Shown here: positions 1 through 64,000 of the stretch, piece after piece
Position numbering within the stretch: position 1 is the first letter of the stretch
Layout of the letters: each line of letters starts with the position of its first letter
DNA from: an uncultured virus (IMG/VR IMGVR_UViG_3300035698_010745)
Lineage: Duplodnaviria; Heunggongvirae; Uroviricota; Caudoviricetes
Strand: one strand, 5' to 3'
DNA: 64,000 bases
Virus record (IMG/VR): IMGVR_UViG_3300035698_010745
The notes under the pieces: generated by a model
Database searches by the model: none
What the model saw: only the letters and a program-made list of their open reading frames with translations
What the model was told of the DNA's origin: nothing
Translations under genes and position numbers: made by a program

Positions 1-184
1 TCACACCGAACACACTGCGCGTAGAGTTCATCGTGTCTGGTACCCATGCCGTCTGTTGCGCCTCGCTCTATGTTGACATACGGCACTGCACCACGATGCC
101 CGACAAAAGAGTGCCGACAGCCCGTCTCTGGGTCTCTCGCCACTCTCCGCAGCGTCCTGTTTGGGTGGTGGTTGGTGTTCTGCA

Positions 185-400
185 TTAGCTTGCCACCTGT
201 TGGTCCGTGAGTTCCCGCACTGCATCCACATAGTCAGGATGTGGAGCACGGACGCGCAGCCTGTATGCCTTGTCTACTGCTCGCAGGAGTTGTCCCAGAA
301 TCGTGGGATGAAAGCTTCGTAACGCTTCCGCAACCTTATCAACCTGATTGATATTCAATGCGCTTTGCAACTCAATCACCGTCGTGTTCCCGTCCATCAT
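185..400 (-). CDS. hypothetical protein (71 aa)
   Basis: ORF preceded by AGGAGG SD and the conserved promoter-like motif at 414-445. Confidence 0.7.
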   Translation of the reverse strand: MMDGNTTVIELQSALNINQVDKVAEALRSFHPTILGQLLRAVDKAYRLRVRAPHPDYVDAVRELTDQQVAS

Positions 401-413
401 ACGTCCTCCTACA

Positions 414-445
414 CATTCATTGCGCCATACGGTCAGGATTCTGAA
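414..445 (-). promoter_or_regulatory. bipartite promoter-like motif, copy 1 (TTCAGAATCC-N12-GCAATGAATG)
   Basis: Same two boxes with fixed 12-nt gap found six times, each upstream of an SD/start. Confidence 0.7.
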
Positions 446-1344
446 TCTTTCTCAACCTGGGCAGCCATCGCCTGCGGCCCAAGCAACTCGTCAATGCCCG
501 GTATCTCTATCTCACACTCGCCATAAAACTCTTCCTGCCGGTATCCACGGAGCAACATGGATTCTCCGGGGTTCACAATCTTGCGGGCATCCTTCAAGGC
601 TACAAAGTCTCCCTCCCACTCCTCATCAAACGAGCCCCGCAACCCCGACGCCTGTATCGACTTGCCAATCATGGAGTAAACCTCCCACTGTTGCCGGTCC
701 TCGCCGCGCAACTCCTTGGTGATGTGGGCATTGATAGCCCGGCGTACCAGCGTTGCCTCGGACACCTTCCGGGGCTTGTGTTCCTTTGGTACGGACGGGT
801 TAGCCTCAAGATGGGCCACGCGCTTCTCGTAGTACCGCGCTTTCTTCTGCCACTTCTTGAGCCGGTTTGTGGCCAGCCGTATCTGCCGCTCCATCTCGGC
901 AACCTTAGCCTGGGCATGCTTGAGCCCAACCTCGGCCTTATCCATTGGGGTATCCTTGGGCTTGGGTTCGGTGGTCTTGTACGACAAGGACAACTTCTCG
1001 GCCTCGCTCCAGAACCGCTCACAATTCTTGAAGCCGTACCTGCCGGAGCCGCGCATCCACCGCTCCGTCTTCCACTTGGTGTGCTCCTTATTTGTCAGGT
1101 GCCGCAACTCATGCGCCACGAGGGATGCAAACTTGACCTTCTTGAGCCGGTCCGGTTTGGGAATGAGAATCTCTATGTGATACAAGCCACTCCACGCCGT
1201 ACCCGTATGCCACTTCTGGCTCGGTACGACCTCAACCGAAAGGCGCTTGCGCATGGCGGGCGTCCAGTCCTCCTGATTGGACACCCATGTGATAAACGCC
1301 CGCAGTTCCCGGCCATCATACTTCGTCTTGTTCACAAACTTCAT
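433..1344 (-). CDS. putative HExxH metallopeptidase-like protein with coiled coil
   Basis: VAHELRH motif; likely start MKFVNK at 1344 overlapping upstream stop. Confidence 0.5.
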   Translation of the reverse strand: MKFVNKTKYDGRELRAFITWVSNQEDWTPAMRKRLSVEVVPSQKWHTGTAWSGLYHIEILIPKPDRLKKVKFASLVAHELRHLTNKEHTKWKTERWMRGSGRYGFKNCERFWSEAEKLSLSYKTTEPKPKDTPMDKAEVGLKHAQAKVAEMERQIRLATNRLKKWQKKARYYEKRVAHLEANPSVPKEHKPRKVSEATLVRRAINAHITKELRGEDRQQWEVYSMIGKSIQASGLRGSFDEEWEGDFVALKDARKIVNPGESMLLRGYRQEEFYGECEIEIPGIDELLGPQAMAAQVEKDSES

Positions 1345-1523
1345 TTGCCACCTCTTGGGGGGTTGTCCTCCATACGCCACGCCCACTCACCATCTACGCG
1401 CCGGTACTTCTCTCCGCAATGCTGGCACGTCATCTTGTCGGCCACGGCTGCCGACCGGGACCGCTTGTTGCAGGCCGAGCAAATGAACACCACGATTTCA
1501 ATCTTGTCTGGTATCTTGCTCAC
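1341..1523 (-). CDS. small zinc-ribbon protein
   Basis: CSAC and CQHC pairs; GTG start overlapping upstream stop. Confidence 0.55.
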   Translation of the reverse strand: MSKIPDKIEIVVFICSACNKRSRSAAVADKMTCQHCGEKYRRVDGEWAWRMEDNPPRGGK

Positions 1524-1816
1524 AATCTCCCTCTCTTTACTCGCACCACCCTGCGCCGGGGATTGGCCTTGGCTTTCTCGCGAGCCTGCCTCTCGGCTTC
1601 CTTCTTGATGGCCTGTATGAAGGCCCACCCAATAGGTATGGAGTATGTCTTGTGCGTCCCCTTCTCCCGGAAGGTGATAACGTCACCTGGCTCCAGCCCC
1701 ACGATAATTTTCCGGCCACGATGGTCAAGGGACTTCACAGTCTGTCTATAGACCGTGCCACCCTTCCACTTACCATCCTTGCCGCGCCGGGCTCTCAATT
1801 CAGTGTACTTTGGCAT
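1520..1816 (-). CDS. basic hypothetical protein, apparent paralog of 56793-57200
   Basis: SD AAGGAG, promoter upstream; shared pattern V.L.P...I.F.EKG..K...P. Confidence 0.65.
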   Translation of the reverse strand: MPKYTELRARRGKDGKWKGGTVYRQTVKSLDHRGRKIIVGLEPGDVITFREKGTHKTYSIPIGWAFIQAIKKEAERQAREKAKANPRRRVVRVKRGRL

Positions 1817-1838
1817 CAGTTTACAATCTCCTTACACC

Positions 1839-1870
1839 CATTCATTGCACAAGAGGGCCTGGATTCTGAA
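1839..1870 (-). promoter_or_regulatory. promoter-like motif, copy 2
   Basis: TTCAGAATCC-N12-GCAATGAATG directly after a terminator. Confidence 0.7.
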
Positions 1871-1904
1871 AAAAAAAGAAAGGCCCGCATTCATTAGCGG
1901 GCCT
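1869..1904 (-). terminator. intrinsic terminator
   Basis: AGGCCCGC/GCGGGCCT stem, 8-nt loop, long U tract on minus strand. Confidence 0.85.
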
Positions 1905-2017
1905 CTCATGGCTACTCAACCACCATCGGATTTCACCGAATATCTTAAAAATCCAATCAAAGTCTAAAAAGGGGCCGCGCCTATCAAGGTGGTTTCATGG
2001 TGTCTCCTTTGTGTCTC

Positions 2018-2048
2018 CTTCATTGCACGAGGCACTCAAGATTCTGAA
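2018..2048 (-). promoter_or_regulatory. promoter-like motif, copy 3
   Basis: TTCAGAATCT-N12-GCAATGAAG. Confidence 0.6.
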
Positions 2049-2407
2049 GCGAGTATCGAAGATGCCTTCCGAACCCCGTTCCCCGTCGGAAGGTGTGGCA
2101 ACAAGGGCTTACTCCCCTCATTCGCAAGCATAGCACTAACCACGTTGCACACCCATTCGATTTCGGCTTGGTAGCACCGCCAGTGCCAGTAATCTTTCGC
2201 TTGCTCCCTGTAAGCGTTGTTGACCTTCTCCCCGGCAGCCTGGTAAAGCTCCACGAGCTGCTCCGGGGTACAGTCCTTGCACGTCAGGAATCCTTGCACG
2301 GCTCCCTCTCTCTTTATGGTCTTGGCGGGCGTAGTCCCGGCATAGTCCTCTTTGGCAGATTCGATGCCCTCCTCAATAATCCGCGTTAAAAAGTCCTCAT
2401 ATTTCAT
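2036..2407 (-). CDS. hypothetical phage protein
   Basis: 123-aa ORF in coupled gene run. Confidence 0.7.
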   Translation of the reverse strand: MKYEDFLTRIIEEGIESAKEDYAGTTPAKTIKREGAVQGFLTCKDCTPEQLVELYQAAGEKVNNAYREQAKDYWHWRCYQAEIEWVCNVVSAMLANEGSKPLLPHLPTGNGVRKASSILASES

Positions 2408-2565
2408 CTCTTTCCTCCTTTATTGGTATCACACAACCTTCTTCTTCCGCCCTCCACTGACGTATCCTACCAGGAAGGCCCGACCCTATCCCCGCCAATA
2501 TCGCTTCTTCTTCTTTAGACAGTTCCGGCTCCGGGCCATCCATAGCCTCGGCAACCTCCCTGTCA

Positions 2566-2973
2566 TCAAGAAACTTGTCTAGAGCCAGAGCCTCGAAGAG
2601 TTTTCCGACCTGGTCTTGGCTTATATCCCCTAACCCCATATAAGAACCACTCCAATCCATTCGCCTTGGCTATCTTCAGCATGCTGCGTGTCCCTTTGCC
2701 TCCACCGTCCCAGATGATGATGGCTCCATCGGCATAGTCTGCCATCTGCTTGTTGCGCCTTGGCCCGGCTACCTTGCCGTACTTGTCCCACTCCGCTGGA
2801 AAGATTTTGGGCTTACGCCGCAGCACTTCCTTCGACCATCGCTCTCCCATCGTATCAACGCCCTTCGCGTGTCCCGATACGACTTCGGTAATATCGAACG
2901 GAGCCAGATGTACTGCAATAAGGAGTGACACATAGTCTTCATAATCACGTGGTCCTGCTATGATGATTTTCAC
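2566..2973 (-). CDS. DUF2493 / YspA-like SLOG-family protein
   Basis: IIAGPRD, VVSGHAKGVD, AEWDKYGKVAGPRRNKQM, WDG..KGTRSM. Confidence 0.85.
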   Translation of the reverse strand: MKIIIAGPRDYEDYVSLLIAVHLAPFDITEVVSGHAKGVDTMGERWSKEVLRRKPKIFPAEWDKYGKVAGPRRNKQMADYADGAIIIWDGGGKGTRSMLKIAKANGLEWFLYGVRGYKPRPGRKTLRGSGSRQVS

Positions 2974-3256
2974 GAGTAATCCCCAGGTATACTACGGACA
3001 GAAATGCCACCACCATCCACGGAGAGATTGCCCAAGGAACAAGCCAACCCCTCTCCGACAAAGCAATAACGCCACCGCTTGTGCATGACGCGAATATACC
3101 AATAAAAATCATCAATCTTCTCATAGCCTCCACTCCGAGTGAGCCATAAACTCATTCTCGATTATCTCCAAGACATGTCGGCTCTCTTCCATACGAGATG
3201 CAATGCGGGCAACCCTGTCATCGGGGATATCCCCTTCCAACAGACTAGTGCACTCA

Positions 3257-4294
3257 TTAATGTCCGACAACAATACCTTGTGGACGTGCTTCAATTCTTG
3301 CTCTGAGAGCTTCATCTTCCACCGTTTTTGGGTCAACCTTTGCGTTGACTACTGTTCCATCTATCCTGATTGCGCCCTTGCGCTTCGTGCCATCCTTGCG
3401 TATCGGGTAGCTCCTGAAATGCCATGTCCGCCAATGTACTTCCGGCGAAGCGTGCGTCCCCTTCAACCCCGACGGCACGCCAATTATGTTCCCAGTCATC
3501 TCGATATTTTTAGGAACGAACTCCTTGTCCCGACGGCCATCAGGGATTCCACCGTGGACATATTCGGGACATGCCTGAATATAGACAAGAAGGTGAGTTA
3601 CCAACTTCGTCATCACATACTGTTGGTGAGCCTCCTCGTCGGTTAAATTCAATATCCCCGTCAAGCCCTTTAGCTTAAAAGTGTCCCTAAAGGATTCAAA
3701 ATCTCCTTCGGACTTGAAACATTTATTCAAGAATGAGCTGGGGACAGAGACACGATACAGGAAAGCACCTGTCTTGTCGGTGTTGCGCCCCCAATAGCTG
3801 ATATGTAGACCAATTTCTTCAACTGGCACAATACCCGATACAGGCACGCGCTCACATGGGAACCCCACCTTGGCCCCGAAGTCTTTGAACACTTTATTGT
3901 ACTGGTGACCATCCATCACTGTCACCATGCAACCCTCCAACTGCGCCCCTTTAATCTCACATCGGGGCCATGCAACAGAAAAGACGCGGGGAATCTTGTC
4001 CAAGTCCAAGTCGTCCAGGCTCAATGACATCTTCGCACGCCACAACATTTCCAACAGGGCAGGCGTTTCGGGGAAGTACATCCGGCAACCATTCATCGTG
4101 TAAAGGTCTTCGTCGATAATGATGTTGGACTCTATCGTCCGGTTCATCTCGGTCCTTGAGAACATCTGACGAATAGTTTTCTTCCACACGTCGCCCCTGC
4201 CACTTCCCCGTAATTTCTTGGGAATCTTCTTCAAGGCCGATTGCATCAGCTTGCTCGTCAGCATCCGGTATGGAAGGTATACAACCTTGCTCAT
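3257..4294 (-). CDS. hypothetical phage protein (345 aa)
   Basis: Long ORF; C-terminal SPEVHWRTWHFR resembles a motif common in phage proteins of unknown function. Confidence 0.75.
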   Translation of the reverse strand: MSKVVYLPYRMLTSKLMQSALKKIPKKLRGSGRGDVWKKTIRQMFSRTEMNRTIESNIIIDEDLYTMNGCRMYFPETPALLEMLWRAKMSLSLDDLDLDKIPRVFSVAWPRCEIKGAQLEGCMVTVMDGHQYNKVFKDFGAKVGFPCERVPVSGIVPVEEIGLHISYWGRNTDKTGAFLYRVSVPSSFLNKCFKSEGDFESFRDTFKLKGLTGILNLTDEEAHQQYVMTKLVTHLLVYIQACPEYVHGGIPDGRRDKEFVPKNIEMTGNIIGVPSGLKGTHASPEVHWRTWHFRSYPIRKDGTKRKGAIRIDGTVVNAKVDPKTVEDEALRARIEARPQGIVVGH

Positions 4295-5049
4295 GGCAAT
4301 CTCTTAGCCCTTTCAACACCCTTGAGGTACTCAGCAATCACGGCCACCTGTTCGGTCTCCTCGGCATCCCCTGGGTCCTCTACCCAAATTCCAACATCTG
4401 GCCCGTCCGGGTTCTTCGGCTTCTCCTTCTCGTCATACCAGATACCGGGCAATTCCGTATCGCGTCCAAGCTGCGGGTGCACGCTGTAATTGATATTGAG
4501 ACGCAGACCGATACGCTCGCTGATGTCCCGGCAAACTCGCTGCTGCGGCGTCTCCTGGTGACCGGCCATCTGGTGTGTGCGCTCCCCCACCTCCCTCAAC
4601 AACTCGTTACACTCTTCGCTTTTCAACCCCTTATCGAGAAGTTCCTGGATTTCGTCCTCTATCTTGTCTGCGAGTTCTTCGTTGGTTTGATAGCTTTCGC
4701 TATCAATACTGAACATGTTTGACATTGACACCAGTTCATCAAACAGCTTTTCCGTGTCGGGATGGTCTTCCACCTCCTTGACGCCCTTGAGCCCTTCAAT
4801 CCGTTCCCTAAGCGTGTCCAGTTCTCCAATATCGTTCGGGTCGAAATCCACGCGGATAACCAAAGACACCGAGTCCTTGTCCTCATCCTCTCCTCCGTCA
4901 TCTTCCTCGCGATTGCGGTCTTGGGAGTCTTTCTCCTCCGTGCCATCTTGGGGGTCGGGGTCCACGACGTCCCGATCCCCCTGCCCGATGATGTCTAAAT
5001 CGGGAGGGAGTTCTCCTGTGGGCAAATCATCTGTGCCAACGTTATTCAT
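4291..5049 (-). CDS. highly acidic hypothetical protein
   Basis: 252-aa D/E-rich ORF with ATGA overlaps at both ends. Confidence 0.7.
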   Translation of the reverse strand: MNNVGTDDLPTGELPPDLDIIGQGDRDVVDPDPQDGTEEKDSQDRNREEDDGGEDEDKDSVSLVIRVDFDPNDIGELDTLRERIEGLKGVKEVEDHPDTEKLFDELVSMSNMFSIDSESYQTNEELADKIEDEIQELLDKGLKSEECNELLREVGERTHQMAGHQETPQQRVCRDISERIGLRLNINYSVHPQLGRDTELPGIWYDEKEKPKNPDGPDVGIWVEDPGDAEETEQVAVIAEYLKGVERAKRLP

Positions 5050-5285
5050 CTCAACATCTCGACCGAGACTCCCACAATCCCTTTCAGGAGTTCTTCCACA
5101 TCTGCCCGACGGACATTACCTGGACACGTCACAAGCATGTCAGCGCCAGTCTTGTCGCCGTCGTTACCGTCGTCTCCGTCTTCGGCCTCTACGTGTGTGA
5201 CCTCGGACAGCATCTCTATACGATTGCAGAGCCGGTCAATGTCACTCGTCTCCGCCGTCACCTCTATCTTTACTTTCTGTGCCAT
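5046..5285 (-). CDS. small acidic protein
   Basis: SD GAGGAAGG; coupled to downstream gene. Confidence 0.6.
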   Translation of the reverse strand: MAQKVKIEVTAETSDIDRLCNRIEMLSEVTHVEAEDGDDGNDGDKTGADMLVTCPGNVRRADVEELLKGIVGVSVEMLR

Positions 5286-5565
5286 CGCCTTCCTCCTCTT
5301 TTTCTAACCAGATGGGACCTTTGCCAAGAACGAACCCATCTGGCTGTTCGTCCTTTGGGGGGTCTTGCACCGGGAGATTTTTCACCCGTACCTCCACCCC
5401 CTTTGCATAATCAAGCGTTACCAGCGTCACCCTGGATGGCGGGTCGGCTACTCGCCCATGCAAGTTTGTGAAACTCTCCATTGCCTTCTGAACATCTTCC
5501 ATCAACTGTGCCCGGACTTCACCATTCTCGTTCTCGTTGACCACTATCGCCAATTGCTCTCTCAT
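5242..5565 (-). CDS. hypothetical protein
   Basis: 107-aa ORF starting at the stop of the LpxR-like gene. Confidence 0.55.
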   Translation of the reverse strand: MREQLAIVVNENENGEVRAQLMEDVQKAMESFTNLHGRVADPPSRVTLVTLDYAKGVEVRVKNLPVQDPPKDEQPDGFVLGKGPIWLEKEEEGDGTESKDRGDGGDE

Positions 5566-6494
5566 CAGAATCCCCTTGTTACCGAGAGCAAGACCGAACC
5601 GTAATCTACGGAATGCGCCTGCCCTTCGAACTCTTTTGACCTTGCTACTGCGGAATACACCAACCGGATATCGTTTTGTGTTCTAAGCGCACTATTAATC
5701 CCCACCGAAATACCCACTCTTAAATCTCCCACAAGTTCCCTAAGTCTCCGACTGGGACCACCCCGGAACAAACTGCCACCAAGTGTGGCATTGTGAAGTA
5801 CGACACGGCCCTTACCCTCTACAAACACGTAAGCGGACAACTCGTTTGCCGTTACGACCGTCGGCTTGATAAGCCCCAAGTTGAAGTCATCTGGGACATG
5901 CCAGCCTCCCCGGAACAAGACACCCGCATCCCCGTTAACAAACGCCGTCCCCAGGGAACCCCCGAATACACCTGTAGCGTCAAATTTCAATGGACCGCCA
6001 ACAGCATAAAGAGGGCGATAGTATTCAAGTGTCACATTGACAAAGGGCTCGTTGGGTATCTGATTGTGCCACCCCTTCGGTTCGGTGACACCAATCTCGT
6101 CATGGAACCAAGTTTGAATGTGGTCGGATTGCGACCACTCTCCCAGGACACCCACCATCCATTCCGAACGCCATGAGTCCCTCTCGGCGTGCCGCCACTC
6201 CTCCATCACAATAGCTGTAAGACCCGCCCAAGGCCGTTCATTAGGTTGGTTTTCAGAGACACCGATTTTGGTAGGCGTATACATTAGATTGCGAATGCCG
6301 TATGACCGCATTCGGACGCTATTCTTCTTCCGCACCACTCTCTCGGGAACCAGTACCTCCAAGCCTTGAGTGTAGTAATCATCCGAGCCGGTAAAGGAAT
6401 CATTCTCTTCCCGGACGATAACCCCGCTTGTACGAGTGGTTCCCGCAAGCATCAGAATCACAACCGGAATCGTAATAAGTCGTTTATCCACCAT
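5565..6494 (-). CDS. lpxR: lipid A 3'-O-deacylase LpxR family (DUF2219) outer-membrane beta-barrel
   Basis: Signal-like N-terminus from ATG 6494; ENDSF..DDYYTQG, YTP..I, ERPWAG, Q.WFH, GWHNQIPNE, NATLGGSLF, RSKEFEGQ, terminal F. ORF stays open in frame to 6770. Confidence 0.85.
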   Translation of the reverse strand: MVDKRLITIPVVILMLAGTTRTSGVIVREENDSFTGSDDYYTQGLEVLVPERVVRKKNSVRMRSYGIRNLMYTPTKIGVSENQPNERPWAGLTAIVMEEWRHAERDSWRSEWMVGVLGEWSQSDHIQTWFHDEIGVTEPKGWHNQIPNEPFVNVTLEYYRPLYAVGGPLKFDATGVFGGSLGTAFVNGDAGVLFRGGWHVPDDFNLGLIKPTVVTANELSAYVFVEGKGRVVLHNATLGGSLFRGGPSRRLRELVGDLRVGISVGINSALRTQNDIRLVYSAVARSKEFEGQAHSVDYGSVLLSVTRGF

Positions 6495-7016
6495 CTCTTC
6501 CTCTTTCCAAATTCCTACGGAACCTCTTGGACACGAATAAGCGGCCATCCGTTCCCAGTGTTCCTTCGTCGCCGCATCTGTCCATTCCTGAATCTCACTA
6601 GCCGAAGTGGTACCCGCAGACAATGTCGCCTGCATGAACTTCATGTCCGTTTCGAACACGGCTTCCATAGCGGCCCGCTTCGCCATCTGTTTGCGAATAG
6701 CTTCGCTCGTCAAAGATGAAGACTGTCCCTTTGGGAGCGGGCTCCATCCAGGTGCGATTGCCGTGTTCATCTGTCATCACAATTTTCGTTACGGACGGGC
6801 CTGACGCCATGTCTATCCCGACGGACATTCCCCATTGCAAATTCTGCCCAGACAAAGATGCTTCCTTTTGGCACGGCTCCTGCATACTCCATCTCCTCCA
6901 CGCACAACGGACATTCCGGGGGAAGATTCAATCCCCATGTCGTCCGCGCCATAAGCGTCCTATGCGGGCACGTCCAAATCATGTATGGCTCTGCGTCTAC
7001 ACTTGGCATTCTCGAA

Positions 7017-7436
7017 TTATCCAGCCGTGCATTTCTTCGCCTTTCTAACGTGACCCTCCATGTACTTTTTGTACAAGGTCTCCACAAACTGAGGAAGCAC
7101 CCCCTCCTTGGCTGCCTCATTGACGGCGAGCGTCTTGCCACCCCGAAGCAATCGGTTCACCTCAAGGCTCTTGAGCAGTATCTGCCCTTCGCCTCGGACG
7201 GAGTGAACCAGTATCACCATGTCCACGGGAATCGCTCCCTTCACACAAGATAGCCAGCTCCCGATTTCAACCTCTGTGCCGGATTCGGCCATCTTCCCCT
7301 CATCATCATAGTCCACAAGTAGTGCTGCTCCGGTTGGCCCCCGTAAAACCACCCCGTTCGGGATGTCGGTTGCTTTGACTCCACGCGGCAAATCCACAAC
7401 GGATGCCTCCGACCGATATTGATACTTCTCTCCCAC
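7017..7436 (-). CDS. hypothetical protein
   Basis: 139-aa ORF with GAGGAG SD. Confidence 0.65.
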   Translation of the reverse strand: MGEKYQYRSEASVVDLPRGVKATDIPNGVVLRGPTGAALLVDYDDEGKMAESGTEVEIGSWLSCVKGAIPVDMVILVHSVRGEGQILLKSLEVNRLLRGGKTLAVNEAAKEGVLPQFVETLYKKYMEGHVRKAKKCTAG

Positions 7437-8119
7437 TCATTGCTCCTCGCTACAGATATTCTGGGTTTTCCTCATTATACACTCACAACGGCCTCTGTCG
7501 CCGGACAAATCGCAACAGACCCTTCGGGGCAAAGAGCGGGACCCCACTCCCAGCCACATTCGGGACACCAGCGATGACCACTAACGATAACACCGCCACT
7601 ATCCCTCATATCATCCGACCGTGGCTCCCCGCGATACCAGCAGTGGCTACACGCCGGGATGTTCTCAGGACCGAACGCTACATACTTCCTCATCGAAGAC
7701 ATACGCTTGTTTACAGGGCACAATAACATCTTTGGAATACATCCTCCTCCCCTTCATGTCCACAGCGGATAAGAAGTTCTGATTCCCACAATCACAGCGG
7801 TCCGTCATCCATGTGCCCTTGAAATGAGCACCGCACTTGCGGCAATGCCAAGTAACCTTCATGTGGGCTCCTCCTCGTTGCAAATAACAACCGCCGAAGA
7901 ATCATAAGGAATCCACATCTGCCTAAGAGTTCTCCCCATCCCGCAATCCAGACAATGCCCTGATAGGACGAACCACGCTCTATACAAATGCTCTGGCAAT
8001 GGGGACACGCCCGGACATTCCCCGCCCGAAAGGACTGCCCCTTCTCCCGATGTATACAGAATTCCTTGCACTCGAAACAGGGCCGTAACTGCCGCAAGCG
8101 GACACCATTACCCTTCAGG

Positions 8120-8491
8120 CTAAACACAGCTTATTTCCTCCTCCCAGATGATAACGGCACCCCCGCAAGTCAATCTCGTTGCAAGTTTCTGACGGCCCTT
8201 ACCCGTCCGCATCATTTCCCGAATGGGCTTCGGAATTGACGAGAAGCCCTCCCGCTTAACATCTGCGAGACTCACGCACCAACCTGCCCCGCACCCTTCA
8301 CAACAAAAACCAATCGTCCGGGCCAACGGGTTATCCGCAGACAAGATTTGCTTGTGGTAGCAATGATGGTAGCCGACGACCGTCAATAACTCCATCATGC
8401 GCACGGGTACACGCTCCTCATCCCTGACGAATACAGTATGCCCGTCATAGCCTGGAGGCCCTAGGGCACCTTGATGTCCGTTATAGCTCAC
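8120..8491 (-). CDS. motif-bearing Zn protein with T.KGR.KLA segment
   Basis: CEGC; MRTGKGRQKLAT then GGAVIIWEEE. Confidence 0.6.
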   Translation of the reverse strand: MSYNGHQGALGPPGYDGHTVFVRDEERVPVRMMELLTVVGYHHCYHKQILSADNPLARTIGFCCEGCGAGWCVSLADVKREGFSSIPKPIREMMRTGKGRQKLATRLTCGGAVIIWEEEISCV

Positions 8492-9186
8492 GGTATAGCC
8501 CCCAGGCCACTTCTCTGCATGAGGTCTTTAACGGGTGCTTCCCACTTCTTCTCCAACAACTTTCGATTCCGCTCCATCAGGGATTTATCGATTGAACCCT
8601 CCCTCTCGCAGAACGGTTTGCCCACGTGCTCCACCATTGCCCTGTGCAATGCCTGACCCGACCGAAAGCCCGCATCAACAAACTTCAGTCCGAAGTCAAT
8701 GTCCTCAAAGCCATACGCACCATCGAACCGTTCATCATACCCACCCAACGCATACCAAACCATCTTCGGCATGGCTGTATTGGCACTGGACCAGTACGCC
8801 CCTGGGATGCCAAAGATTTCCGACGATAACTGGACAAACACCCCATCCACCATCCGGCCCAGGATAAAGGGTCCTCGGGACGCCTGGACATCGTCAAGAG
8901 CCTTCAAGTGAGCTTCAACCCAACGTTTGCCCGTAAGCCTCATGTCGTCGTCCAAGAAGATAAGGGTATCTCCCGTGGCCAACTCCACTGCCCGGTTTAC
9001 CATTTGGACCCTATGATATCCTTCATCCTGTCTCCAAAGGTATCGGTCCCCACAGACCACAGGCTCTTGACTCCCATCATCTGCCACCACAATCTCCACA
9101 GGCACAGTCTGTCCCCGAAGCTGTGCTATCAAATCGTGCAGCATCTCTTTACGATTGTAAGTAGAGATAATCACAGACACTTTCAC
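8488..9186 (-). CDS. glycosyltransferase family 2
   Basis: VSVIISTYNR, VVADDGS, FLDDD, GGYDERF..YGFEDIDF. Confidence 0.92.
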   Translation of the reverse strand: MKVSVIISTYNRKEMLHDLIAQLRGQTVPVEIVVADDGSQEPVVCGDRYLWRQDEGYHRVQMVNRAVELATGDTLIFLDDDMRLTGKRWVEAHLKALDDVQASRGPFILGRMVDGVFVQLSSEIFGIPGAYWSSANTAMPKMVWYALGGYDERFDGAYGFEDIDFGLKFVDAGFRSGQALHRAMVEHVGKPFCEREGSIDKSLMERNRKLLEKKWEAPVKDLMQRSGLGAIP

Positions 9187-10154
9187 GTTGCCACCTCAAA
9201 TGGTACCCGTACCCGGCACGGAAGGCCATCCTGCACAGAGACAAAGCCCTCCGGGGTCTCTACCTGTTCATCCCAAGTGTAAACTCCCAAGAACGGCCAC
9301 ATTAGCCATCTATCACCGTGAGAGGCACATTCAGGACATGGGTCAAGGTCCGCGTCACCGACATAACCACAGATGTAACACCGCCCCAGCGTTGAAAGGT
9401 CTTCTTGTTCCACACAGGCACAACCCATAGGAACTATTGCCGACCGACCGCCACACTTGCAAATATACTCTAGTGCAAGAAGTCGCTTGCCGCATTTCCT
9501 ACAACGGACACGGCCCTTCTTCGCAGCCTCGGCAACAACTTTCCGTGCCCTCCATTGTTCCTCACTCATCAGCATTGGGAAACCTTCCTTCCCACAACTT
9601 GCTCATCCATCACGATAACTATACCCTCCGAGACATCTGCCGTGTTGTCCCTCCAAAGGTGTGACGCCTCCGGGTAACATCCACATGCCGCCCACTTGCG
9701 TTGTTCCTCCACCCACGGGCAATCACACATATACGCTGGACGCGAGCAGTGTCGACAGCGGCGTGTATTGAAGCGTCGGAATCGGGTCCGAAGCCAAGTG
9801 CTCAAGTTCGACCACCACGCTGCCACACGTCCACTTTGCAGTTTCCTCGCAAGTGTTCGGGTCTTTTCCACGATTGCACGAACGCTCACTCCCGATGGGG
9901 TCATACTCTGTACACTTCCTGTTTGGACATTCCCTCATTCAACGCCACACTCCTCAAGGATGCGGTCCATCTCTTCTTCGGAGGGCAGCTCCTCCCCTCG
10001 CTTTTTAGCCGCTATGTCGTCCAGGACGTCATGTCCGCCGGGGTAGGGAAGTGGTTCATCTGGATTGCCGTCGACAATAAAGACAGGACGACCGCCCCAC
10101 CTTCCGGCGAGTCCGGCCTTCTGATACTCCACCCTGGTCTCGCGGCGAGTCTCC

Positions 10155-10592
10155 TTACGGATGTTTGCCTGCATGTGAGCCCAGTAATCCGAGCTGACCT
10201 TGAGAGGAGTCTCCAGTCCGGCCCTGTCCGCAGCTTGTTCCAACTGGCGACGGATGCGGATGGCTACGTAGTTCTTTCTGCTCACCAGTCTCCCCATTGT
10301 AGAGCTTTGGAGTGGCTCCGGGAAACACCTGGTCCAGCTCGCCAGGCAAGTGCCACAACAACTCTCGCTCCTTCGTGGTGGTCACCCAGCCCTCTAAAAT
10401 CTTTCGACCAGCGTGGATATCGTCGTGACATGACGGACAAATCCATGCTCGGTTCCACCACCGGTTCCATTGCACGCCAATGTCTCTGCCGTGAATATGG
10501 TGCTCTACGAGCATTCGCACGGTATGACATATTGGGCATTCCCGGCTGCCCGACCTGGCGGCTTGGCGCTCCCCCTTCAAAGTCCTTCGCAT
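10155..10592 (-). CDS. HNH endonuclease-like protein
   Basis: CPIC..EHHIHG..N...ICPSCHDDIH. Confidence 0.75.
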   Translation of the reverse strand: MRRTLKGERQAARSGSRECPICHTVRMLVEHHIHGRDIGVQWNRWWNRAWICPSCHDDIHAGRKILEGWVTTTKERELLWHLPGELDQVFPGATPKLYNGETGEQKELRSHPHPSPVGTSCGQGRTGDSSQGQLGLLGSHAGKHP

Positions 10593-11434
10593 GAAGGGAG
10601 CATCTCAAAATTGTACTCCTCACGTCAATCTTTCTTCTGTGTCTTCTGTGACTATTATACACGGCCATGTCACCGTGCCGTTCAAGTGTTTTCCGTATCC
10701 ACCAATACAGGGGCATGACGCGAAGTACCCGAACTTAGCGGGTTCCTTCGTGCCCGGTTTCCGATAAACGGATTTCTCCTTCACGATTTCCTGCCCGCAC
10801 TCCGGGCACGTGCCTCGGACTATGGCCCATCCCCACGGCATTCCTCACTCCTAACGATAACAAGGCCCTCCAATTTGAAACTAACCTCTGCGCTTCGCGA
10901 ATTGCTCACCACCATTGTTACCATGCACTCCTTCGGAAATGGATTCGACTCCCGGTCTATAAAACGACCACACTCCTTGCCATCCCGGTAAACAAGGTAG
11001 AGGTTACTGTCCATAGACTGCCGAACAGCAACCAAGCCCCGTTCATAAAATACGTCCTCCAATGCCTCATCCCAGACAACGACGGCCCCCAGAGGGACTT
11101 CAGAACTCATCATGTCCTGATGGCAACACACCTTACCCTGGGACAACATACCTGTAATAAGCCCCATATCGGTTCCGCCGCAAACCTCGCAACACAGCGA
11201 GACCCTGCCAGTCACCGTCTCTGTGTCCACCATTATCGGCATCAAGGACACACACACTCCTCCCAAGTGAACACCGTCCCGTCCGGGTTCCAGTTCGTTG
11301 CCCAGGCGTGGGGCAACCTTTCGGCGTCCCTGCCACATGTCGGACAGACAATCCCGTCAATTAATTGCTCAGTACTGGCCCCCACTAGCGGCCATCTAAA
11401 TCTCACAACGGACAGGAAAGAGCCACAGCAACAG

Positions 11435-12058
11435 CTACTCTCCCTCTTCCTGTAAACGATTCTCTGCCCCCGCACTAGAAGACACCTCGTTTTTCCCGGC
11501 AATCATTCCGACATTATGATACGCCACACAGCCGATGAGACCGTTATGGGTTTTTCGAATCACCCGAACTTCTTCTCCATCCTGTTCTGTCTCTTCGGTA
11601 CGACGAGGCTGTTCGTCTGCGGGAAGAACCCGACAGAATACCCGATATACCCGGATAGCCCAGTCCATCCCCTCCATCATCGGAGCGTCATGCTTCCGCT
11701 CTTCAACCAAGAGTTGGACTTTCGCCATGTCCATGAGATGACCCCGGATACCGTCCAGGCCGCCACCAAATGATTGAATGAACCGGCTGGCGTCGGTTAG
11801 TGGCAACGTTGGGTTGATAGAGACTTCCCCAAATGGCAAGTCGAATCGTTCGGGCATCGGCCCCGTAAACTCCAACTTGCCACCCTCCTTATTCTTCGCC
11901 CAGGCTATCGGCCCCGGAAGAGGCTCGGAAGAGACAATCGTCCCTTTATCAATAATTTTCAGGCAATCGCCCTCAATGATGACTTCGACGTCTTTCTTTC
12001 CGCCGTCGTCCGACAATATAAGCTCCCGATACATTCCAGCCGTTCTTACACTAATCAT
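11435..12058 (-). CDS. hypothetical protein
   Basis: Likely start MISVRT after AGGAGG SD. Confidence 0.6.
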   Translation of the reverse strand: MISVRTAGMYRELILSDDGGKKDVEVIIEGDCLKIIDKGTIVSSEPLPGPIAWAKNKEGGKLEFTGPMPERFDLPFGEVSINPTLPLTDASRFIQSFGGGLDGIRGHLMDMAKVQLLVEERKHDAPMMEGMDWAIRVYRVFCRVLPADEQPRRTEETEQDGEEVRVIRKTHNGLIGCVAYHNVGMIAGKNEVSSSAGAENRLQEEGE

Positions 12059-12296
12059 CGTCCTTCCTCCTTTTTTCTCCACACAATAACGTAACAGAGA
12101 TGGTATCCGGGTCAAACGCTTGGCCCAAGTTCTCTTCGTCCTTCACCTTTACAACTCCCTTCGGAATCATCGCATCAGCAATAGCATCGAAAATCGCTTG
12201 GTCCTCAGCCTTCTGTATCGCAGCCTTGGCCCGGATGGCTTTCTTGTCGATGATATCGAATCGCCGCTGCTTAATCTCAATTAGCCCACTCTTCAT
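12051..12296 (-). CDS. motif-bearing small protein, possible capsid-protein fragment
   Basis: IKQRRFDII...AIQKAEDQAIFDAI followed by IPKGVVKVKDEE. Confidence 0.6.
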   Translation of the reverse strand: MKSGLIEIKQRRFDIIDKKAIRAKAAIQKAEDQAIFDAIADAMIPKGVVKVKDEENLGQAFDPDTISVTLLCGEKRRKDDD

Positions 12297-12379
12297 GGTC
12301 TATATACACCGCCCCGTTCGCTATAACCGAAACAATCGAAGCAAAGACATGCCTGTCGGTCTCTTCGATAATGGCTTCC

Positions 12380-12412
12380 CTGGCTGTAGGCTGGCTGTAG
12401 GCTGGCTGTAGG
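12380..12412. repeat. 11-bp tandem repeat x3 (CTGGCTGTAGG)
   Basis: Three perfect copies inside ORF 12277-12741. Confidence 0.95.
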
Positions 12413-13306
12413 CAATCGAGGACCTGTTCTTCATTATACACCACTGCGACATGTGGCGCGGCCAGTTCTGTTGCCCTCTCAAATATTACAGCCACGGACC
12501 CTCCCGGACATCTGTACGGTAGTTGGTGGTCATCATGCCCAAACATCCTCCTGTCACAGCAAAACACGTTCGGGAACATCCGGCCCGCATCTCTTCCATC
12601 CTCCCAATAGTAATGCCCCGTCCGAGTATCATACGCCACTGTCCGTTTGTTTTCCTTGCATACTTCACACCGATAAAGGTAGACCCAGACTTGCATCGGG
12701 TTATCCATCTGGCCGCTCCTCCATTGGGTACACCGCCCCATTCACACAAGCCTGCTGCGCCTTTACCATCCAACTGGTACACCGTTGCCGGGCCTTAGCG
12801 AAGTCCCGTTCGAGGCCCAAGTGCGGACACTCCACCAACCGTCCCTCCCACAGCCACTCGTCACGGTCACGCCACGGTATCGGCCCGCGCTCCTGATTTC
12901 TTCGTCCCCCGTGACGACGGCAGATGTTCGTTGCCATACAATCCTTACAGATTGCCTTCAATAAAACTCTTCGTCCCACGCAAACACCACTCCTTCCGGT
13001 CTTAGCCCCTGTCCACGGGCCAGCCTGAATGCATTATCCAACATGCACCTGCCAATGATGGTTGGAGGAAAATACGCCACTTCATCAATCGGGGTGATGG
13101 TCCCTTTCGGGCCATACCAAACCCTTCTCCCCTTCCATTCAATCTTGCAATTCGGACAGTACCAATGCGGCGTGTCCCCGTCGTACTCCACAGTCAGGGC
13201 GTTTTCCGGTGGCGGTAACAGGCAGGCACTACAAATCTGCTTGCCCTTCAACGCCTCGTTGGTGGCATGAAGCATTTTGAGGAACGCAGTATTGCTCTGA
13301 GCCATC

Positions 13307-13615
13307 TTATATCCTCAAGTTGAAGCCCAGGTCCGCCATGAGTTCTTCCTCCGTCATTTGGCCTACCCACTCCTCATCCTCCACTGTCACACAACCGTCC
13401 GACAGCTTGATAGTCGGGCAACTGGCAATCTCGAACGTTGGCACGACAATTCGTTGCCCCTTGAGAGTCTTGGCCTTCAACCACAGGAACCGGCGTCTCC
13501 ACGGTGACGAATACACTACCGCCCGGAACTGCCACCGCAACTTGATGGCCCGGACAATGCGGGCAACTGCCCGCAGGGTCACTCTTCCTGAGCGTTGCGC
13601 CGTTAGAACGAACAT
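13307..13615 (-). CDS. motif-bearing small protein, possible capsid-protein fragment
   Basis: GQRIVVPTFEIASCPTIKLSD then GCVTVEDEE; start uncertain. Confidence 0.5.
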   Translation of the reverse strand: MFVLTAQRSGRVTLRAVARIVRAIKLRWQFRAVVYSSPWRRRFLWLKAKTLKGQRIVVPTFEIASCPTIKLSDGCVTVEDEEWVGQMTEEELMADLGFNLRI

Positions 13616-15337
13616 AGAGCATCTCCCGTCCGCACATCTGGCATCGGAACTTCATCAATCGTTCTTTCATTCCAAATCACCACTATCCCTGGAATCTGTT
13701 CCCACTCCCAACACGCATAGGTGCAACAATTCAGGCAGCACTTAACATTCTGCTTCAACGGGCCGCTGGGGCACAGTACTCTCATTCCAAATCACTACCT
13801 CTCCGCTCGACATCATCCATTCCAAACACAAGTATCCCTTCTTGGGACCGTACAGCATCCCTTGACATTCATCCCGACTTAGGCAGTTGGAACATGTCCT
13901 ACCCGTGTGTTTAGATTGCTGGATGTATAACCTACCCACTCATCCTCCCTTTCATCCCAAATCACCACCCCTCCGGCAGGCAACTCCCAGAATAAACAAA
14001 TCTGTGTGTAATGCCGGTCTTGCACCGGCTTGACACAACTCTCCTGGATACCACAGTTGTAACAACCCTGGAAATCGTGTTCATTTGTCAATAACTTGCT
14101 CATCCCACGTCACGGCCTGTCCCTCCAACACTTTCGCTGTCTCCCATTTGGTCCCGAAGCCATGCGTCACCACCGGGCACTCGTCAGAATGAGAAGTCAG
14201 CATATGCTCTTCTGCTGCGTTATGCCCAACGAACGCACACGACGCCCCGCATTCACCGCACCGACAAATCTCCGTCAACTTGTGCTGTCTCTTCTTCAAC
14301 GTAAGCCGTCCCCTTGGGTACAACCATCCCGGTCAGAAACTCGTATCCCAATCTGGGCGGCAATTTATCCCGGCCCCATGCCCGAATCTCAGACAGGTAG
14401 TCCACCTCTTCCTTCCAGACCCAAGCCGTGCCCGGAGGCTGGTTCGCTCTCTCGCGAGTTAACCGGGCATCGCACGAATAGCACAGTCCATTGAACCTGG
14501 TTTGCCAAACCTGCTCGCACAGTTCACATTCACGTCTCACAGCGTTCCTTGGACAATTCCAATTCATTCCAGATGACCGCCACCTTCTCTGCCTGAACTG
14601 CTTTGGTCATTCCATCACAGGACTCCTTGCAACAGGTGGTCCAAGTGGACGAGGGGGCCGCGTTAAACCATACATCGTGACACTTGAAACATGTCATGCG
14701 AGAAGGGCTCATGCCCGCTCCTCTTCCACAATCCAAACCGCTCCAGCCAGAATCCAGTCCTCCGGGCGCTCATACGCAACCCACCCAATATACTTGCCTA
14801 TATATTCTTCCTCTTCCTCTTTTATCCGCACGCATCCCTTCGGCGGGACCGTAACATCCCTGGGGCGTATCGGAAACTTCCCGACATAGCACGGAGGCCC
14901 CAGACTGAACTTCAGAACAAACTCCTCGTCCTCGACCACGACCACGCCGGGCGGGTTATCATGCGTGAAGTCCTGCATGAACCCACCGTGATAGCAATTA
15001 TCACACTGCATGATGCCCGCAAGGGAATCAGCCCATGCCCACTGGTTCACAACCCCGCACTTGGGACAAACAACGAACTTGGGTTTTTTAGGGGTTGGGG
15101 GCGTCTGCCGCTGGCCCAACGCGAAATCCCGCAAAAGTTGCGTCACCCTCTTCATAGACTGCCTCAATGTGTCCCCTCCCATCATCCCGAACTCCGAACA
15201 ACCCGTTCAAGATTCCCAAAAGTCCTACCCGGCAATTGCTGCCGTCTGCATCTGCCTGCACCTGGATAGTGGGATGCTGGGCCAACTCATCGTTGCAGGG
15301 CACCCTGGCTTCCATAAGGGCCTGCAACGCCTTCGGG

Positions 15338-15913
15338 TCATTGCAGAACGCATCGTTTAGCAACTCCACCGCATCCCCCGTCGTAATCCTTGCCCGTCCG
15401 AATGTATCTGTGTCCATTACTACTCCCCTCCCACACCACATGGAATTTATTCTTTGCCTGGAAACTCTCCCAGTCCACCGGGTCAACCCTGTCCCGTTTC
15501 GTTCTATCCATCAATAAATCAACAGCCTGATTTGTCGGGAAAGCATTCTTTCTGTCAGTAAGAACGTCATAGGGCAAGCGGGGCCGGTACTGGGATAATG
15601 AAACTGGACGAATATTTATCCAGTTCCAACAAATGCGAAGCTCTTCCGAATCGGTCTGGTTAAATAATGCCAATGGCACGATATGTCCCACCTGCCAGTT
15701 ATCGGTAAAGTTCTCCCACGACATACCATCCCGAAATTGGTGCTCAATAAATGCCCGCATAAAATCGCGGTCACACCCGAACGCCAGCATGTGCTTGTAG
15801 CTTGGAGCCGTCCCCAAAATGAAACGCCGTAGAGCAATCCCCATGCGCTTCTTTTCTCGGTTCTGTTCCTTCGCCTGTTTATACATAGATACCTCCACCC
15901 GAGAATATGCCAT
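15338..15913 (-). CDS. HNH / endonuclease VII-like protein of large viruses (possibly degenerate)
   Basis: GC...FIEHQFRDGMSWENF..WQVGHIVPL..F......CWNWINIRP. Confidence 0.7.
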   Translation of the reverse strand: MAYSRVEVSMYKQAKEQNREKKRMGIALRRFILGTAPSYKHMLAFGCDRDFMRAFIEHQFRDGMSWENFTDNWQVGHIVPLALFNQTDSEELRICWNWINIRPVSLSQYRPRLPYDVLTDRKNAFPTNQAVDLLMDRTKRDRVDPVDWESFQAKNKFHVVWEGSSNGHRYIRTGKDYDGGCGGVAKRCVLQ

Positions 15914-16710
15914 ACCCTATTGTTCCAGTCAACCACAAATTGTGTCACGTGGTCACATGTTCCACGTGGATTTCCTCGTCTCCGGGCATAGCAACACCTT
16001 TTGGGCAATCCGTAGTCTGTTCGGACGGTAATGGAAGACAAGGACACGCCCCCGAAGCCGCCGCCTCATTAACGGCAAGATGAGGCATGACAATCTTTGC
16101 GCAATTCACGCATCTCCAATCGCACCCCTCATGGCTAAACTCGTCACTGAACTCCGCTGCCGCGTCATACTTCATACGGACTCTTCTCCACTTGGCAACA
16201 CCACGCCTATCGGACAATCAATATGACTCATTGGCCACGATGCTGGCGAGAACGCAACAAAACATCGGCAGGCCAGCTTGCGCTTGGAACAACTACGGCA
16301 TCTTGATTCGGATATCGGGGTCCGGCTCTGCTCCTCGTCAAAGACCTGGACCGTGCCCCACGGTACCGGTTGGGCTTCGAATTGAGAAACCGGAGGACCG
16401 TCACAGTGCTCCCCGTCCGTATCGATATGCTCCCACCGATGATTGTGGACGCGGATACGCTCCTCGCAATGACGGCAGATATAACTCTGGTGGTAGCTGT
16501 AGCCTGCCGCTCTATCCTTGTCCGCGTTCAATCTCTTCCTCCCATGTGAATCCTATGCCATTATCCAGGATGGCAAGGCACTGGTTCAGAGTGTTTGAAT
16601 TTCCACCAATCTCGCTTACCCCGCAATGAGGACACTTCCAGGGCGTCCTATCCCCGTCCGGCCTGCATGCGAAAGGAATAGACAGGGACGGCTTTTTACA
16701 GCTCCAACAC

Positions 16711-16977
16711 TCAAACGCCGCACACTTCACGATGCCTCTTCATTAATTCAACCAGCTCACGCGGGCTAATCTCCTTAGCCCCAACTGCCACAGCCAGCTT
16801 GCGCTTGGCCTGGCAGATGTCAAAATGCACCGGATTCCGAGCCGGACGCTGAATCCAGTTCTGAGACACCCCTATCGTGTCAGCCATGTCCAACAACTCC
16901 TCTTCGGAGTCCGCCAGCATGTGACACATCTTCATCCTGCCATATGGAATCTTTCCATGGTCTACGTAGACAGACAT
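16711..16977 (-). CDS. DUF4031 family protein
   Basis: VYVD..., CHMLADSEEEL..MA..IG, HFDICQAKR..AV..GA. Confidence 0.85.
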   Translation of the reverse strand: MSVYVDHGKIPYGRMKMCHMLADSEEELLDMADTIGVSQNWIQRPARNPVHFDICQAKRKLAVAVGAKEISPRELVELMKRHREVCGV

Positions 16978-17394
16978 AGTTCCTCCTCGTGCCACGCCAA
17001 AATGCACGGCGCGTCCTGACCACACTGTACTTCCCACAACATCGAGCTTCCTCTCTTGACCATTTCTTTACCTAGAAACAAAGGGCAACCCCGGCAATCC
17101 GAAGAGCCAGGAAATTCCGCTCTGTCCGACGGGCATTTATCACGAAGGGTTAGCTTCAATTTCTTCCTCATCAAGCGTAGCAATCGTGCCCTTTTGATAA
17201 TTGTACGACTTTACGGCATACCCATCACATGTGGGGCACATTAAGCTACCGTCTGTCCAGCTCATCATCGAATTGTTGTTCCCGGACTTGTGCCTGCGGC
17301 AAATAGTCCATATGTGGCCTTGAAGACATTCACGAATTTGCATCTATCTCCTCACTGAACGGATAGATTACGCCCAACGAGGCTCCGGGACCGC

Positions 17395-17733
17395 TCACGC
17401 TTTCTCCTCCATGATGGCTCCAACACATCCGACAGGTGCCCTGGGGAAACACACTGGCACCTTTACCCGGTCATCTGTCCACACGTCTGCCGTCCACAAT
17501 TTACCAACCAAATACAAGTCGGGCAGGACCGGGTAGCGATGCGGGGGAACCTTTTCGCTCAAGCGCATTAGATTCAAATCCACACACAAGACATGGCTCG
17601 TCTTATCCCGATAGAGAGTAATCAGCTTGCTCCGGCAGACGATAACCCTTCCGGGGATGATACCGATATCTTCCAACTTCTCGAAAGCCTGTCGGAATAC
17701 CTCCCACGCGCCGGGGTGCCAGGGCTCACTCAC
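17395..17733 (-). CDS. motif-bearing protein, possible capsid C-terminal fragment
   Basis: AFEKLEDIGIIPGRVIV...VGKLWTADVW; ends APVGCVGAIMEE. Confidence 0.5.
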   Translation of the reverse strand: MSEPWHPGAWEVFRQAFEKLEDIGIIPGRVIVCRSKLITLYRDKTSHVLCVDLNLMRLSEKVPPHRYPVLPDLYLVGKLWTADVWTDDRVKVPVCFPRAPVGCVGAIMEEKA

Positions 17734-18085
17734 GCCTTACCCTCCTGCATAACGACAACGGTGCCCTGTGGCCGCTTGTCGGCCTGGTCCAGCATGTCAG
17801 CAGCCTCGTTATCTCCAAGGCCCCTTACGCGCCTCCTGAGCCTCTTCATGCGCTTCCACTGGCCCTTGTAGCCCTCAATGAATACACTCCATCCCTTCAA
17901 CTCGTTACGGGCCGGAGACAGCCGACCCACCTCAATCTTGATACCCACTCCTCACTGCCAGGCATGACACATCCTTTCGGGCAACTGGTATAGTCCACAT
18001 CACTCTCCCCCGCCCGAACCCGCTTCGCACAAACCCGGCAACGGCAATTCGGGAGCCCTGCTGTACCCCCTATAAGCATACGCCC

Positions 18086-18688
18086 TCAACAAATCAAATC
18101 GTCTACGATAATGGGAGGACCTTCTTTTGCGGGAATATAATCCAACCCACGCACAGTATTATATTCGTGCCACTCCATCGCCTCTTCGTAGTCACCACTA
18201 CCCATTTCCATATGGGCCTCGATAACCTTACTGCGCAGATAAACCACCGCCGAGTGAGGTTTATCCACCGTCCCCAATATAGCGTCGGCAAACATGTGCC
18301 GGTCATCTTCGGTACCAATAAAGGTTATCCCTCGTCTGTCCTCCTTCTGGCCGTCGTCCTCCTCAGTTAATAATCCATTATTTTCCGCCCAACACAATAT
18401 CTCATCAATAATCTCTTTGCGTCTCCCAATACGCGCATCATCAAGCAGGGGGAAGCCCATAATCCAATCCCCTTCAAGAATTGGATTAAATGCTACCTCA
18501 TCCCCTTCCACCTTCTTGACGATGGTGTACTGCTTCTTGCCGTCCTTCTCGAACGGGATAATATCGAAGCCCTGCTCCCTCGCGCTTATTAGCATCTGGG
18601 CAATAAATTCATCACCGCCGTGCACGCCGCCGTGGTGGTCCGGGGCGTTGTACAATTCCACCAGGTCTATTCTATCGTCGTCACTCAT
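18086..18688 (-). CDS. acidic hypothetical phage protein
   Basis: 200-aa ORF; C-terminal EEAMEWHEYN..G..Y....P pattern seen in phage proteins. Confidence 0.65.
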   Translation of the reverse strand: MSDDDRIDLVELYNAPDHHGGVHGGDEFIAQMLISAREQGFDIIPFEKDGKKQYTIVKKVEGDEVAFNPILEGDWIMGFPLLDDARIGRRKEIIDEILCWAENNGLLTEEDDGQKEDRRGITFIGTEDDRHMFADAILGTVDKPHSAVVYLRSKVIEAHMEMGSGDYEEAMEWHEYNTVRGLDYIPAKEGPPIIVDDLIC

Positions 18689-21600
18689 GTCATTTTCCTT
18701 TCTTTTATTTCCTCATCAAATATCTGTACCGCCCCCGATGCCGGAACAGCCACCGTCCAATCCGCAACGTCAAGTCCGTTCTGACACCAAATTGAATGTA
18801 CTATCTCATCGGTCGCGTGGTGATGCCTCCACGCCCCATTCCGGTCTAGGAATATATTGGCTCTACAATTCGAACAAATATCCGTCACCCCGGATGGCAA
18901 AAATATAGTGCCGCCACTCATCTAAGATTATACTCCGGGAGAACCCCAAGCTGTCACCCACATCTTGTACACCTCAAACATGCTCATCCGTCACCATCAC
19001 AACTCCACGCGGACAGTCCGTCCGCATCCTCTTCCATTCATCGAAATCAAAATCAAGCCGTATCGACACGTAGCACCGGCAAGGGGCTTTCGCAAACGCA
19101 ACGGTCTTCTTTGCACAGAAGCCACACCTACGTTCTTTCAGGCGGGACATTTTTCCTCGCCAACAATCATCACAATATTTTTCGGACATTTTGTCCGAGA
19201 GAGACTCCACTCCTCCCACCGACGATGGGACAGACAATTACATAACTCTCCCACCGCCCTCACAAGTGCCCTCGCACACAAGCCACACCGTGGTTCAAAA
19301 TCTTCAATTATTTCCGCACATTTTGTATAGGCCACTCCATCGGGCAGGTACAGGACATCGAGGGAACCACAACGGCACTGGGGCAATGGGATTTCTCCGG
19401 GGATATGCCGATATCGGTCAACAACCCGCCCACATGGATTGCACATCATTTTCATGACCTACGTCATAATCCCAAAATGGACAATGCCAGCCCGGCAACC
19501 GTCATCGAGAAGGTATCCCCAATACATTGCTTAGCCGCACCCTCGGCAACCCAAACGCCCTCTTGCCTGGTCACCGTCACAAGGTCCATCTGGGCCATCA
19601 ATTCAATCGCATCATCGTTGTTGATGAACGGCTCCCACTCCCGAAGCCAATCAAACGATGGCCCCCAGCCAGGCGCTCCTAACGCTTTTGCCTTGTAAAC
19701 AACGCCATCCGCCAAAAACAAATACTTCGGCCACTTTCCCTCGTCCATCGGCCCAAACTTTTCATCGAGCTGTTTTGTAACCCGAGTAAGCCCATCACAC
19801 CGATACGGCTTTATCCACCTCTCGGCAATCGCTGCAATTTTCTTATTTTCCGTCATAGCTCCTCCTCTTGAGTTACGGCAATGATGCCTCTCGGTATCTG
19901 CGTCGCATTTGTGTGTCTATTCCCAGAACATCTCTTATTCCAACCCGCCCCACGAATTTCCAGAAAATGAGTCCATTGTCCGCCGGAAGGCCCCGCCAAG
20001 CTCCACTTAAGGGGCAAGCCGCAATATCTGCACGGTCCCCCAGGATACCCCCGCCTATGCCGCGATTTGTTCATCCCAGATAAATACGCTTCCCGTCGGC
20101 TGCCAATCCGTCAACCACCAATGGCTCAAGCCGCTAGTCCAAGCCTCACAATGAGGACACGTCTCATTCACAAGATAATCTTCGCCCCCTATCTCCTCAT
20201 CATCTGTGTTCCAAATCCAAAACCTCACAAGGGCGGCATAGGTCTCTCCGCATGAGCATTCGTTCTTTCTCCACCTATAAACGTAAAATCCCACACTCAT
20301 GTAATCGCCTCATCCCAAAGAAATCCTACCCCCGGTGGTACCCAGATATGTTTCCCCGCACATTGACACTGCAAATGAGCCGGTTCAAACTCGTACCATC
20401 TCCCATAACACGTCAGGCAAAACCAATTCCACCCATACGACATCACACGGGGTTCAATAAATTCGGGAATACTTACCTCGTGCCAAATATTCACGGCGTC
20501 ATTTGGGAGCATTATTTTGTCTTGCTCAATTTGTTTCACCTGTCCGCCGCAATCCGGGCAACACCATAACTGGTCCGGCTTGTCCCCACGAGAGAAACTC
20601 TCACGATTATATTCACCAAGCGGGCATACGTTCGAGTGCCAGGTGTTATCGGGATGCACCACTCCGCAAATGCTGTCCCAGATAAACTCGTGAGAACATT
20701 TGTCACATTTCAAAATGCTGTGGTCTATGAAGGTGTGGCGCTCGGGGATTACCTGCTCCTCACGAATCATTACGGCACCTCCAGGCTCAAAAGGTTCCAC
20801 GTAATCTTGAGGAACATTCGTGCCGCAAAAGCTGCCCAGGCTGCGGTCGACATGCGTCCACGAAGCCGTGTCCCCTCTAATCTTCAACTTGCACGGCAAC
20901 CAGCAATGCTTGCAATAATGACGTTTATTTTCAGACATTTTGTACCGCCCTTTCATTAAAGGGCTTCACGCATCCGGTGGCGCATTCGTGTATAAACCAT
21001 TTCCGAGAGAACGGAATCCAATCCTCCCAGCCATCCGGGTTGGGTTCATGCTTCAGGTTCCGACAAGCATTGTACTGTTGCTTTTTGGCATAGGCAATCA
21101 TGGCCCGGTCCACAGGCCCATTGAAGGTGCCCCGCGACAACATGGTTCGTTCAAGCCGGGATGCCATCAAGCACCTCCTCACTCACCCAAGCACAGCCTA
21201 ACGGCAAAGGCTCAGCATGCTCCCCAATACGGCGGCAGCACGAACTTGAATGTGGCCACGGCCTCGGGAATTCCTCAGTCTCGTGTTGAAATACCTCCCT
21301 GGGATGAGTCCAAGTCCCGTCACTGAATTGTCGAACCTCATCCCCACAATGACAGCAAATCGGCATTTATTTTCTCATTTTCTGAATGGGTGTCCACAAA
21401 AACAGCACACAAGGGCATCGCCAAGGTACAGATAGTTCTCTTTCCAGCTCTCACAATCACACCAATTTGCTTTGGCCGGGTCCTGACCATCCACCCATTC
21501 AGCAACCTTCCCGTAAACCTCCATCAAGTCCTGGTTAGGAAGAACACCACGCAAGAACAAACCAGTAGGAGCCATAATGCAATGTATCTCGCATATGTCG

Positions 21601-22162
21601 TCAGGAACGCCGAGACCAATCCCCTTCCCACTAAAGCTGGTGACCAATGGAGACTGGTCCGGGAACTCAATTTCCAACTCCACCCAATCCGGTTCACAGG
21701 ATAAGACCTTTGCCCGACACGTAACCACCACCAATCCCTCGCTCGGGTTTGAGTCCTGTATCAATAATATCATATCATCTCCTCCTCAATTCCCAACACC
21801 GCTCCATGTGGCACCAGAAGACGTCTAGCAGTCCCAACCTCGTACTGGCCAACTTGATGGACATGCGGTCCACAAACACAATTCTTTCCAGGCACATCGG
21901 CACGGCCACAAAACCCGCAATACCACTTTGCCCGGCCATCCTGAAGACATGTGGGTAATGAAGAAGGCTTCACACAACGCTTTCTTCTTTGATTACAAAC
22001 GCAGTCCCAACTGGTACCGGAACTTGTGAGGACCTCCAAAAACCCCACGACATGTGTGCACAAGTACAATGCACAACGGACATCTTGCCACAAAGACTGC
22101 AATACGGATGCCGCTTCTCGGGATTGTAGTAAAATCCAATCCGAGTCAGAGGCTTGTCCTTG

Positions 22163-22630
22163 TCATTGTGCCGCTTCATCCTTCTCCAGTAAATCGTACA
22201 GGTCCGATGTCACATGCAAGTCCTCGCCAATCTGACGGGCATGTACCCCGCCAATCTGACGCATCCCCATTACCCCATCAGTCCAGACGCCCCGGTCCTC
22301 CCGAATGATTTTCCAATGAGCCCCGCCAAGCATTGTCCGGGAAGCAACCTCCTGAGTCGTTATCTTCCCGGACAACTCTCCCCACTTGGGAACTGTGGAA
22401 TTCGTCATGGCCTGATGATGGACGCCATCCGTCCACCTGAAGGCCACAGTGCCCTCAGAATCCGTCACAGCCCACTCGGCTACCCCTGTATCCACAGCTT
22501 CTACCCGAAGCTGCTTGCGGCCTTTGTGAAGACCGTCTGTCCGGCCTGTAAAGAAGATGCCAGAGCCAAGCACCACCAGAACCGCGACACAGACCAATAA
22601 CTCTACCAACGTGAACCCACTCTTCTTCAT
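22163..22630 (-). CDS. prepilin-type N-terminal methylation protein
   Basis: MKKSG|FTLVELLVCVAVLVVLG; in frame with an upstream Zn/motif unit from 22825. Confidence 0.75.
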   Translation of the reverse strand: MKKSGFTLVELLVCVAVLVVLGSGIFFTGRTDGLHKGRKQLRVEAVDTGVAEWAVTDSEGTVAFRWTDGVHHQAMTNSTVPKWGELSGKITTQEVASRTMLGGAHWKIIREDRGVWTDGVMGMRQIGGVHARQIGEDLHVTSDLYDLLEKDEAAQ

Positions 22631-24909
22631 CGCTGCCTCCTCTTTGAATACCATCACCCTGCCCGACGGCACATCTAGAAACCGTGACGCCATTGGTCTC
22701 CCGCACTCCGGGCACTTCGTTTTGTACATGTCATCGTCTTCGTTTACCGGGTCATTCTCGTGCCCGCATATTCGGCACTTACGTATGACCCACTCGCTTT
22801 TCTTCGAGAAACTCCGGTAACTCATTCAACGACCTGTTGTACCGATAACCTAATCAACGTCCGAATCGGATACGTCTCGCTTACCCCGGCAACCGTCCGT
22901 GTCACTTTAACGTCCAGAGGGTCAACCGCCCGTTGTCCCATGTCGCGGCCAAGACGAATCCCAAAGTCTACCGCCCTAGCAGCAATACGCTTTTCTCGAT
23001 TCGTTGGGCTACCACCAAAAGAGCAATCCTCTTCTCGATAAACATATCGGGTAAACCAATTTAGGAACCGGCCTCTTTGTTTTGCGTTCACGCGTCTCCC
23101 CTGTTAACTTTCATGTCGTTTCGTCCATCAACTGCTGCATGAAGTTCTGTATGTCGGCGAGGCAACTGCGCGAGAAGATAATGGAGCGCTCTGGATATAA
23201 ACAATACTGCCTCCACCCGCGTTCCCATTGGACTTCGCCCAAGAGATGCGCCGAGTGGTTCCAACATCTAAACGTCTTGGTCTTGCGTCTGGGGGACTCG
23301 GTTTCCTCAAACCAGATGTGCTTGTATTTTGTCTTCAGCACCTTCCAATCACCTCATCATTTCTTTGGTATCAACCGGCTAAGGGTCTTCACGTAATCCT
23401 TCATAGCCCAATGCCTCGCATTGAACACGTACTTCAGTTGTTCCGTGAAACATGCCAGGGCCACCAGAAAACCAATACAGGGAATCAAGCCAAGAGTACG
23501 CATGACCCAGCGTGCCTGTCTTTCTGATTCTCGTCGTTCCCCTTCTCCAACTTACTGCCGCAAAAAATGCAGAAGTTCATCTTGAGGTAGTTCGCCAGTC
23601 CAGTCCATCCAGTCAGAACAATCACACCAATCTTCCATCCGCTTCATGCCTCTAGCACCTTATGAAGATTCTCCCACGCCTTCCTGTACCTCTCATTCAC
23701 AGCCTCAAACTGTTCCTCCGTCACTCCATCATCAAACATCAGCCTCATCCTGGCAGCAAACGAATCATCCAACTCTTTCCCTACCTTGAACTTTTTGCTC
23801 TTCATGGCGTCCTCTTGTGAGCCGAACAAAAAGCCCTCGTCACTGGGTCACCGAACAATAGCCAGTCCACCGGAATCCCGTAGTCGCCACGAGCCTGTGC
23901 CCTCTTTATCCTCCTCTGTTCCTTCTTATGAACGATATCACGACGCTCCTTCTCCGCCGCACCCCTCGGCGTCAAATGAAAGACAATCGGGTCACCCAGT
24001 TTGTCCGGCATGTCAACATGGTCTATCTCACAATGAGGAATCTCACCCTTGCGCCACTTCTTCTTTTTCATAGACACCGGCTCCTTTCAAAATGCGCTTC
24101 CTACGACGTTGCCGCACAATAATACACCCCCAGAATACACAGTTAGCCAGTATCCACATCACTAGCAACAGGATATACACCTCAATCTTCATGTCTCCTC
24201 CAGCTCCGCCACCCGAGCCCTCAAATCATCCAACTCAGTCTCCTGCTTGGTCTTCTCACGATTCCGCCGGATGCACTGAGGACACCTCCATGATGGATAT
24301 GGGGCACAATACCCCGTCTCCTGTAACTCGCCCCCACAGTGAGGACAGTTCGGATTTGAAAACAACCCCATGTGTCAACCCTCCAATTTTACTGTCCGGC
24401 GTACCGCTAAATCCAAGGCCCCAATCTCCTGCCTCAATGAACTGAAATGCCGCGCTACCATGTCCTTCGCCAAACCCTTGACATGGTCCGGCAGAAACTC
24501 GTGCTCCTCCACATACCTCAAATACTCACCACGTAAATGCGATGGACTTACCTTAGCCATATCCCCTCCTCCCACGTCTTTACCACACCAGCCGGTACCG
24601 GCTCAGCCTGTTTCAATATCCGACGGCTACACCACCTACATAGACTATACTCCGTACGAGGCAGAGCCAGGTTATCCTTATTTGTCATTCCCTGCGTTTA
24701 TTTCTTTAGATTTTTTCCTCTTCCCAAGTCACAACGGCCAACCAAGGCTTTGCATCTGTCCCGCCAACCCCACGACATTGAGCCATCCCATTCCACGAAT
24801 GATACCACCCCACCTCCGTCCTCCGTATCGGCCTCCCACAGTGAATACAAACTGCCGACCCCTCAATCCACTTGTTACTCCACTGCCATTGCAGAGCAAA
24901 CCTCTTCAT

Positions 24910-24945
24910 CGAAGGCCCCAACTCAATCACCGAAGGCCCCAACTC
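24910..24945. repeat. 21-bp-period direct repeat
   Basis: CGAAGGCCCCAACTC at 24910 and 24931 (ELGPS twice). Confidence 0.85.
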
Positions 24946-27512
24946 GTGCATTCCTCACACCAATACCCCAAGACACCACATCACGGACCTCCTCCTGCGC
25001 AACGAACACACAGCCATCCGGCACCCAAACTTGCTTAAAAAATTCCCATCTGGCCGTCTTCGTGTTCAACACCACAGGAACTACCGGCATCACCCACTCC
25101 TCCGCCCCAGGCATTACACAACCTTCAGGACACCACACCGTCGCCTTCTTCCATTTGTGATAATGCAATATAGATGCAGCACGATTGTGCCCCTCACAAA
25201 GACAACGCCAAACCATCCGGGCACACCAACCACAACGCTCATGCTCCTTAACCACCTGTTACATTCCCTGTACTTATTTTCGTAGATTCTGTGTCACGCC
25301 ACTCGCTCACTTCTCACTCTCACCGCACGCCCTACCGGCCTAGCACGCTCCAATGGCGGCCTCCACCGGCTTGACTGCCCTTTACACAAATACTTCCGTA
25401 ACTCCCCACAGTGTACCCACCCGCCTACATCCTCCTCAATGGGCATCCCGCAATTTCGACACGTAGCCGCTACCTCCTCAACCCCAGGCATCACACATCC
25501 TTCAGGACATACCGTCAACGTCCTATTGCTACGAACCCGGTCTATTACCGCATACCCATCACCTACACACTCACACGACAAACCAAGTTTCCACGCAAAA
25601 CCAATAGGAAGCCAAGCCCTACCACATTTGATACATCGTAACTCCTGCATCCTCTTCCTCCAAGGCCACTACCGCAGCCCCTCCCCACCATCCGACTCCC
25701 CACCCACCTGCCAACTCCTCAGAATGAACAAAAACCGTCCCACCCGCCGGATACATCATAAGACAACCGTCACGTAGCCCCGCTGTGCACACAGGCCGTC
25801 GCCGCCGCTCATCTGCATGATACATCGTGCCATCATCCTCAATCACCAAAACCTTGCCACACCCCAAGCAAATGTCACACCGCATTATACCCACTCCTCT
25901 TTGTCCGCAAAGACACATCCCCTCGGACATACCAAGCAAAGCTGGTCCTCGTAAATCTCATCCCCGTAATCCAAATGGTACTTCCAACATATATCATTCG
26001 GTCTAAAGAACCGGGACAGAATAAACCCAGTCCGAGAGTTGCCCATATCCATCACCCGGTCCCCCACAACAAATAGAGAATCCCAATTCTGCGGCCACGC
26101 CTCTTCCTCCACCACCATCACAACACCCTTGGGACAATGAGTAGCCAAGGCCACCCACGACTTCAAGGGTACCGTTGGATAGGCAGCCAGGCACTCACAC
26201 CTGCCCTCATTAACCGGGTCATTGGTGATTTTATAGAGCACGGCCTTGGCACATAACCCACAACGATATTCAACAGTCCTCCTCATCTCCCTCCACAAGC
26301 CTCCTCCATCCCAGGCATCACACAGCCTTCAGGACATATCGTCATGTATTCACCCCAATTACGCATCTTAGGTATCTCGCAATCACACCCATCCTCATCT
26401 CCTATATCCAAATATATCCGCTTACCACATTCACGGCACCGAGCATACCTTGTCAAATTCCCTACACTTATTTTTGTAGTTTCTTCCACAAGCCTCCTCC
26501 GCCCCAGGCATCACAACACCTTCAGGACAATCCACAGACCTCGGTGGGTCCTCCCTCCACTGAGCGATTGGACACCGACATCTAGATACCAAACAAGAAC
26601 ACCCGCCACATCGCCACCCATAAGTGAACCCGCGATTCTCCTCACTCCCAGGCATTACACATCCAACAGGGCATACCGTCAACCGGTCTCTCCATTTGCC
26701 ATGCTCGTTGGGAATCCCCTGGCCACGACCACTACACAGGCAACCACCTTCCTCACGAGCCTTTAACGCATACTTGCCACATTGCCCACAACGGTATTGA
26801 TATTCTAACAACCCGTCTTTCATTTTCATCGCAACCTACCTGATTCTTCAGAGCCACAAGCCTCCTCAACCCCCACCATTACACAACCATCAGGACATAC
26901 CGTCGCGTATTCACCCCAATTACGCATTTTAGGAGACTCACAATTACACCCATCCTTATCCCCTATATCCAAATATATCCGCCTACCACATTCAAGACAC
27001 CGAGAACACCTTGCGAAATTCCCTGCCAAGTCCGCCCTTGACCAAGGCACGGTAGCCCACCGAGAATCATTCCCTACACTTATTTTCGTAGTTTCTTCCA
27101 CAAGCTTCCTCAACCCCCACCATCACGACACCAATAGGACATACCGTCATGTACTTATTCCAACCACTGCGCGTAAGCCTCATATCACAAGCACACATAC
27201 CACGACGAGCAGGATGCTGAGAAAGCCGTATCCGCCGACCACACTTCCTACACCGAGCATATGTTGTCAAAATCCCCACTTATTTTCGTAGTTTTTCCAC
27301 GCCTCCTCAACTACCACCATTACACAACCAAGTGGACATAATGTGATGTACTCATTCCACGACACCCCCGTCGGTAAAATGCATCTACACCCATTCGGGT
27401 CACTTACACGCAAATACGTCAACTTGCCACAATAACGACAACGAGAACCACTCGCCATCATCACCACGACAACTCTCCACCCACCATCCCACGACTCGGC
27501 ACCCAAACACAA
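24923..27512 (-). other. cluster of paralogous Zn/motif ORFs, CP.GCVM...EE subfamily
   Basis: Near-duplicate units 26283-26489 and 26826-27113 (RIYLDIGD.DGC.CE.PKMRNWGEY). Confidence 0.8.
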
Positions 27513-27989
27513 TGTAATGCCTCAACCTGTTCGCACACTACCATTATACTCCCATTAGGACATATCGTGCTACCACTACCCAATACACACCTACATATAC
27601 GCCGCTTCTCTATACGCCCACGCCATAGTACACGAGCACACACCGTGCAACGCTTATCACCACGTAAACCAATCAAACCGTTCATAATCACCATTTTTCA
27701 CTTTTTGAAATCACAGATTTTGGTGGCTGCTGAAAAACGCACCAGGGTATGGGTACCCTAAGTGCCCCGTCCGTATCACATAGGTGTCCTATTTTCATTC
27801 GGCTCCTCATCACCTCCCCATACCCTCCCTACTACCCTCCGCTCGTCATAGGTGATGGCCATGCCCGGCTTCACCCAATGGCCTAACTTCATTTCATTGG
27901 GCGGGGCATTACAAGCTGTCCAGCTTGTAATGCCCCGCCCAAGCCAGGTTTCATAGCACTGGCCCAACCACATTCCCTGCAACAAACGA

Positions 27990-28930
27990 GCATGGCTTTC
28001 TTGAGCACTGCCAAGGGATACAGTAGACGCCTGTCGCTCATACCTTCATTTTACTCCGGCTGAGCGTTGGCTCCACCAGAATTTCTCTGGCCCTGGCCCA
28101 CAATTTGCCGCCTGGTTTCAAAAAGGGGTCGCATAATACCACTTATGTCTACTCATAATTCCTTGTAAGTCTTTGACAATAGGTAAGTTATGTCAATCGC
28201 AGAAGTAAGAAAGAAGAAGTAGGACGATTCAAGCAAGGTGAGTACTGGAGTACTCTCAATTCCCTGTACTTATTTTCGCAGTATTGTGACAAGACAGGCG
28301 GCCAGAGTTGGGCCTGGGCCAGCAAGAAAAGAGCTTAAAACATACGCCTTCTCTGTACGCTTTCTTGCTGGTTTCTTACCTCTTTGGAATCACCGGGCCA
28401 GGGCTGACAGTCACGTGACCAGCTCTGACAGTCTCGGTGAGTGCTTGACAGTTCTCTTTGACTCCTTGGCCCAGGGCTACAAGCCTGGTTGAAATTCGTC
28501 AAGCCTGGTTGATGTGCGAGCCTTGGGCCTGGGCCTGGTGCCAAGCACCGGGCGAGTGGACCACAGGTCCAGAATGAATGGCCAGGAAGTATCTGGCCTC
28601 ACGGCCAGGAACCTGGCCCTGGCACACTTCGTGGACGGGCCTGTTGATAGGCGTCCATGAACCGTTCCATCTGTAAATTTTCCCTGCAAAAAGCTAAAAC
28701 TATTTTTGCAGATTTTCCCCACACCTGGCACAAAAATATTTTCTGACGTTTGCCTATCAAAAATCTCATATATCCTCACAAATAAACGCTTTTTTTCACA
28801 TACTTGCCACCCATGAACAATCCACACGTAACCAAAGTTACGAGAAATGGTTAAGTGGTGACGTAGCGGCTCTGAATTGTGCAGGGAAAAGGAAAAATAA
28901 GTGCAGGGAATTGGTAGGTGCCCTGGGGGT
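27990..28930. other. probable replication origin region
   Basis: Non-coding; plus strand flips from C/A-rich to G/T-rich; inverted 21-23-bp boxes at 28259-28281 and 28891-28911; TGACAGT x3 at 20-21 bp spacing; AAGCCTGGTTGA x2; AT-rich 28670-28830. Confidence 0.6.
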
Positions 28931-29411
28931 GTGTTATGGAATTGCCTCATACACAACGGCTATCCCTAACATGGGTAATGCCATACAATCGTTATGCAAG
29001 CAGCTTTGTGTACTAACGGGTAGAGTAACGTGGTGGCATCGTCTATACTGGTTGTATACGTGTATCCATCTACCTGTGAACAGGCCGAGGTGGATGGGTT
29101 TATGGCAATAGTGGCAGATATGGTATTTGAATCCTGCTGCCCTGTCTATGGGATGGCTCATGGTTGCGTCATCTCGGCTATGGGGTAGATGGTACGACTG
29201 GGTGTATGGGTGGTTAGGGTAACGAGGCCATCGGCTTTATTGGGGCAATATGGGCATGACACCCAGTATGTGACGGGGTTGAGTGCCCATGAGACTTTGA
29301 CAGAGGGGTGTTGATGGAATCCTTTAGCTTGTTGCCAGTTGGGAGGTTTGTTATTGGGTCCTGCTTGGGTATGGGCTTGCCAGCATTGTTTACAGAGGTA
29401 GATTTGTGAGG

Positions 29412-30903
29412 TCATGTGATTTGTTCTTCTTGGACAACAACTGCTCCTTCGGCGGGTTGATGGTTATCGTGGTAGATGCATACAAATCGGCGGGTTGATG
29501 GTTTGGGCCAAGTTATCAGTGCCCAGTCGTTATTATCTAGTTCTATGTGATTTCCGCAGTCTCTGCATTTGTCGGTAAATAGTTTGTATTCTTGGGTTGT
29601 AAGGGCTGAGCCGATGGGTACATTGGTAAGGATATCTTCCCGGAGCCAAAGCGCCTCCCAGGCGCATATGCAGTTGGGAGTACCGTCTAGGTTTTTGAAA
29701 TATCGCAGGCCACATCGTAGGCAGTAGACGATGAGAATGGCTGCCTCCTGATGGAAGATGGCTGTGCGGACTGTATCGCGTGCGGTAGTCATTGTTTTTG
29801 TTCTTGGGTTGTAAATGCTATGCCTATGGGGACATGGGCCACTGTCACAGCTCTACTCTTTTTGGGTTCTTGCCAGCATTGGCACCAGGTTAGAATGGCT
29901 TTGCCATTTCTGACTGTCACCACCTGATTGCCGGTATGGTTTGGGGCATAGAATCTCAAGCCACAGCGTAAGCAATAGACGGTTGTTGGGTCTTTTTTCA
30001 TAGTTTTTGTTCTTGAGTGGTGAGGACTGAGCCGTCAGGGACTTGCGTAAGGCCCTTCCACCCGCAACTTTCGGGTTCGGGACATTTACACCAGTAGTTA
30101 TCTTGTTCAAATTTGAAGTATCGCAAGCCGCATCGTAAGCAATAGACGGTTGTTCTGTTCTTTTTCATAGTTTTTGTTCTTGGGAGATAAAGACTGAGCC
30201 ATATGGGACATTGGTAAGTTCGTCGGACTTCAATTCTCCGTCTGGGCATTGGCACCATGGGAGGACGAACATTATCTTGTCTTTGAAGTATCGCAAGCCA
30301 CAGCGTAAGCAATAGGTTGTTGTGATGTCTTTTTTCATAGTTTTTGTTCTTGGGAGATAAAGATTGAGCCATATGGGACTTGTATCCTTGGTGGGCTAAC
30401 AAGTGTGGGCGTAGAATTAAGTTCTGACGAGTTGAGCAATGTCCCGTCTGGGTGTAGACATTGGCAGTTGGCATAGAATTGACGGCCACATTGCAGGCAG
30501 TATGTATGGTAACGGCCATGGCTGAATGAACGCACTTTGCAATCTTTTTTCATAATTTTTGTTCTTGGGTAGTGAGGGCTATGCCATGAGGGACTTGCGT
30601 AAGGCAATCGGTGTTTTCGGGTTCGGGGCATTGACACCATGTTCCATTTTTGAAATATTGTAAGCCACATCGTAGGCAGTAGACGGTTGTTCTGATTTGC
30701 CACCACGGGCATGAATATTCTTCTGTGATTATGATTGTGCCATTGGCGGGGATGGCTTTGGGGAAGTGGGACATAGGCCAGGGCCTTGGTGCATTCGGCT
30801 GGGCACAGGTCATGGCTCCGGTTTCCACGTGAATCCATGCTAGGCCGAGGACCAGCGAGACAGGTTGGGCACAGTTAAGGCAGATGTCTTTATTTTTGGT
30901 CAT
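29412..30903 (-). other. cluster of paralogous Zn/motif ORFs, YCLRCGL.Y...VP.G...T.QEQK subfamily
   Basis: Repeated TTVYCLRCGLRYFK and junction sequence TTTTTCATAGTTTTTGTTCTTG. Confidence 0.8.
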
Positions 30904-33200
30904 TGTTCTTCTTCTATGGGGAAGATGGAGCCTTTGGGACAGGGTTATGGCATTTTAAATCCGTGGTATTTGATGAGCTTGCCGCAGTGTTGGCACGCTG
31001 ATATTTTTCCATGTGTTCCTGGGGTGTACGAATGGCGGAGATGGGTTTATATGTCCAGCAATAAGTGCGTCCGCCCAGGATTGAGCCATCTTTCATGGGT
31101 CCGCCTTTGAGGCATATGCAATTGTTTTTGGTTTGGCATGTCTGGCATAGTGGGCAGATGGGTTCTTGTTCGTCGATGGGGATAATGACGCCTGTGGGGA
31201 CAAAATTTGTTGATTGCCCGGCTTGTTCACGGCGTACCCTTAATTCCAAGTTCATTAATTCCAAGGCGTTCATGCTTTTTCCTCGTGCCATGCAACGATG
31301 ACGCCTGGGATGGGAACGGGATAATGGCAAGGGCTGGGCAGACTGAGATGTGCCCAGTTATTTAGTAGTAATTCCTTCTTGATAAGTTTGCCGCAATTTT
31401 TACAGGCTGAGAGCTTCACAATTGTTCCTCCTTCCAGGTTACGACGACCCCTTTGGGGACATGCACGAATGCCCAAACGGGGTAGGTATCACATACCGGA
31501 CAATATTTGTGGTCGGGGCTGGTTCGGTCGCAACAATCGGTCCAGCCACAGGTCATGCAGATATATGCCCAGAACATATTCACAATTTTTCCTCGTGCCA
31601 GGTGCACACGGCTCCTTGGGGGTGGATACGCCAATCCCAATTGAACTGTTCTTTTCCACAAGCGGGACATTTATTTCCAACAGCGTCAGATGGCGAGAGG
31701 GCCTTACATTGGGGGCAGAAGGGTATCCACGGGCCTTTGATGCCTCTATCCCGGTCCTGGCCAGGGTTGTCCCAGAATCTATGTGTTCGTGCGAGGGTGA
31801 TGCTATTGGCCCGTGCCTGTGTTCCGACATATTCTCGTGCGGGTTTCATAGCTTTTGTTCGCCCCAGGTGTAGATACAGCCGTATGGGTTGGTGAGGTTG
31901 TATCCTTTGGAGCCACAGTCATCGCACAGCCAAATTGAGTCGCCCCAGGTTTTGTAGTGCATATGCCAGGTTATTTTGGAGGATTGGCAAGCGGGGCATA
32001 CTCGAATCACGGTGGAGGCTTCGTATGGCGTATTCATGCCAATTCCTCTCGGCCTATGATGGCCACGCTTTTGTATGGGCATATCTTGAGTTGTACAATG
32101 TCGCATATTGGGCATAGGGCCAGGAGGTACATACGTATTCTGATGGCGTGAGAGGTTTGCCATGTCTTGCCACACATAGGGCAATAGGCTGCTCCGCCGA
32201 CATATTCTCGTGCGGATTTCATAGCTTTTGTTCTCCCCACACGACGCCGATGGTTTTTCTTTCGGGCAGGTACATCATTTTGACTCCGCATTGTTTGCAA
32301 TGGGTACGGCCCAGGTTGGCTACATCGACTCCGCACTCTGGGCAGATATGGGAATAGGCTATCCAGCGTGAGCGCGGCAGTTTTTTCTCGTGATGGGTAA
32401 GTGCTACGCCTTGGGGCACATCGGTATATCCTATGTGTGGGTTTGTACGGGCACACTTGCAGGACCATGATTTACAAATGAAGTTAATTTTGAGTCCACA
32501 GGTAAGGCAACGTCGGGTTGGTTCTTCGCCCCATACTACGGCGATACCGGCTCCTGGTGCATGGAATAATCCAGGTATCCAGGGCGGGATTCGTGCGGTC
32601 TGGGTTTGCTGTTTCACGTGATTATTTCTTCATTTACGATAAGTGCTGTGCCTAGGGGCACTTCGGTATTGATAGTATCGTGTCGGCAAGTGCAATGGTT
32701 GGGCCATCTTTCCCATGTGAGGTTGGTTTTCAGGCCGCATTTTGTGCAACGCATTTTGACTGCATCTCTATCTACGATAAGGACTTTCATGCGATATATT
32801 CTTCGTAAGTAAACACGGAGCCTTTAGGGGCCAGGTTGAGGATAGGGTCCTTGCGGGATAGGAGGCAGGTACACCAAGTCCTGTTTACGCTTTCTACTGG
32901 CATATTGTTCCATACTCCTCCACAGCGCAGGCACACGATTTGTGTTGGCCTCGCTTTCATGTGATTATTTCTTCATTTATTGGGTACACGAGGCCAGGCT
33001 GGAGTGGGATAGGTTTCCCTTCGCGGCCACAATTTACGTAATGGCCATTGGCTGGGTCCGTGTGAATCCATTCGCCGCCGTTGATGTGTCGATGGATGCT
33101 GATGGGCTTTCCGCACACGGAACAGATGGCTATGCGTTGCTCGCTGAATACGGCAACGACTCGTTGAGGGGTCCATTGGGTCGCGTAGGAACCATTTGTG

Positions 33201-33235
33201 GTCAAGAGGCAGGTATCTGTCAAGAGGCAGGTATC
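33201..33235. repeat. 18-bp in-frame tandem duplication
   Basis: GTCAAGAGGCAGGTATC twice (DTCLLT x2). Confidence 0.9.
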
Positions 33236-36200
33236 GTCACAAGATTCCTTGGCGATAATCTTCCAATAGAACGCACAATTTTCACAGCCTTTTTTCTCGG
33301 TTTTCACAATAATTCTTCTTGCCAGATAAATCCAACGCCTTGCGATTTAATGATGGTATATTCGGACTCGCAGTGGTTACAGGAAATAATGCAGGTGATT
33401 TCGTATTGGGTGAGCACGATACCGCCGGGGACAATTTCGGCAGGGTGTTTGCATTTAGGACATGGGATGATATTCGGTACGCTTATTTCTTCACACCATA
33501 TAAGGGCTGAGCGTTGGTGTTTCAGGTTGAGTGTGTAGCTTACCTCACAGTAGCCACAGAACAGTGCAAGGAGGATTTCATTTGAGCCGATAACCTTGGC
33601 ATGAGTGATTTCGGTGGGGTATTTGCAATCCGGGCATGGCCAGTAATCACTCATGGTTCATAGACTTTCAAATTGACAAGGCAAAACCAGGCCGCAAAAA
33701 TCTTCAAGAATTTTTCCACATTTGCGGCATTGTGCTTGTATTTGGTTGGGGTTGATTCGGTGGAGGGTAGAGTATGGGCAGATGTGTCGGCAAAAATATT
33801 GACGAATTTTCGAGGCTTTTTTGATGGGGACAATCTCTTCTTCCCAGGTATAGACGAGGCCGGGTTGACTCCATACGTGGGTGAATTCATTGTTGTAGCA
33901 ATCGGCACAACAATCACAATGATTGATGATTGTGATGTTGGGTGAGCCGCACCTGGTACACACGAAGGCGTCAGGGCAGCCGATTACTCCGAAATTTTTA
34001 TCATATTTTTTCATGCCAGTTCCTCATCCTTAGTAAACACACAGCCATCGGGGCATTGTGTCAGGTAGGCTATACACGCCAACTCGTCCGCTTGCGTACA
34101 TCTACACCGATTCGTAGGGGAAGAGTTGACGCCCGCTCTAAGGCCACAGGCGGTACAATACAAGATAAAATGATAAGTTGGCACAAGTTCCTCGTGCCAG
34201 ATATATACGGCCCTATTGGAGGGGCGAGCTGTTTTGGCGCGATGCCGCGAGAGTACTCTTGTTTGGCATGCGGTGCTGGCATTTGCGATGTGATACCAGA
34301 GATAGGCTTTCCCTAATACCCTGATAGCTTGGCCACAATTCAGGCAGATGTCATACTTCGTGTTAATCCAATTCATGCGGGCTCCTCATCCGCTACTACG
34401 GCAATGCGTGATGGTGTGGCGACGGTTGAGCCGAACAGGCACTTTTCTCCCCAGAGGTGGGTCCACATCATACCGTCGTTAGAGAGGTGTTTGAATTTTT
34501 CACGGAGTCTATCTTTGTGGATGCCGTCCTGGCAATGGGCACAGATGTCGAATGGGCCGTGACCAAACCCGTGACCAAATGACCCGGTAAACCTATTGAA
34601 TGGTACTGGCCAATTCATGCGAGTTCCTCCTCCCAGCATGCCCAGCCAGTAAATCCGTGGCACGGGTTCGCCTGCCGTCCCACTTCATAAAAGCACGTCA
34701 CTGCCATACTTGTGCAATGCACCCATGTCCCATTATGGCACAGGATATTTTCATGGCAATGAAGGCAGATGTCCCACGGAGCCTTTTGTGATTTTTCTGT
34801 GCCTAGCTCCTCATCGTAAACCCAGGCAATGCCCTTGGGCACCGTTCTGAGGGGTTCTCCGCAAGAATTACATGTGACATTGAGGGTGATGGAGTCCACG
34901 TACTGAGCACCTTGGACGGACGGCGCTCTTCCGCAGCTATAGCACCATGTTTTCCCCGCATAGGTCATACCCACACCTCGCAATCGCGTTCAAGCCGTTG
35001 CTCGCTCCAGTCGTATACCACGCCCATCGGTATCTGTATCTCCGCGAATTTGTACTTGTCGGTTTGGCCACAACAGATGCATTTGCGGCCTTCCTTGGAA
35101 TGGACTTGGGGTTGGGAGCGGTGGCAGAAGCAACATATTGTCAAGGATTGCCGGAGCGTGCGGTTGTTTTTGAGTCGGCGCAATGTCTCAATGGGCTTGT
35201 TAACGGGCTCCTCTTGACGTGTAACGATAGGAAGTGTGCCGTTTGAGGCGGGCTCTGGGTATTGATGGAGTGAGCCTGTCTTGCATAGGACACAGCGAAG
35301 CGTTCGGTTGACGTCGGTTTTGACGCTACCGAGCCAGCCGCACCAGTCACAATATCCCCGTTTGAAGCCCATACGGTTGTTCTCCCTGTACGATTATACA
35401 GCCTTGGGCGGCTTCGGCGGTACGGATTTTCATGGTTTCCCCGCGTAGCAGACGCTTCTTATTGACGCCGCATACCAAGTACCCGAATGACTTAGAGGTC
35501 CCGTCGCCATGCATCCAGTTGGGCTTTTCCATTTTCCAAGGGCCGGGAACACGTCGTAATCGTTCTGCAAACCAGATGGGCTTGCCACAATTACGGCACA
35601 GGTCTTTTAGAATACCCCTCATGCGAGCCGTTCCTCTTCAATGTCCACGGCCCCGATGGGACCTCGGCGGCGGCGTGTCAGGTGCCGGAACCGTCTCCAT
35701 AATGACACATCCCATACAAGGCGCTCCTCTACTACCTTGACCACACCTTCGGGTGGCTCGCCTTCCATGACCTGCTGAAAAATAGCGTCGGCCCTTGTCG
35801 CGTTGCCCAGAGTCAAGACGCGGGGCCTCCCTCCCATGTAATGCCAATCCACAAGAGCGCCCAGACGTCTGGACGTCTCCCGGCACCAGCGTTCTACGTC
35901 GTCCTTCTCGACATCCCCGAGTACGGCGATACAGGCCCCCTTGTCATAAATCCGTTGGTCGCATCGGTTCGGGTTCATGTTGGCTCCTCGTGGCTGATGG
36001 CTACGGCTCTACCTGCCGGGGTTGCCTTGGTTATGTTGCCTGCGCAATGCTCAATGAGGTTATCGGGCGGCAATCTATGTACCCAGAAGTCGTCATGGTG
36101 TCGGGATATGCTTGTGGCACAATGACGGCACGTATCGACATGTCGTGGCCGTTGAGGGACTCGGCGGAATCTCCGATTCCCGAATTCCTCACATCTAACC

Positions 36201-39200
36201 CGAACGGGGAAACGACCATTTTTGTCAGCAACAGGGCCTTTGGTGAGTATCCCACCGCAGGTGCCACAAGAGATGGTCACCTTGGGGTCGGTTGTGATTG
36301 ACATAGGGCCATACCAACCACAAGTAGGACAGAAACCGGGGGTAGTCACACCGGCTCCTCTTCTTCCACATCCACGGTTCCGACGGGCACATATTGGTCA
36401 CAGACAACGAGTCGCATTGTCCGCATTGGGCAGTTATTTTGCCACGAACAGGAATCACAGTCACGAATGGTTTTGCCCATGCGCCTGGCTTCGTGCTGGA
36501 GTTTCCTAAATTTGGACCAGTTCACGCTGGCTCCTCATCGTAGACATGGACATACCCTATCATGGGCTCTGCGAAGTGTTGCGCTCTGCCTCTACAATTT
36601 CTAATTTCCGAATTGACGTGATACCAAATCCCGAGGGCAAAATTGGGTAAAATGGGGTGTGAGCAGTGTCGACAGATGGACCGCCATTTCCAGTTGTCGA
36701 GATTAACCTTCACGCGGGCTCCTCATGTTGGACCAGGCCGTAAGGATACGCACAACGGGCTGCAAATTGGAAGACGGTCATGCCAATGGTGAAGTGTGGC
36801 ACCGGGTTATCGGTGCAGATGAGGCTCTTCCCCGAGGTGGTTCCCAACGGGCCGTACTGTATCTTCACGTCGAAGTTCCCATCCGTCCTTGGGGTGACTT
36901 GCAGGGACGTGATGATGTTGCAGCCGCAGCGGTTGCCGTACCGGTCACTGAAAAGCATCAGGTGCCTCATGTGTTGCGTCATGCTTTTCATACTCTCTCC
37001 TCTTGCCAAGTTACGGCAACGCCGAAAAGGGCTTTCGCCTCGGTGATAAACGATTTCCAGTTGCGGCCAAGGATATTTGGGCATCGGCGTTCTTGGTTAT
37101 AGGCATGAACATACTCGCCACCATCATCATCGATGCGCAAGGATAATCCACAGTGGGCACAGTTTGGATGGAGGGTATTCACGCTCGCTCCTCGGCTCGT
37201 ACAAAGACAAGGTGATTCTGTTCGCCCTTGGGTGGGTCGTGGTTTAGAAAGCCTCCACACGTTCCGCATTGGGAAGGGTCATTCCACTTGAGACGGTTGT
37301 CCACACGATAGCTGGACTGGCCACTACCATCCTCTCGCAAGATGACGATGGTTTGCTCGCCGCAGTCCTGGCATCGGGCGGTTTGTGCTACACCGGGCAT
37401 GGCTCCTCGTTCCAGGGTATGCCACAGCCTTTGGGGACAGCTCTGCGGCATGCCTTGTCGGTGGGTTGATGGGGCATCTTGGAGATGGGGCAGACGTTCC
37501 ACATGGATTTGTAGATGGCGCATTGCTCACAAGTTCGGATTTCCTCGGGTGGAGCCTTGTCGTATAACCAGTTCATTTCGGTTCCTCTTTTCTTGTATAG
37601 ACGACATTTTTAGGGCAGAAATGTGAGCACTGGGCCATCCCGCTCAGCAAGAGGCTACAGCATTTTTTGGCACGCCAGCACGCCGCGCAGGGGTGGGCTG
37701 AAGGCTTGAGTTGGTTCATTTCGGTTCCTCCACCATAAATCCTCTGACGGTGACGCCATTGACGAATCGGATATATGCTTCCTCTCGCACACCGTGGCCA
37801 CAGCAAGCGTTATCTACTCCTGGCAATTCACCCAGGCATAGGTCGGCATCGCCCTCATTGGAGCCCTGGAAGGTACGACCACAGCGTTTACAGGGCCGGA
37901 CAACGCCATCGAAACTGGCATGCTCGTGAGTGTCTTCATAAACCCATCGGCCTTCGGGGTATTCCCCTTCGTAGATGATGGGATGGCCTCTAAAGAATCC
38001 GCGCCTCATGCTGTTTTTTCCTCCCAGATAACCACGACGCCTTTGCCGTCTACTACCCACGCGACATGGTCTGAGCCGGGCACATTGTCATGGACACAGG
38101 TACAGTCATCGAAGATAATTTCGTCTCTGATATCGGTATGGATTTCGCCCTTGCATTGACGGCAGTGGTGGACTTCAGCAACGTAAAGCGCATCTATGAG
38201 CCGTTGGTTGACGCTGGCTGGTACTCTAGCTTGCGTGCTCACAGCTTGCGCTCCTCCCACACGGTGACCAGGGGGCTGCCCGTAACGCTTTCCACAAAGA
38301 CTCCACTCATCCCTTGGTTGAAGTGTCGGCAGTCATAGTCATGGGGGAACGACTCGATGACGCCATGAAGCGACGCTGGTATCCAGGCTGACGCCTTGCA
38401 GTGGGTACAGCACAGGTCCAGGCCACCTCGGGGCGGGTCAAAGAACTTGAGGAGATGCGAGCAAAATACTGGAGGTGGGGTAAAATTGCGTTTCGGTATC
38501 ATGTTGTCTCTTCCTGATAAGTTCTGACGGTGCCTGCTGGGCACCATACCTTGACGAATTCCCGATGGCCGCAATCGAAGCAAGACTTGTTCTCGGCCCG
38601 GAAGACGTAGCCCAACTTGGGGCTGCCACACATCGCACAAACGTTAATCTTCCGGTTCATGCTGGCACCTCGGACATAATCATTACCACTGTGGCATTTG
38701 CTGGCTTCAGGAACGCCTCCCTGCCCTTGTAGGGGCCTGACTGGATGATTCCCATGCAACACCCCTTGCTGTTTTCAAGAGGCTTTCCTGTGGGCATTAT
38801 CGTGCCGTGCGTGACGCGGGTCCGTGGCCCCATGATAACGACTTCCTTACCGCAATGCCGACACATCTGTTTCTTTCTCATACGGCCTCCTCGTCACGCA
38901 CCCGTACCAGGCCGGGCATAGGCCACACTCTTAGGCGTGTCGCCCGGCTACGTGGGCAATGGGAGCAATAGTTAGCCAGGACGGGTGGCTCTACGGCATT
39001 GTCGTACCCCGCAGCCATGCGGACCATGACGGTTCGTCTGCAAGCCGGACACCATGCCGTTCCTGTATAGCTCATGTGTCTGAGGAATGGCGGGTTCATA
39101 TGAGTTCTTCCTCTATGATGACCACGGGGTCGGATATGGTTGAAGTTGGCACCTTGTGAGATTCCACATCCTCGACCTTGATGATATGGCCGCAGGTAGA

Positions 39201-40027
39201 ACAATACGCGAATCCGGTATACATCATGTCTCTTCCCACACAATCCCTGTGCCCCTGGGGACCTGGCAAACACATTCTACCATCTGTCCATTCAGTTTCA
39301 CTTGCTTCACAGGCATGTTGTTCTTATTCATTCGCACCCTAACGCGCCGGTCGCACAATTGCGGATGGCCTAATGCTGCACACGAATCGCAAAGCCTTTC
39401 AATATCGACCTGTCTCACAGCGGATAGCCGCAATTTGCGCATTCAGTTGGCCAGATGACTTCTCCGGCAATGATATTAGAACGAGGTGCTTCCCCGCACT
39501 CGGCACAGTCCCGAGGCTTAGCATTAACTTCAACCTTCTTCGCCTCCCATCGGTCTGTGAATCTTCTGAGACATTGACGACACGGGTTGGCCCAATTGTC
39601 CTTGCCATACGGTTCATAAGGGGCTCCGGTATGATGCTTCACAGCGTGCTTGCATGTCTGGCAAGCGGGATAGTCCAACACGGGCTCATCCTTCGGCAGC
39701 CCACCGTCAGTCCGTATGCGTCGTGGAGGCGGATGGGCTGGCGGCGGTGGAGTGCCTCCCTGTCCTTTCGGCGGGGGCGGTGGAGGTGTCGTCGGTGGAT
39801 TGTTCACGCCTCCCTTTCTGACGAGTCCCTCTTTGATTTCCTTCTTCATCCGTTTGCCTCCCTGAAGTGTTTTAGTTCGGTTTTGACAGCCCCTAATTGT
39901 TCTGCCATGCCGTCAATCCGGTCGTCGACACGGAAGTTGCCATCCTTGATGTCGCTCAAGACCAGCGTGGCTTCGGCTCGGACTAGTTTCATGCGAGCCT
40001 TAAGCCGCCTGTGGTGTTCATTCTTTG

Positions 40028-40357
40028 TCATACTATCGGCTCCAGGTAGTTCACGGGCTTGCCCTTGCTTTCTGCGTATGCGATTTCCTGACGAGTCGAA
40101 TCGCCGATGTAACCCCTTACGTTTATCACGAACAGCTCGTCGGCCATGTCAATCTTGGCAAGGTGGATTTCGTCCATGTGTGTTGCACAGCCTTCTATCT
40201 CGGCTTGGTGGTGTGAGGCTGACAAGTACCACCCAGGCAGCAAGTGACAGCCCAACGTGACGACGTCACCATCGCGCTCCATTTTCCACATCTCGACAGC
40301 CATCACGTCGATAAACTTTGAGCTTCCTGAGAAGCATACGACCTTAAACTTCTTCAT
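40028..40357 (-). CDS. nucleoside 2-deoxyribosyltransferase-like protein
   Basis: VCFSGS.KF, HLAKIDMADELFVIN..GYIGDST..EIAYA...GKPV.YLE. Confidence 0.7.
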   Translation of the reverse strand: MKKFKVVCFSGSSKFIDVMAVEMWKMERDGDVVTLGCHLLPGWYLSASHHQAEIEGCATHMDEIHLAKIDMADELFVINVRGYIGDSTRQEIAYAESKGKPVNYLEPIV

Positions 40358-40875
40358 ACCGATACCTCCTGATGAGTTAAGGCTGCACCGGGCGGTACCG
40401 GCGTGCCTGTTCTGTGTTTGTTGATGCACTTACAATCCGTCATACCGCCGTCCATGCCGTTCAAGTAACACTTCTGGCCACAGGCTCTGCACCACATGCG
40501 GTTGGCAACTTCGTCGGGTGGTGGCTGCAACCAAGCCCACACTACCACTTCCTCCTCCCTACCAATGAAGACCACGCCGTAAGATGGGCACACATAGAGT
40601 GATTTACCACAGCAATCACTCAGGTAGAAAAGGATGCTTGGCTCATCCCGCGTGACCATGTCGACCAACCACAGCTTACCGCACGCGGGGCAATAGGCGG
40701 GGCCAGTGTACTTCTTTAGCATGGCTCCTCCTCGGCCACACAAACGACGCTGCTGGCACTTTTCATAAACAGGCCCAAGTCCTGCTGGATGACATGTCTT
40801 ATCTTGCGCGGGTTGTTGCACAGCACCCATTCCTTGCCGCATCCGCTATATGCTTCCCTGTCAAACATGTTCATG

Positions 40876-41253
40876 TCAACGCCTATCTATCACTACCTTG
40901 TTGACTACTTTGCCGCTGAACCACTTTACTGTAAAAGCAGTGGCAACATCCGCATCGAAATCCTTGCAGGAAAAGATATTCACATACACCGCCCGCAGTG
41001 TGTCCAAGGTGTGAATCGTGATGTTGCTCGTGAGGATAAACTGTATCGCACTCGTGCCCTTAGTGTGAGGCGAAGTCTGCTTCTCCTCTTCCGGGACTCC
41101 CACATCATCCCAGAAATGCATCTCACATCTCTGCATGTCAATCAGACTACACAAGTTCTCAAAGTACCGAGCAATACCATGTCTCGTGAACACCACAACA
41201 TCGCACTCGTGCAAGTCCAATATTAACTCTTTACCATATGCGTCATTTCTCAT
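40876..41253 (-). CDS. speD: S-adenosylmethionine decarboxylase proenzyme
   Basis: YGKELILDLHEC, GTSAIQFILTSNITIHT, YVNIFSCKDFD. Confidence 0.85.
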   Translation of the reverse strand: MRNDAYGKELILDLHECDVVVFTRHGIARYFENLCSLIDMQRCEMHFWDDVGVPEEEKQTSPHTKGTSAIQFILTSNITIHTLDTLRAVYVNIFSCKDFDADVATAFTVKWFSGKVVNKVVIDRR

Positions 41254-43436
41254 GTGGCTGCTCCTTAAAAATGAAGGCCGAACCATCAGGCACAAGCGTT
41301 GGGAGGCTGATGGTGCATTGACATTGGTCCTCAATGGCTATTGGCTCTTTGCGTAGGCCACAAACGAGACACCGAAAGCGATTCCGACGGACCATTTCGC
41401 CCAGTACGGACCTATGGGATATTTGTATGCAGTCGTTTCTGCTCATGCCTGCTTCTCGCATCCGATAGCAACACTTCCTTTGGGTGGCTCTACCGCTCGA
41501 ACGGCACTCCGCATCCGTCCCCCCAGCGATGTCCCGCAGGGATGTGGGTGAGATGTCCACCCTCCGCATTCCTCATCCGTGTGTTCGTTGATGTCGGACT
41601 TGCAATCTGCTTGGGGATGCTTTTGGAACCATCTGTTAATGTAACCGCAATCCAAACAAGTCTTCACCACTTCGATGTAGACACTCATGCCTGCTCCTCC
41701 TGCCAGATGAAAGAGATAGGTTTCACACATCTCCCCACATTATGACAGACTTACCGTCAACACCCACCGGTCCTGTTAACCGCAACCCGGCCCTGGAGGT
41801 GGACACAATGACCTTTTTCGAGCCACACTTCTTTGGCTCCTTACGCGTCGGGCATCGGTTTCTTTTCTTTTTCGGCATACTGCTCCTCCCTGTACACATA
41901 GATTATACCCTTTTTACGGAACTGAAGCGTCGTTTCTTTGCTGCCACAGCTTGAGCAAATCTGGCCAGCCGTCTGCTGGGTAGGCATAGAATGGATATGG
42001 ATGTATTGAAGCTTGTGGCTACCACATTTGTCACAGACGGCGATAAGTTCCCCCGAAACCGGGTGGAAGAATGGAGGGAAGTTAAATACCTTGCTACCGA
42101 TTGAGATATTCAAGTTATTCACGCCTTTCGCTCCTTTTTGGGCAAAATGACGCCCTTGGGGACCCGTTTGGAGCACGGGTAATGGCTCAGACCACGAGAA
42201 TAACACTCCAGAAGGCGTTGACACGTCCGGCAAGGCCCACGTGGGGGTATGGGCGGTTTGGGCAGCATATAACCCATTACAGGGCCTCCTCGTGCCATAT
42301 ATGGGCTACGCGGCACGGTACCAAGGATGGACCGGGGCAATCAGAACCGCAATCAGGGCACAGATTTTTAAGAGGAGGATGTAACAACTCGACAGGGCGT
42401 CCGCACTTGCCACAAACGGTCATGTATGGCGTCAACGTGCCGTCTTCGACCTCATTCTCCATTATGGTTGTTGGCATAACTGCTCCCGGCACAATCCTTC
42501 TGACATAGCTCCTCCTGCCAGGCGTTCACTATGCCATGCGGGGAGACTTGGCACAACCAATCCAAGCCTCCACAATCACAACACGTCCATTCATTGTTGA
42601 CTCCCTCCCATTCGACGCATCCGCAGAAACACATCCGTGTCACGTATCCGTTAGACTCTACACTCGTTCTTAACATAAGCTACTCCGTAGGGCATCAGCT
42701 TGACATCCACCTTATGGCCACACTCATCGCACCAATGAGTCACGTGTGGGAAATGGATATGCCGAATGGGCGCTTCTTTACACTTGATACACGTCGCACG
42801 CACTGGCACCGTGGCAAGTTCCTTTACGTTGAGGCTCTTCATCAATGCAGATAGATTGGCGATGAGTGGGCTCCTCATACGGACTCCTCTTGCCAGGTAT
42901 AGACACAGCCTATGGAGTAGCGTATCTCACGAGACACACGGCTTCCGCAATCCTTGCACTTGCGTTCGAACCATTGGTCCATCCGCCATAGATGGATTGA
43001 GCCGCACTCCGAACAAATATCCACTCTCGCACTCACATGGGCTCCTCGTCTTCGATGTAGGCCGCTCCGAGTGGGGCACCCTCGACCTGGCATTCGCGCA
43101 GACATGTAGCCCTCACCGGAATGGTGACGATGTGCAGGTCAGACCATTTCGTTTTCTCCGTCATCGAGTCCCCACATTGGTTCTGCCGGACTGCCGATAA
43201 CCTTCTCGCTCCACGGTAGGCCGTCAACAAACCACAGGAGCGGATTAGGGCCGTCCATCTCTTCCCATTCTATACACATGGTCAACTTAAGAGTAACAAA
43301 CCAGACAATAATACCCTTCCAGTTGGTATCCAAGCCTTCTCCTTCTACCCAATAATCCTCAATTCTCCCAATCCTGCTCCAGCCAGGGCCTGTAGCCATA
43401 ACCGGCATCCCCAATCCTACGGGCCTTGGCAAGTCG

Positions 43437-43838
43437 TTATAGTGTATCAGTTTCATTACCCCTCCTTGCATGTAAGGAAGGGCATGTTGGGCTGTGAATC
43501 CGAAACCTATTTATGGTCGTGGCTTGTCCAGTGTCGAGTTCCTGCTCACTCCATGTCCTCGGTATGTCGTCCGGGGGCAAGTTCTGCACGTTCAATTGTA
43601 CCCTGTTCTTCCTGGTGCTGCAATCTTTGCAGATGGGAGTACCCTTGCCAATCCAGAACCAGCCACTACCCTTGCCAATCCAGAACCAGCCACATTTCGG
43701 ACACCAATACAACAAATCCGGTGTGTCTACTATGGGGCGGACCATTGCCGCAGCCAGGTGCTTACGGCCTTCCGATGTGGACAGTATCCGGGCTATGATG
43801 TCGTTCTTCTGACATACCGAACCAGATTTGCTGCTCAT
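43437..43838 (-). CDS. Zn/motif protein with possible capsid N-arm fragment
   Basis: IIARILSTSEGRKHLAAAMVRPI, CPKC/CKDC, VQNLPPDDIPRTWSEQ. Confidence 0.6.
   Translation of the reverse strand: MSSKSGSVCQKNDIIARILSTSEGRKHLAAAMVRPIVDTPDLLYWCPKCGWFWIGKGSGWFWIGKGTPICKDCSTRKNRVQLNVQNLPPDDIPRTWSEQELDTGQATTINRFRIHSPTCPSLHARRGNETDTL
43640..43693. repeat. 27-bp perfect in-frame tandem duplication
   Basis: TACCCTTGCCAATCCAGAACCAGCCAC x2 (GWFWIGKG twice). Confidence 0.95.
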
Positions 43839-44691
43839 GCCAGACGATTACCTGCCTTCCCGGTGGAGGTTTGAACGATTCCAGGCGGCCAGCACAGCGC
43901 GGGCAATAAGCCAACCCCTCAGATATCGTGTTCCAGCCACAATTACAGCCCTGGAAACGGTCCTGACTCAACAGTCTCATCCCACACCTCAACGATGCCC
44001 AATGGTAGGGGCTCGGCCACGCGCTCGGCCATTGGACTTGAGCCAGAGCCATGCGACCCTTGCCCGTGGATAGCCGGGCAATTCTTTCGGCCTTGGCTTG
44101 GTTACAGGCTTTCTTGTCCGGGTTCAACACGGGCCGGTATCGCGAGCGGGCTTGCGCCGGATACCGTTCTCCATCTCGTCGATGTAGCCCTGAATCCGAT
44201 TCAAGTCATTGCCCCGCGTGTCATCGTCACCCTTGGCTTCGTCATATTCAAAGGTTTCGGTTGAACCTCCACCCGAAAAACGAACCAACAATCCCCCATG
44301 CCCGGACATCTGTGCGTCCTGCTTACGGCACCAGCACACATTGGTGACATTGATAGTGGTTCTCGCTCTGTCGTACAGCCTCATAATTACTCTCCCAATC
44401 CCCACTGGACTCCACCCGCATCGTATACCGTTCCCTCGCTGACAAAGCGGAGAAGGGCCGATTTGCGGACATATCTCTTTACTCTCCAGGCTTTCCATCC
44501 CTGGCACCGGCCCCGCATCCCTACCCACAAGACATCAGCGCCACTATGGGACCGTGTGACACTGCACCAGTTCTCGGCGACCTTGTAAGGGCCATGCTTG
44601 TTGTATTCATCGAATAACTGGCGAGCCGTCATCGTGTTCTTTCGCCCGGCATGCCTCGGTTTTCGGCCCTTGAAGGCAATCATTCGTGTTT

Positions 44692-44859
44692 TCATTCTGC
44701 ATCCTCGATAGGCAGAACCGTCTCAACGGGGGAGACATTGTTGTCGTTCGCCGTTTTATGACGGGCCTTGTTGATAACCGGGATAAGTAGTCCGGCCAGG
44801 AGGGCGATGATGGCTATAACTATCAGCAGCTCGATGAGCGTGAATCCTTGTTTCTTCAT
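44692..44859 (-). CDS. minimal prepilin-like peptide (55 aa)
   Basis: MKKQG|FTLIELLIVIAIIALLAGLLIPVINKAR; ORF open to 44991. Confidence 0.8.
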   Translation of the reverse strand: MKKQGFTLIELLIVIAIIALLAGLLIPVINKARHKTANDNNVSPVETVLPIEDAE

Positions 44860-45139
44860 GGTACTTTTCCTTTTGGGTTTTTGTGATGGCCAGCGAATGC
44901 CCTTGTATCTCTTTTCGAAAGCCTTGGTGTTTTCACCTTGGCGACGTTGGCTGCCCTTTCCGTTCTGTTCCAGTAGTTCCGACATTGACAATTCTCTCCT
45001 GGCCTACGATAACGACCCCTTTAGGAATCCACTCCTTATCAGAATCGCTTGACAATTTCAAACATCTAACGCATCGGTCGGGCACACCCGCCAAGCCCAT
45101 TGCACAGCTTTCACAGTCTCTTTTCATTCCACTTTTTAC

Positions 45140-45353
45140 TTAGCCGCTTGTGGGGTATGGGTGTCTTTCAAGCTATGACACACTTGCATGACGTGGGTGT
45201 CTTAGTTTCAATGGCTCGCTTACTTCTGGTGGGTGTCTTGGAGCACATGGCTCGCTTTTCCTGCATGGGCGTCTTCATATTCATGGCTCGCTTGCAGTCT
45301 ATGTGTCTTCTGAATTATGGCTCGCTTTAGTTCTTTGGGTGTCTTCTGCCCTG
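45140..45353 (-). ncRNA. TIGR-type tandem interspaced guide RNA array (about 5.5 units of 36 nt)
   Basis: Alternating AAGCGAGCCA and AAGACACCCA repeats separated by unique 8-nt spacers, 36-nt period, immediately 3' of a Nop-domain gene. Confidence 0.85.
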
Positions 45354-45360
45354 AAGTTCT

Positions 45361-46452
45361 TTACGCGGCGATGTCCTTCCCGATGGACTCCTCTACGGCC
45401 CCCTGAGAGGGCTTTTCGTACTTCCATCCCCGCGCTTCCGGGTCAATAGTACGATGGCTCTTGCCAAGCTGTGCCGTAGCGTAGCTCGGGTTCGTGTCGC
45501 ATCCCGCCAGCGTCCGGCCTACAAACCACCAGTCAGCTAGGAAGTGCTTGATGACCGCCCGAATGGCTGCACCATGCCGATGACTCGGCTTCGTGTCCTT
45601 CCACGGCAGCTCCACCAGCTTGCCTTGGGTCGTGCGAGTCTTGACCACCTTGTCAGACACCTCAAGCCGAGCCTTCACGCGGTCGTAGATTTCGCGGTAA
45701 TCCCCACGGCTTTTGATTTGTGCGTCCGCAAAGGTGTACAGCACCGTGCGCAGTGTCTTGTTGCCACCACCTGCTTCTCCCTTGGTGTACCGCTCGTGAC
45801 TCGGCTTGTCCAGCCCCACGTACTGCCACGTACTGGAGGCATGCGGACACTTCTCCTGACCGGCGCGGGGATGAGCCTTGCCCTCCCCATCCTCGTCGGG
45901 GAAGATGCCTGCCAAGTCAAGGTAGACGAGGCAATAGGCCACCGTTATCGGGCCGCAACCCTTGACACCCAGTGCAGCCTTGGCCAGCGGGTCATCAAGA
46001 GCAATTACCGCATCCGACACCTGCTTGGTCAGCTTGGTCAGCGTGCGGTTCGTAAAGCCCAACTGCTGTTCGAGATGCAACTTCATCTCGGGGTTGAAGT
46101 GGTCCGTCCGGCGGTCGTAGGCACGCAACCTGTTGGCGATGCCGTTACGCAGCTTGACAACCTGATTCCGGTCGTCCACCAGCGTTTTGAGGGCCTCCAT
46201 CTCCGGTGCCCGTTCCCGGAAATTGCCGTGCTTTTTCATGTGCCCAACCGGGTCCAGCACGGAAACGTTGCCTGTGTCGTCATAGGTTCCGCCATCAGCC
46301 TTCGGCGTGTCCCGATGCGTGTCTACCAGTTTCGTTTGTTTGATGAGTTGCGCCATCGACATTCCGGTCACCTGTTCCAGCGCCTCAGCCAGTTCGGGCT
46401 CCTGGGTTGCCAATCTCCGCAACGCATCTTTCTTTAGCTTCTCCTTGCCCAT
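45361..46452 (-). CDS. TIGR-associated Nop-domain protein, TasA-like (IS110-related, no recognisable nuclease)
   Basis: Coiled coil (R.Q..KLR..IANRL), VKGCGPITVA, ASSTWQYVGL, GGNKTLRTVLY, YREIYD..KAR, HRHGAAIR..IKHFL.D.W; SD GAAGGAGG; adjacent array. Confidence 0.82.
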   Translation of the reverse strand: MGKEKLKKDALRRLATQEPELAEALEQVTGMSMAQLIKQTKLVDTHRDTPKADGGTYDDTGNVSVLDPVGHMKKHGNFRERAPEMEALKTLVDDRNQVVKLRNGIANRLRAYDRRTDHFNPEMKLHLEQQLGFTNRTLTKLTKQVSDAVIALDDPLAKAALGVKGCGPITVAYCLVYLDLAGIFPDEDGEGKAHPRAGQEKCPHASSTWQYVGLDKPSHERYTKGEAGGGNKTLRTVLYTFADAQIKSRGDYREIYDRVKARLEVSDKVVKTRTTQGKLVELPWKDTKPSHRHGAAIRAVIKHFLADWWFVGRTLAGCDTNPSYATAQLGKSHRTIDPEARGWKYEKPSQGAVEESIGKDIAA

Positions 46453-46464
46453 AATCCGCCTCCT

Positions 46465-46673
46465 TCATATTGTCACTGCATGCGCAATGTCCCTCTTCTC
46501 ATGCCAAGTCAATGCCGCCCCATCTCGTGCCGCATTCGCTCCGTTAATGATGGCCTCGGTCCAGCTCAGCTCACCTCACCATCCAACCACCTGTCTCCAA
46601 TATTCTGCATGGCCAACGCTTCCAGCCTTAGCCGGGCTTGCCGGATTTCCTCAATCTCATTTCGCAAACTCAC
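46465..46673 (-). pseudogene. frameshifted motif-bearing small gene
   Basis: Removing a 5-nt duplication near 46562-46579 restores a 67-aa ORF ending ARDGAALTWHEK... Confidence 0.5.
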
Positions 46674-46984
46674 GAGGCAACTTCATCCCACACGGTCACG
46701 GCACCGGCGAACTCTACCCTGGCCCCGAATAGAAAAATACCATTTCCACCAATATCTGCCGCCTCCTTAAAGTTGCGGCCCCAGTTGCGTCCGGTCAAGA
46801 TAGTGCACTCGACAAGCATATCATACCGTTCTATTTGGCTCATGGCCTTATTGACTTGCATAACCGTCTGGCAATGTCGTGCATCACAAATGCCCTTGAC
46901 TTCGTGGTCGCACTCCCCATCCACAAAGTCAAACGGGTCAAGGTGTCGTTCACCACACTTTACGCATCTAAACTCATGGGCCAT

Positions 46985-48052
46985 CTACTCCACTCGCATC
47001 GGCATCAACACATGGGTCCACCCCTCATGGAAGCTCACACTCGGACTCAAATTGTCAGCCTGATAGAACTTCCTGAATCCCGAACCCAATGCTTCCAGCA
47101 TGTAGGCGCTGTTCATGCCTGTCGCAGCAGCCAATGTCCCGCTCCCGTCCATGTCAATCTTGACCCTGCGGTTGTCTTTGTGGTTGGTGGCATTCAAAAT
47201 CAGCTTGGTCTTGGTTTTCAAGCATTCTATCCGAATGCAATCGTCCCGGCTTCCCGATAACATCGAGGCTATCAGTCTGAACGCCGGAATCGCATCGTCG
47301 GACAACTCGAAATAGATCGACGATGTAGTGGGGATAACTTGACGGTAGTTGGGATAGGTCCCTTCCACCTGTTTCATTACGTACTGCCAGTTGGCCGTCT
47401 TGACGCGCACGTCGAGTTCGGCTTTCTCGACACCCAAGATGGGGCCAGGCCCGGTCCACGAAAGCCAGGACGTTTGCGGGATGATGGTTTTCTCGTCAAA
47501 CAACTTTGGGCCATCCTCCTTGGTAACAAGACGACGGCCATCCGTGGCTGCAACAGCACCTTCGGGTGTAAACAACACGCCGTTAAGAACAAAGCGGGTC
47601 TCGTCGGTACTGGAATACGGCAACGCAAACAGGTAGTCGGCCCTGAAAGTAGGAGCCTTCTTCAACTTCCACTTCTCGAAAGCGTCAAAATCCCAGTTCA
47701 CCTCATCAAAGATGGGCATGTCGAACTCGCACGACGCCCGCCACAGGTCTTCCTGGTACTTAACCTCCAGCGTTTTCGAGTCCTTCCTCTTGATGGTCAA
47801 GGAGTCACCGCGAATGGAACTGAGCATCACTCGCAAGTCCGCCAATTGCATCACGACAGGGTCGCTACCAGTGCTGACCGCTTCGGGGCAATGAAAGGTT
47901 GCAGACTCGTTGTAATTCGTCCCTGTAATCCGAATGCCATCCTTGCCGGGACGGATGCAGATGGTGCCGAAAAGAGGCATACGAGCCTTGATTATCTTTC
48001 CGAAGCCCACGACGGCTTCCTTCAACGATGCAACCGGAATAGTGATTTCCAT
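46985..48052 (-). CDS. dnaN: DNA polymerase III beta sliding clamp
   Basis: STDETRFVLNGV, AATDGRRL, EGTYPNYRQVIP, terminal VLMPMR; ~355 aa. Confidence 0.92.
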   Translation of the reverse strand: MEITIPVASLKEAVVGFGKIIKARMPLFGTICIRPGKDGIRITGTNYNESATFHCPEAVSTGSDPVVMQLADLRVMLSSIRGDSLTIKRKDSKTLEVKYQEDLWRASCEFDMPIFDEVNWDFDAFEKWKLKKAPTFRADYLFALPYSSTDETRFVLNGVLFTPEGAVAATDGRRLVTKEDGPKLFDEKTIIPQTSWLSWTGPGPILGVEKAELDVRVKTANWQYVMKQVEGTYPNYRQVIPTTSSIYFELSDDAIPAFRLIASMLSGSRDDCIRIECLKTKTKLILNATNHKDNRRVKIDMDGSGTLAAATGMNSAYMLEALGSGFRKFYQADNLSPSVSFHEGWTHVLMPMRVE

Positions 48053-48935
48053 GACTGTTTCTCCTCTGCTCTTTTTTCTTCCCACACTACGGCTATTGTG
48101 CCGTTCTCAATCCATTGTGGCCTTCGCGAATCCATGAGCGGGGTTCCGCAACACCGGCTGCTGGCGAACACCTCGTGGTCTCGTAAAATCGTTATTGGCC
48201 TCTTGCATACACTACAACTATACACTTCGTAGTGCTCAGGGGGACGAATTGATTTGCCTTTCTTCCTCAATTGTTGCTTCCTCCCATGTGAAAACTGCTC
48301 CACGCGGGATGCTTTCTATTCTCGACTCTGGAGCCACAGGCATTCTCCAGTCACAAGTGCATTCCGTTAATGCTCGCCGGGAATGGTCACCGTAAAGAAA
48401 TACACCATTACACCCTTGACATATCCACACTCCCCATGAGGAACCTATGCCTTGCGTTCTCCCCATACAATCGCCCCGCCTTCCTTCTTTTTTATTACGA
48501 TTTCAGCTTGTCGGGCGCTGGGAATTCAGATTCCGTCACGCCGCCCTCCAGTCTGCGCCTGGAAGCGGGCCGCCATTATTGATTCAGTCCAGATTATAGC
48601 AACGCCCTTTGGGATGAATCCCGCACACTTTACTACATCCCCTCGCGTATTATGACACATGCACATGAAATCTCCACTATTGCCGCATCTCTTGCATATC
48701 TCTCCGGCCTCCGCCCCTACTCCCACTTGATATCTCGGCACATGGGCCTCACAATCCCCATGGTCAAACCCATCGGCCCCATCGCAACCGCAACAGTTCC
48801 GGCAGAACGGGTCAAGCGTATCACTCATTCGCTCTTCCCCTGCTACACCTACAACGCCCTGGGGCACAGTCATCGGGACCATTCCCATCTTGCAGGATTT
48901 GCACTCGCACGAGCCATGCCAAATTTCCTCTACAA

Positions 48936-49310
48936 TTACACGTTCGTATCCGCAGCTTCGGCATTCCCAGGTTCTTGTTCGTTGCATATTTTCCTGAACT
49001 CCACTGGTATTCCCATCTCTTTTGCCTTCGCTATCCCGAACTTCATTCCCCTGCTTATTCCAAAGTCAGTATACACCACAGAACCCTGTGCCGCCTCTCT
49101 CCATGCCAGACCAGCGGCAATCCCCCATTGTCTTTCCTCTGGGTTTTTATCGTCGAGTATTCCGGGCTGTGTATACAGAAGATGACTGGCTATTGGGGCC
49201 TCACCTCTTTTTAGTGAGTCTTTGACGCATTGCCGTGCATACTCGATGTTCTTTTGGGTCTCTTCGTCATCTTTGCCTGCAAACGGGCTTTCAAGAATTA
49301 CCAGTCTCAT
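48936..49310 (-). CDS. NDT-like / DUF4406-like phage protein
   Basis: VILESPFAG, NIEYAR, GEAPIASHLLYTQ, ER..GI.AG, VYTD.GIS.GM. Confidence 0.75.
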   Translation of the reverse strand: MRLVILESPFAGKDDEETQKNIEYARQCVKDSLKRGEAPIASHLLYTQPGILDDKNPEERQWGIAAGLAWREAAQGSVVYTDFGISRGMKFGIAKAKEMGIPVEFRKICNEQEPGNAEAADTNV

Positions 49311-49469
49311 TTCTCTCCTCTTTCGCTACACCTACAACGTCCTGGGGCACGTCCTCGGGCACCATGCTCTCGTAACTGCACGTACAGCCGTGGCTAACCA
49401 ATACGCCGTCATCATCCGTGGCTACTATTTCCCGGCCACAACGGCTACAACGCCAGATTCTTGTTCGCA

Positions 49470-50051
49470 TTATGCCCAAATCAGCTCCACCTTTGTCAAA
49501 AAATGGTCTTGCATGGTAAATGAGCCTTCAACGGTGCGGCCTTCAAGGATATGGGGCAACCAGACCCGGTCGTCCATCCACATGTCTCCCCATGGCAAGT
49601 CATTCACGTCAAACCATTGGGGCAACGCCTCGTCCGTTTCTTGAGGGTATCCGATGCATTCATCTGCCCGGAAAACATGAACACGCATGGAGAAATCGTT
49701 CTCATCGGGCATGTAGAAATCAAGTGTGCCCACGCTCCGAATGCCATCGGGCTGGGCAATGACTTCCTCTTTGAACTCACGTAAGGCGGCCAAGGTGGGC
49801 GTCTCTCCCTCTTCCACATGACCGCCTGGAGCATTCCACATTCCTGCCCCGAGTCCACGCTTCTTGTTGATAAGTAACACCTTACTGTCACAGATAACAA
49901 AGAGCAGGGTCGCCGTTTCTTTCAACTGTTCCTCATTTTTCACTATTACAACTCCCTTGGGTGTGAATTCCGGGCATGTCCCTTCCACAAATAGGCAATC
50001 TTCGCCATAGGAAATACAATCTTTACATGCGCACCTCTCCCAATCCATCAT
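49470..50051 (-). CDS. Nudix hydrolase, MTH1/8-oxo-dGTPase-like, with N-terminal Zn/motif unit
   Basis: KKRGLGAGMWNAPGGHVEEGETPTLAALREFKEE; MWMDDRVWLP. Confidence 0.9.
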   Translation of the reverse strand: MMDWERCACKDCISYGEDCLFVEGTCPEFTPKGVVIVKNEEQLKETATLLFVICDSKVLLINKKRGLGAGMWNAPGGHVEEGETPTLAALREFKEEVIAQPDGIRSVGTLDFYMPDENDFSMRVHVFRADECIGYPQETDEALPQWFDVNDLPWGDMWMDDRVWLPHILEGRTVEGSFTMQDHFLTKVELIWA

Positions 50052-50223
50052 GCTCTATTGTACGCTTGGAGGGCGACAGGAGAGCGAGGAACCTTCAGCC
50101 CGGCACTTTGTCTTTTTTGATACCAGCCACAATTCAAGCACCTATCGTACACGCCCATCGTATCGTGTACCGTGAGCGTTCTGCATTCTGGGCACAACAA
50201 CCCGGCAGACGGATTCGTATTCA

Positions 50224-51093
50224 TTATTCCCACTCCATGCTGTAGTCAGCAACGGAGTTGAACGTCATCTGTCCACTCCACCACCGTTCTGTTTCAATGA
50301 CAGTCCCCCGAATGCTACTGCACCTGTCGCAAATCGTACAATCCTTGGGGCACACAAAATTCTTGCCTGATGGATGTGGAACAATCAAAAAGCGATTGGC
50401 TCCCCTTTTTGTCCACCCTCCATACTTGTCATTCGATACACCAATATGGGCTACCTTGAGCAGGGCTCGCAGATTCAAGTCAGTACGGGAGGTGAAGCCA
50501 TAACACCCAATGCCATACGAGATGAGCGCCTTGCAAATCACAATCATTGTTGTAATGTCCCGCTGGTCCAGGAAGTCCCCCGACTGTCCAAATCGGAACA
50601 ACTTTACCTTCAACTCGCGGCCCTTACATCGTTGCAGAATTCCTTGGGCTATCACTCTTGGCGCGACGTTGCGCATAATCCAATGCTGCCGACGACGATA
50701 CGGTAATGAGTTCATCATGTACCGTTCGGTGTTCAGGGCATAACACCGTTTGCCCGCCTGGCACAGCCCTAACGGTCTGCTGGGGCAATCATTGGCCGCG
50801 CCACAATTCCAGATAGCGGTGGTCTGGGGCAACTTGTGGTTCCCGAACTGAACATGGCGGCCAATCACTTCCGGGCGCGTCAGGTCGGACACCTCCTCAG
50901 CATACACGCGAACACCGGCCCTGGGGTCATTACGCCCTGCGGCATAGGCTCCACCCTTCACGACCGACGACCCGCCATCCTTATCTACCTTGGGTTGGCA
51001 TTCCGGGCAAACGACCGAGCCCCACCGCATATCCCAGCTTGGAGGGAGTATGCTCTTGTATGTTCGGTCGTAACAGTATTCGCAAACCCACAT
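50224..51093 (-). CDS. gene product 88 (gp88)-like protein with N-terminal Zn unit
   Basis: GNHKL, CP.....C....CYA, FRFGQSGDF, YGFTSR, CPKDCTICDRC. Confidence 0.7.
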   Translation of the reverse strand: MWVCEYCYDRTYKSILPPSWDMRWGSVVCPECQPKVDKDGGSSVVKGGAYAAGRNDPRAGVRVYAEEVSDLTRPEVIGRHVQFGNHKLPQTTAIWNCGAANDCPSRPLGLCQAGKRCYALNTERYMMNSLPYRRRQHWIMRNVAPRVIAQGILQRCKGRELKVKLFRFGQSGDFLDQRDITTMIVICKALISYGIGCYGFTSRTDLNLRALLKVAHIGVSNDKYGGWTKRGANRFLIVPHPSGKNFVCPKDCTICDRCSSIRGTVIETERWWSGQMTFNSVADYSMEWE

Positions 51094-51318
51094 GCCCGAT
51101 TATACGCTCTGCTCGTCATAGACGAACACGGTTCTTTTGGGGCTACACTTTTTCGTGGGTTTTACACCACGAACAGACAAATACATCGAGACTCTCTTCG
51201 TTATGGCGTATCACCCCAGAGCAAACCGGCCCTCCACAATCAGGGCATCCCCGACCTGTAGGGTGTCCCAACCAAAGTTCGGGCTTTTCTTCTGTTTCTG
51301 CTTCCATCTCTCTTGTCT

Positions 51319-51627
51319 TCATTTATCCAAAACGTTATCTGGCTCAGTCAGTTTGGACGATTCGGCAGGTGTTCCAGGCTCCTCGTCCGGGGTATGACCA
51401 TTGCGGTCGCGACTGAAATAGTCCTTGTAGACCCCTTGAATGACCAACAACAACGCGGAGAACATAGCCACAAGTGTCTCGGGCTTGAATTCCGTGCGTT
51501 GTTTGACCATGACATAGGCCAGGGCCATACAGAATGTAAGAAATGCAGCTCCGGCCAATACCGTTAGAATCCAACGGCCACTTGTCGCCTGTGCTACAAA
51601 CCGGTCACCTTTCGATAGTCTCATCAT
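51319..51627 (-). CDS. two-TM membrane protein (holin-like)
   Basis: Two hydrophobic segments and a charged C-tail. Confidence 0.5.
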   Translation of the reverse strand: MMRLSKGDRFVAQATSGRWILTVLAGAAFLTFCMALAYVMVKQRTEFKPETLVAMFSALLLVIQGVYKDYFSRDRNGHTPDEEPGTPAESSKLTEPDNVLDK

Positions 51628-52036
51628 CCGGCACCTCCGAGCTGACTCCAGTTACCTCTGATGAGGGCTTTGACTCTTCCTGCAATTCGGCTTTTGCTCC
51701 GGTCTTGGCCTCTGTCCAATTGGGCTCTCCGTGCATCCAGCTTATTGCCCTGTCGAGCAGAATCAGGTTGTTCTGCTGTATCGCGCCGGAACGAGACACC
51801 ACCTGAACAAAGTTGTTATAGCCATTACCCATGCTCTGCATATCTGCACCGATACTGGCTGTGGCGACAAGACACGTGGCCGTATCCGCTTCCACCTTTG
51901 CCAATCTTTCGACGACATCCAAGGCGGACACCTGGATGTTCGTGCCCTTGCCACGAACAAGAGCCGTCACACAACAAGCAACCACCATCGCACACAACCA
52001 CAACACTCTCTCTGCTGCCCTCTCTGCTGCCTTCAC
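51605..52036 (-). CDS. membrane-anchored hypothetical protein
   Basis: N-terminal hydrophobic helix; 12-bp duplication AAER-AAER. Confidence 0.5.
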   Translation of the reverse strand: MKAAERAAERVLWLCAMVVACCVTALVRGKGTNIQVSALDVVERLAKVEADTATCLVATASIGADMQSMGNGYNNFVQVVSRSGAIQQNNLILLDRAISWMHGEPNWTEAKTGAKAELQEESKPSSEVTGVSSEVPDDETIER

Positions 52037-52392
52037 CCTGCCTCCTCTGCCGGATTGTCCGACGTTTCTGTTTCTTCTGGCTTCTCAACGTCTTCTGTTG
52101 CCGCCTCTTTTGACTCGGCAATGGCTTCCTTCATCGTGGATAAGATGTCGGGAGATGCCTTGATGATGCTGGCTTTGAATGGCCCGGACACGCCTAGGGC
52201 CGAAAAGACTTCTTCGAGGGTGGATGGTACGTCAATCACGATGACGCCGTTGGAATCGACAAGCTTCCTCATCCCGCACATCGAATCCACTTCAAGAAAG
52301 CTGCCAAGCGTCTTCCCGGCAACGGAAACGACAAAACGCCTCTCTACCTGGACGTCAACCACTGGAGCCTTGAATGTCTTCAGGTTATCCAT
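52033..52392 (-). CDS. hypothetical protein
   Basis: Likely start MDNLK after GGAGG SD. Confidence 0.6.
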   Translation of the reverse strand: MDNLKTFKAPVVDVQVERRFVVSVAGKTLGSFLEVDSMCGMRKLVDSNGVIVIDVPSTLEEVFSALGVSGPFKASIIKASPDILSTMKEAIAESKEAATEDVEKPEETETSDNPAEEAG

Positions 52393-52698
52393 TTCATCCT
52401 CCCTTATATTGCCGCGACGCAACGTCACGAGTGCAAACCGACACAAGATACGACTTATCGGAAATCGTTTCAAGCCTTATCTCTGTCCACGGGCTAATTA
52501 CAGCAATTCCATTTGCCGGGGGCTTGAATCGGGACTCATCTCCCGACCAGCCACACCCCATACACTGCAAAATGTCGATTTCAAATGACTGAACTTCGTC
52601 CTCATCATCCGGCCCCGGAAACCCTTCGCCCTCCCGCAAGTCCTCACAAAAACAGCGTGGGCAGCGCATCCTTGTGTGGTGCAGGGGCTTATGTATCA

Positions 52699-53103
52699 TT
52701 AGTTCAATCTCGGGTCGCCCTTGGGAATAGGAAGGGGCTGTCGATTTTCGTTATAGAAAAAGTGCAAAATACCCCCTCCACTTGCCATGGACACAACCTC
52801 TCCTTTCATTGCCTCCGGCCTGATTTCGTTGATATGGTCAATGACAATCTTCAAGAAGTCCACAACCCCATGTGGGTTATTGGACATACTGGCACTGTAA
52901 TGAGTCACCCGCACATCGTCCATCTGGTCAACGGACGCAATAAGCCTCACCCCATCGATGAAGTCGAAGACGTGTTTGCGCTTTTTGCTGGGAGCAAGGG
53001 AGAGGTCCTTCTCGATTACCTTCGGGTTGTAGACGTCATCCTCTACAGCCTGGGCATACCGGGCTTTCAAAACAAACGTAGGCTCTGGCTCAAATGGTAA
53101 CAT
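52699..53103 (-). CDS. hypothetical protein
   Basis: 134-aa ORF with AAGGAGG SD. Confidence 0.65.
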   Translation of the reverse strand: MLPFEPEPTFVLKARYAQAVEDDVYNPKVIEKDLSLAPSKKRKHVFDFIDGVRLIASVDQMDDVRVTHYSASMSNNPHGVVDFLKIVIDHINEIRPEAMKGEVVSMASGGGILHFFYNENRQPLPIPKGDPRLN

Positions 53104-53390
53104 TCATATCCTCCTTAAAAGGATGACCCATATTGGCACGCATTTGCCACCCGGCTTGGTAATCGCCCTGGGTTTCTCGTTCCCTGTTGTCATATCCCGT
53201 CTCCCAGTTGGTTAATGAGCTGCTTGGCCTTCCATTGGTCATATTTCCTCTGAAATTTTGCATCATTTTCGGCATCCCACTTGGCCCTGGCCTCACGCTT
53301 CCACTTGGGCATTCGCAATGACCACAAGGCAAATACCATCCACATAACACCGCACCATAACCATACGTCTCGCGTCATCTGGCCAGAATT

Positions 53391-53990
53391 TCATATCCAC
53401 CTCAGTTCGCCATCGGACATGTAATTATCAATCATCAGCCGCCTGATGGGCTCCCACAGGTTGTCGGGCAACTTGTTCGTCGGGAACCATCGCCATTCCT
53501 CACACTTGTCCGGCTCCATAACGCGGGGCTCCGGGCCATGCTCTCCTAACTGCCACTCCACGTCAAAGTACAGCGTGACATAGTGCAAGCCCTCCTCGGC
53601 CATGTCATCGTTTGAAAAACCCACATGACGATTGATGCCGGTCATGTGCAGGCCAGTCTCTTCCCGCAACTCCCGGCTACATGTCCCCCAGAAGCCCTCT
53701 CCGACGCGCTGATGGCCCCCAGGCAACGCCCACTCGCCTGCCCCGTGTGAACCCTTACGTAAGCCCAACAAGACGCTGTGGCCCTTCCTGACGATGATTC
53801 CGATGCCTACCTTGGGAGTCGTCTCCTTGGTTAACATCGGGGCGTAATCGACAGGAACCTGTGCCATCTGCCGATAATGCTTCAGCCACGCAGCAAGCTG
53901 CTGATGGTTCGTCCCGCACAAGGTGTCAGCATTTTGCTCGGCAGCTTCCTCCGCGTGGGCTATAGCTTCATCCAGCGTCAGGGGCTTCAT
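53391..53990 (-). CDS. Nudix hydrolase, NUDT15/MTH2-like
   Basis: PKVGIG..VLLGLRKGSHGAGEWALPGGH...RELREETGL, HYVTLY, EPDKCEEWRWF. Confidence 0.92.
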   Translation of the reverse strand: MKPLTLDEAIAHAEEAAEQNADTLCGTNHQQLAAWLKHYRQMAQVPVDYAPMLTKETTPKVGIGIIVRKGHSVLLGLRKGSHGAGEWALPGGHQRVGEGFWGTCSRELREETGLHMTGINRHVGFSNDDMAEEGLHYVTLYFDVEWQLGEHGPEPRVMEPDKCEEWRWFPTNKLPDNLWEPIRRLMIDNYMSDGELRWI

Positions 53991-54422
53991 TTTTTGTCCT
54001 TTTCGTCCTTCGTATCCTCTGCAAAATCCACATCGAAGATGCGTCGGGTCTGGAATTGCTTGTCACCGCACCGCTTACACACCCGCCGTTGAATGAGGTA
54101 ATCCCCCTTGTTTATCACCGTGCCGTCGCCGAGCTTGGACGTCCGGCTTTTATTCTGATGGTCGATCCACTTGCCCCAGTCATGCCAGAATAGGCACCGC
54201 TCTCCATAAGGTTCACCATGCCGGAGCAACCCATTCCACACCTCAACGGAGGTCAGGCTGTCCTTGCTCCGTGGACCAATCAGTCCGCATTTGTCGCACC
54301 GCACACAGAAAAAGTCATCCATCGGTCCCTTCAGCACTACCTTGGACTTGCCACAAGCCGGGTTGGGGCATCCCTTGATTTCCTTGGCTCGCTGATGACT
54401 GATATTGCGTTCGTGCTGTGTT

Positions 54423-54953
54423 TTACCTACAGGCTCTTGCATTTCTTTTTCTCTCCATTCCTTCGGTCAGGAATCGCACGACGGCATTCCCGGCAATCAG
54501 CCGGGTATTGCTGCCGTCATCCATATTCATCACTCCCGTCCAAAGCATTATATTCGCCAGCCCCGCTTTCTTGTCGAGTTTTCTGTATGGAAAACGAATT
54601 GGCCACGTAATATCCTTTGAAATCGGGGATTCTACTCGTAACCAAGCCATCCAATGGGCCATGTCATCGACCTTGTCCCTTGTCCACCGTACGTCCTTGC
54701 CCTCAATTTCCATCGCCTTGATGACTTCACGGTAAATAGCAATTCCCTGGTTGAGGGTCCGCACGACCCCGTTTGCCTCCATAAACAGAGATGAACAAAG
54801 GATAGCCGCACCCGCGTCAATACCATAGTCTCGGATGGCCACGGCACAATCACGTGTACTTTTGTCGTCAGACAAGGCAAGCAGAGTCAGGTTTTCCTGC
54901 AACTTCTGCCGGGCTGCCTTCCATGTCATTCCATGTAAATCCGTTATCTTCAT
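54423..54953 (-). CDS. hypothetical protein
   Basis: Likely start MKITDL. Confidence 0.55.
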   Translation of the reverse strand: MKITDLHGMTWKAARQKLQENLTLLALSDDKSTRDCAVAIRDYGIDAGAAILCSSLFMEANGVVRTLNQGIAIYREVIKAMEIEGKDVRWTRDKVDDMAHWMAWLRVESPISKDITWPIRFPYRKLDKKAGLANIMLWTGVMNMDDGSNTRLIAGNAVVRFLTEGMERKRNARACR

Positions 54954-55278
54954 AATGTCCCACACCGCCGATGTAGTTGGCGTCGTTGTGAACGTCCTCA
55001 CTAAACAAATGGCCCTTGTATCCAACCTTGTTCTTCATATCGAGCTGGTCGCATTCAAGGGCGATTCTCAACCCTTCCACCCGGTCAACGAATCGGCCTG
55101 TCTCCGTCGCAAATCCCTGCTTTCCACCCGCAGGCCGGACGCCCAGTGTCTCGCAAATCTCGCGAATGATGAGGTCATGGCGTCTACCCGTCCAAATCAC
55201 GCCTTTCCTCAGTATGGCGGCATGGACAATCACTTGCTCCTCTTTCTTCCCGGATGCTTCGGAGCCTTCCCTCCCCAC
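54868..55278 (-). CDS. phage hypothetical protein
   Basis: AAI....TGRRH...QGFATETGRFVDR.E...IA...LFSED pattern. Confidence 0.65.
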   Translation of the reverse strand: MGREGSEASGKKEEQVIVHAAILRKGVIWTGRRHDLIIREICETLGVRPAGGKQGFATETGRFVDRVEGLRIALECDQLDMKNKVGYKGHLFSEDVHNDANYIGGVGHYEDNGFTWNDMEGSPAEVAGKPDSACLV

Positions 55279-56792
55279 GCTTCACTGCCCTTGCGGAATA
55301 TGTCGGCCACCCCCGACAAGGTACGGGCACCATCCTTGAACTTGGCAGCACGGGATTGTTCCCGTTGTGTCGCCTTCTTGCTCATCTCGCTGCTCCTTCC
55401 TTGGGCCTTAAGTAAATGTATCGCCGTGGGCGTTCCCAGTATTTTCCCCTGGTCCTTCTCAACGTCCCGCACTTGGAGCACCAGTCCGTTATCTGGACAC
55501 CGAATACCACTTCGTGGCCCCATTTATGCTTACACTTCACCTTCACTGGCTTCCTTCCTCGAACCTTGAGAATTAACGGAACGGAGCCGTTCCGATAGTC
55601 ACACTTCGGACAGCCAACATAGTAGTTGTCCGGGTAGTATTCGAGTTTGCCACGCTTGCATTTCGGGCACTTCATCATCCCCTCCAAATCCGAAAGACGG
55701 CACCCAGGTCGTGAAGCGCCTTCTCCCCATCGCGCCGTATCTCTTTCGTGGATTTCCTGCCCGGAGCAATGACCTCATCGGGCTCGTAAACCTCGGGGTC
55801 CTCACGCCCCTCTGGGCAAAGCCTTCTGCCTACACCTGTATTCGGGGATTGCATTGGGTTCATTGTCTTATCCTCCACGTCTTTGTCCGGCTACACCATA
55901 CTCCTACAACAATACCGATAAAGATGGTGAAACCACACGCACATTTCGGCCCAATCCCATCTCCAATCTGGATACCGGCCACAAGGAAAAATGGCAGCAT
56001 GAAAAGCAAGCCAACCAGTATCCTTATCTTGAGTAACGTGTTTTTGCGTATATCACACATGGTTAACCATTGCCCACCAGCCCAAAGATTCTGAACATTT
56101 CTTCGACCTTGGCTAATAGTTCGTCCCGCGACAAACTCTTTGGGGGCGTTTGCACTTTCATCCGTTCAAGTAAAGCCTTGATGGCGTCATTCCGCTTTAT
56201 ATCCGCTCTAATGGCTTTGGTGTGCCGGTCATAGAGGAATCGCTCGGACTTCGGAAGTCCCAAGTTCTCGCCCATCACGTCGACGAGCTGACTGTGTTCT
56301 ATCCCTTGAGACGCTTGCTCGTGCTCACGCTTCCAATGGTCGCGTGCCCGGCGAAGCTCGGCAGCTATGGAGTGCCATGCGTTTTCCCGAGCCTCCTCCG
56401 TACCAGCCTCCATTTGAAGGGTGGCTCCACCCTTCTTCCGTGAGCTGAACAGGATGGGTGACAGGACGGTCTTCTCTTACCCACCCATCACACTCGGCCA
56501 CCTTGATACGCTGCTCCTCTTCGCTTAGCTTGTCGTAGTCTTCTGCCTTCATTGGTTCTCCGTCATTGAGGACAAACGCGCTGTCACGATTTTACCATCT
56601 CCATTGCTTGGTCATGGGCTACCGTCCGGCACACCTGGGCCAACCCAGTCGCCTTGTTTCGAAGCCGCCGGAGTACCACGTTGCCTTTCGGCGTAGCAGT
56701 CGCGTCCTCGTAGAGAGCACGGCCACCTTTCACGCGGACATAAAACTTGTCAACCCACCACCAGTCACCTGCCAATTCCCATGCGGTACTCA

Positions 56793-57200
56793 CTATCTGC
56801 TCCTTTCGGGTCCGCGCACGACCGGGGGCAAGCCCAGGTCCTCACGACGCTCCTCGCGAATCTCTCGCACGATGCCCCAGAAACATCCCTTGGTTTCAGG
56901 TGTCAACCCTTCACCCTCAATCATCACACGGGCCTCAAGTGTCCTCATGTCAATAAGATCGGCGGCATCGGTGTTATCATCATCCGCCTCAGCATCGGGA
57001 TGGGCTACCGGCGTACGCTTGATACCCAAAGCACTGGCCATAACCTTACTCAAGGGCACCTCAACGCCTTTTCGGCCACCCTTCTCCTTAAATACTATAC
57101 TCCCACCAGCCGAGTTCGGGACAAGGGTAACGTAAACCGGTTTGCCGTCACGTTGCAGGCCGGTTTCACGAATCAATGGTTTTGTCAGCGCTGTTGCCAT
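56793..57200 (-). CDS. hypothetical protein, apparent paralog of 1520-1816
   Basis: GAGGAGG SD; shared N-terminal pattern. Confidence 0.65.
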   Translation of the reverse strand: MATALTKPLIRETGLQRDGKPVYVTLVPNSAGGSIVFKEKGGRKGVEVPLSKVMASALGIKRTPVAHPDAEADDDNTDAADLIDMRTLEARVMIEGEGLTPETKGCFWGIVREIREERREDLGLPPVVRGPERSR

Positions 57201-58094
57201 CACAACCTCCTCTCGCAAGGCGGCTCCACCCAGGTCCTCACCGGGAAGTGTTCTCCCTCCCCGCCAAACCCCTCATTCTCCAAGTGCCGACAAACGGCTG
57301 TAGCCGCGCCTTCGGTGTCATGCCCGTCCTTACTCACATGGAAGCCGTCCGACCCCGTATACACGCTCTTAGGCCACTCAGCGCACGATATCCACGGTTT
57401 CATCCTTCCTCCTTCAGAGCCTTGACCAGTCCCTCGGCGTAAAGGTGTCCGTATTTGCGAGCTACGGTGTCTGCTTCGGGCAGATGAATCACTTCACCGT
57501 CTCGCCATAGCAACCCACCCTTCGTCGTTATGCCATTCGCGATGGCCTTGTCCTTGTTCTTCTTGCTCATTTGAAATCCCTCGCCTTTGCCATCTCAAAC
57601 TGTTTCACCGTGAGCTGGCACACAAAGTCAATTTCCCGCTCCAGGGATGCGATAACTCCCTTTTTTGCCACTTCAAATGTTGGCCGTTCAACCACGTGCC
57701 CATCCACCGCGAATGTGGAACGCCAACTCGGGGGCTCACTCAAGACCTGCACGGCTTCAATCCGTGAGCGAAGAGACTCGACACACAAGCATTGGGCCAA
57801 CTGGAAAGACACCTTAGCCCCGTCCATCCTCGTATTTACCGCCTTGGACACGTTGTTAATGTCGTTGTTATTCATGCCCAAATCGCCTCCTTGACTATTA
57901 CCGGGTCAATATTCTGTGCCACGATAATCACTTGGGACTCCGGGCCAATCAATATCAAGTCGTGAGCCGTCAAGCCGCCTTGCTCCCGCTCGGCCAACAT
58001 CAAGGTTCCATGAACCTCTGTGGCATCCACGTACTCGCCACCATTCACGGCGATTCCATTCCGAATCAATTTCAACTGTGCGAGCATCTTTCTC

Positions 58095-58469
58095 CTAGAA
58101 TATGCGGCAATGGCCGTTTTCGGTGATTGACCCTTCAACCAACGAGCACTCAAACTCGACGCTGCATCCATCCTGGTCCGTGCCACTGATGCGGATATTC
58201 TTGTCTCGGCGCTCGGGATTGTTGCAAACCTGGGCCTGGGCCTTGTCGTCCGACGACGACTTGTCGTGCCGCTGAGGGAAACGCTGCAAAATAACGGTGC
58301 CGGGGTCTGCCTGCCGGGTATGGACAATAAAGCCGTTCATAGACAGGTTCAGGCGTGTCAGGGCTTTTCGAGTAAAGTTCGCGTCCTCGCCAGTCAACAC
58401 TATCGAGTCGGCATCGCCGACCTTCTCAATCAGTCTCTCCACCATCTTCTTTTGCATATCTGCCGTCAT
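58095..58469 (-). CDS. hypothetical protein
   Basis: Follows promoter copy 4 and GGAGG SD. Confidence 0.65.
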   Translation of the reverse strand: MTADMQKKMVERLIEKVGDADSIVLTGEDANFTRKALTRLNLSMNGFIVHTRQADPGTVILQRFPQRHDKSSSDDKAQAQVCNNPERRDKNIRISGTDQDGCSVEFECSLVEGSITENGHCRIF

Positions 58470-58496
58470 ATCGTGTCCTCCCTGTTGCTCTCTACC

Positions 58497-58528
58497 CATT
58501 CATTGCGCGGGTGGAGCTGGATTCTGAA
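58497..58528 (-). promoter_or_regulatory. promoter-like motif, copy 4
   Basis: TTCAGAATCC-N12-GCAATGAATG plus leader GGTAGAGAGCAACA-GGGAGGAC. Confidence 0.75.
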
Positions 58529-58531
58529 AGA

Positions 58532-58720
58532 TTATTTTGAGGGCATCGCCTCTTTCGCCAAGCTCTCAAGCTGGGCGACGGTCTTGCGGTTGTAGCCCTT
58601 CACGCTTGTCCGGCTCTGAGCGACACTCATGCCGCCAATGCTCCGGCGAATCGCAATATGCGTAATCAGGTCTGTTTTCCTGCTCCAGCTCGCCCGTCCA
58701 CCGCCTAGTGCATGTCTCAT
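58532..58720 (-). CDS. small basic protein
   Basis: Follows promoter copy 5 and GGAGG SD. Confidence 0.55.
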   Translation of the reverse strand: MRHALGGGRASWSRKTDLITHIAIRRSIGGMSVAQSRTSVKGYNRKTVAQLESLAKEAMPSK

Positions 58721-58747
58721 TCTCGTCCTCCCGTGTTGCTCTCTACC

Positions 58748-58779
58748 CATTCATTGCACAAGAGCGCACGGATTCTGAA
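58748..58779 (-). promoter_or_regulatory. promoter-like motif, copy 5
   Basis: Same boxes and leader as copy 4; directly after a terminator. Confidence 0.75.
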
Positions 58780-58781
58780 AC

Positions 58782-58811
58782 AAAAAGGCTGCCCATATTA
58801 TAGGGCAGCCT
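58782..58811 (-). terminator. intrinsic terminator
   Basis: AGGCTGCCC/GGGCAGCCT stem with U tract on minus strand. Confidence 0.8.
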
Positions 58812-58952
58812 CAAGAATGGGCGGGCATCGCACTATCTCACCTCGGCCTCACCCCGTCCGGGGGAAGGTACTGGGGGTTATCTCCTACTCCCTGCGCCCT
58901 ATGCGCTGATTCCAGACGACCACTACCGATTTGATGCCTCCACCTAGTAGCT

Positions 58953-59414
58953 TCAGCTTTTACCCATAAATAAATGCGTTGTTAGCTGGACCCCGGACGT
59001 ATTGCACGGAACGTTACCAGTGACGTTCACCCATTCACCATCCACCTTGAACCCAAATACTTTGCCCAGGAAATAAGTACCTTGGGCACCCCTCCAAATC
59101 CTGATAACATCACCCGCATCACTGATTAGCTTCACCGTGAAACTTGGCTCGCCCAGCTCCGGCTGCCGCATAGTTGTCCCCGTCACTCCCTCTGCAACCA
59201 GGGGGAGGTTTGTATTGAAGTACCGCTTGGGCATACCGAATCCGTAGATTTTTTCAAAGTCGTCCGCGCTCTCAAGAACGACACACATAAACCCGGAATT
59301 GGAGCAAACAGGAATCAGCTCAACAGCCTTAATGGTCTCCATGGAGGTTCCGTCCGGGCTATACAATGTCACGTTCATGGGCTTATTCGGTCTCCTGGCA
59401 CTGCTCATCCACAA
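58953..59414 (-). CDS. hypothetical protein
   Basis: 153-aa ORF; start may be MNVTLY. Confidence 0.55.
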   Translation of the reverse strand: MWMSSARRPNKPMNVTLYSPDGTSMETIKAVELIPVCSNSGFMCVVLESADDFEKIYGFGMPKRYFNTNLPLVAEGVTGTTMRQPELGEPSFTVKLISDAGDVIRIWRGAQGTYFLGKVFGFKVDGEWVNVTGNVPCNTSGVQLTTHLFMGKS

Positions 59415-59582
59415 AGGTGTCTATATCGTTCTTCATGGCAGCGAAGGGGCTCGTGACAGATACCTTCTGGACCCTTCCATTCCACTCTCGCCATTCCGGC
59501 TTGGACATTGTAATCCAAATCACGCCCGTTATCTCCGGCTCAGGGTGTTCCCTCACCATTTTCGTATTCATGCGCTTCCCCT

Positions 59583-60005
59583 TTACGGCCAGACACACAC
59601 CAGTATCTGAATGTCGGTTTTACTAAAAACGTCTCGAATGAGTCCCCTAACAGTGCCCCATTGTAACCGGTCTAGCCCACACCCGATTTTCGGCATGGCT
59701 ATCTTCGTCACCCCTATGTTTCGGGCAGTTGCTTTCATGTTGATTAGTGCCGAAGTGAGAGAGACGTATGTCGGTTTGCCCGAACTACTCCTCTTGGTAA
59801 TCAGGTTAAACACATGACCCGTCAAAACACATGTCGGGCTGTTCGTGCTCTCTCCCGACTGGCGTATCTGTTGCCGCAGATTGAATGTGCTTTGCATGGG
59901 TAACGCAATCCCAGCCCCCATCCTTAAATCCGAGGCTATGCAGTGTGCCAAGTAATAAGACGCATCTACATAAAATAGGTCACGATGTTCTTCCTGATAG
60001 GTCAT
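59583..60005 (-). CDS. macrodomain ADP-ribosylhydrolase, TARG1/OARD1/Poa1-like
   Basis: DLF, LAHCIASDLRMGAGIA, FNLITK....KPTY, IAMPKIGCGLDRLQW. Confidence 0.9.
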   Translation of the reverse strand: MTYQEEHRDLFYVDASYYLAHCIASDLRMGAGIALPMQSTFNLRQQIRQSGESTNSPTCVLTGHVFNLITKRSSSGKPTYVSLTSALINMKATARNIGVTKIAMPKIGCGLDRLQWGTVRGLIRDVFSKTDIQILVCVWP

Positions 60006-60313
60006 TACACCCTCTTGACGTACACCTCAACCAGGCACTCGCCGTTACCATTGGCATCGTTTGCATAGACTGTGACCTTTTCCGGGGTGTTGGATTTCTT
60101 CTTGTCCCTCACCACGCCTACCGCGTCTATCAGGCTCTTGGCCAATTCGTCGGCCTTACCCGGTGAAAGGGTCAACTTTACCCGGCGCACCAAGTCCTTC
60201 TCATCCGTCGGCGCGTAATGCCGCCTGGAATTACCCTTAATCAGGGCTAAAACAATCATGGACACGACTGCGGCCACGACAATAAGTAATGCTAATCCAC
60301 CTGTAGGTGACAT
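60005..60313 (-). CDS. membrane-anchored protein
   Basis: N-terminal TM helix. Confidence 0.6.
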   Translation of the reverse strand: MSPTGGLALLIVVAAVVSMIVLALIKGNSRRHYAPTDEKDLVRRVKLTLSPGKADELAKSLIDAVGVVRDKKKSNTPEKVTVYANDANGNGECLVEVYVKRV

Positions 60314-60373
60314 CTTCCATCCCTCCTGTTAAAGGCGAGGCTCCCACTGGAAGCCCCGCCCGGTTTGCGCTGG

Positions 60374-60880
60374 TTACTTTGTTGCCGGGACAATGCCCTG
60401 CGACATCTGCTGCATTAGCTTGGCCAGCACCACATCCAGCGAGCCTCCTCCGTTGGAGCCACTGATACTGATTTGCGGTACGGCTGCACCATCCTGCCAT
60501 GCCGCGAACATGTCGCGCATGATTTCCAGGCGGGTATAGTTCTCGACACCCCCAAGGGATTCGACCATTGCCGCATTGTACTTGGCATCAGCCGTAGCCA
60601 TCAGTTCGCGGGCTGCTGCCTCCGCTTCGGCCTCCAGTTTGATAGCTGTTGCCTTGGCTACGGCTTCGCGCTCGATAGCTGCTGCACGGCCTTCAGCCGC
60701 TTTGACAGCCGCACGGGAGAGGCCGTCGGCCTTTTTCTCCGCCGCATCGGCTTCGAACTTCGCGGCCAAGTCGAGTGCTTCGGCAGCCTTGATGTCCTTC
60801 TTCCGGTCCGCTTCCTCGGTAGCTTCAACCACCTTGGAGCGTTCGTTCTGAGCGGTCACCTGCTGCTTGTAGGTTTGAGC
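60374..60880 (-). pseudogene. 5'-truncated flotillin/SPFH-like coiled-coil gene
   Basis: A/E-rich AEA repeats and VPQI..G tail; frame hits a stop at 60887-60889 with no SPFH head. Confidence 0.6.
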
Positions 60881-62034
60881 CCATCGTTATCCAGAGCGCC
60901 CTTACCACGGACACCAAGGCCCTTGTTGCCGCCGAAGGTATCAAGTTGCTTGGGGATGGCGTGACCCCGCCCCAGGTGGTGACGGTGACCCTTCAAACTG
61001 GGACGCCAAGTCCGGTTACGCGGGAGCAGGTGAGGCAGGACGCCACGGATGACTTTGATAGCTCCACGGGGCAAAACCTGTGGCTGGAGGACCGGTACGA
61101 GGCCCAAGTGCCCGACGTGATTTTCAATCCGAACCAGTTGGCAGCGGGAGACCGGAAGTTGCTGACGGATGGCAACGACAAGGGCAGCCAGCAAAAGAGT
61201 TGGCAGGTACGCATGGGCCACTGTGAGGCCAAGTTTCCGGTGATGGTAAGGCACTTGCCCTCGGGCGTGAAGGCCGACAAAGAGGCATTCCAACACGTGC
61301 GAGAGGATATTCGTACCCTTAAAGCCGCAGCCACCGGGGATATCGTCAAGTTTGAAAAGGATGCCCGGTGGTGTGCTCGGTACAACAAAGCCAACATGGT
61401 CCAGTATCTTGCGTGGGAGGAGTACTACCGGCGGCAGGAAGATGTCCTGGAGTGGTTCAAAAAGACGGCTCTTAAGAACCGTGACCATATTGCGCATTGG
61501 GCGGCACGGGGCGAGTTGGTCACGGATGGGGTGTTTAACGGCGGGACCATCATTTGTGGCTCGTCGACGGGAAAGGTCCGGGGAGAGATTGAGCAGGGCA
61601 ACATCGTCCGGGGACCGTACTACTGCAAGAGAAAATGGCCCCACTATCGTCTCTATAACATTCGCGGGACGGCGTGGATTGTCCGCGACCCGAGTTACCA
61701 CCAGTGCAAGTGTTTCTGCCCGGTAACTGGCGATGCGGCAAGCATCTTTGTATTTGTGAAGCCACATACGGCAGATGCCTTGGCCCTGGCCTTGGGGATT
61801 GAGAAAAGCAAATTGCCGGACATACTCCAGAACTACGACCGGAACGATGAATACTCCGGGAATCATCTCCTCAGTAACGTGGACCCGATGGACTGGTGCG
61901 TAGAGGACCCGTGGGCACTTCAGGGATTTACAATTATGGTTGGTTTTTCCCGGCGTGGGTACAAGAAGCTTCGCAAGGAACAGGGCCTTGAGCCCATCGC
62001 CGTTGAGGACATGAAGGATGGGGACGCGGGATGA
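60880..62034 (+). CDS. hypothetical protein, apparently 5'-truncated
   Basis: Frame open upstream of the TTG at 60946 through the junction; no clear SD/start. Confidence 0.55.
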   Translation, partial: PIVIQSALTTDTKALVAAEGIKLLGDGVTPPQVVTVTLQTGTPSPVTREQVRQDATDDFDSSTGQNLWLEDRYEAQVPDVIFNPNQLAAGDRKLLTDGNDKGSQQKSWQVRMGHCEAKFPVMVRHLPSGVKADKEAFQHVREDIRTLKAAATGDIVKFEKDARWCARYNKANMVQYLAWEEYYRRQEDVLEWFKKTALKNRDHIAHWAARGELVTDGVFNGGTIICGSSTGKVRGEIEQGNIVRGPYYCKRKWPHYRLYNIRGTAWIVRDPSYHQCKCFCPVTGDAASIFVFVKPHTADALALALGIEKSKLPDILQNYDRNDEYSGNHLLSNVDPMDWCVEDPWALQGFTIMVGFSRRGYKKLRKEQGLEPIAVEDMKDGDAG

Positions 62035-62486
62035 CGGTTAAAGAAATTGACAGAATCCTGGCTCGGCTATGCAATGTAGGTGTAGAATGGAGGCAGAGAT
62101 GCTGAAGAGATACGCGATGGTTGTGATAGTTGAGGTTGAGGATGGCGTGAATGACTCCAAGGGCTCGGCTAAGAATGTCGAGCGGTACCTGCATCGCCTT
62201 GTGGCGGAGAACATGGGGTCGCGGCATGACCGGGGACGGGGGATACCCCTCAAGGTAAAGGGTTCCCAGGTCGGCAAGGTGTTATTGTAATTTTTGAGGT
62301 TCGCAGAGCGCAACCCCCTTGCCTTACTGAGCAAGCGAGGGGGCGGGGGACAACGGGTAGCAGGACGATGAAGGCCCTCAGACCCCCGGCCAGCCGGAAA
62401 CGGCAGGTACACAAACGCAAGCTGGAAAAAGACACTGGCGGATTAGCTCCCCGCAAGGTAAGTCTTACCTCATTTTCGGAGAAAAG

Positions 62487-62981
62487 ATGAATCGCAAGGC
62501 ATACATAGTAGACCGGCGCAGGGCGAGGGATTTTCCTGTAAATCCACGGGGATGCCATATTGTCTTGCAAGAGCCCACACACCACTACAAAGACGAGTTG
62601 CCCTATGCCGGGTGGCACGATACCATTGTTATCGAGGCACACGACATCTGTCGCCCAGAAGAAGGGTATGTTCATTTCAATGCGGAAATGGCTTCTCGTC
62701 TTGCCGATTTCTTGTTGAAGAATGACGGCAGGCCGATGCTGGTGAATTGTGACGGCGGGATTTCCCGGTCGACAGCGGTAGGGGCAACGCTTCGGGACCG
62801 GTTCGGGTATGAGGTCGTGTTTGTGTCTGCCGGGGATGATTTGTTCAGGAACGTCTTGATATGCGTGACTCTTGCAAGGGAGTTCCGGTGGCGTGAGGAT
62901 TTTTTGTCAGGCGGCGAGAACACGGGTCAAGCGGGTGAGGTGAGGTGCCCCGATAGTCCCGCGCCGGTTGGTTCGGCCTGA
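62487..62981 (+). CDS. predicted protein-tyrosine/dual-specificity phosphatase-like protein
   Basis: LVNCDGGISRS (CX5R) loop. Confidence 0.75.
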   Translation: MNRKAYIVDRRRARDFPVNPRGCHIVLQEPTHHYKDELPYAGWHDTIVIEAHDICRPEEGYVHFNAEMASRLADFLLKNDGRPMLVNCDGGISRSTAVGATLRDRFGYEVVFVSAGDDLFRNVLICVTLAREFRWREDFLSGGENTGQAGEVRCPDSPAPVGSA

Positions 62982-63068
62982 CTTTGCTTAACATTTTGGC
63001 AAGTATAATTTTGTCCACTTGATTCTGAGCGGCTGGTAGCATAAAAAGAGCTGAATTCTCTCGAATGT

Positions 63069-63100
63069 CTCAGAATCTCCGTACGCTCCCGCAATGAATG
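63069..63100 (+). promoter_or_regulatory. promoter-like motif, copy 6
   Basis: CTCAGAATCT-N12-GCAATGAATG on plus strand, matching gene orientation. Confidence 0.7.
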
Positions 63101-63133
63101 GGTATGGGAGCAACAACACACACGGAGGACGCG

Positions 63134-63844
63134 ATGGACATACGAGAGATTGCTGGCAAGACCTACGTAATTGACGGCGACCAGTGGTACGACGAGAACC
63201 TCAACCCCCTCACCCGCAAAAGCACGACCTTCAAGGGTACGAGCTTTGCCGTGACCTTTACCCAGTTCGAAGAGTATGAAAACTACTTCGGGCGGTGCCT
63301 GATACTGGACATCACCGAGGAAAGCCTCACCGTGCGCTATATCCGGGCCGACAAGGCCCCGGTGCGGGATGGCCTTGTGGCAACCTACCCCGTAGCCGCG
63401 CAAGCCAAGACAGTAGCAAATGCGCAGCGTACGGAGAAGGCGGAGCTGGACCGGACGAACACTTACGACTTTACCGGAACCGATAGCGACTTCACGCTTT
63501 TGTGGATTGCCGAGAATGGCAAGATTGACGTAACATGCGCCCCGCACAGTGCAGACAACTTCCGGGCCTATTATCAGGCGACAGTGGGCCATTCGGCGGA
63601 TGACCACATTGGGGACGGGTTCAACCCGAACGGGCACACGGACCGGTGGGGCAACACTCTCCAGGTCCACATCCCGATGCCGGACGAGGACGGCTTGAAG
63701 GGGTTGACACTGCCCGAGGACGGTGTAAGGGTTGACGGTGGCACGATAATCGTGAGCAACAATGCTTACGTGCGTGGGTTGTTCCGCAAGGGTTTTGAGA
63801 TTGGCCACAATGTTGAGAATACGAAACTCCAGATGGCCAGCTAA
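63134..63844 (+). CDS. hypothetical protein
   Basis: Start MDIRE after GGAGG SD and promoter copy 6. Confidence 0.7.
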   Translation: MDIREIAGKTYVIDGDQWYDENLNPLTRKSTTFKGTSFAVTFTQFEEYENYFGRCLILDITEESLTVRYIRADKAPVRDGLVATYPVAAQAKTVANAQRTEKAELDRTNTYDFTGTDSDFTLLWIAENGKIDVTCAPHSADNFRAYYQATVGHSADDHIGDGFNPNGHTDRWGNTLQVHIPMPDEDGLKGLTLPEDGVRVDGGTIIVSNNAYVRGLFRKGFEIGHNVENTKLQMAS

Positions 63845-64000
63845 GCGTATAATGGGTGGAGTGGGCACAAGAATAAAGGGGACAACATGAAGACGCGAAC
63901 GAAGGAAGAAGACCGGGCGAAAAAGGGAGCGGCCAAGAAGAAAGCGGCTGAGCGGAACTGCACAGGGGACAAGAAAAGCGCGTGTGGTTACAACCGGTTC

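Follow-up and report, generated by a model that had tools for sequence, protein, structure and literature searches.

On the minus strand of the 64,000-nucleotide stretch of uncultured caudovirus DNA analyzed here (hereafter the window), about 46 kb carries a field of small genes whose products share a 12-residue tail, and this field is probably a lineage-specific expansion of one undescribed mini-protein family in a large uncultured phage, with the tail as its conserved working element. The field, in a phage found in salt-lake metagenomes, spans 6500..50050 (minus strand) and comprises about 159 predicted ORFs (median length 78 aa) and 75 anchored tails, the consensus of which is [V/C]-P-x-G-x-[V/A]-h-[V/T/P]-[W]-x-E-[E/Q], with a G-to-E spacing of 7 in 65 of them. 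The unit is about 45–80 aa long; its usual head is a two-knuckle ribbon (CxxC ... CxC or CxxC), after which come one strand, the P-x-G turn, a further, hydrophobic strand, and the invariant Glu, in the pattern h-x-h-x-[V/C]-P-x-G-x-[V/A]-h-[V/T]-[W]-x-E-[E/Q]. A unit may stand alone as a gene, be part of a protein of 2–3 units, or lie in frame ahead of another gene. Canonical single units of 53 aa are found at 38499..38660 (minus strand; CxxC..CxxC..WCPAGTVRTYQEETT) and 31416..31577 (minus strand; ..VPKGVVVTWKEEQL), and multi-unit proteins, all on the minus strand, at 14709..15185 (three tails: NPPGVVVVEDEE, PPKGCVRIKEEE, and ILAGAVWIVEEE), 20297..20956 (three units, with no start codon after the internal tails), and 32219..32617 (three units: ..IAVVWGEE.., ..VPQGVALTHHEK.., and ..IGVVWGEQKL).

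Across the whole window, a tail HMM at a threshold of at least 8 bits gave 77 matches on the minus strand versus 1 on the plus strand, and at most 1 match per strand in each of 5 simulations of the DNA; lowering the threshold to at least 6 bits raised the minus-strand count to 92. The strict regular expression P.G.[VIALFMC]x(1-5)[DE][DE] matched 64 times in the three minus frames and twice in the plus frames, and 3.2 ± 2.3 times on the minus strand of 20 second-order Markov simulations. Among 207 predicted proteins, 69 matches to the HMM were found, versus 0 in each of 5 residue shuffles and 0 in the reversed sequences, while the +1 and +2 off-frames gave 4 matches each, all within alternative long ORFs. 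The matches are confined to 4–52 kb, with none at 0–4 kb or 52–64 kb. ORF calls were heuristic, and 10 of the 77 tails sit in ORFs that the caller did not choose. An earlier sequence-only reading had proposed a library of 100 or more proteins with one shared terminal tag; the eight peptides that it quoted all lie in minus-strand ORFs and its tag is strongly enriched in frame, and the count comes down to about 75–92 tails.

The tail is conserved at the amino-acid level, since the third codon positions of its P, G, and V are nearly free: information at positions 1/2/3 is 1.72/1.72/0.02 bits for P, 2/2/0.17 for G, and 1.41/1.06/0.05 for V. The same peptide is encoded by different codons in a related metagenome contig, L001, of 35.4% GC (53% in the window). 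The tail also persists across the switch in GC skew, as the sequence-only reading had held. To the left of the switch lies a sub-array of recent duplicates (24548..27694, minus strand; W[GN]EY.T.CP.GCVM[PV]G.EEACG...), which has the most G-rich coding strand and GAGGAG as the Glu-Glu hexamer in 9 of its 12 tails; to the right is a compositionally distinct sub-array (28934..33654, minus strand) with a GC content of 0.486–0.489 and the opposite GC skew, its genes still on the minus strand, in which tails end in ..TTQEQKL and Glu is retained although 7 of 13 hexamers are GAACAA, a poor Shine-Dalgarno (SD) sequence. Promoter-like and terminator-like sites at the boundary (27–29.5 kb) do not exceed shuffled expectation. 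That the tail is a by-product of nucleotide constraints, whether an SD sequence or another RNA or DNA signal, and has no meaning as protein is a reading already contradicted and barely credible. It could draw on the biased third position of the Glu codons (1.06 bits, GAG preferred) and on the 43 of 75 hexamers that consist of G and A only (GAGGAG, GAGGAA, GAAGAG, GAAGAA) and are placed at SD distance, but P, G, and V lie 15–27 nt upstream of the SD with free third positions, the peptide survives the change from 53% to 35% GC, and the tail is missing from off-frame translations and the opposite strand.

The end of the tail is closely tied to the layout of the genes. Overlaps of 4 nt occur at 77 of the 206 gene junctions in the window, all with TGA, and at 34 of the 41 junctions (ATGA, GTGA, TTGA) in a near-unbroken chain of 42 small genes at 28934..39849 (minus strand). 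Because the Glu-Glu codons lie 5 nt before a next start that overlaps the stop (ATGA), they would double as the ribosome-binding site of the following gene, and this geometry suggests that translational coupling drives the production of units in long runs. At 31 of the 75 tails the ORF ends with an overlapping start, and at 47 (31 + 5 + 11) an ORF of 30 aa or more has its start codon 2–15 nt downstream; 24 others are internal and lack a following start, which makes the motif more than an initiation signal. As in known coupling through 4-nt stop/start overlaps (reviewed in PMC12548453), ATGA, GTGA, or TTGA overlaps here come with an SD inside the upstream gene; unlike in known coupling, the codons of this predicted SD also specify a Glu-Glu pair conserved within a protein motif, and the layout recurs through runs of tens of paralogous genes. 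The array thereby offers a clear case of dual coding, in which one set of six bases specifies both Glu-Glu and the next gene's predicted ribosome-binding site.

The same geometry could be read as a cis-acting translational element, in which the nascent P-x-G-x-V-x-x-W-x-E-E holds the terminating ribosome at ATGA and enforces re-initiation; we consider this very improbable. The exact spacing of 3 residues after Glu in 24 of 35 ORF-end tails, the start codons that closely follow 47 of the tails, and the same end geometry in the contig of 35% GC, whose GAAGAA makes a poor SD, are consistent with it, and the coupling review mentions "other cis-acting elements", with no occurrence of "nascent peptide" in its abstract and the passages covered (PMC12548453). 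A stop distance fixed in all copies, as in an arrest peptide, is nevertheless not what the array displays: the 24 internal tails have no start or stop nearby, 10–25 residues separate tail and stop at 13.3–14.7 kb, and the SD-to-start distance together with the overlap already explains the fixed spacing.

Within the 65 aa upstream of the 75 tails, at least two cysteine knuckles (CxxC or CxC, about 10–25 residues apart) were found in 49 cases, one in 11, and none in 15. The heads of the first group are predicted zinc ribbons, with zinc binding predicted from the knuckles. Thirty-two units align as one family (alignment A1) in which C, G, and E are invariant and C, C, C, and P nearly so, the four cysteines C8, C11, C27, and C30 all being invariant or nearly invariant. 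The sequence-only reading had called the bodies mutually unrelated, which does not hold for the two thirds that form this alignable family; its broader picture of variable heads on a constant tail keeps a constant tail, selected as protein and partly portable. Since pairwise BLAST with the tail masked linked only 26 of 69 bodies and left 43 singletons, homology may not extend to all heads, and zinc ribbons can be convergent. In Pfam the small ORFs match no family at E ≤ 0.01, and at E ≤ 1 the matches are weak and limited to generic ribbon models. In PHROGs, 6 units searched at 1e-3 retrieved 0 families, and at E ≤ 0.1, among 50 members, no family was common to more than 2. By these profile searches, the mini-protein family is absent from Pfam and PHROGs. 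The window contains no tRNA or Rfam family.

The tails on cysteine-free bodies (15 of 75) are more readily explained by a portable tag than by a single fold. A cysteine-free, helix-like body with tail IPKGVVKVKDEE (12051..12296, minus strand) has an external homolog, P0048, that keeps both body and tail, and the cysteine-poor second body of a two-unit protein (12958..13305, minus strand; ..LDNAFR..RPEGVVFAWDEE) is repeated, with its tail, in external homolog P0062. The tail further stands in frame ahead of unlike genes on the minus strand. Upstream of an LpxR-family gene (5565..6770), a stop-free in-frame unit ends in CPRGSVGIWKEEE, which directly precedes the Met of a signal-peptide-like N-terminus; at 22163..22825, 2 codons separate a zinc-ribbon unit with tail VPSGRVMVFKEE from the Met of a prepilin-type N-methylation protein; and a Nudix (MutT-like) gene (49470..50048) has an in-frame N-terminal mini-unit with tail TPKGVVIVKNEE. 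Because the closest Nudix homologs lack this extension, the apparent fusion may be a mere stop-less junction.

These cases speak for a pure adaptor library, in which the tail would be a portable, exposed docking peptide appended to unrelated heads, enzymes included, and would bring them all to one partner, for instance the capsid, a protease, or a host hub. We judge this unlikely: at least two body types besides zinc ribbons bear the tail, but two thirds of the heads belong to one family, no linker separates the tail from the last ribbon strand, and the tail's P-x-G turn is typical of a folded hairpin. AlphaFold models of the 53-aa units at 38499..38660 (model 1, pLDDT 82.7) and 31416..31577 (model 2, pLDDT 72.6) contain 2–4 strands, and in both the tail is coil with no sheet strand, at a pLDDT of about 70–78 that is similar to that of the body. 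The hairpin is thus a reading of the sequence pattern, and the coil would suit an exposed peptide, as would a PDB profile search in which no solved structure matched the tail part of the profile. That search returned a weak match to eL37 (E = 5e-4) covering positions 1–37 only, Foldseek matches to ribbons were weak (E ≥ 0.09), as were those from VIA (Z ≤ 3.3), and the ESM Atlas gave generic zinc-ribbon clusters only. A presumed resemblance to the C-terminal strand of the zinc-ribbon ribosomal protein bL33 was dropped, as no L33 appeared among the 60 PDB profile matches or 25 Pfam families listed.

The placement of tails directly before the Met of the LpxR-family and prepilin-type proteins, and their recurrence between the units of multi-unit proteins, could also point to a processing or turnover signal, in which the tail (..h-x-E-E), with its invariant Glu, would be a cleavage site or degron recognized by one protease, so that units are freed from multi-unit or run-on proteins or their removal is timed. 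Glu-specific prohead proteases occur in T4-type and giant phages. The window has an HExxH metallopeptidase-like ORF at 433-1344, its Pfam match (PF18894, E = 0.0015) falling below the cut-off. Such a peptidase would suit a cleavage signal, but with this sub-threshold match, and with most ORF-end tails already 3 residues from a stop, we hold a processing role to be improbable.

The family extends beyond the window. A search of 1.84 billion representative proteins with the unit profile found 91 proteins, 22 of them the window's own and 69 external, and most were 50–200 aa long with the same ribbon and tail. Particular window paralogs were matched by 34 external proteins at 31–74% identity, and individual paralogs have orthologs elsewhere. 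High variability made alignment A1 unsuitable for scanning loci, and a word-indexed protein search with it returned 4 proteins, all the window's own. Scanning with alignment A2 gave 1 locus in metagenome contigs, L001, with six consecutive family genes, and 0 confirmed loci in genome contigs. In viral contigs, patterns for a clamp-like protein and for P0011 had no match and the L001-type tail DNA pattern gave 0 loci, and tblastn of two family proteins against 50,697 GenBank phage records gave no match. A general tail-plus-ATGA pattern produced 69 single-match loci in viral contigs and was rejected as chance, since only 5 of the 69 had a tail-HMM match in 576 kb.

Neighboring units can be near-identical and share conserved junction DNA (CAAGAACAAAAACTATGAAAAA), which suggests that the array grows through tandem duplication of units or through unequal crossing-over at their junction; DNA tandem repeats in the window number only 5 and are short. 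Nearly all contigs from four runs matched the window at 99% identity or more, with no sign of hypervariation or DGR-like change. One contig of run X1 skips a 170-bp unit (30161..30330, minus strand), with 33 nt fitting both sides, which reflects either copy-number variation or assembly collapse of repeats. A covariation between C(-3) and C(+1) of the tail was dropped, as its p of 0.003 with recent duplicates became 0.31 without them.

Under the preferred reading, that of one expanded mini-protein family, the conserved hairpin and Glu would form the common working surface, which most probably contacts one shared partner or ligand, and the variable loops around the knuckles would give each paralog its own specificity; the tail would either pack onto its own body or dock in trans. 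The products are likely non-structural, host-directed binders that serve takeover or counter-defence. Docking of the tails on one common partner is plausible. A bolder reading, which we consider rather unlikely, would make the 12-residue tail a portable address tag that brings more than 75 different small heads (zinc ribbons, helical bodies, and perhaps enzymes, Nudix or GP88-like) to one hub in the phage or the host, and one ribosome run along the overlapping genes would supply the heads in fixed ratios. Were the tail shown to act as a docking tag, the family would amount to a natural binder library on a single scaffold. The 12-residue signature is sharply defined, which opens it to searches, mutagenesis, and use as bait, and the array is a concrete case in which to ask why large phages retain dozens of tiny paralogs, each conserved individually.

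Among known systems, the poxvirus ankyrin-PRANC/F-box proteins are a multigene family with variable heads and a constant, helical C-terminal docking module whose partner is the SCF complex. Like them, the window family has many paralogs that vary in their recognition parts and share one short conserved element at the C-terminus; unlike that helical module of eukaryotic viruses, with its SCF partner, the tail is a 12-residue element of beta type, by its sequence pattern. If the address-tag reading is true, the "variable head, constant docking tail" families known from large eukaryotic viruses would have a counterpart in this array of a prokaryotic virus. Closer at hand is Bacillus phage G, for which a zinc-ribbon family of about 35 copies, called unprecedented, was published in 2021 (Viruses 13:63, PMC7824862), its authors suggesting transcription factors or DNA-binding proteins; the earlier statement that no described phage system has this architecture was therefore too strong. 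Both genomes hold dozens of small zinc-ribbon paralogs, but the window has more copies (49 two-knuckle units among 75 tails in 46 kb, with 75–92 tails in all), a defined tail, and that tail on non-ribbon bodies as well. A unit profile (A3) run against the whole phage G record (NC_023719) gave 3 weak matches (E 0.001–0.085) at knuckle positions 5–36 only, the tail HMM had 0 matches in those 3 loci, and the two families are, by this profile comparison, analogous but distinct. The expansion described here is thus of a kind already known from giant phages, denser and larger than that of phage G and built from an apparently unrelated mini-protein family.

In the best-supported reading, the minus strand of the window carries a lineage-specific expansion of a single new mini-protein family, whose most conserved element would be a C-terminal strand-turn-strand with an invariant glutamate, and the end of this element would have been recruited to start translation of the following gene within chains of genes coupled at translation. 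The sequence-only reading had noticed a recurring tail, and this observation was confirmed, each of the peptides that it cited being located in some minus-strand ORF. A strict regular expression matched 64 times in the minus frames and twice in the plus frames; in 20 Markov simulations the count was 3.2 ± 2.3. A tail profile was built from 76 seeds and applied at two cut-offs: at 8 bits or more it gave 77 matches on the minus strand and 1 on the plus strand, five simulations giving at most 1 per strand, and at 6 bits or more it gave 92 minus-strand matches. All matches fell within 4-52 kb of the window. Among the 207 proteins predicted by a heuristic gene caller, 69 matches were counted, while neither shuffling the residues (five times) nor reversing the sequences produced any. 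Four matches in each of the +1 and +2 frames of these predictions were found in long alternative ORFs skipped by the caller, as were the 10 of 77 window matches called off-frame. The profile was also run, as a negative control, on 69 IMG/VR loci (576 kb) chosen for a tail-like DNA pattern, and matched once in each of only 5 of them.

The conservation of the tail acts on the protein and not on a nucleotide signal. Anchored on the glycine, 75 tails gave the consensus [V/C]-P-x-G-x-[V/A]-h-[V/T/P]-[W]-x-E-[E/Q], with a G-to-E spacing of 7 in 65 of them. The information at codon positions 1, 2, and 3 was 1.72, 1.72, and 0.02 bits for Pro, 2, 2, and 0.17 bits for Gly, and 1.41, 1.06, and 0.05 bits for Val. 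Third-position bias was confined to the Glu codon (1.06 bits, GAG preferred), as would be expected if the same bases also serve as a Shine-Dalgarno (SD) site. A metagenome contig of 1568 bp and 35.4% GC (L001) consists end to end (1-1568, plus strand) of six tail-bearing family genes in a row joined by ATGA overlaps, which end in ..VP.G.AFTVKEEKV and use AT-rich codons; the ending ..AFTVKEEKV is identical in three consecutive genes.

Overlaps of 4 nt were present at 77 of the 206 junctions between predicted minus-strand ORFs, with TGA as the stop codon in all 77, and in the 42 small genes that follow one another at 28.9-39.9 kb they made up 34 of 41 junctions. Thirty-one of the 75 tails end an ORF and carry an overlapping start, typically 5 nt past the hexamer formed by the two Glu codons, and 4 end an ORF without a start; exactly three residues follow the invariant Glu in 24 of these 35 ORF-end tails. 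The internal tails comprise 11 followed by an off-frame ORF start and 24 without any start, and in the remaining 5 the reading frame runs without a stop into the start of another gene (LpxR, a prepilin-type protein, a Nudix, and two others). The hexamer is GAGGAG in 23 of the 75 tails, GAGGAA in 9, GAAGAG in 7, GAAGAA in 4, and GAACAA in 9; in the block at 28.9-33.7 kb, 7 of 13 hexamers are GAACAA, a poor SD sequence in which the Glu is retained. From the junction geometry, the internal tails, and the GAACAA hexamers that keep their Glu, it follows that the Glu-Glu codons probably double as a ribosome-binding site at many junctions, yet that the motif is not reducible to this role. A nascent-peptide role of the tail in the coupling is a minor possibility, as is a protease or degron role. 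At 13300-14700 (minus strand), very short ORFs (26-74 aa) are clustered that repeat ..VVIWNE, VVIWDE, or VAVIWNE with little body, and their tails, which stand 10-25 residues ahead of the stop, depart from the canonical geometry.

The in-frame "fusions" allow more than one reading. The LpxR-family outer-membrane lipid A deacylase homolog (5565-6770, minus strand; PF09982, E = 3e-58), which has phage-like surroundings, has a signal-peptide-like N-terminus that begins right behind an in-frame tail, with no stop between the gene and the unit upstream. Both LpxR and the prepilin-type protein depend on an N-terminus of their own, which suggests that each is initiated internally. The closest Nudix homologs (64-69% identity) are without an N-terminal unit.

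The sequence-only reading had also held that the bodies are mutually unrelated heads and the tail a constant part by which they dock. This interpretation is supported in part: the constant, protein-level tail stands, and the unrelated heads give way to a ribbon architecture common to most of them. At least two Cys knuckles (the CxxC or CxC pairs of a zinc ribbon) precede 49 of the 75 tails within 65 residues, with 11 preceded by one and 15 by none, and an alignment of 32 single units reads M..CxxCG..CxC/CxxC..h-x-h-x-[V/C]-P-x-G-x-V..E-E, its Cys, Gly, and Glu being invariant. Pairwise BLAST with the tails masked linked 26 of 69 bodies and left 43 singletons, which falls short of proving homology for all of the heads. 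In AlphaFold models of two units (pLDDT 82.7 and 72.6), an N-terminal strand and the strand preceding the tail form a small sheet, the tail itself being coil in both (pLDDT about 70-78). Structure and sequence searches returned generic zinc ribbons only (Foldseek E ≥ 0.09, VIA Z ≤ 3.3); a PDB profile match to eL37 (E = 5e-4) was limited to positions 1-37, the tail part was never matched in the Foldseek, VIA, or PDB profile searches, and the family is not represented in Pfam or PHROGs. The alternative, in which unrelated heads carry a portable docking tag, gains some support from the 15 cysteine-free bodies and the coil in the models, but we consider it unlikely given the ribbon architecture common among the heads and the lack of a linker ahead of the tail. 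Under the preferred reading of one expanded family, analogy with other families of paralogs suggests that the conserved element likely forms a common working surface for a shared partner or ligand, with the variable loops giving specificity.

Recent duplicates are concentrated in two blocks, at 24.5-27.6 kb (..CP.GCVM[PV]G.EEACG..) and 29.4-30.9 kb (MKKD.TT.YCLRCGLRYF ... VP.G....TQEQKL), and in the latter conservation covers the N-terminus and the DNA of tail and junction, while the stretch around the second knuckle is highly variable and indel-rich. One contig from a sequencing run matching the window (X1) leaves out one complete unit (a skip of 170 bp in which 33 nt fit both sides), which fits unequal crossing-over but could be an assembly collapse. 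Almost all contigs from four runs matched the window at 99% identity or more, which argues against ongoing hypermutation. GC is about 53% across the 64-kb window and 0.486-0.489 at 28000-34000, where plus-strand GC skew is positive, the skew reaching its most negative values (-0.41 to -0.44) in the adjoining 24-28 kb; because the genes of 28000-34000 remain on the minus strand, the "skew switch" reported earlier is not a strand switch. The distinct composition of the 28-34 kb block suggests a mosaic origin of the sub-arrays. Between two sub-arrays, about 1.2 kb (27700-28950) is without tail-bearing ORFs, and promoter-like and terminator-like matches there did not exceed shuffled expectation.

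The minus strand carries almost all genes. The larger ORFs have matches in phage-type and accessory families, namely a DNA polymerase processivity factor (phrog_947), GP88, DUF7768 (48936-49310), DUF4031 (16711-16977), two NUDIX (the second at 53391-53990), a family-2 glycosyltransferase, an AdoMet-decarboxylase-like protein (PF02675, 40876-41253), a Macro domain (59583-60005), LpxR, and two proteins with prepilin-type N-terminal methylation motifs (PF07963, GFTL[IV]ELL; 22163-22825 and 44692-44859), those with coordinates being on the minus strand. Also on that strand, a 363-aa protein (45361-46452) shares 47.5% identity with a hypothetical protein from the halophile phage Salicola phage CGphi29 and matches a transposase-annotated PHROG (phrog_4285, E = 7.5e-23), and a 303-aa ORF with HExxH (433-1344) has a weak, below-cut-off match to the putative phage metallopeptidase PF18894 (E = 0.0015). 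From 60900 to 64000, coding is on the plus strand (ORFs 60946-62034, 62099-62290, 62487-62981, and 63134-63844), and the long "ORFs" on the opposite strand of this stretch are shadow frames. DNA near-identical to the window was present in 10 salt lake metagenome runs from 10 studies, 2 of which contained at least half of the sampled window words. A host from the PVC group is hinted at by the two prepilin-type proteins and by named Nudix relatives from Verrucomicrobiota and Kiritimatiellia (48-50% identity).

Among 1.84 billion representatives, the unit profile matched 91 proteins at E ≤ 1e-3, 22 from the window itself and 69 external. Most of the external proteins are 50-200 aa long, contain one to three units of ribbon plus tail, and often stop three residues past the Glu. 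Thirty-four of them match specific window paralogs at 31-74% identity, including homologs of the cysteine-free bodies, which retain the tail, which indicates that individual paralogs are maintained in related phages. A few long matches are unrelated repeat proteins: P0007 (1295 aa) and P0014 (1059 aa), which contain ..APIGVVLAWEER.. 11-12 times and matched in the tail part only, have the appearance of tandem repeats translated from another organism, and their resemblance to the family is probably due to chance. No family members were found among 50,697 GenBank phage records (tblastn, two family proteins), in IMG/VR searches, or in species-representative genomes.

A full-text literature search found no description of the family. 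New are the family itself, its density (within 46 kb, 75-92 tails and 49 units with two knuckles), the 12-residue signature of beta type, its occurrence on non-ribbon bodies, and the dual use of the Glu-Glu codons; the finding of one common tail-dependent partner would raise interest greatly. Bacillus phage G has a zinc-ribbon expansion of about 35 copies, termed "unprecedented" by Iyer et al. (PMC7824862). Across the entire phage G record, the unit profile gave three weak matches, to the knuckles only and with the tail absent. The phage G expansion is analogous to the array in the window but represents a distinct family.

Follow-up and report, generated by a model that had tools for sequence, protein, structure and literature searches.

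The window analysed here, a 64,000-nt stretch of DNA, carries on its minus strand an array of about 80 small tagged ORFs (6498..51165). Genes of this array typically end in a constant tag, [V/C]-P-x-G-x-V-x-[V/T/I]-W-[D/E/Q]-E-E, of which there are 79 copies; the N-terminal part ahead of it varies and is usually a CxxC...CxxC zinc ribbon. The tag mostly lies 3' of the CxxC...CxxC motifs, 2-4 residues ahead of the stop. With a cut-off of 6 bits, the second round of a tag HMM gave 79 matches for the minus strand, 2 for the plus strand and 1 and 1 for their reversed counterparts; a cut-off of 8 bits leaves 75 versus 0. The tag is covered by no curated family, and the zinc-ribbon matches of array units in Pfam and PHROG are sub-threshold. 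The DNA of the array contains tandem repeats of 60-90% identity, and its units change by tandem duplication, by fusion or fission via frameshifts and by indels. For example, a comparison of independent contigs shows that ORF 12701-12979 is broken in another contig by an 11-nt indel. The rest of the region holds accessory, host-takeover-type genes.

Judged by sequence similarity, several of these small genes contain built-in pieces, now diverged, of a major capsid protein (MCP) of the phage G type, which has the HK97 fold. We built an HMM from 98 such proteins, all homologues of phage G gp27 (P0001), and searched 1808 six-frame stop-to-stop segments of at least 20 aa from the window, plus reversed copies. 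Three minus-strand ORFs matched significantly: 12051-12296 (E=8.5e-7), 43437-43838 (E=0.002) and 13307-13615 (E=0.0026). At a cut-off of 2 bits, the minus strand has 9 matches, the plus strand 1 and the reversed set 0. When phage G gp27 was used with blastp, the best 6 matches were all forward minus-strand segments, spanning MCP 8-264, and the first reversed control appeared at E=1.8.

An earlier note on this DNA had called the units capsid-derived, and this is borne out: their similarity to HK97-fold MCPs is significant and in part colinear. As possible functions it suggested decoys for capsid sensors, assembly poisons or capsid-binding tags. The peptides that it quoted are all found in the ORFs it named, the MCP motif string it gave closely matches the real phage-G-type MCP, and three of the four ORFs on which it let the idea stand or fall are significant (12051, 13307 and 43437, the fourth being 17395). 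Its list of nine capsid fragments holds in part. Five are supported, namely 12051, 43437 and 13307 by the MCP HMM, 12277 by an HMM of the 12051 family and 43762 as a paralogue of 43437; 17395 is suggestive; and 8120-8491 (GRQKLA), 17730-17948 (LKGWSVF) and 43033-43230 (IPVR) gained no support from the window-wide MCP HMM search. The IPVR belongs to a 'PVRATC' stretch that also occurs in ORF 42651-42878.

The strongest match, ORF 12051..12296 (minus strand, 81 aa), has no zinc ribbon. Its spine-helix-like segment (12159-12278, MCP 104-143, 25.9 bits) is followed downstream by a tag (12132-12188) and then by LGQAFDPDTISV. The ORF matches phage G gp27 by blastp (E=5.5e-5, 38% over 45 aa) and the phrog_2522 major head protein (E=0.0035). 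A profile of this ORF and eight metagenomic relatives, compared with 177,635 PDB sequences, gave a single significant match, the phage G gp27 MCP (6WKK, E=1e-9), with a runner-up at only E=0.81, and in three IMG/VR records it found MCP genes only (E=1e-13 to 1e-14). Because the profile finds only phage G gp27 in the PDB, we regard the module as a conserved family and not as debris. Besides the query itself, a phmmer search of 1.84 billion representatives returned 12 relatives at E<=0.001, plus 2 repeat proteins, which were set aside (15 proteins in total). At least nine further small proteins, 40-66% identical, retain the module in an intact short ORF, and its relatives keep the MCP-invariant residues F111, D115, E129, D130 and F134 (phage G numbering). 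The codon-usage score is +35.7, with -37 and -38 in the off-frames, and AF2 models of the family have a confident helix and a tag without structure. Among 12051, 13307, 43437, 14253, 14709 and 17395, it is for the 12051 module only that sequence comparison establishes conservation. Since this one MCP-like piece is conserved in related viruses, it probably has a function of its own. A paralogue of the module, as indicated by its profile match, forms the C-terminal part of ORF 12277-12741 (12286..12387, minus strand) and consists of the second half of the spine-helix-like segment and a tag (REAIIEETDRHVFASIVSVIANGAVYIDHEEW). Residues 119-152 match positions 24-58 of the 12051-family HMM (E=4.5e-5, 17.5 bits); plain BLASTP of ORF 12051 against ORF 12277-12741 gives no match.

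The ORF frame 13307..13615 (minus strand, 14.1 bits) holds an E-loop-strand-like segment (13397-13468, MCP 81-104, RIVVPTFEIASCPTIKLSD), directly followed by the tag-like DGCVTVEDEEW (13367-13396). Identity is 50% to phage G gp27 over 24 aa and 62-68% to P0130 and P0135 over 22-24 aa. The PHROG matches of 13307 and 12051 fall in one family, phrog_2522, at adjoining positions: 116-141 for 13307 (E=0.22), directly ahead of 141-177 for 12051. On the MCP the two pieces abut exactly at 104/105. The corresponding 'VPTFEIAS.PTIKLSEIK.RRF...' is continuous in P0130 and P0135 and is here split between 13307 and 12051, with about 1 kb of tagged units separating the halves. One of these is the zinc-ribbon/tag unit 12958..13305 (minus strand), a homologue of which is fused to a 12051-like module in P0126: residues 1-75 of P0126 match ORF 12958..13305 (60% identity, E=1e-32) and residues 89-133 match 12051 (69% identity). 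P0126 and P0132 carry alternative fusions of these modules. The 13307 frame also overlaps the zinc-ribbon ORF 13374..13670 (minus strand, CQMCG...CPHC, tag at 13494-13550). In a three-frame view and by sliding codon-usage scores, the coding signal leaves the 13374 frame for the 13307 frame around 13490-13580, and the overlapping arrangement recurs in independent contigs.

ORF 43437..43838 (minus strand, 133 aa) combines an N-arm-like helix (43728-43811, MCP 7-34, QKNDIIARILSTSEGRKHLAAAMVRPIV), a zinc ribbon with an internal 8-aa tandem duplication and a degenerate tag. It scores 14.2 bits with the MCP HMM and is 48% identical to phage G gp27 over 27 aa. ORF 43762..44130 (minus strand, 122 aa) has an N-arm-like start (AERIARLSTGKGRMALAQ), a zinc ribbon and the tag PPPGRQVIVWHEQQ, and its blastp match to the MCP reaches only E=18. 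The two had been described as unrelated units, which they are not, because they are whole-length paralogues (BLASTP E=1e-5, 31% over 114 aa). Inside ORF 43762-44130 lies an out-of-frame relic (43943..44101, minus strand) in which VAEPLPLGIVEVWDETVESGPF (43964-44020) resembles MCP 48-66 (VVDPLPQGALPVYDKDVDAKAF); the tag HMM recognises it too (15.5 bits). Its blastp match to phage G gp27 has E=0.73, that to P0140 reaches 53% over 19 aa, and the codon signal at 44040-43951 favours its frame.

Fainter likenesses occur between 14 and 18 kb. In the zinc-ribbon ORF 14253..14567 (minus strand; MCP HMM 4.8 bits, E=2.0; blastp with phage G gp27 E=1.4), a first tag (14406-14462) is followed by a segment like MCP 181-203 (YLSEIRAWGRDKLPPRLGYEFLT, 14331-14399) and by a second tag, VVPKGTAYVEEE (14283-14327), where the corresponding MCP stretch is KKVPQNTVYVLADPE; the likeness is not significant by itself and is included in the 9:1:0 strand enrichment. 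ORF 14709..15185 (minus strand, 158 aa; 3.2 bits, E=6.6; blastp with phage G gp27 E=1.4) has a zinc ribbon and three tags (14916-14954, 14811-14867 and, terminally, 14718-14774), the second of which interrupts a stretch like MCP 227-263 (VGKFPIRPRDVTVPP...IGWVAYE, 14769-14909). Its codon score is +49.5, against -57 and -51 in the other frames. ORF 17395..17733 (minus strand, 112 aa; 5.0 bits, E=1.7) contains a segment like MCP 205-231 (LVGKLWTADVWTDDRVKVP, 17434-17514) and ends in the tag-like PVGCVGAIMEE. The MCP likeness of 17395, for which GKLWTADVW had been quoted, is suggestive, as are the likenesses to MCP 48-66, 181-203 and 227-263. Codon usage strongly favours the annotated frames of 12051, 14709, 17395 and 14253. 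The fragments in 14253-14567 (MCP 181-203), 14709-15185 (MCP 227-263) and the out-of-frame 43943-44101 (MCP 48-66) are additional to those listed in the earlier note.

Jointly the MCP-like pieces tile MCP 7-263, most of the protein, with little overlap, and represent the N-arm, both E-loop strands, the spine helix and the C-terminal strands. Their order along the strand is not colinear, with MCP 221-282 followed by 181-233, 53-104 and 104-143. They are only 38-50% identical to the phage-G-type MCP, a family whose 120 listed members are at least 74% alike, and their nearest relatives are small or truncated MCP-like proteins from other metagenomes. Most array units have no MCP piece, and the 64,000-nt window contains no full-length MCP. 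In a PHROG scan of 235 minus-strand segments, 12051 was the sole match to a virion-protein family besides a NUDIX-domain match to a 'portal' family, and fragments of virion genes other than the MCP were not seen. One further stretch, like MCP 143-179, in the unit ORF 46670-46984 (46790..46900, minus strand; 2.9 bits, E=8.7, not significant), would close the sole gap in the tiling.

The tag had been placed in register with LPxGAxxxYD and proposed to mimic a capsid strand. The resemblance to such a strand is marginal: a profile-profile test gives p of about 0.008 at MCP 53-64, hhalign gives P=0.0096 at another site (MCP 218-231), and a PSSM test is not significant, with 3751 of 5000 shuffles as good. 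Capsid-strand mimicry competes with a zinc-fold origin. Thirteen units of the 24.7-27.5 kb type were aligned (10 from 24.7-27.5 kb and 3 from 15.9-19.2 kb), and in all of them column 8 of the tag is a Cys adjoining RCxxC and CxC, which points to the tag being part of a zinc-binding fold in one subfamily.

We propose, with a probability of roughly 0.4, that a fast-shuffling zinc-ribbon/tag family absorbed pieces of a truncated MCP paralogue and retained them as capsid-interface mimics. The small-gene family would have cannibalised the paralogue; the retained pieces would imitate MCP-MCP interface elements and could dock the small proteins onto the MCP or procapsids, those of the phage itself or of a co-infecting relative. 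The tag might be a common strand-like docking or adaptor element, and its EE codons (GAGGAG) may double as a ribosome-binding site for the gene that follows.

The pieces could instead be remnants of an MCP or half-MCP gene that was duplicated and then broken up as the zinc-ribbon/tag family expanded; those kept would serve only as generic building blocks, helix or strand, and have no role related to the capsid. We hold this to be a real possibility, if short of probable. The scattered, non-colinear arrangement, the divergence from a well-conserved family and the indel in ORF 12701-12979 all fit it. So do the relic at 43943-44101 and the 13374/13307 frame switch, and the two out-of-frame MCP-like stretches look like decay. 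It sits less well with a 12051 module that is intact elsewhere with its MCP-invariant residues, with the strong coding signal of the MCP-like frames and with the restriction of virion-gene fragments to the MCP.

Another reading, which we consider unlikely, is a putative bait: MCP-derived peptides would occupy or titrate MCP-recognising host sensors, and the common tag would recruit or neutralise them. Its premise is that host immunity recognises short MCP segments or MCP folds. The Gol peptide of T4 gp23, for instance, is sensed by Lit. Avs7 and Dsr1 are likewise host sensors of the MCP (PMC13581612). The phage-G-type MCP family is unusually conserved and therefore a good immune target, N-terminal parts that vary, joined to a C-terminal tag that does not, are a build well suited to adaptors or baits, and the surrounding accessory genes agree with such a role. 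However, the majority of units have no MCP piece, Lit, Avs7 and Dsr1 sense the real MCP, and we found no phage-encoded MCP-fragment decoy in the literature searched.

Slightly less likely still, the tag would be mainly an expression device, its codons (…TGG GAN GAG GAG NN NNN ATGA) providing a Shine-Dalgarno and a stop-start overlap for translational coupling, with peptide conservation secondary and MCP likeness a coincidence. An ATG does lie exactly 5 nt past the tag, overlapping the stop as ATGA, at 17 of 79 tags, and the LpxR start codon directly follows the EEE of a tag. Yet residues upstream of the EE are conserved at the protein level (P in 55/68 aligned tags, G in 65/68 and V at column 13 in 49/68, compared with E at column 18 in 67/68), internal tags distant from any stop still keep Glu, and GGAGG is absent from the 29.4-30.9 kb subfamily, where the tag reads QEQ (CAAGAACAA). 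GAG:GAA is 51:27 at the tag Glu and 152:102 in large genes, with no difference (p=0.43), so a ribosome-binding-site constraint is unsupported.

Chance resemblance of short motifs may account for 8120, 17730, 43033 and the tag itself, which are at chance level; as an explanation of the whole it is very improbable given the window-wide search with reversed controls, the PDB match and the reciprocal phmmer matches to MCP-like proteins, and for 12051, 13307 and 43437 the significant MCP HMM matches refute it. Equally improbable is a working capsid gene split into pieces and rejoined at the protein or RNA level, for although the pieces tile the MCP and two abut exactly, they are out of order, with the N-arm and the half-helix each present twice, all are far more diverged than real MCPs, every piece has a terminal tag and a stop of its own, and some lie out of frame.

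Among known proteins, the Bacillus phage G gp27 MCP (PDB 6WKK; phrog_2522; weak PF05065) and its huge-phage homologues are significantly homologous to the fragments at MCP 7-34, 81-104 and 104-143. Here, however, the pieces are 24-45 aa long, lie in separate small ORFs and are fused to zinc ribbons and the tag, both absent from MCPs; the phage G genome has one MCP only, against multiple MCP-like pieces here. Metagenomic 'spine helix + tag' proteins (P0122-P0132) have the module order of 12051 (helix, tag, LGxxFDPDTISVETL), and the derived motif PTIKLS[DE] of 13307 recurs in small or truncated MCP-like proteins. In P0132 and P0126 a zinc ribbon and tag are fused to the helix module, P0130 and P0135 keep the E-loop strand and helix together, and the 'half-MCP' proteins P0134, P0136 and P0137 are truncated MCP-like comparators; we found no published description of any of these. 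Small phage zinc-ribbon proteins (Lar-like, Zn_ribbon Pfam families) resemble the array units in their CxxC...CxxC motifs, their small size and their early or accessory position, whereas the tag falls outside curated families and some 80 copies in one array are unusual. Finally, SaPIbov5 Ccm, which a satellite encodes, is homologous to the capsid protein of the helper phage and redirects capsid assembly (PMC8569155). Ccm is a whole HK97-fold protein, whereas the array holds only fragments with added tags. Both are capsid-protein derivatives encoded outside the structural module, and Ccm, which interferes with or joins assembly, is by analogy the closest known model for the way in which the fragments could act.

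The array of small minus-strand ORFs (units, each named here by its first coordinate) contains genuine segments derived from a phage-G-type HK97-fold major capsid protein (MCP), and the multigene family that carries them is shuffling rapidly. In an initial scan of 17 ORFs against PHROGs, 12051 (12051-12296) matched phrog_2522, annotated 'major head protein', at positions 141-177 of the profile (E=0.0035) and 13307 (13307-13615) matched the adjoining positions 116-141 (E=0.22), and tblastn with 13307 reached the major head protein of Bacillus phage G, gp27, whose residue numbers we use for the MCP. Pfam returned a weak encapsulin match for 12051 (Linocin_M18, E=0.053). This library is insensitive for the MCP family in question: gp27 itself scores only 25 bits on PF05065, hence missing Pfam matches for the fragments mean little. 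When gp27 was compared by blastp with 1808 segments of the window and their reversed copies (215,634 residues), the best six matches were all forward minus-strand segments, and the first reversed control appeared at E=1.8. These six are 12051 (E=5.5e-5; MCP 105-149, 38% over 45 aa), 13307 (E=0.014; MCP 81-104, 50% over 24 aa), 43437 (E=0.082; MCP 8-34, 48% over 27 aa), 43943-44101 (E=0.73; MCP 49-70), 14709 (E=1.4; MCP 228-264) and 14253 (E=1.4; MCP 184-229).

An HMM of 98 MCP homologues gave E=8.5e-7 for 12051, E=0.002 for 43437 and E=0.0026 for 13307, and at a threshold of at least 2 bits it found nine matches on the minus strand, one on the plus strand and none in reversed sequence. The nine pieces correspond to MCP 7-34, 48-66, 81-104, 104-143, 112-123, 143-179, 181-203, 205-231 and 227-263, which is nearly the whole MCP; we label them N-arm, E-loop strands, spine helix and C-terminal strands on the assumption that the general HK97 fold applies. 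Each ORF holds 19-45 MCP-like residues, where a whole MCP would run to about 280 aa and show the N-arm, E-loop, P-domain and A-domain successively along one chain, and the pieces are dispersed over 12-17.7 kb and 43.4-44.1 kb, out of MCP order. As judged from their sequences, the ORFs are MCP-derived and are not MCPs. Codon-usage scores strongly favour the annotated frames, with negative values for the off-frames (12051 +35.7, 14709 +49.5, 17395 +29.0 and 14253 +13.1). In a specificity scan against PHROGs of 235 minus-strand array segments (234 of at least 55 aa and the 52-aa relic 43946-44101), 12051 alone matched a virion-protein family, the 'portal' match of a NUDIX ORF falling on its NUDIX domain; the material is thus capsid-specific and not general phage-gene scrap. 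In the ESM Atlas the nearest named clusters to 12051 are capsid families at 0.82-0.85, a lead only, as these values lie under the 0.9 bar, and unit 20055 has no named family there.

The earlier note had proposed from a set of capsid motifs that the units carry diverged capsid pieces. Those motifs are present, in order, in gp27, and the significant HMM matches of 12051, 13307 and 43437 bear the proposal out. Its pairing of 12051 with 12277 through an 'AI..E/TD..VF' helix was also sound: ORF 12277-12741 has a half copy at its end, which matches the 12051-family profile at E=4.5e-5, a link visible only with that HMM, plain BLASTP between the two giving nothing. Other suggestions fell away. The proposed capsid pieces in 8120-8491, 17730-17948 and 43033-43230 have no MCP match, and 'IPVR', read as a capsid motif, belongs to '(V/I)PVRATC(I/L)', a paralogue motif unrelated to the MCP that is common to the neighbours 42651-42878 and 43033-43230 (-). 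For 43437 and 43762, the proposed recurrence of a segment in unrelated units turns out to be tandem duplication: the two are whole-length paralogues (E=1e-5) that share an N-terminal helix. ORF 43437-43838 also has an internal tandem duplication of 8 codons (GWFWIGKGS GWFWIGKGT) at 43600-43690 (-), between its two Cys knuckles.

The best case for a maintained module is 12051. A phmmer search with this ORF against 1.84 billion representative proteins returned 15 at E<=0.001: the query, two long repeat proteins (P0124 and P0133) that we set aside by eye, and 12 relatives of 60-181 aa. Nine of the relatives (P0122, P0123, P0125-P0129, P0131 and P0132) have the helix, the tag and 'LGxxFDPDTISVETL' in this order at 40-66% identity, the family pattern being an IKxRRFxIxD...AIQxEEDxxIF helix followed by VPxGxVxVKxEE. 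Six residues are invariant in 9 aligned family sequences (F13, D17, E31, D32, F36 and E54), and the first five are the MCP-invariant F111, D115, E129, D130 and F134. Against 177,635 distinct PDB sequences the family profile has a single significant match, gp27 in 6WKK chain A (E=1e-9; family 5-53 against MCP 101-149), with the runner-up at E=0.81; in three IMG/VR records it finds MCP genes only (E=1e-13 to 1e-14). Given the family alignment, AF2 models residues 18-42 confidently as a helix (pLDDT ~92) and leaves the tag unstructured. By these comparisons at least one type of MCP segment is evidently a conserved module across genomes.

We favour, at a probability of about 40%, a reading in which a truncated paralogue of the MCP was dismantled and its parts were kept as interface mimics. 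These mimics would bring small proteins to the MCP or to procapsids, and the tag would serve as a common docking element. Diverged pieces that are kept as separate small genes and joined to a tag of about 80 copies suggest that capsid segments are reusable as independent modules, whether to interfere with assembly, for targeting or to evade immunity. Concrete, clonable candidates for a test are the 'half-MCP' proteins described below and the 'spine-helix + tag' family.

A real possibility beside this reading is that the array is a neutral mosaic. In two small retrieved proteins, P0130 and P0135, the stretch 'VPTFEIAS.PTIKLSEIK.RRF...EED..IF' is continuous. Its first part is found in 13307 (62-68% identity, E=1e-4 to 4e-4) and its second in 12051 (E=3e-11 and 4e-10), the halves abutting exactly at MCP 104/105 with about 1 kb and three tagged units in between. 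The MCP-like part of 12051 begins directly past the stop of the upstream unit, and its first six codons are the tag of that unit in another frame. The CPTIKLSD motif is identical in 13307 and P0134, a member, with P0136 and P0137, of a 'half-MCP' group of 171-185 aa. These have an N-terminal extension, an N-arm, an E-loop with an insertion and a spine helix, and end just past the helix; they are probably complete, judging by the same C-terminal end in two of the three. Fusions show that related genomes combine the same modules differently: in P0126 a homologue of unit 12958-13305 (60% over 75 aa, E=1e-32) is fused with a module like that of 12051, and P0132 has the helix module fused with a Zn ribbon and tag. 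P0130 itself, of 146 aa, has a twin-arginine-like signal (RRNFLK; Pfam TAT_signal E=0.012) and after it a stretch like MCP 88-143 and then one like MCP 44-64 (GRRLFMVDELPQGAYARYEKD), a permuted order.

Shuffling and decay are still in progress. A second frame inside ORF 43762-44130 encodes VAEPLPLGIVEVWDETVESGPF, which is at once a good tag (15.5 bits) and similar to MCP 48-66, and codon-usage scores favour this frame at 44040-43951. In the overlapping ORFs 13374-13670 and 13307-13615 the coding signal leaves the Zn-ribbon frame and continues in the MCP-like one, the change falling at about 13490-13580. Assembly error behind the frame switches was rejected, the 13307/13374 arrangement being identical in an independent 1683-nt contig and in contigs of individual runs. 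The sole difference between the independent contig and the window is an 11-nt deletion in the contig at about 12859-12869 that splits ORF 12701-12979 in two; the 11-nt stretch sits at a short direct repeat (CGTGAC CGTGAC), where the contigs of one run also break. Recent local duplications are visible at 25.1-27.4 and 29.6-30.7 kb as tandem repeats in the DNA with 60-90% identity. The region is a clear natural example of new small genes arising from in-frame module shuffling, with fusions, fissions and frameshifts caught in the act.

The tag is the element that the units have in common. Small ORFs crowd the minus strand from about 6.5 to 51.2 kb, and the majority have CxxC...CxxC and the shared terminal motif. 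A strict seed expression matched 30 times in the 1808 six-frame stop-to-stop segments of at least 20 aa, 30/30 on the minus strand. With an HMM built in two rounds, and with the plus strand and two reversed sets as controls, we found 79 minus-strand tags at a cut-off of at least 6 bits against 2 on the plus strand and 1 in each reversed set, and at 8 bits or more 75 against 0 in the controls. The tag consensus is [V/C]-P-x-G-x-V-x-[V/T/I]-W-[D/E/Q]-E-E; its P is kept by 55 of 68 aligned tags, its G by 65, its V by 49 and its first E by 67. Most tagged ORFs have putative Zn-ribbon motifs (a Zn ribbon would have two CxxC/CxxH knuckles, 10-30 residues apart), with all Pfam zinc-ribbon matches below the gathering score. 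As a nucleotide probe for the tag, a strict back-translated pattern gave 3 single IMG/VR matches, about the chance expectation, and was too strict, with 0 in the window itself; a relaxed one gave 10 window matches against 0 expected and was too loose for a scan of the collection.

The earlier note had suggested that the tag may mimic a capsid strand. The register with two MCP motifs holds by eye: among chimeric ORFs, the 43943 relic and the 13374 tag lie at the MCP 53-64 site, and at the MCP 222-234 site lie tag 2 of 14253 and tag 1 of 14709. The statistical likeness is marginal and conflicting. A tag log-odds matrix run along gp27 reached at best 0.5 bits, matched or beaten by 3751 of 5000 shuffles, and LPQGALPVYDKD scored -1.5 bits. 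Over the full-length MCPs then compared the best score was 8.9 bits (ADLMIGFVVYEE in the retrieved protein P0140), reached by 78 of 3000 shuffles. A BLOSUM profile-to-profile comparison was best at MCP 53-64 (13.8, reached by 38 of 5000 column permutations) and second at MCP 222-233, and hhalign chose MCP 218-231 (P=0.0096, probability 4%). The register would fit a tag that descends from an MCP strand, and it would also fit recombination within an MCP gene at short stretches that look like the tag. In an alignment of 13 CPxGC-type units (10 at 24.7-27.5 kb, 3 at 15.9-19.2 kb), every unit has a Cys at tag column 8, which adjoins an invariant RCxxC and a near-invariant CxC (>=90%). The tag of this subfamily looks like part of a zinc-binding fold, and the AF2 model (pLDDT 60) is too poor to check this. 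The invariant Cys argues against descent from an MCP strand, and we regard descent from, or mimicry of, such a strand as rather doubtful.

No phage proteins are more conserved than capsid proteins, which are targets of several known bacterial immune sensors; T4 Gol/Lit is reportedly a capsid-sensing case. Capsid-sensing immunity is established for Avs7 and Dsr1 (PMC13581612). That the units would act as immune decoys is an unlikely alternative to the docking of interface mimics. Similarly improbable is that the roughly 80 small proteins form a library of 'baits', whose heads are hypervariable, some of them capsid pieces, and whose constant C-terminal docking strand imitates an edge strand of the phage's own capsid protein. 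The library would load proteins onto or into capsids through the tag, or show capsid look-alike peptides to capsid-sensing host defences or to the assembly of rival phages. If true, this would be a modular capsid-mimicry system of a kind not described before.

The placement of the tag raises a further alternative, that its role would be mainly translational, which we think has only a slim chance. The tag usually ends two residues ahead of the stop. In 17 of the 79 cases the next ATG lies exactly 5 nt downstream and overlaps the stop as ATGA, and there the GAGGAG of the tag is positioned like a Shine-Dalgarno sequence, making a nucleotide-level constraint (a ribosome-binding site) possible. The GAG:GAA ratio at the tag Glu, 51:27 against 152:102 in twelve large genes, is not a significant excess (p=0.43). 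The LpxR-like ORF 5565-6770 (-) begins with some 90 in-frame residues, the last of which form a tag, CPRGSVGIWKEEE, and directly after its EEE comes M-VDKRLITIPVVILMLAG, a likely start with a signal-peptide-like stretch, such that the tagged unit and LpxR may be translated both as one protein and separately. The NUDIX hydrolase ORF 49470-50051 (-) has an N-terminal Cys-rich unit with the tag TPKGVVIVKNEE. Weakest of all are chance resemblance to the MCP and a functional split MCP, both of which we rejected.

The window has the look of a large phage's accessory-gene region, with nearly all genes up to about 60.3 kb on the minus strand. Pfam/PHROG matches include LpxR (5565-6770, -), a family-2 glycosyltransferase (8488-9186), a sliding clamp (46985-48085; phrog_947, E=1e-22), DUF4031, AdoMet decarboxylase, two NUDIX hydrolases, GP88, a Macro domain and a phage metallopeptidase-like protein; a tRNA search of the window found none. 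A 363-aa transposase-like gene (45361-46452, -; phrog_4285, E=7e-23; no Pfam match at E<=0.01) and an HNH-endonuclease-like ORF, 10155-10592 (-), which matches three PHROG HNH families (E=0.01-0.017), are both embedded in the array; the former is about 1.3 kb away from the N-arm-like units (43.4-44.1 kb). Prepilin-type N-terminal methylation motifs (PF07963) occur in 44692-44991 (-; E=7.7e-9) and 22163-22825 (-; E=1.9e-6), the latter protein also with a Zn ribbon. The block 28001-34000 differs in G+C (0.486-0.489 vs 0.50-0.555 elsewhere in the window), in GC skew (+0.12 to +0.16, opposite to the negative values elsewhere, with its units still on the minus strand) and in its distinct 'TTQEQKL' type of tag, and may be of separate origin.

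The stretch 11900-15300 is found in several salt-lake metagenome runs from 2017-2019, with no RNA among the listed runs that contain it. Wherever contigs from four DNA runs overlap the window they match it exactly, leaving no variation for judging selection. The sole return of a metagenome scan was the 1683-nt contig, from the same phage. A related-locus search of IMG/VR with 12051, the sliding clamp or P0126 gave no relatives, and a homologous-protein search with 12051 gave only itself.

A full-text literature search found no description of phage-encoded capsid-fragment proteins or of the tag, and the main text of the phage G genome paper has no 'paralog', 'truncated' or 'zinc' (PMC12484599). 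The nearest sequence relatives are phage G gp27 and its huge-phage homologues; unlike these, no window ORF has a whole MCP fold, and the genome of phage G has one MCP match only. In T4-like phages the split nrd and polymerase genes are adjacent colinear halves, near-normal in sequence, that flank an inserted endonuclease gene. The halves in 13307 and 12051 are likewise colinear and abutting at MCP 104/105, but their 1-kb insert consists of Zn-ribbon/tag units without an endonuclease and they are highly diverged. The nearest functional precedent is Ccm of SaPIbov5, reported to be a capsid-protein homologue that redirects helper capsid assembly (PMC8569155). A protein of the Ccm type is a whole MCP-fold protein that co-assembles with the capsid protein of another element, whereas the window encodes fragments only.
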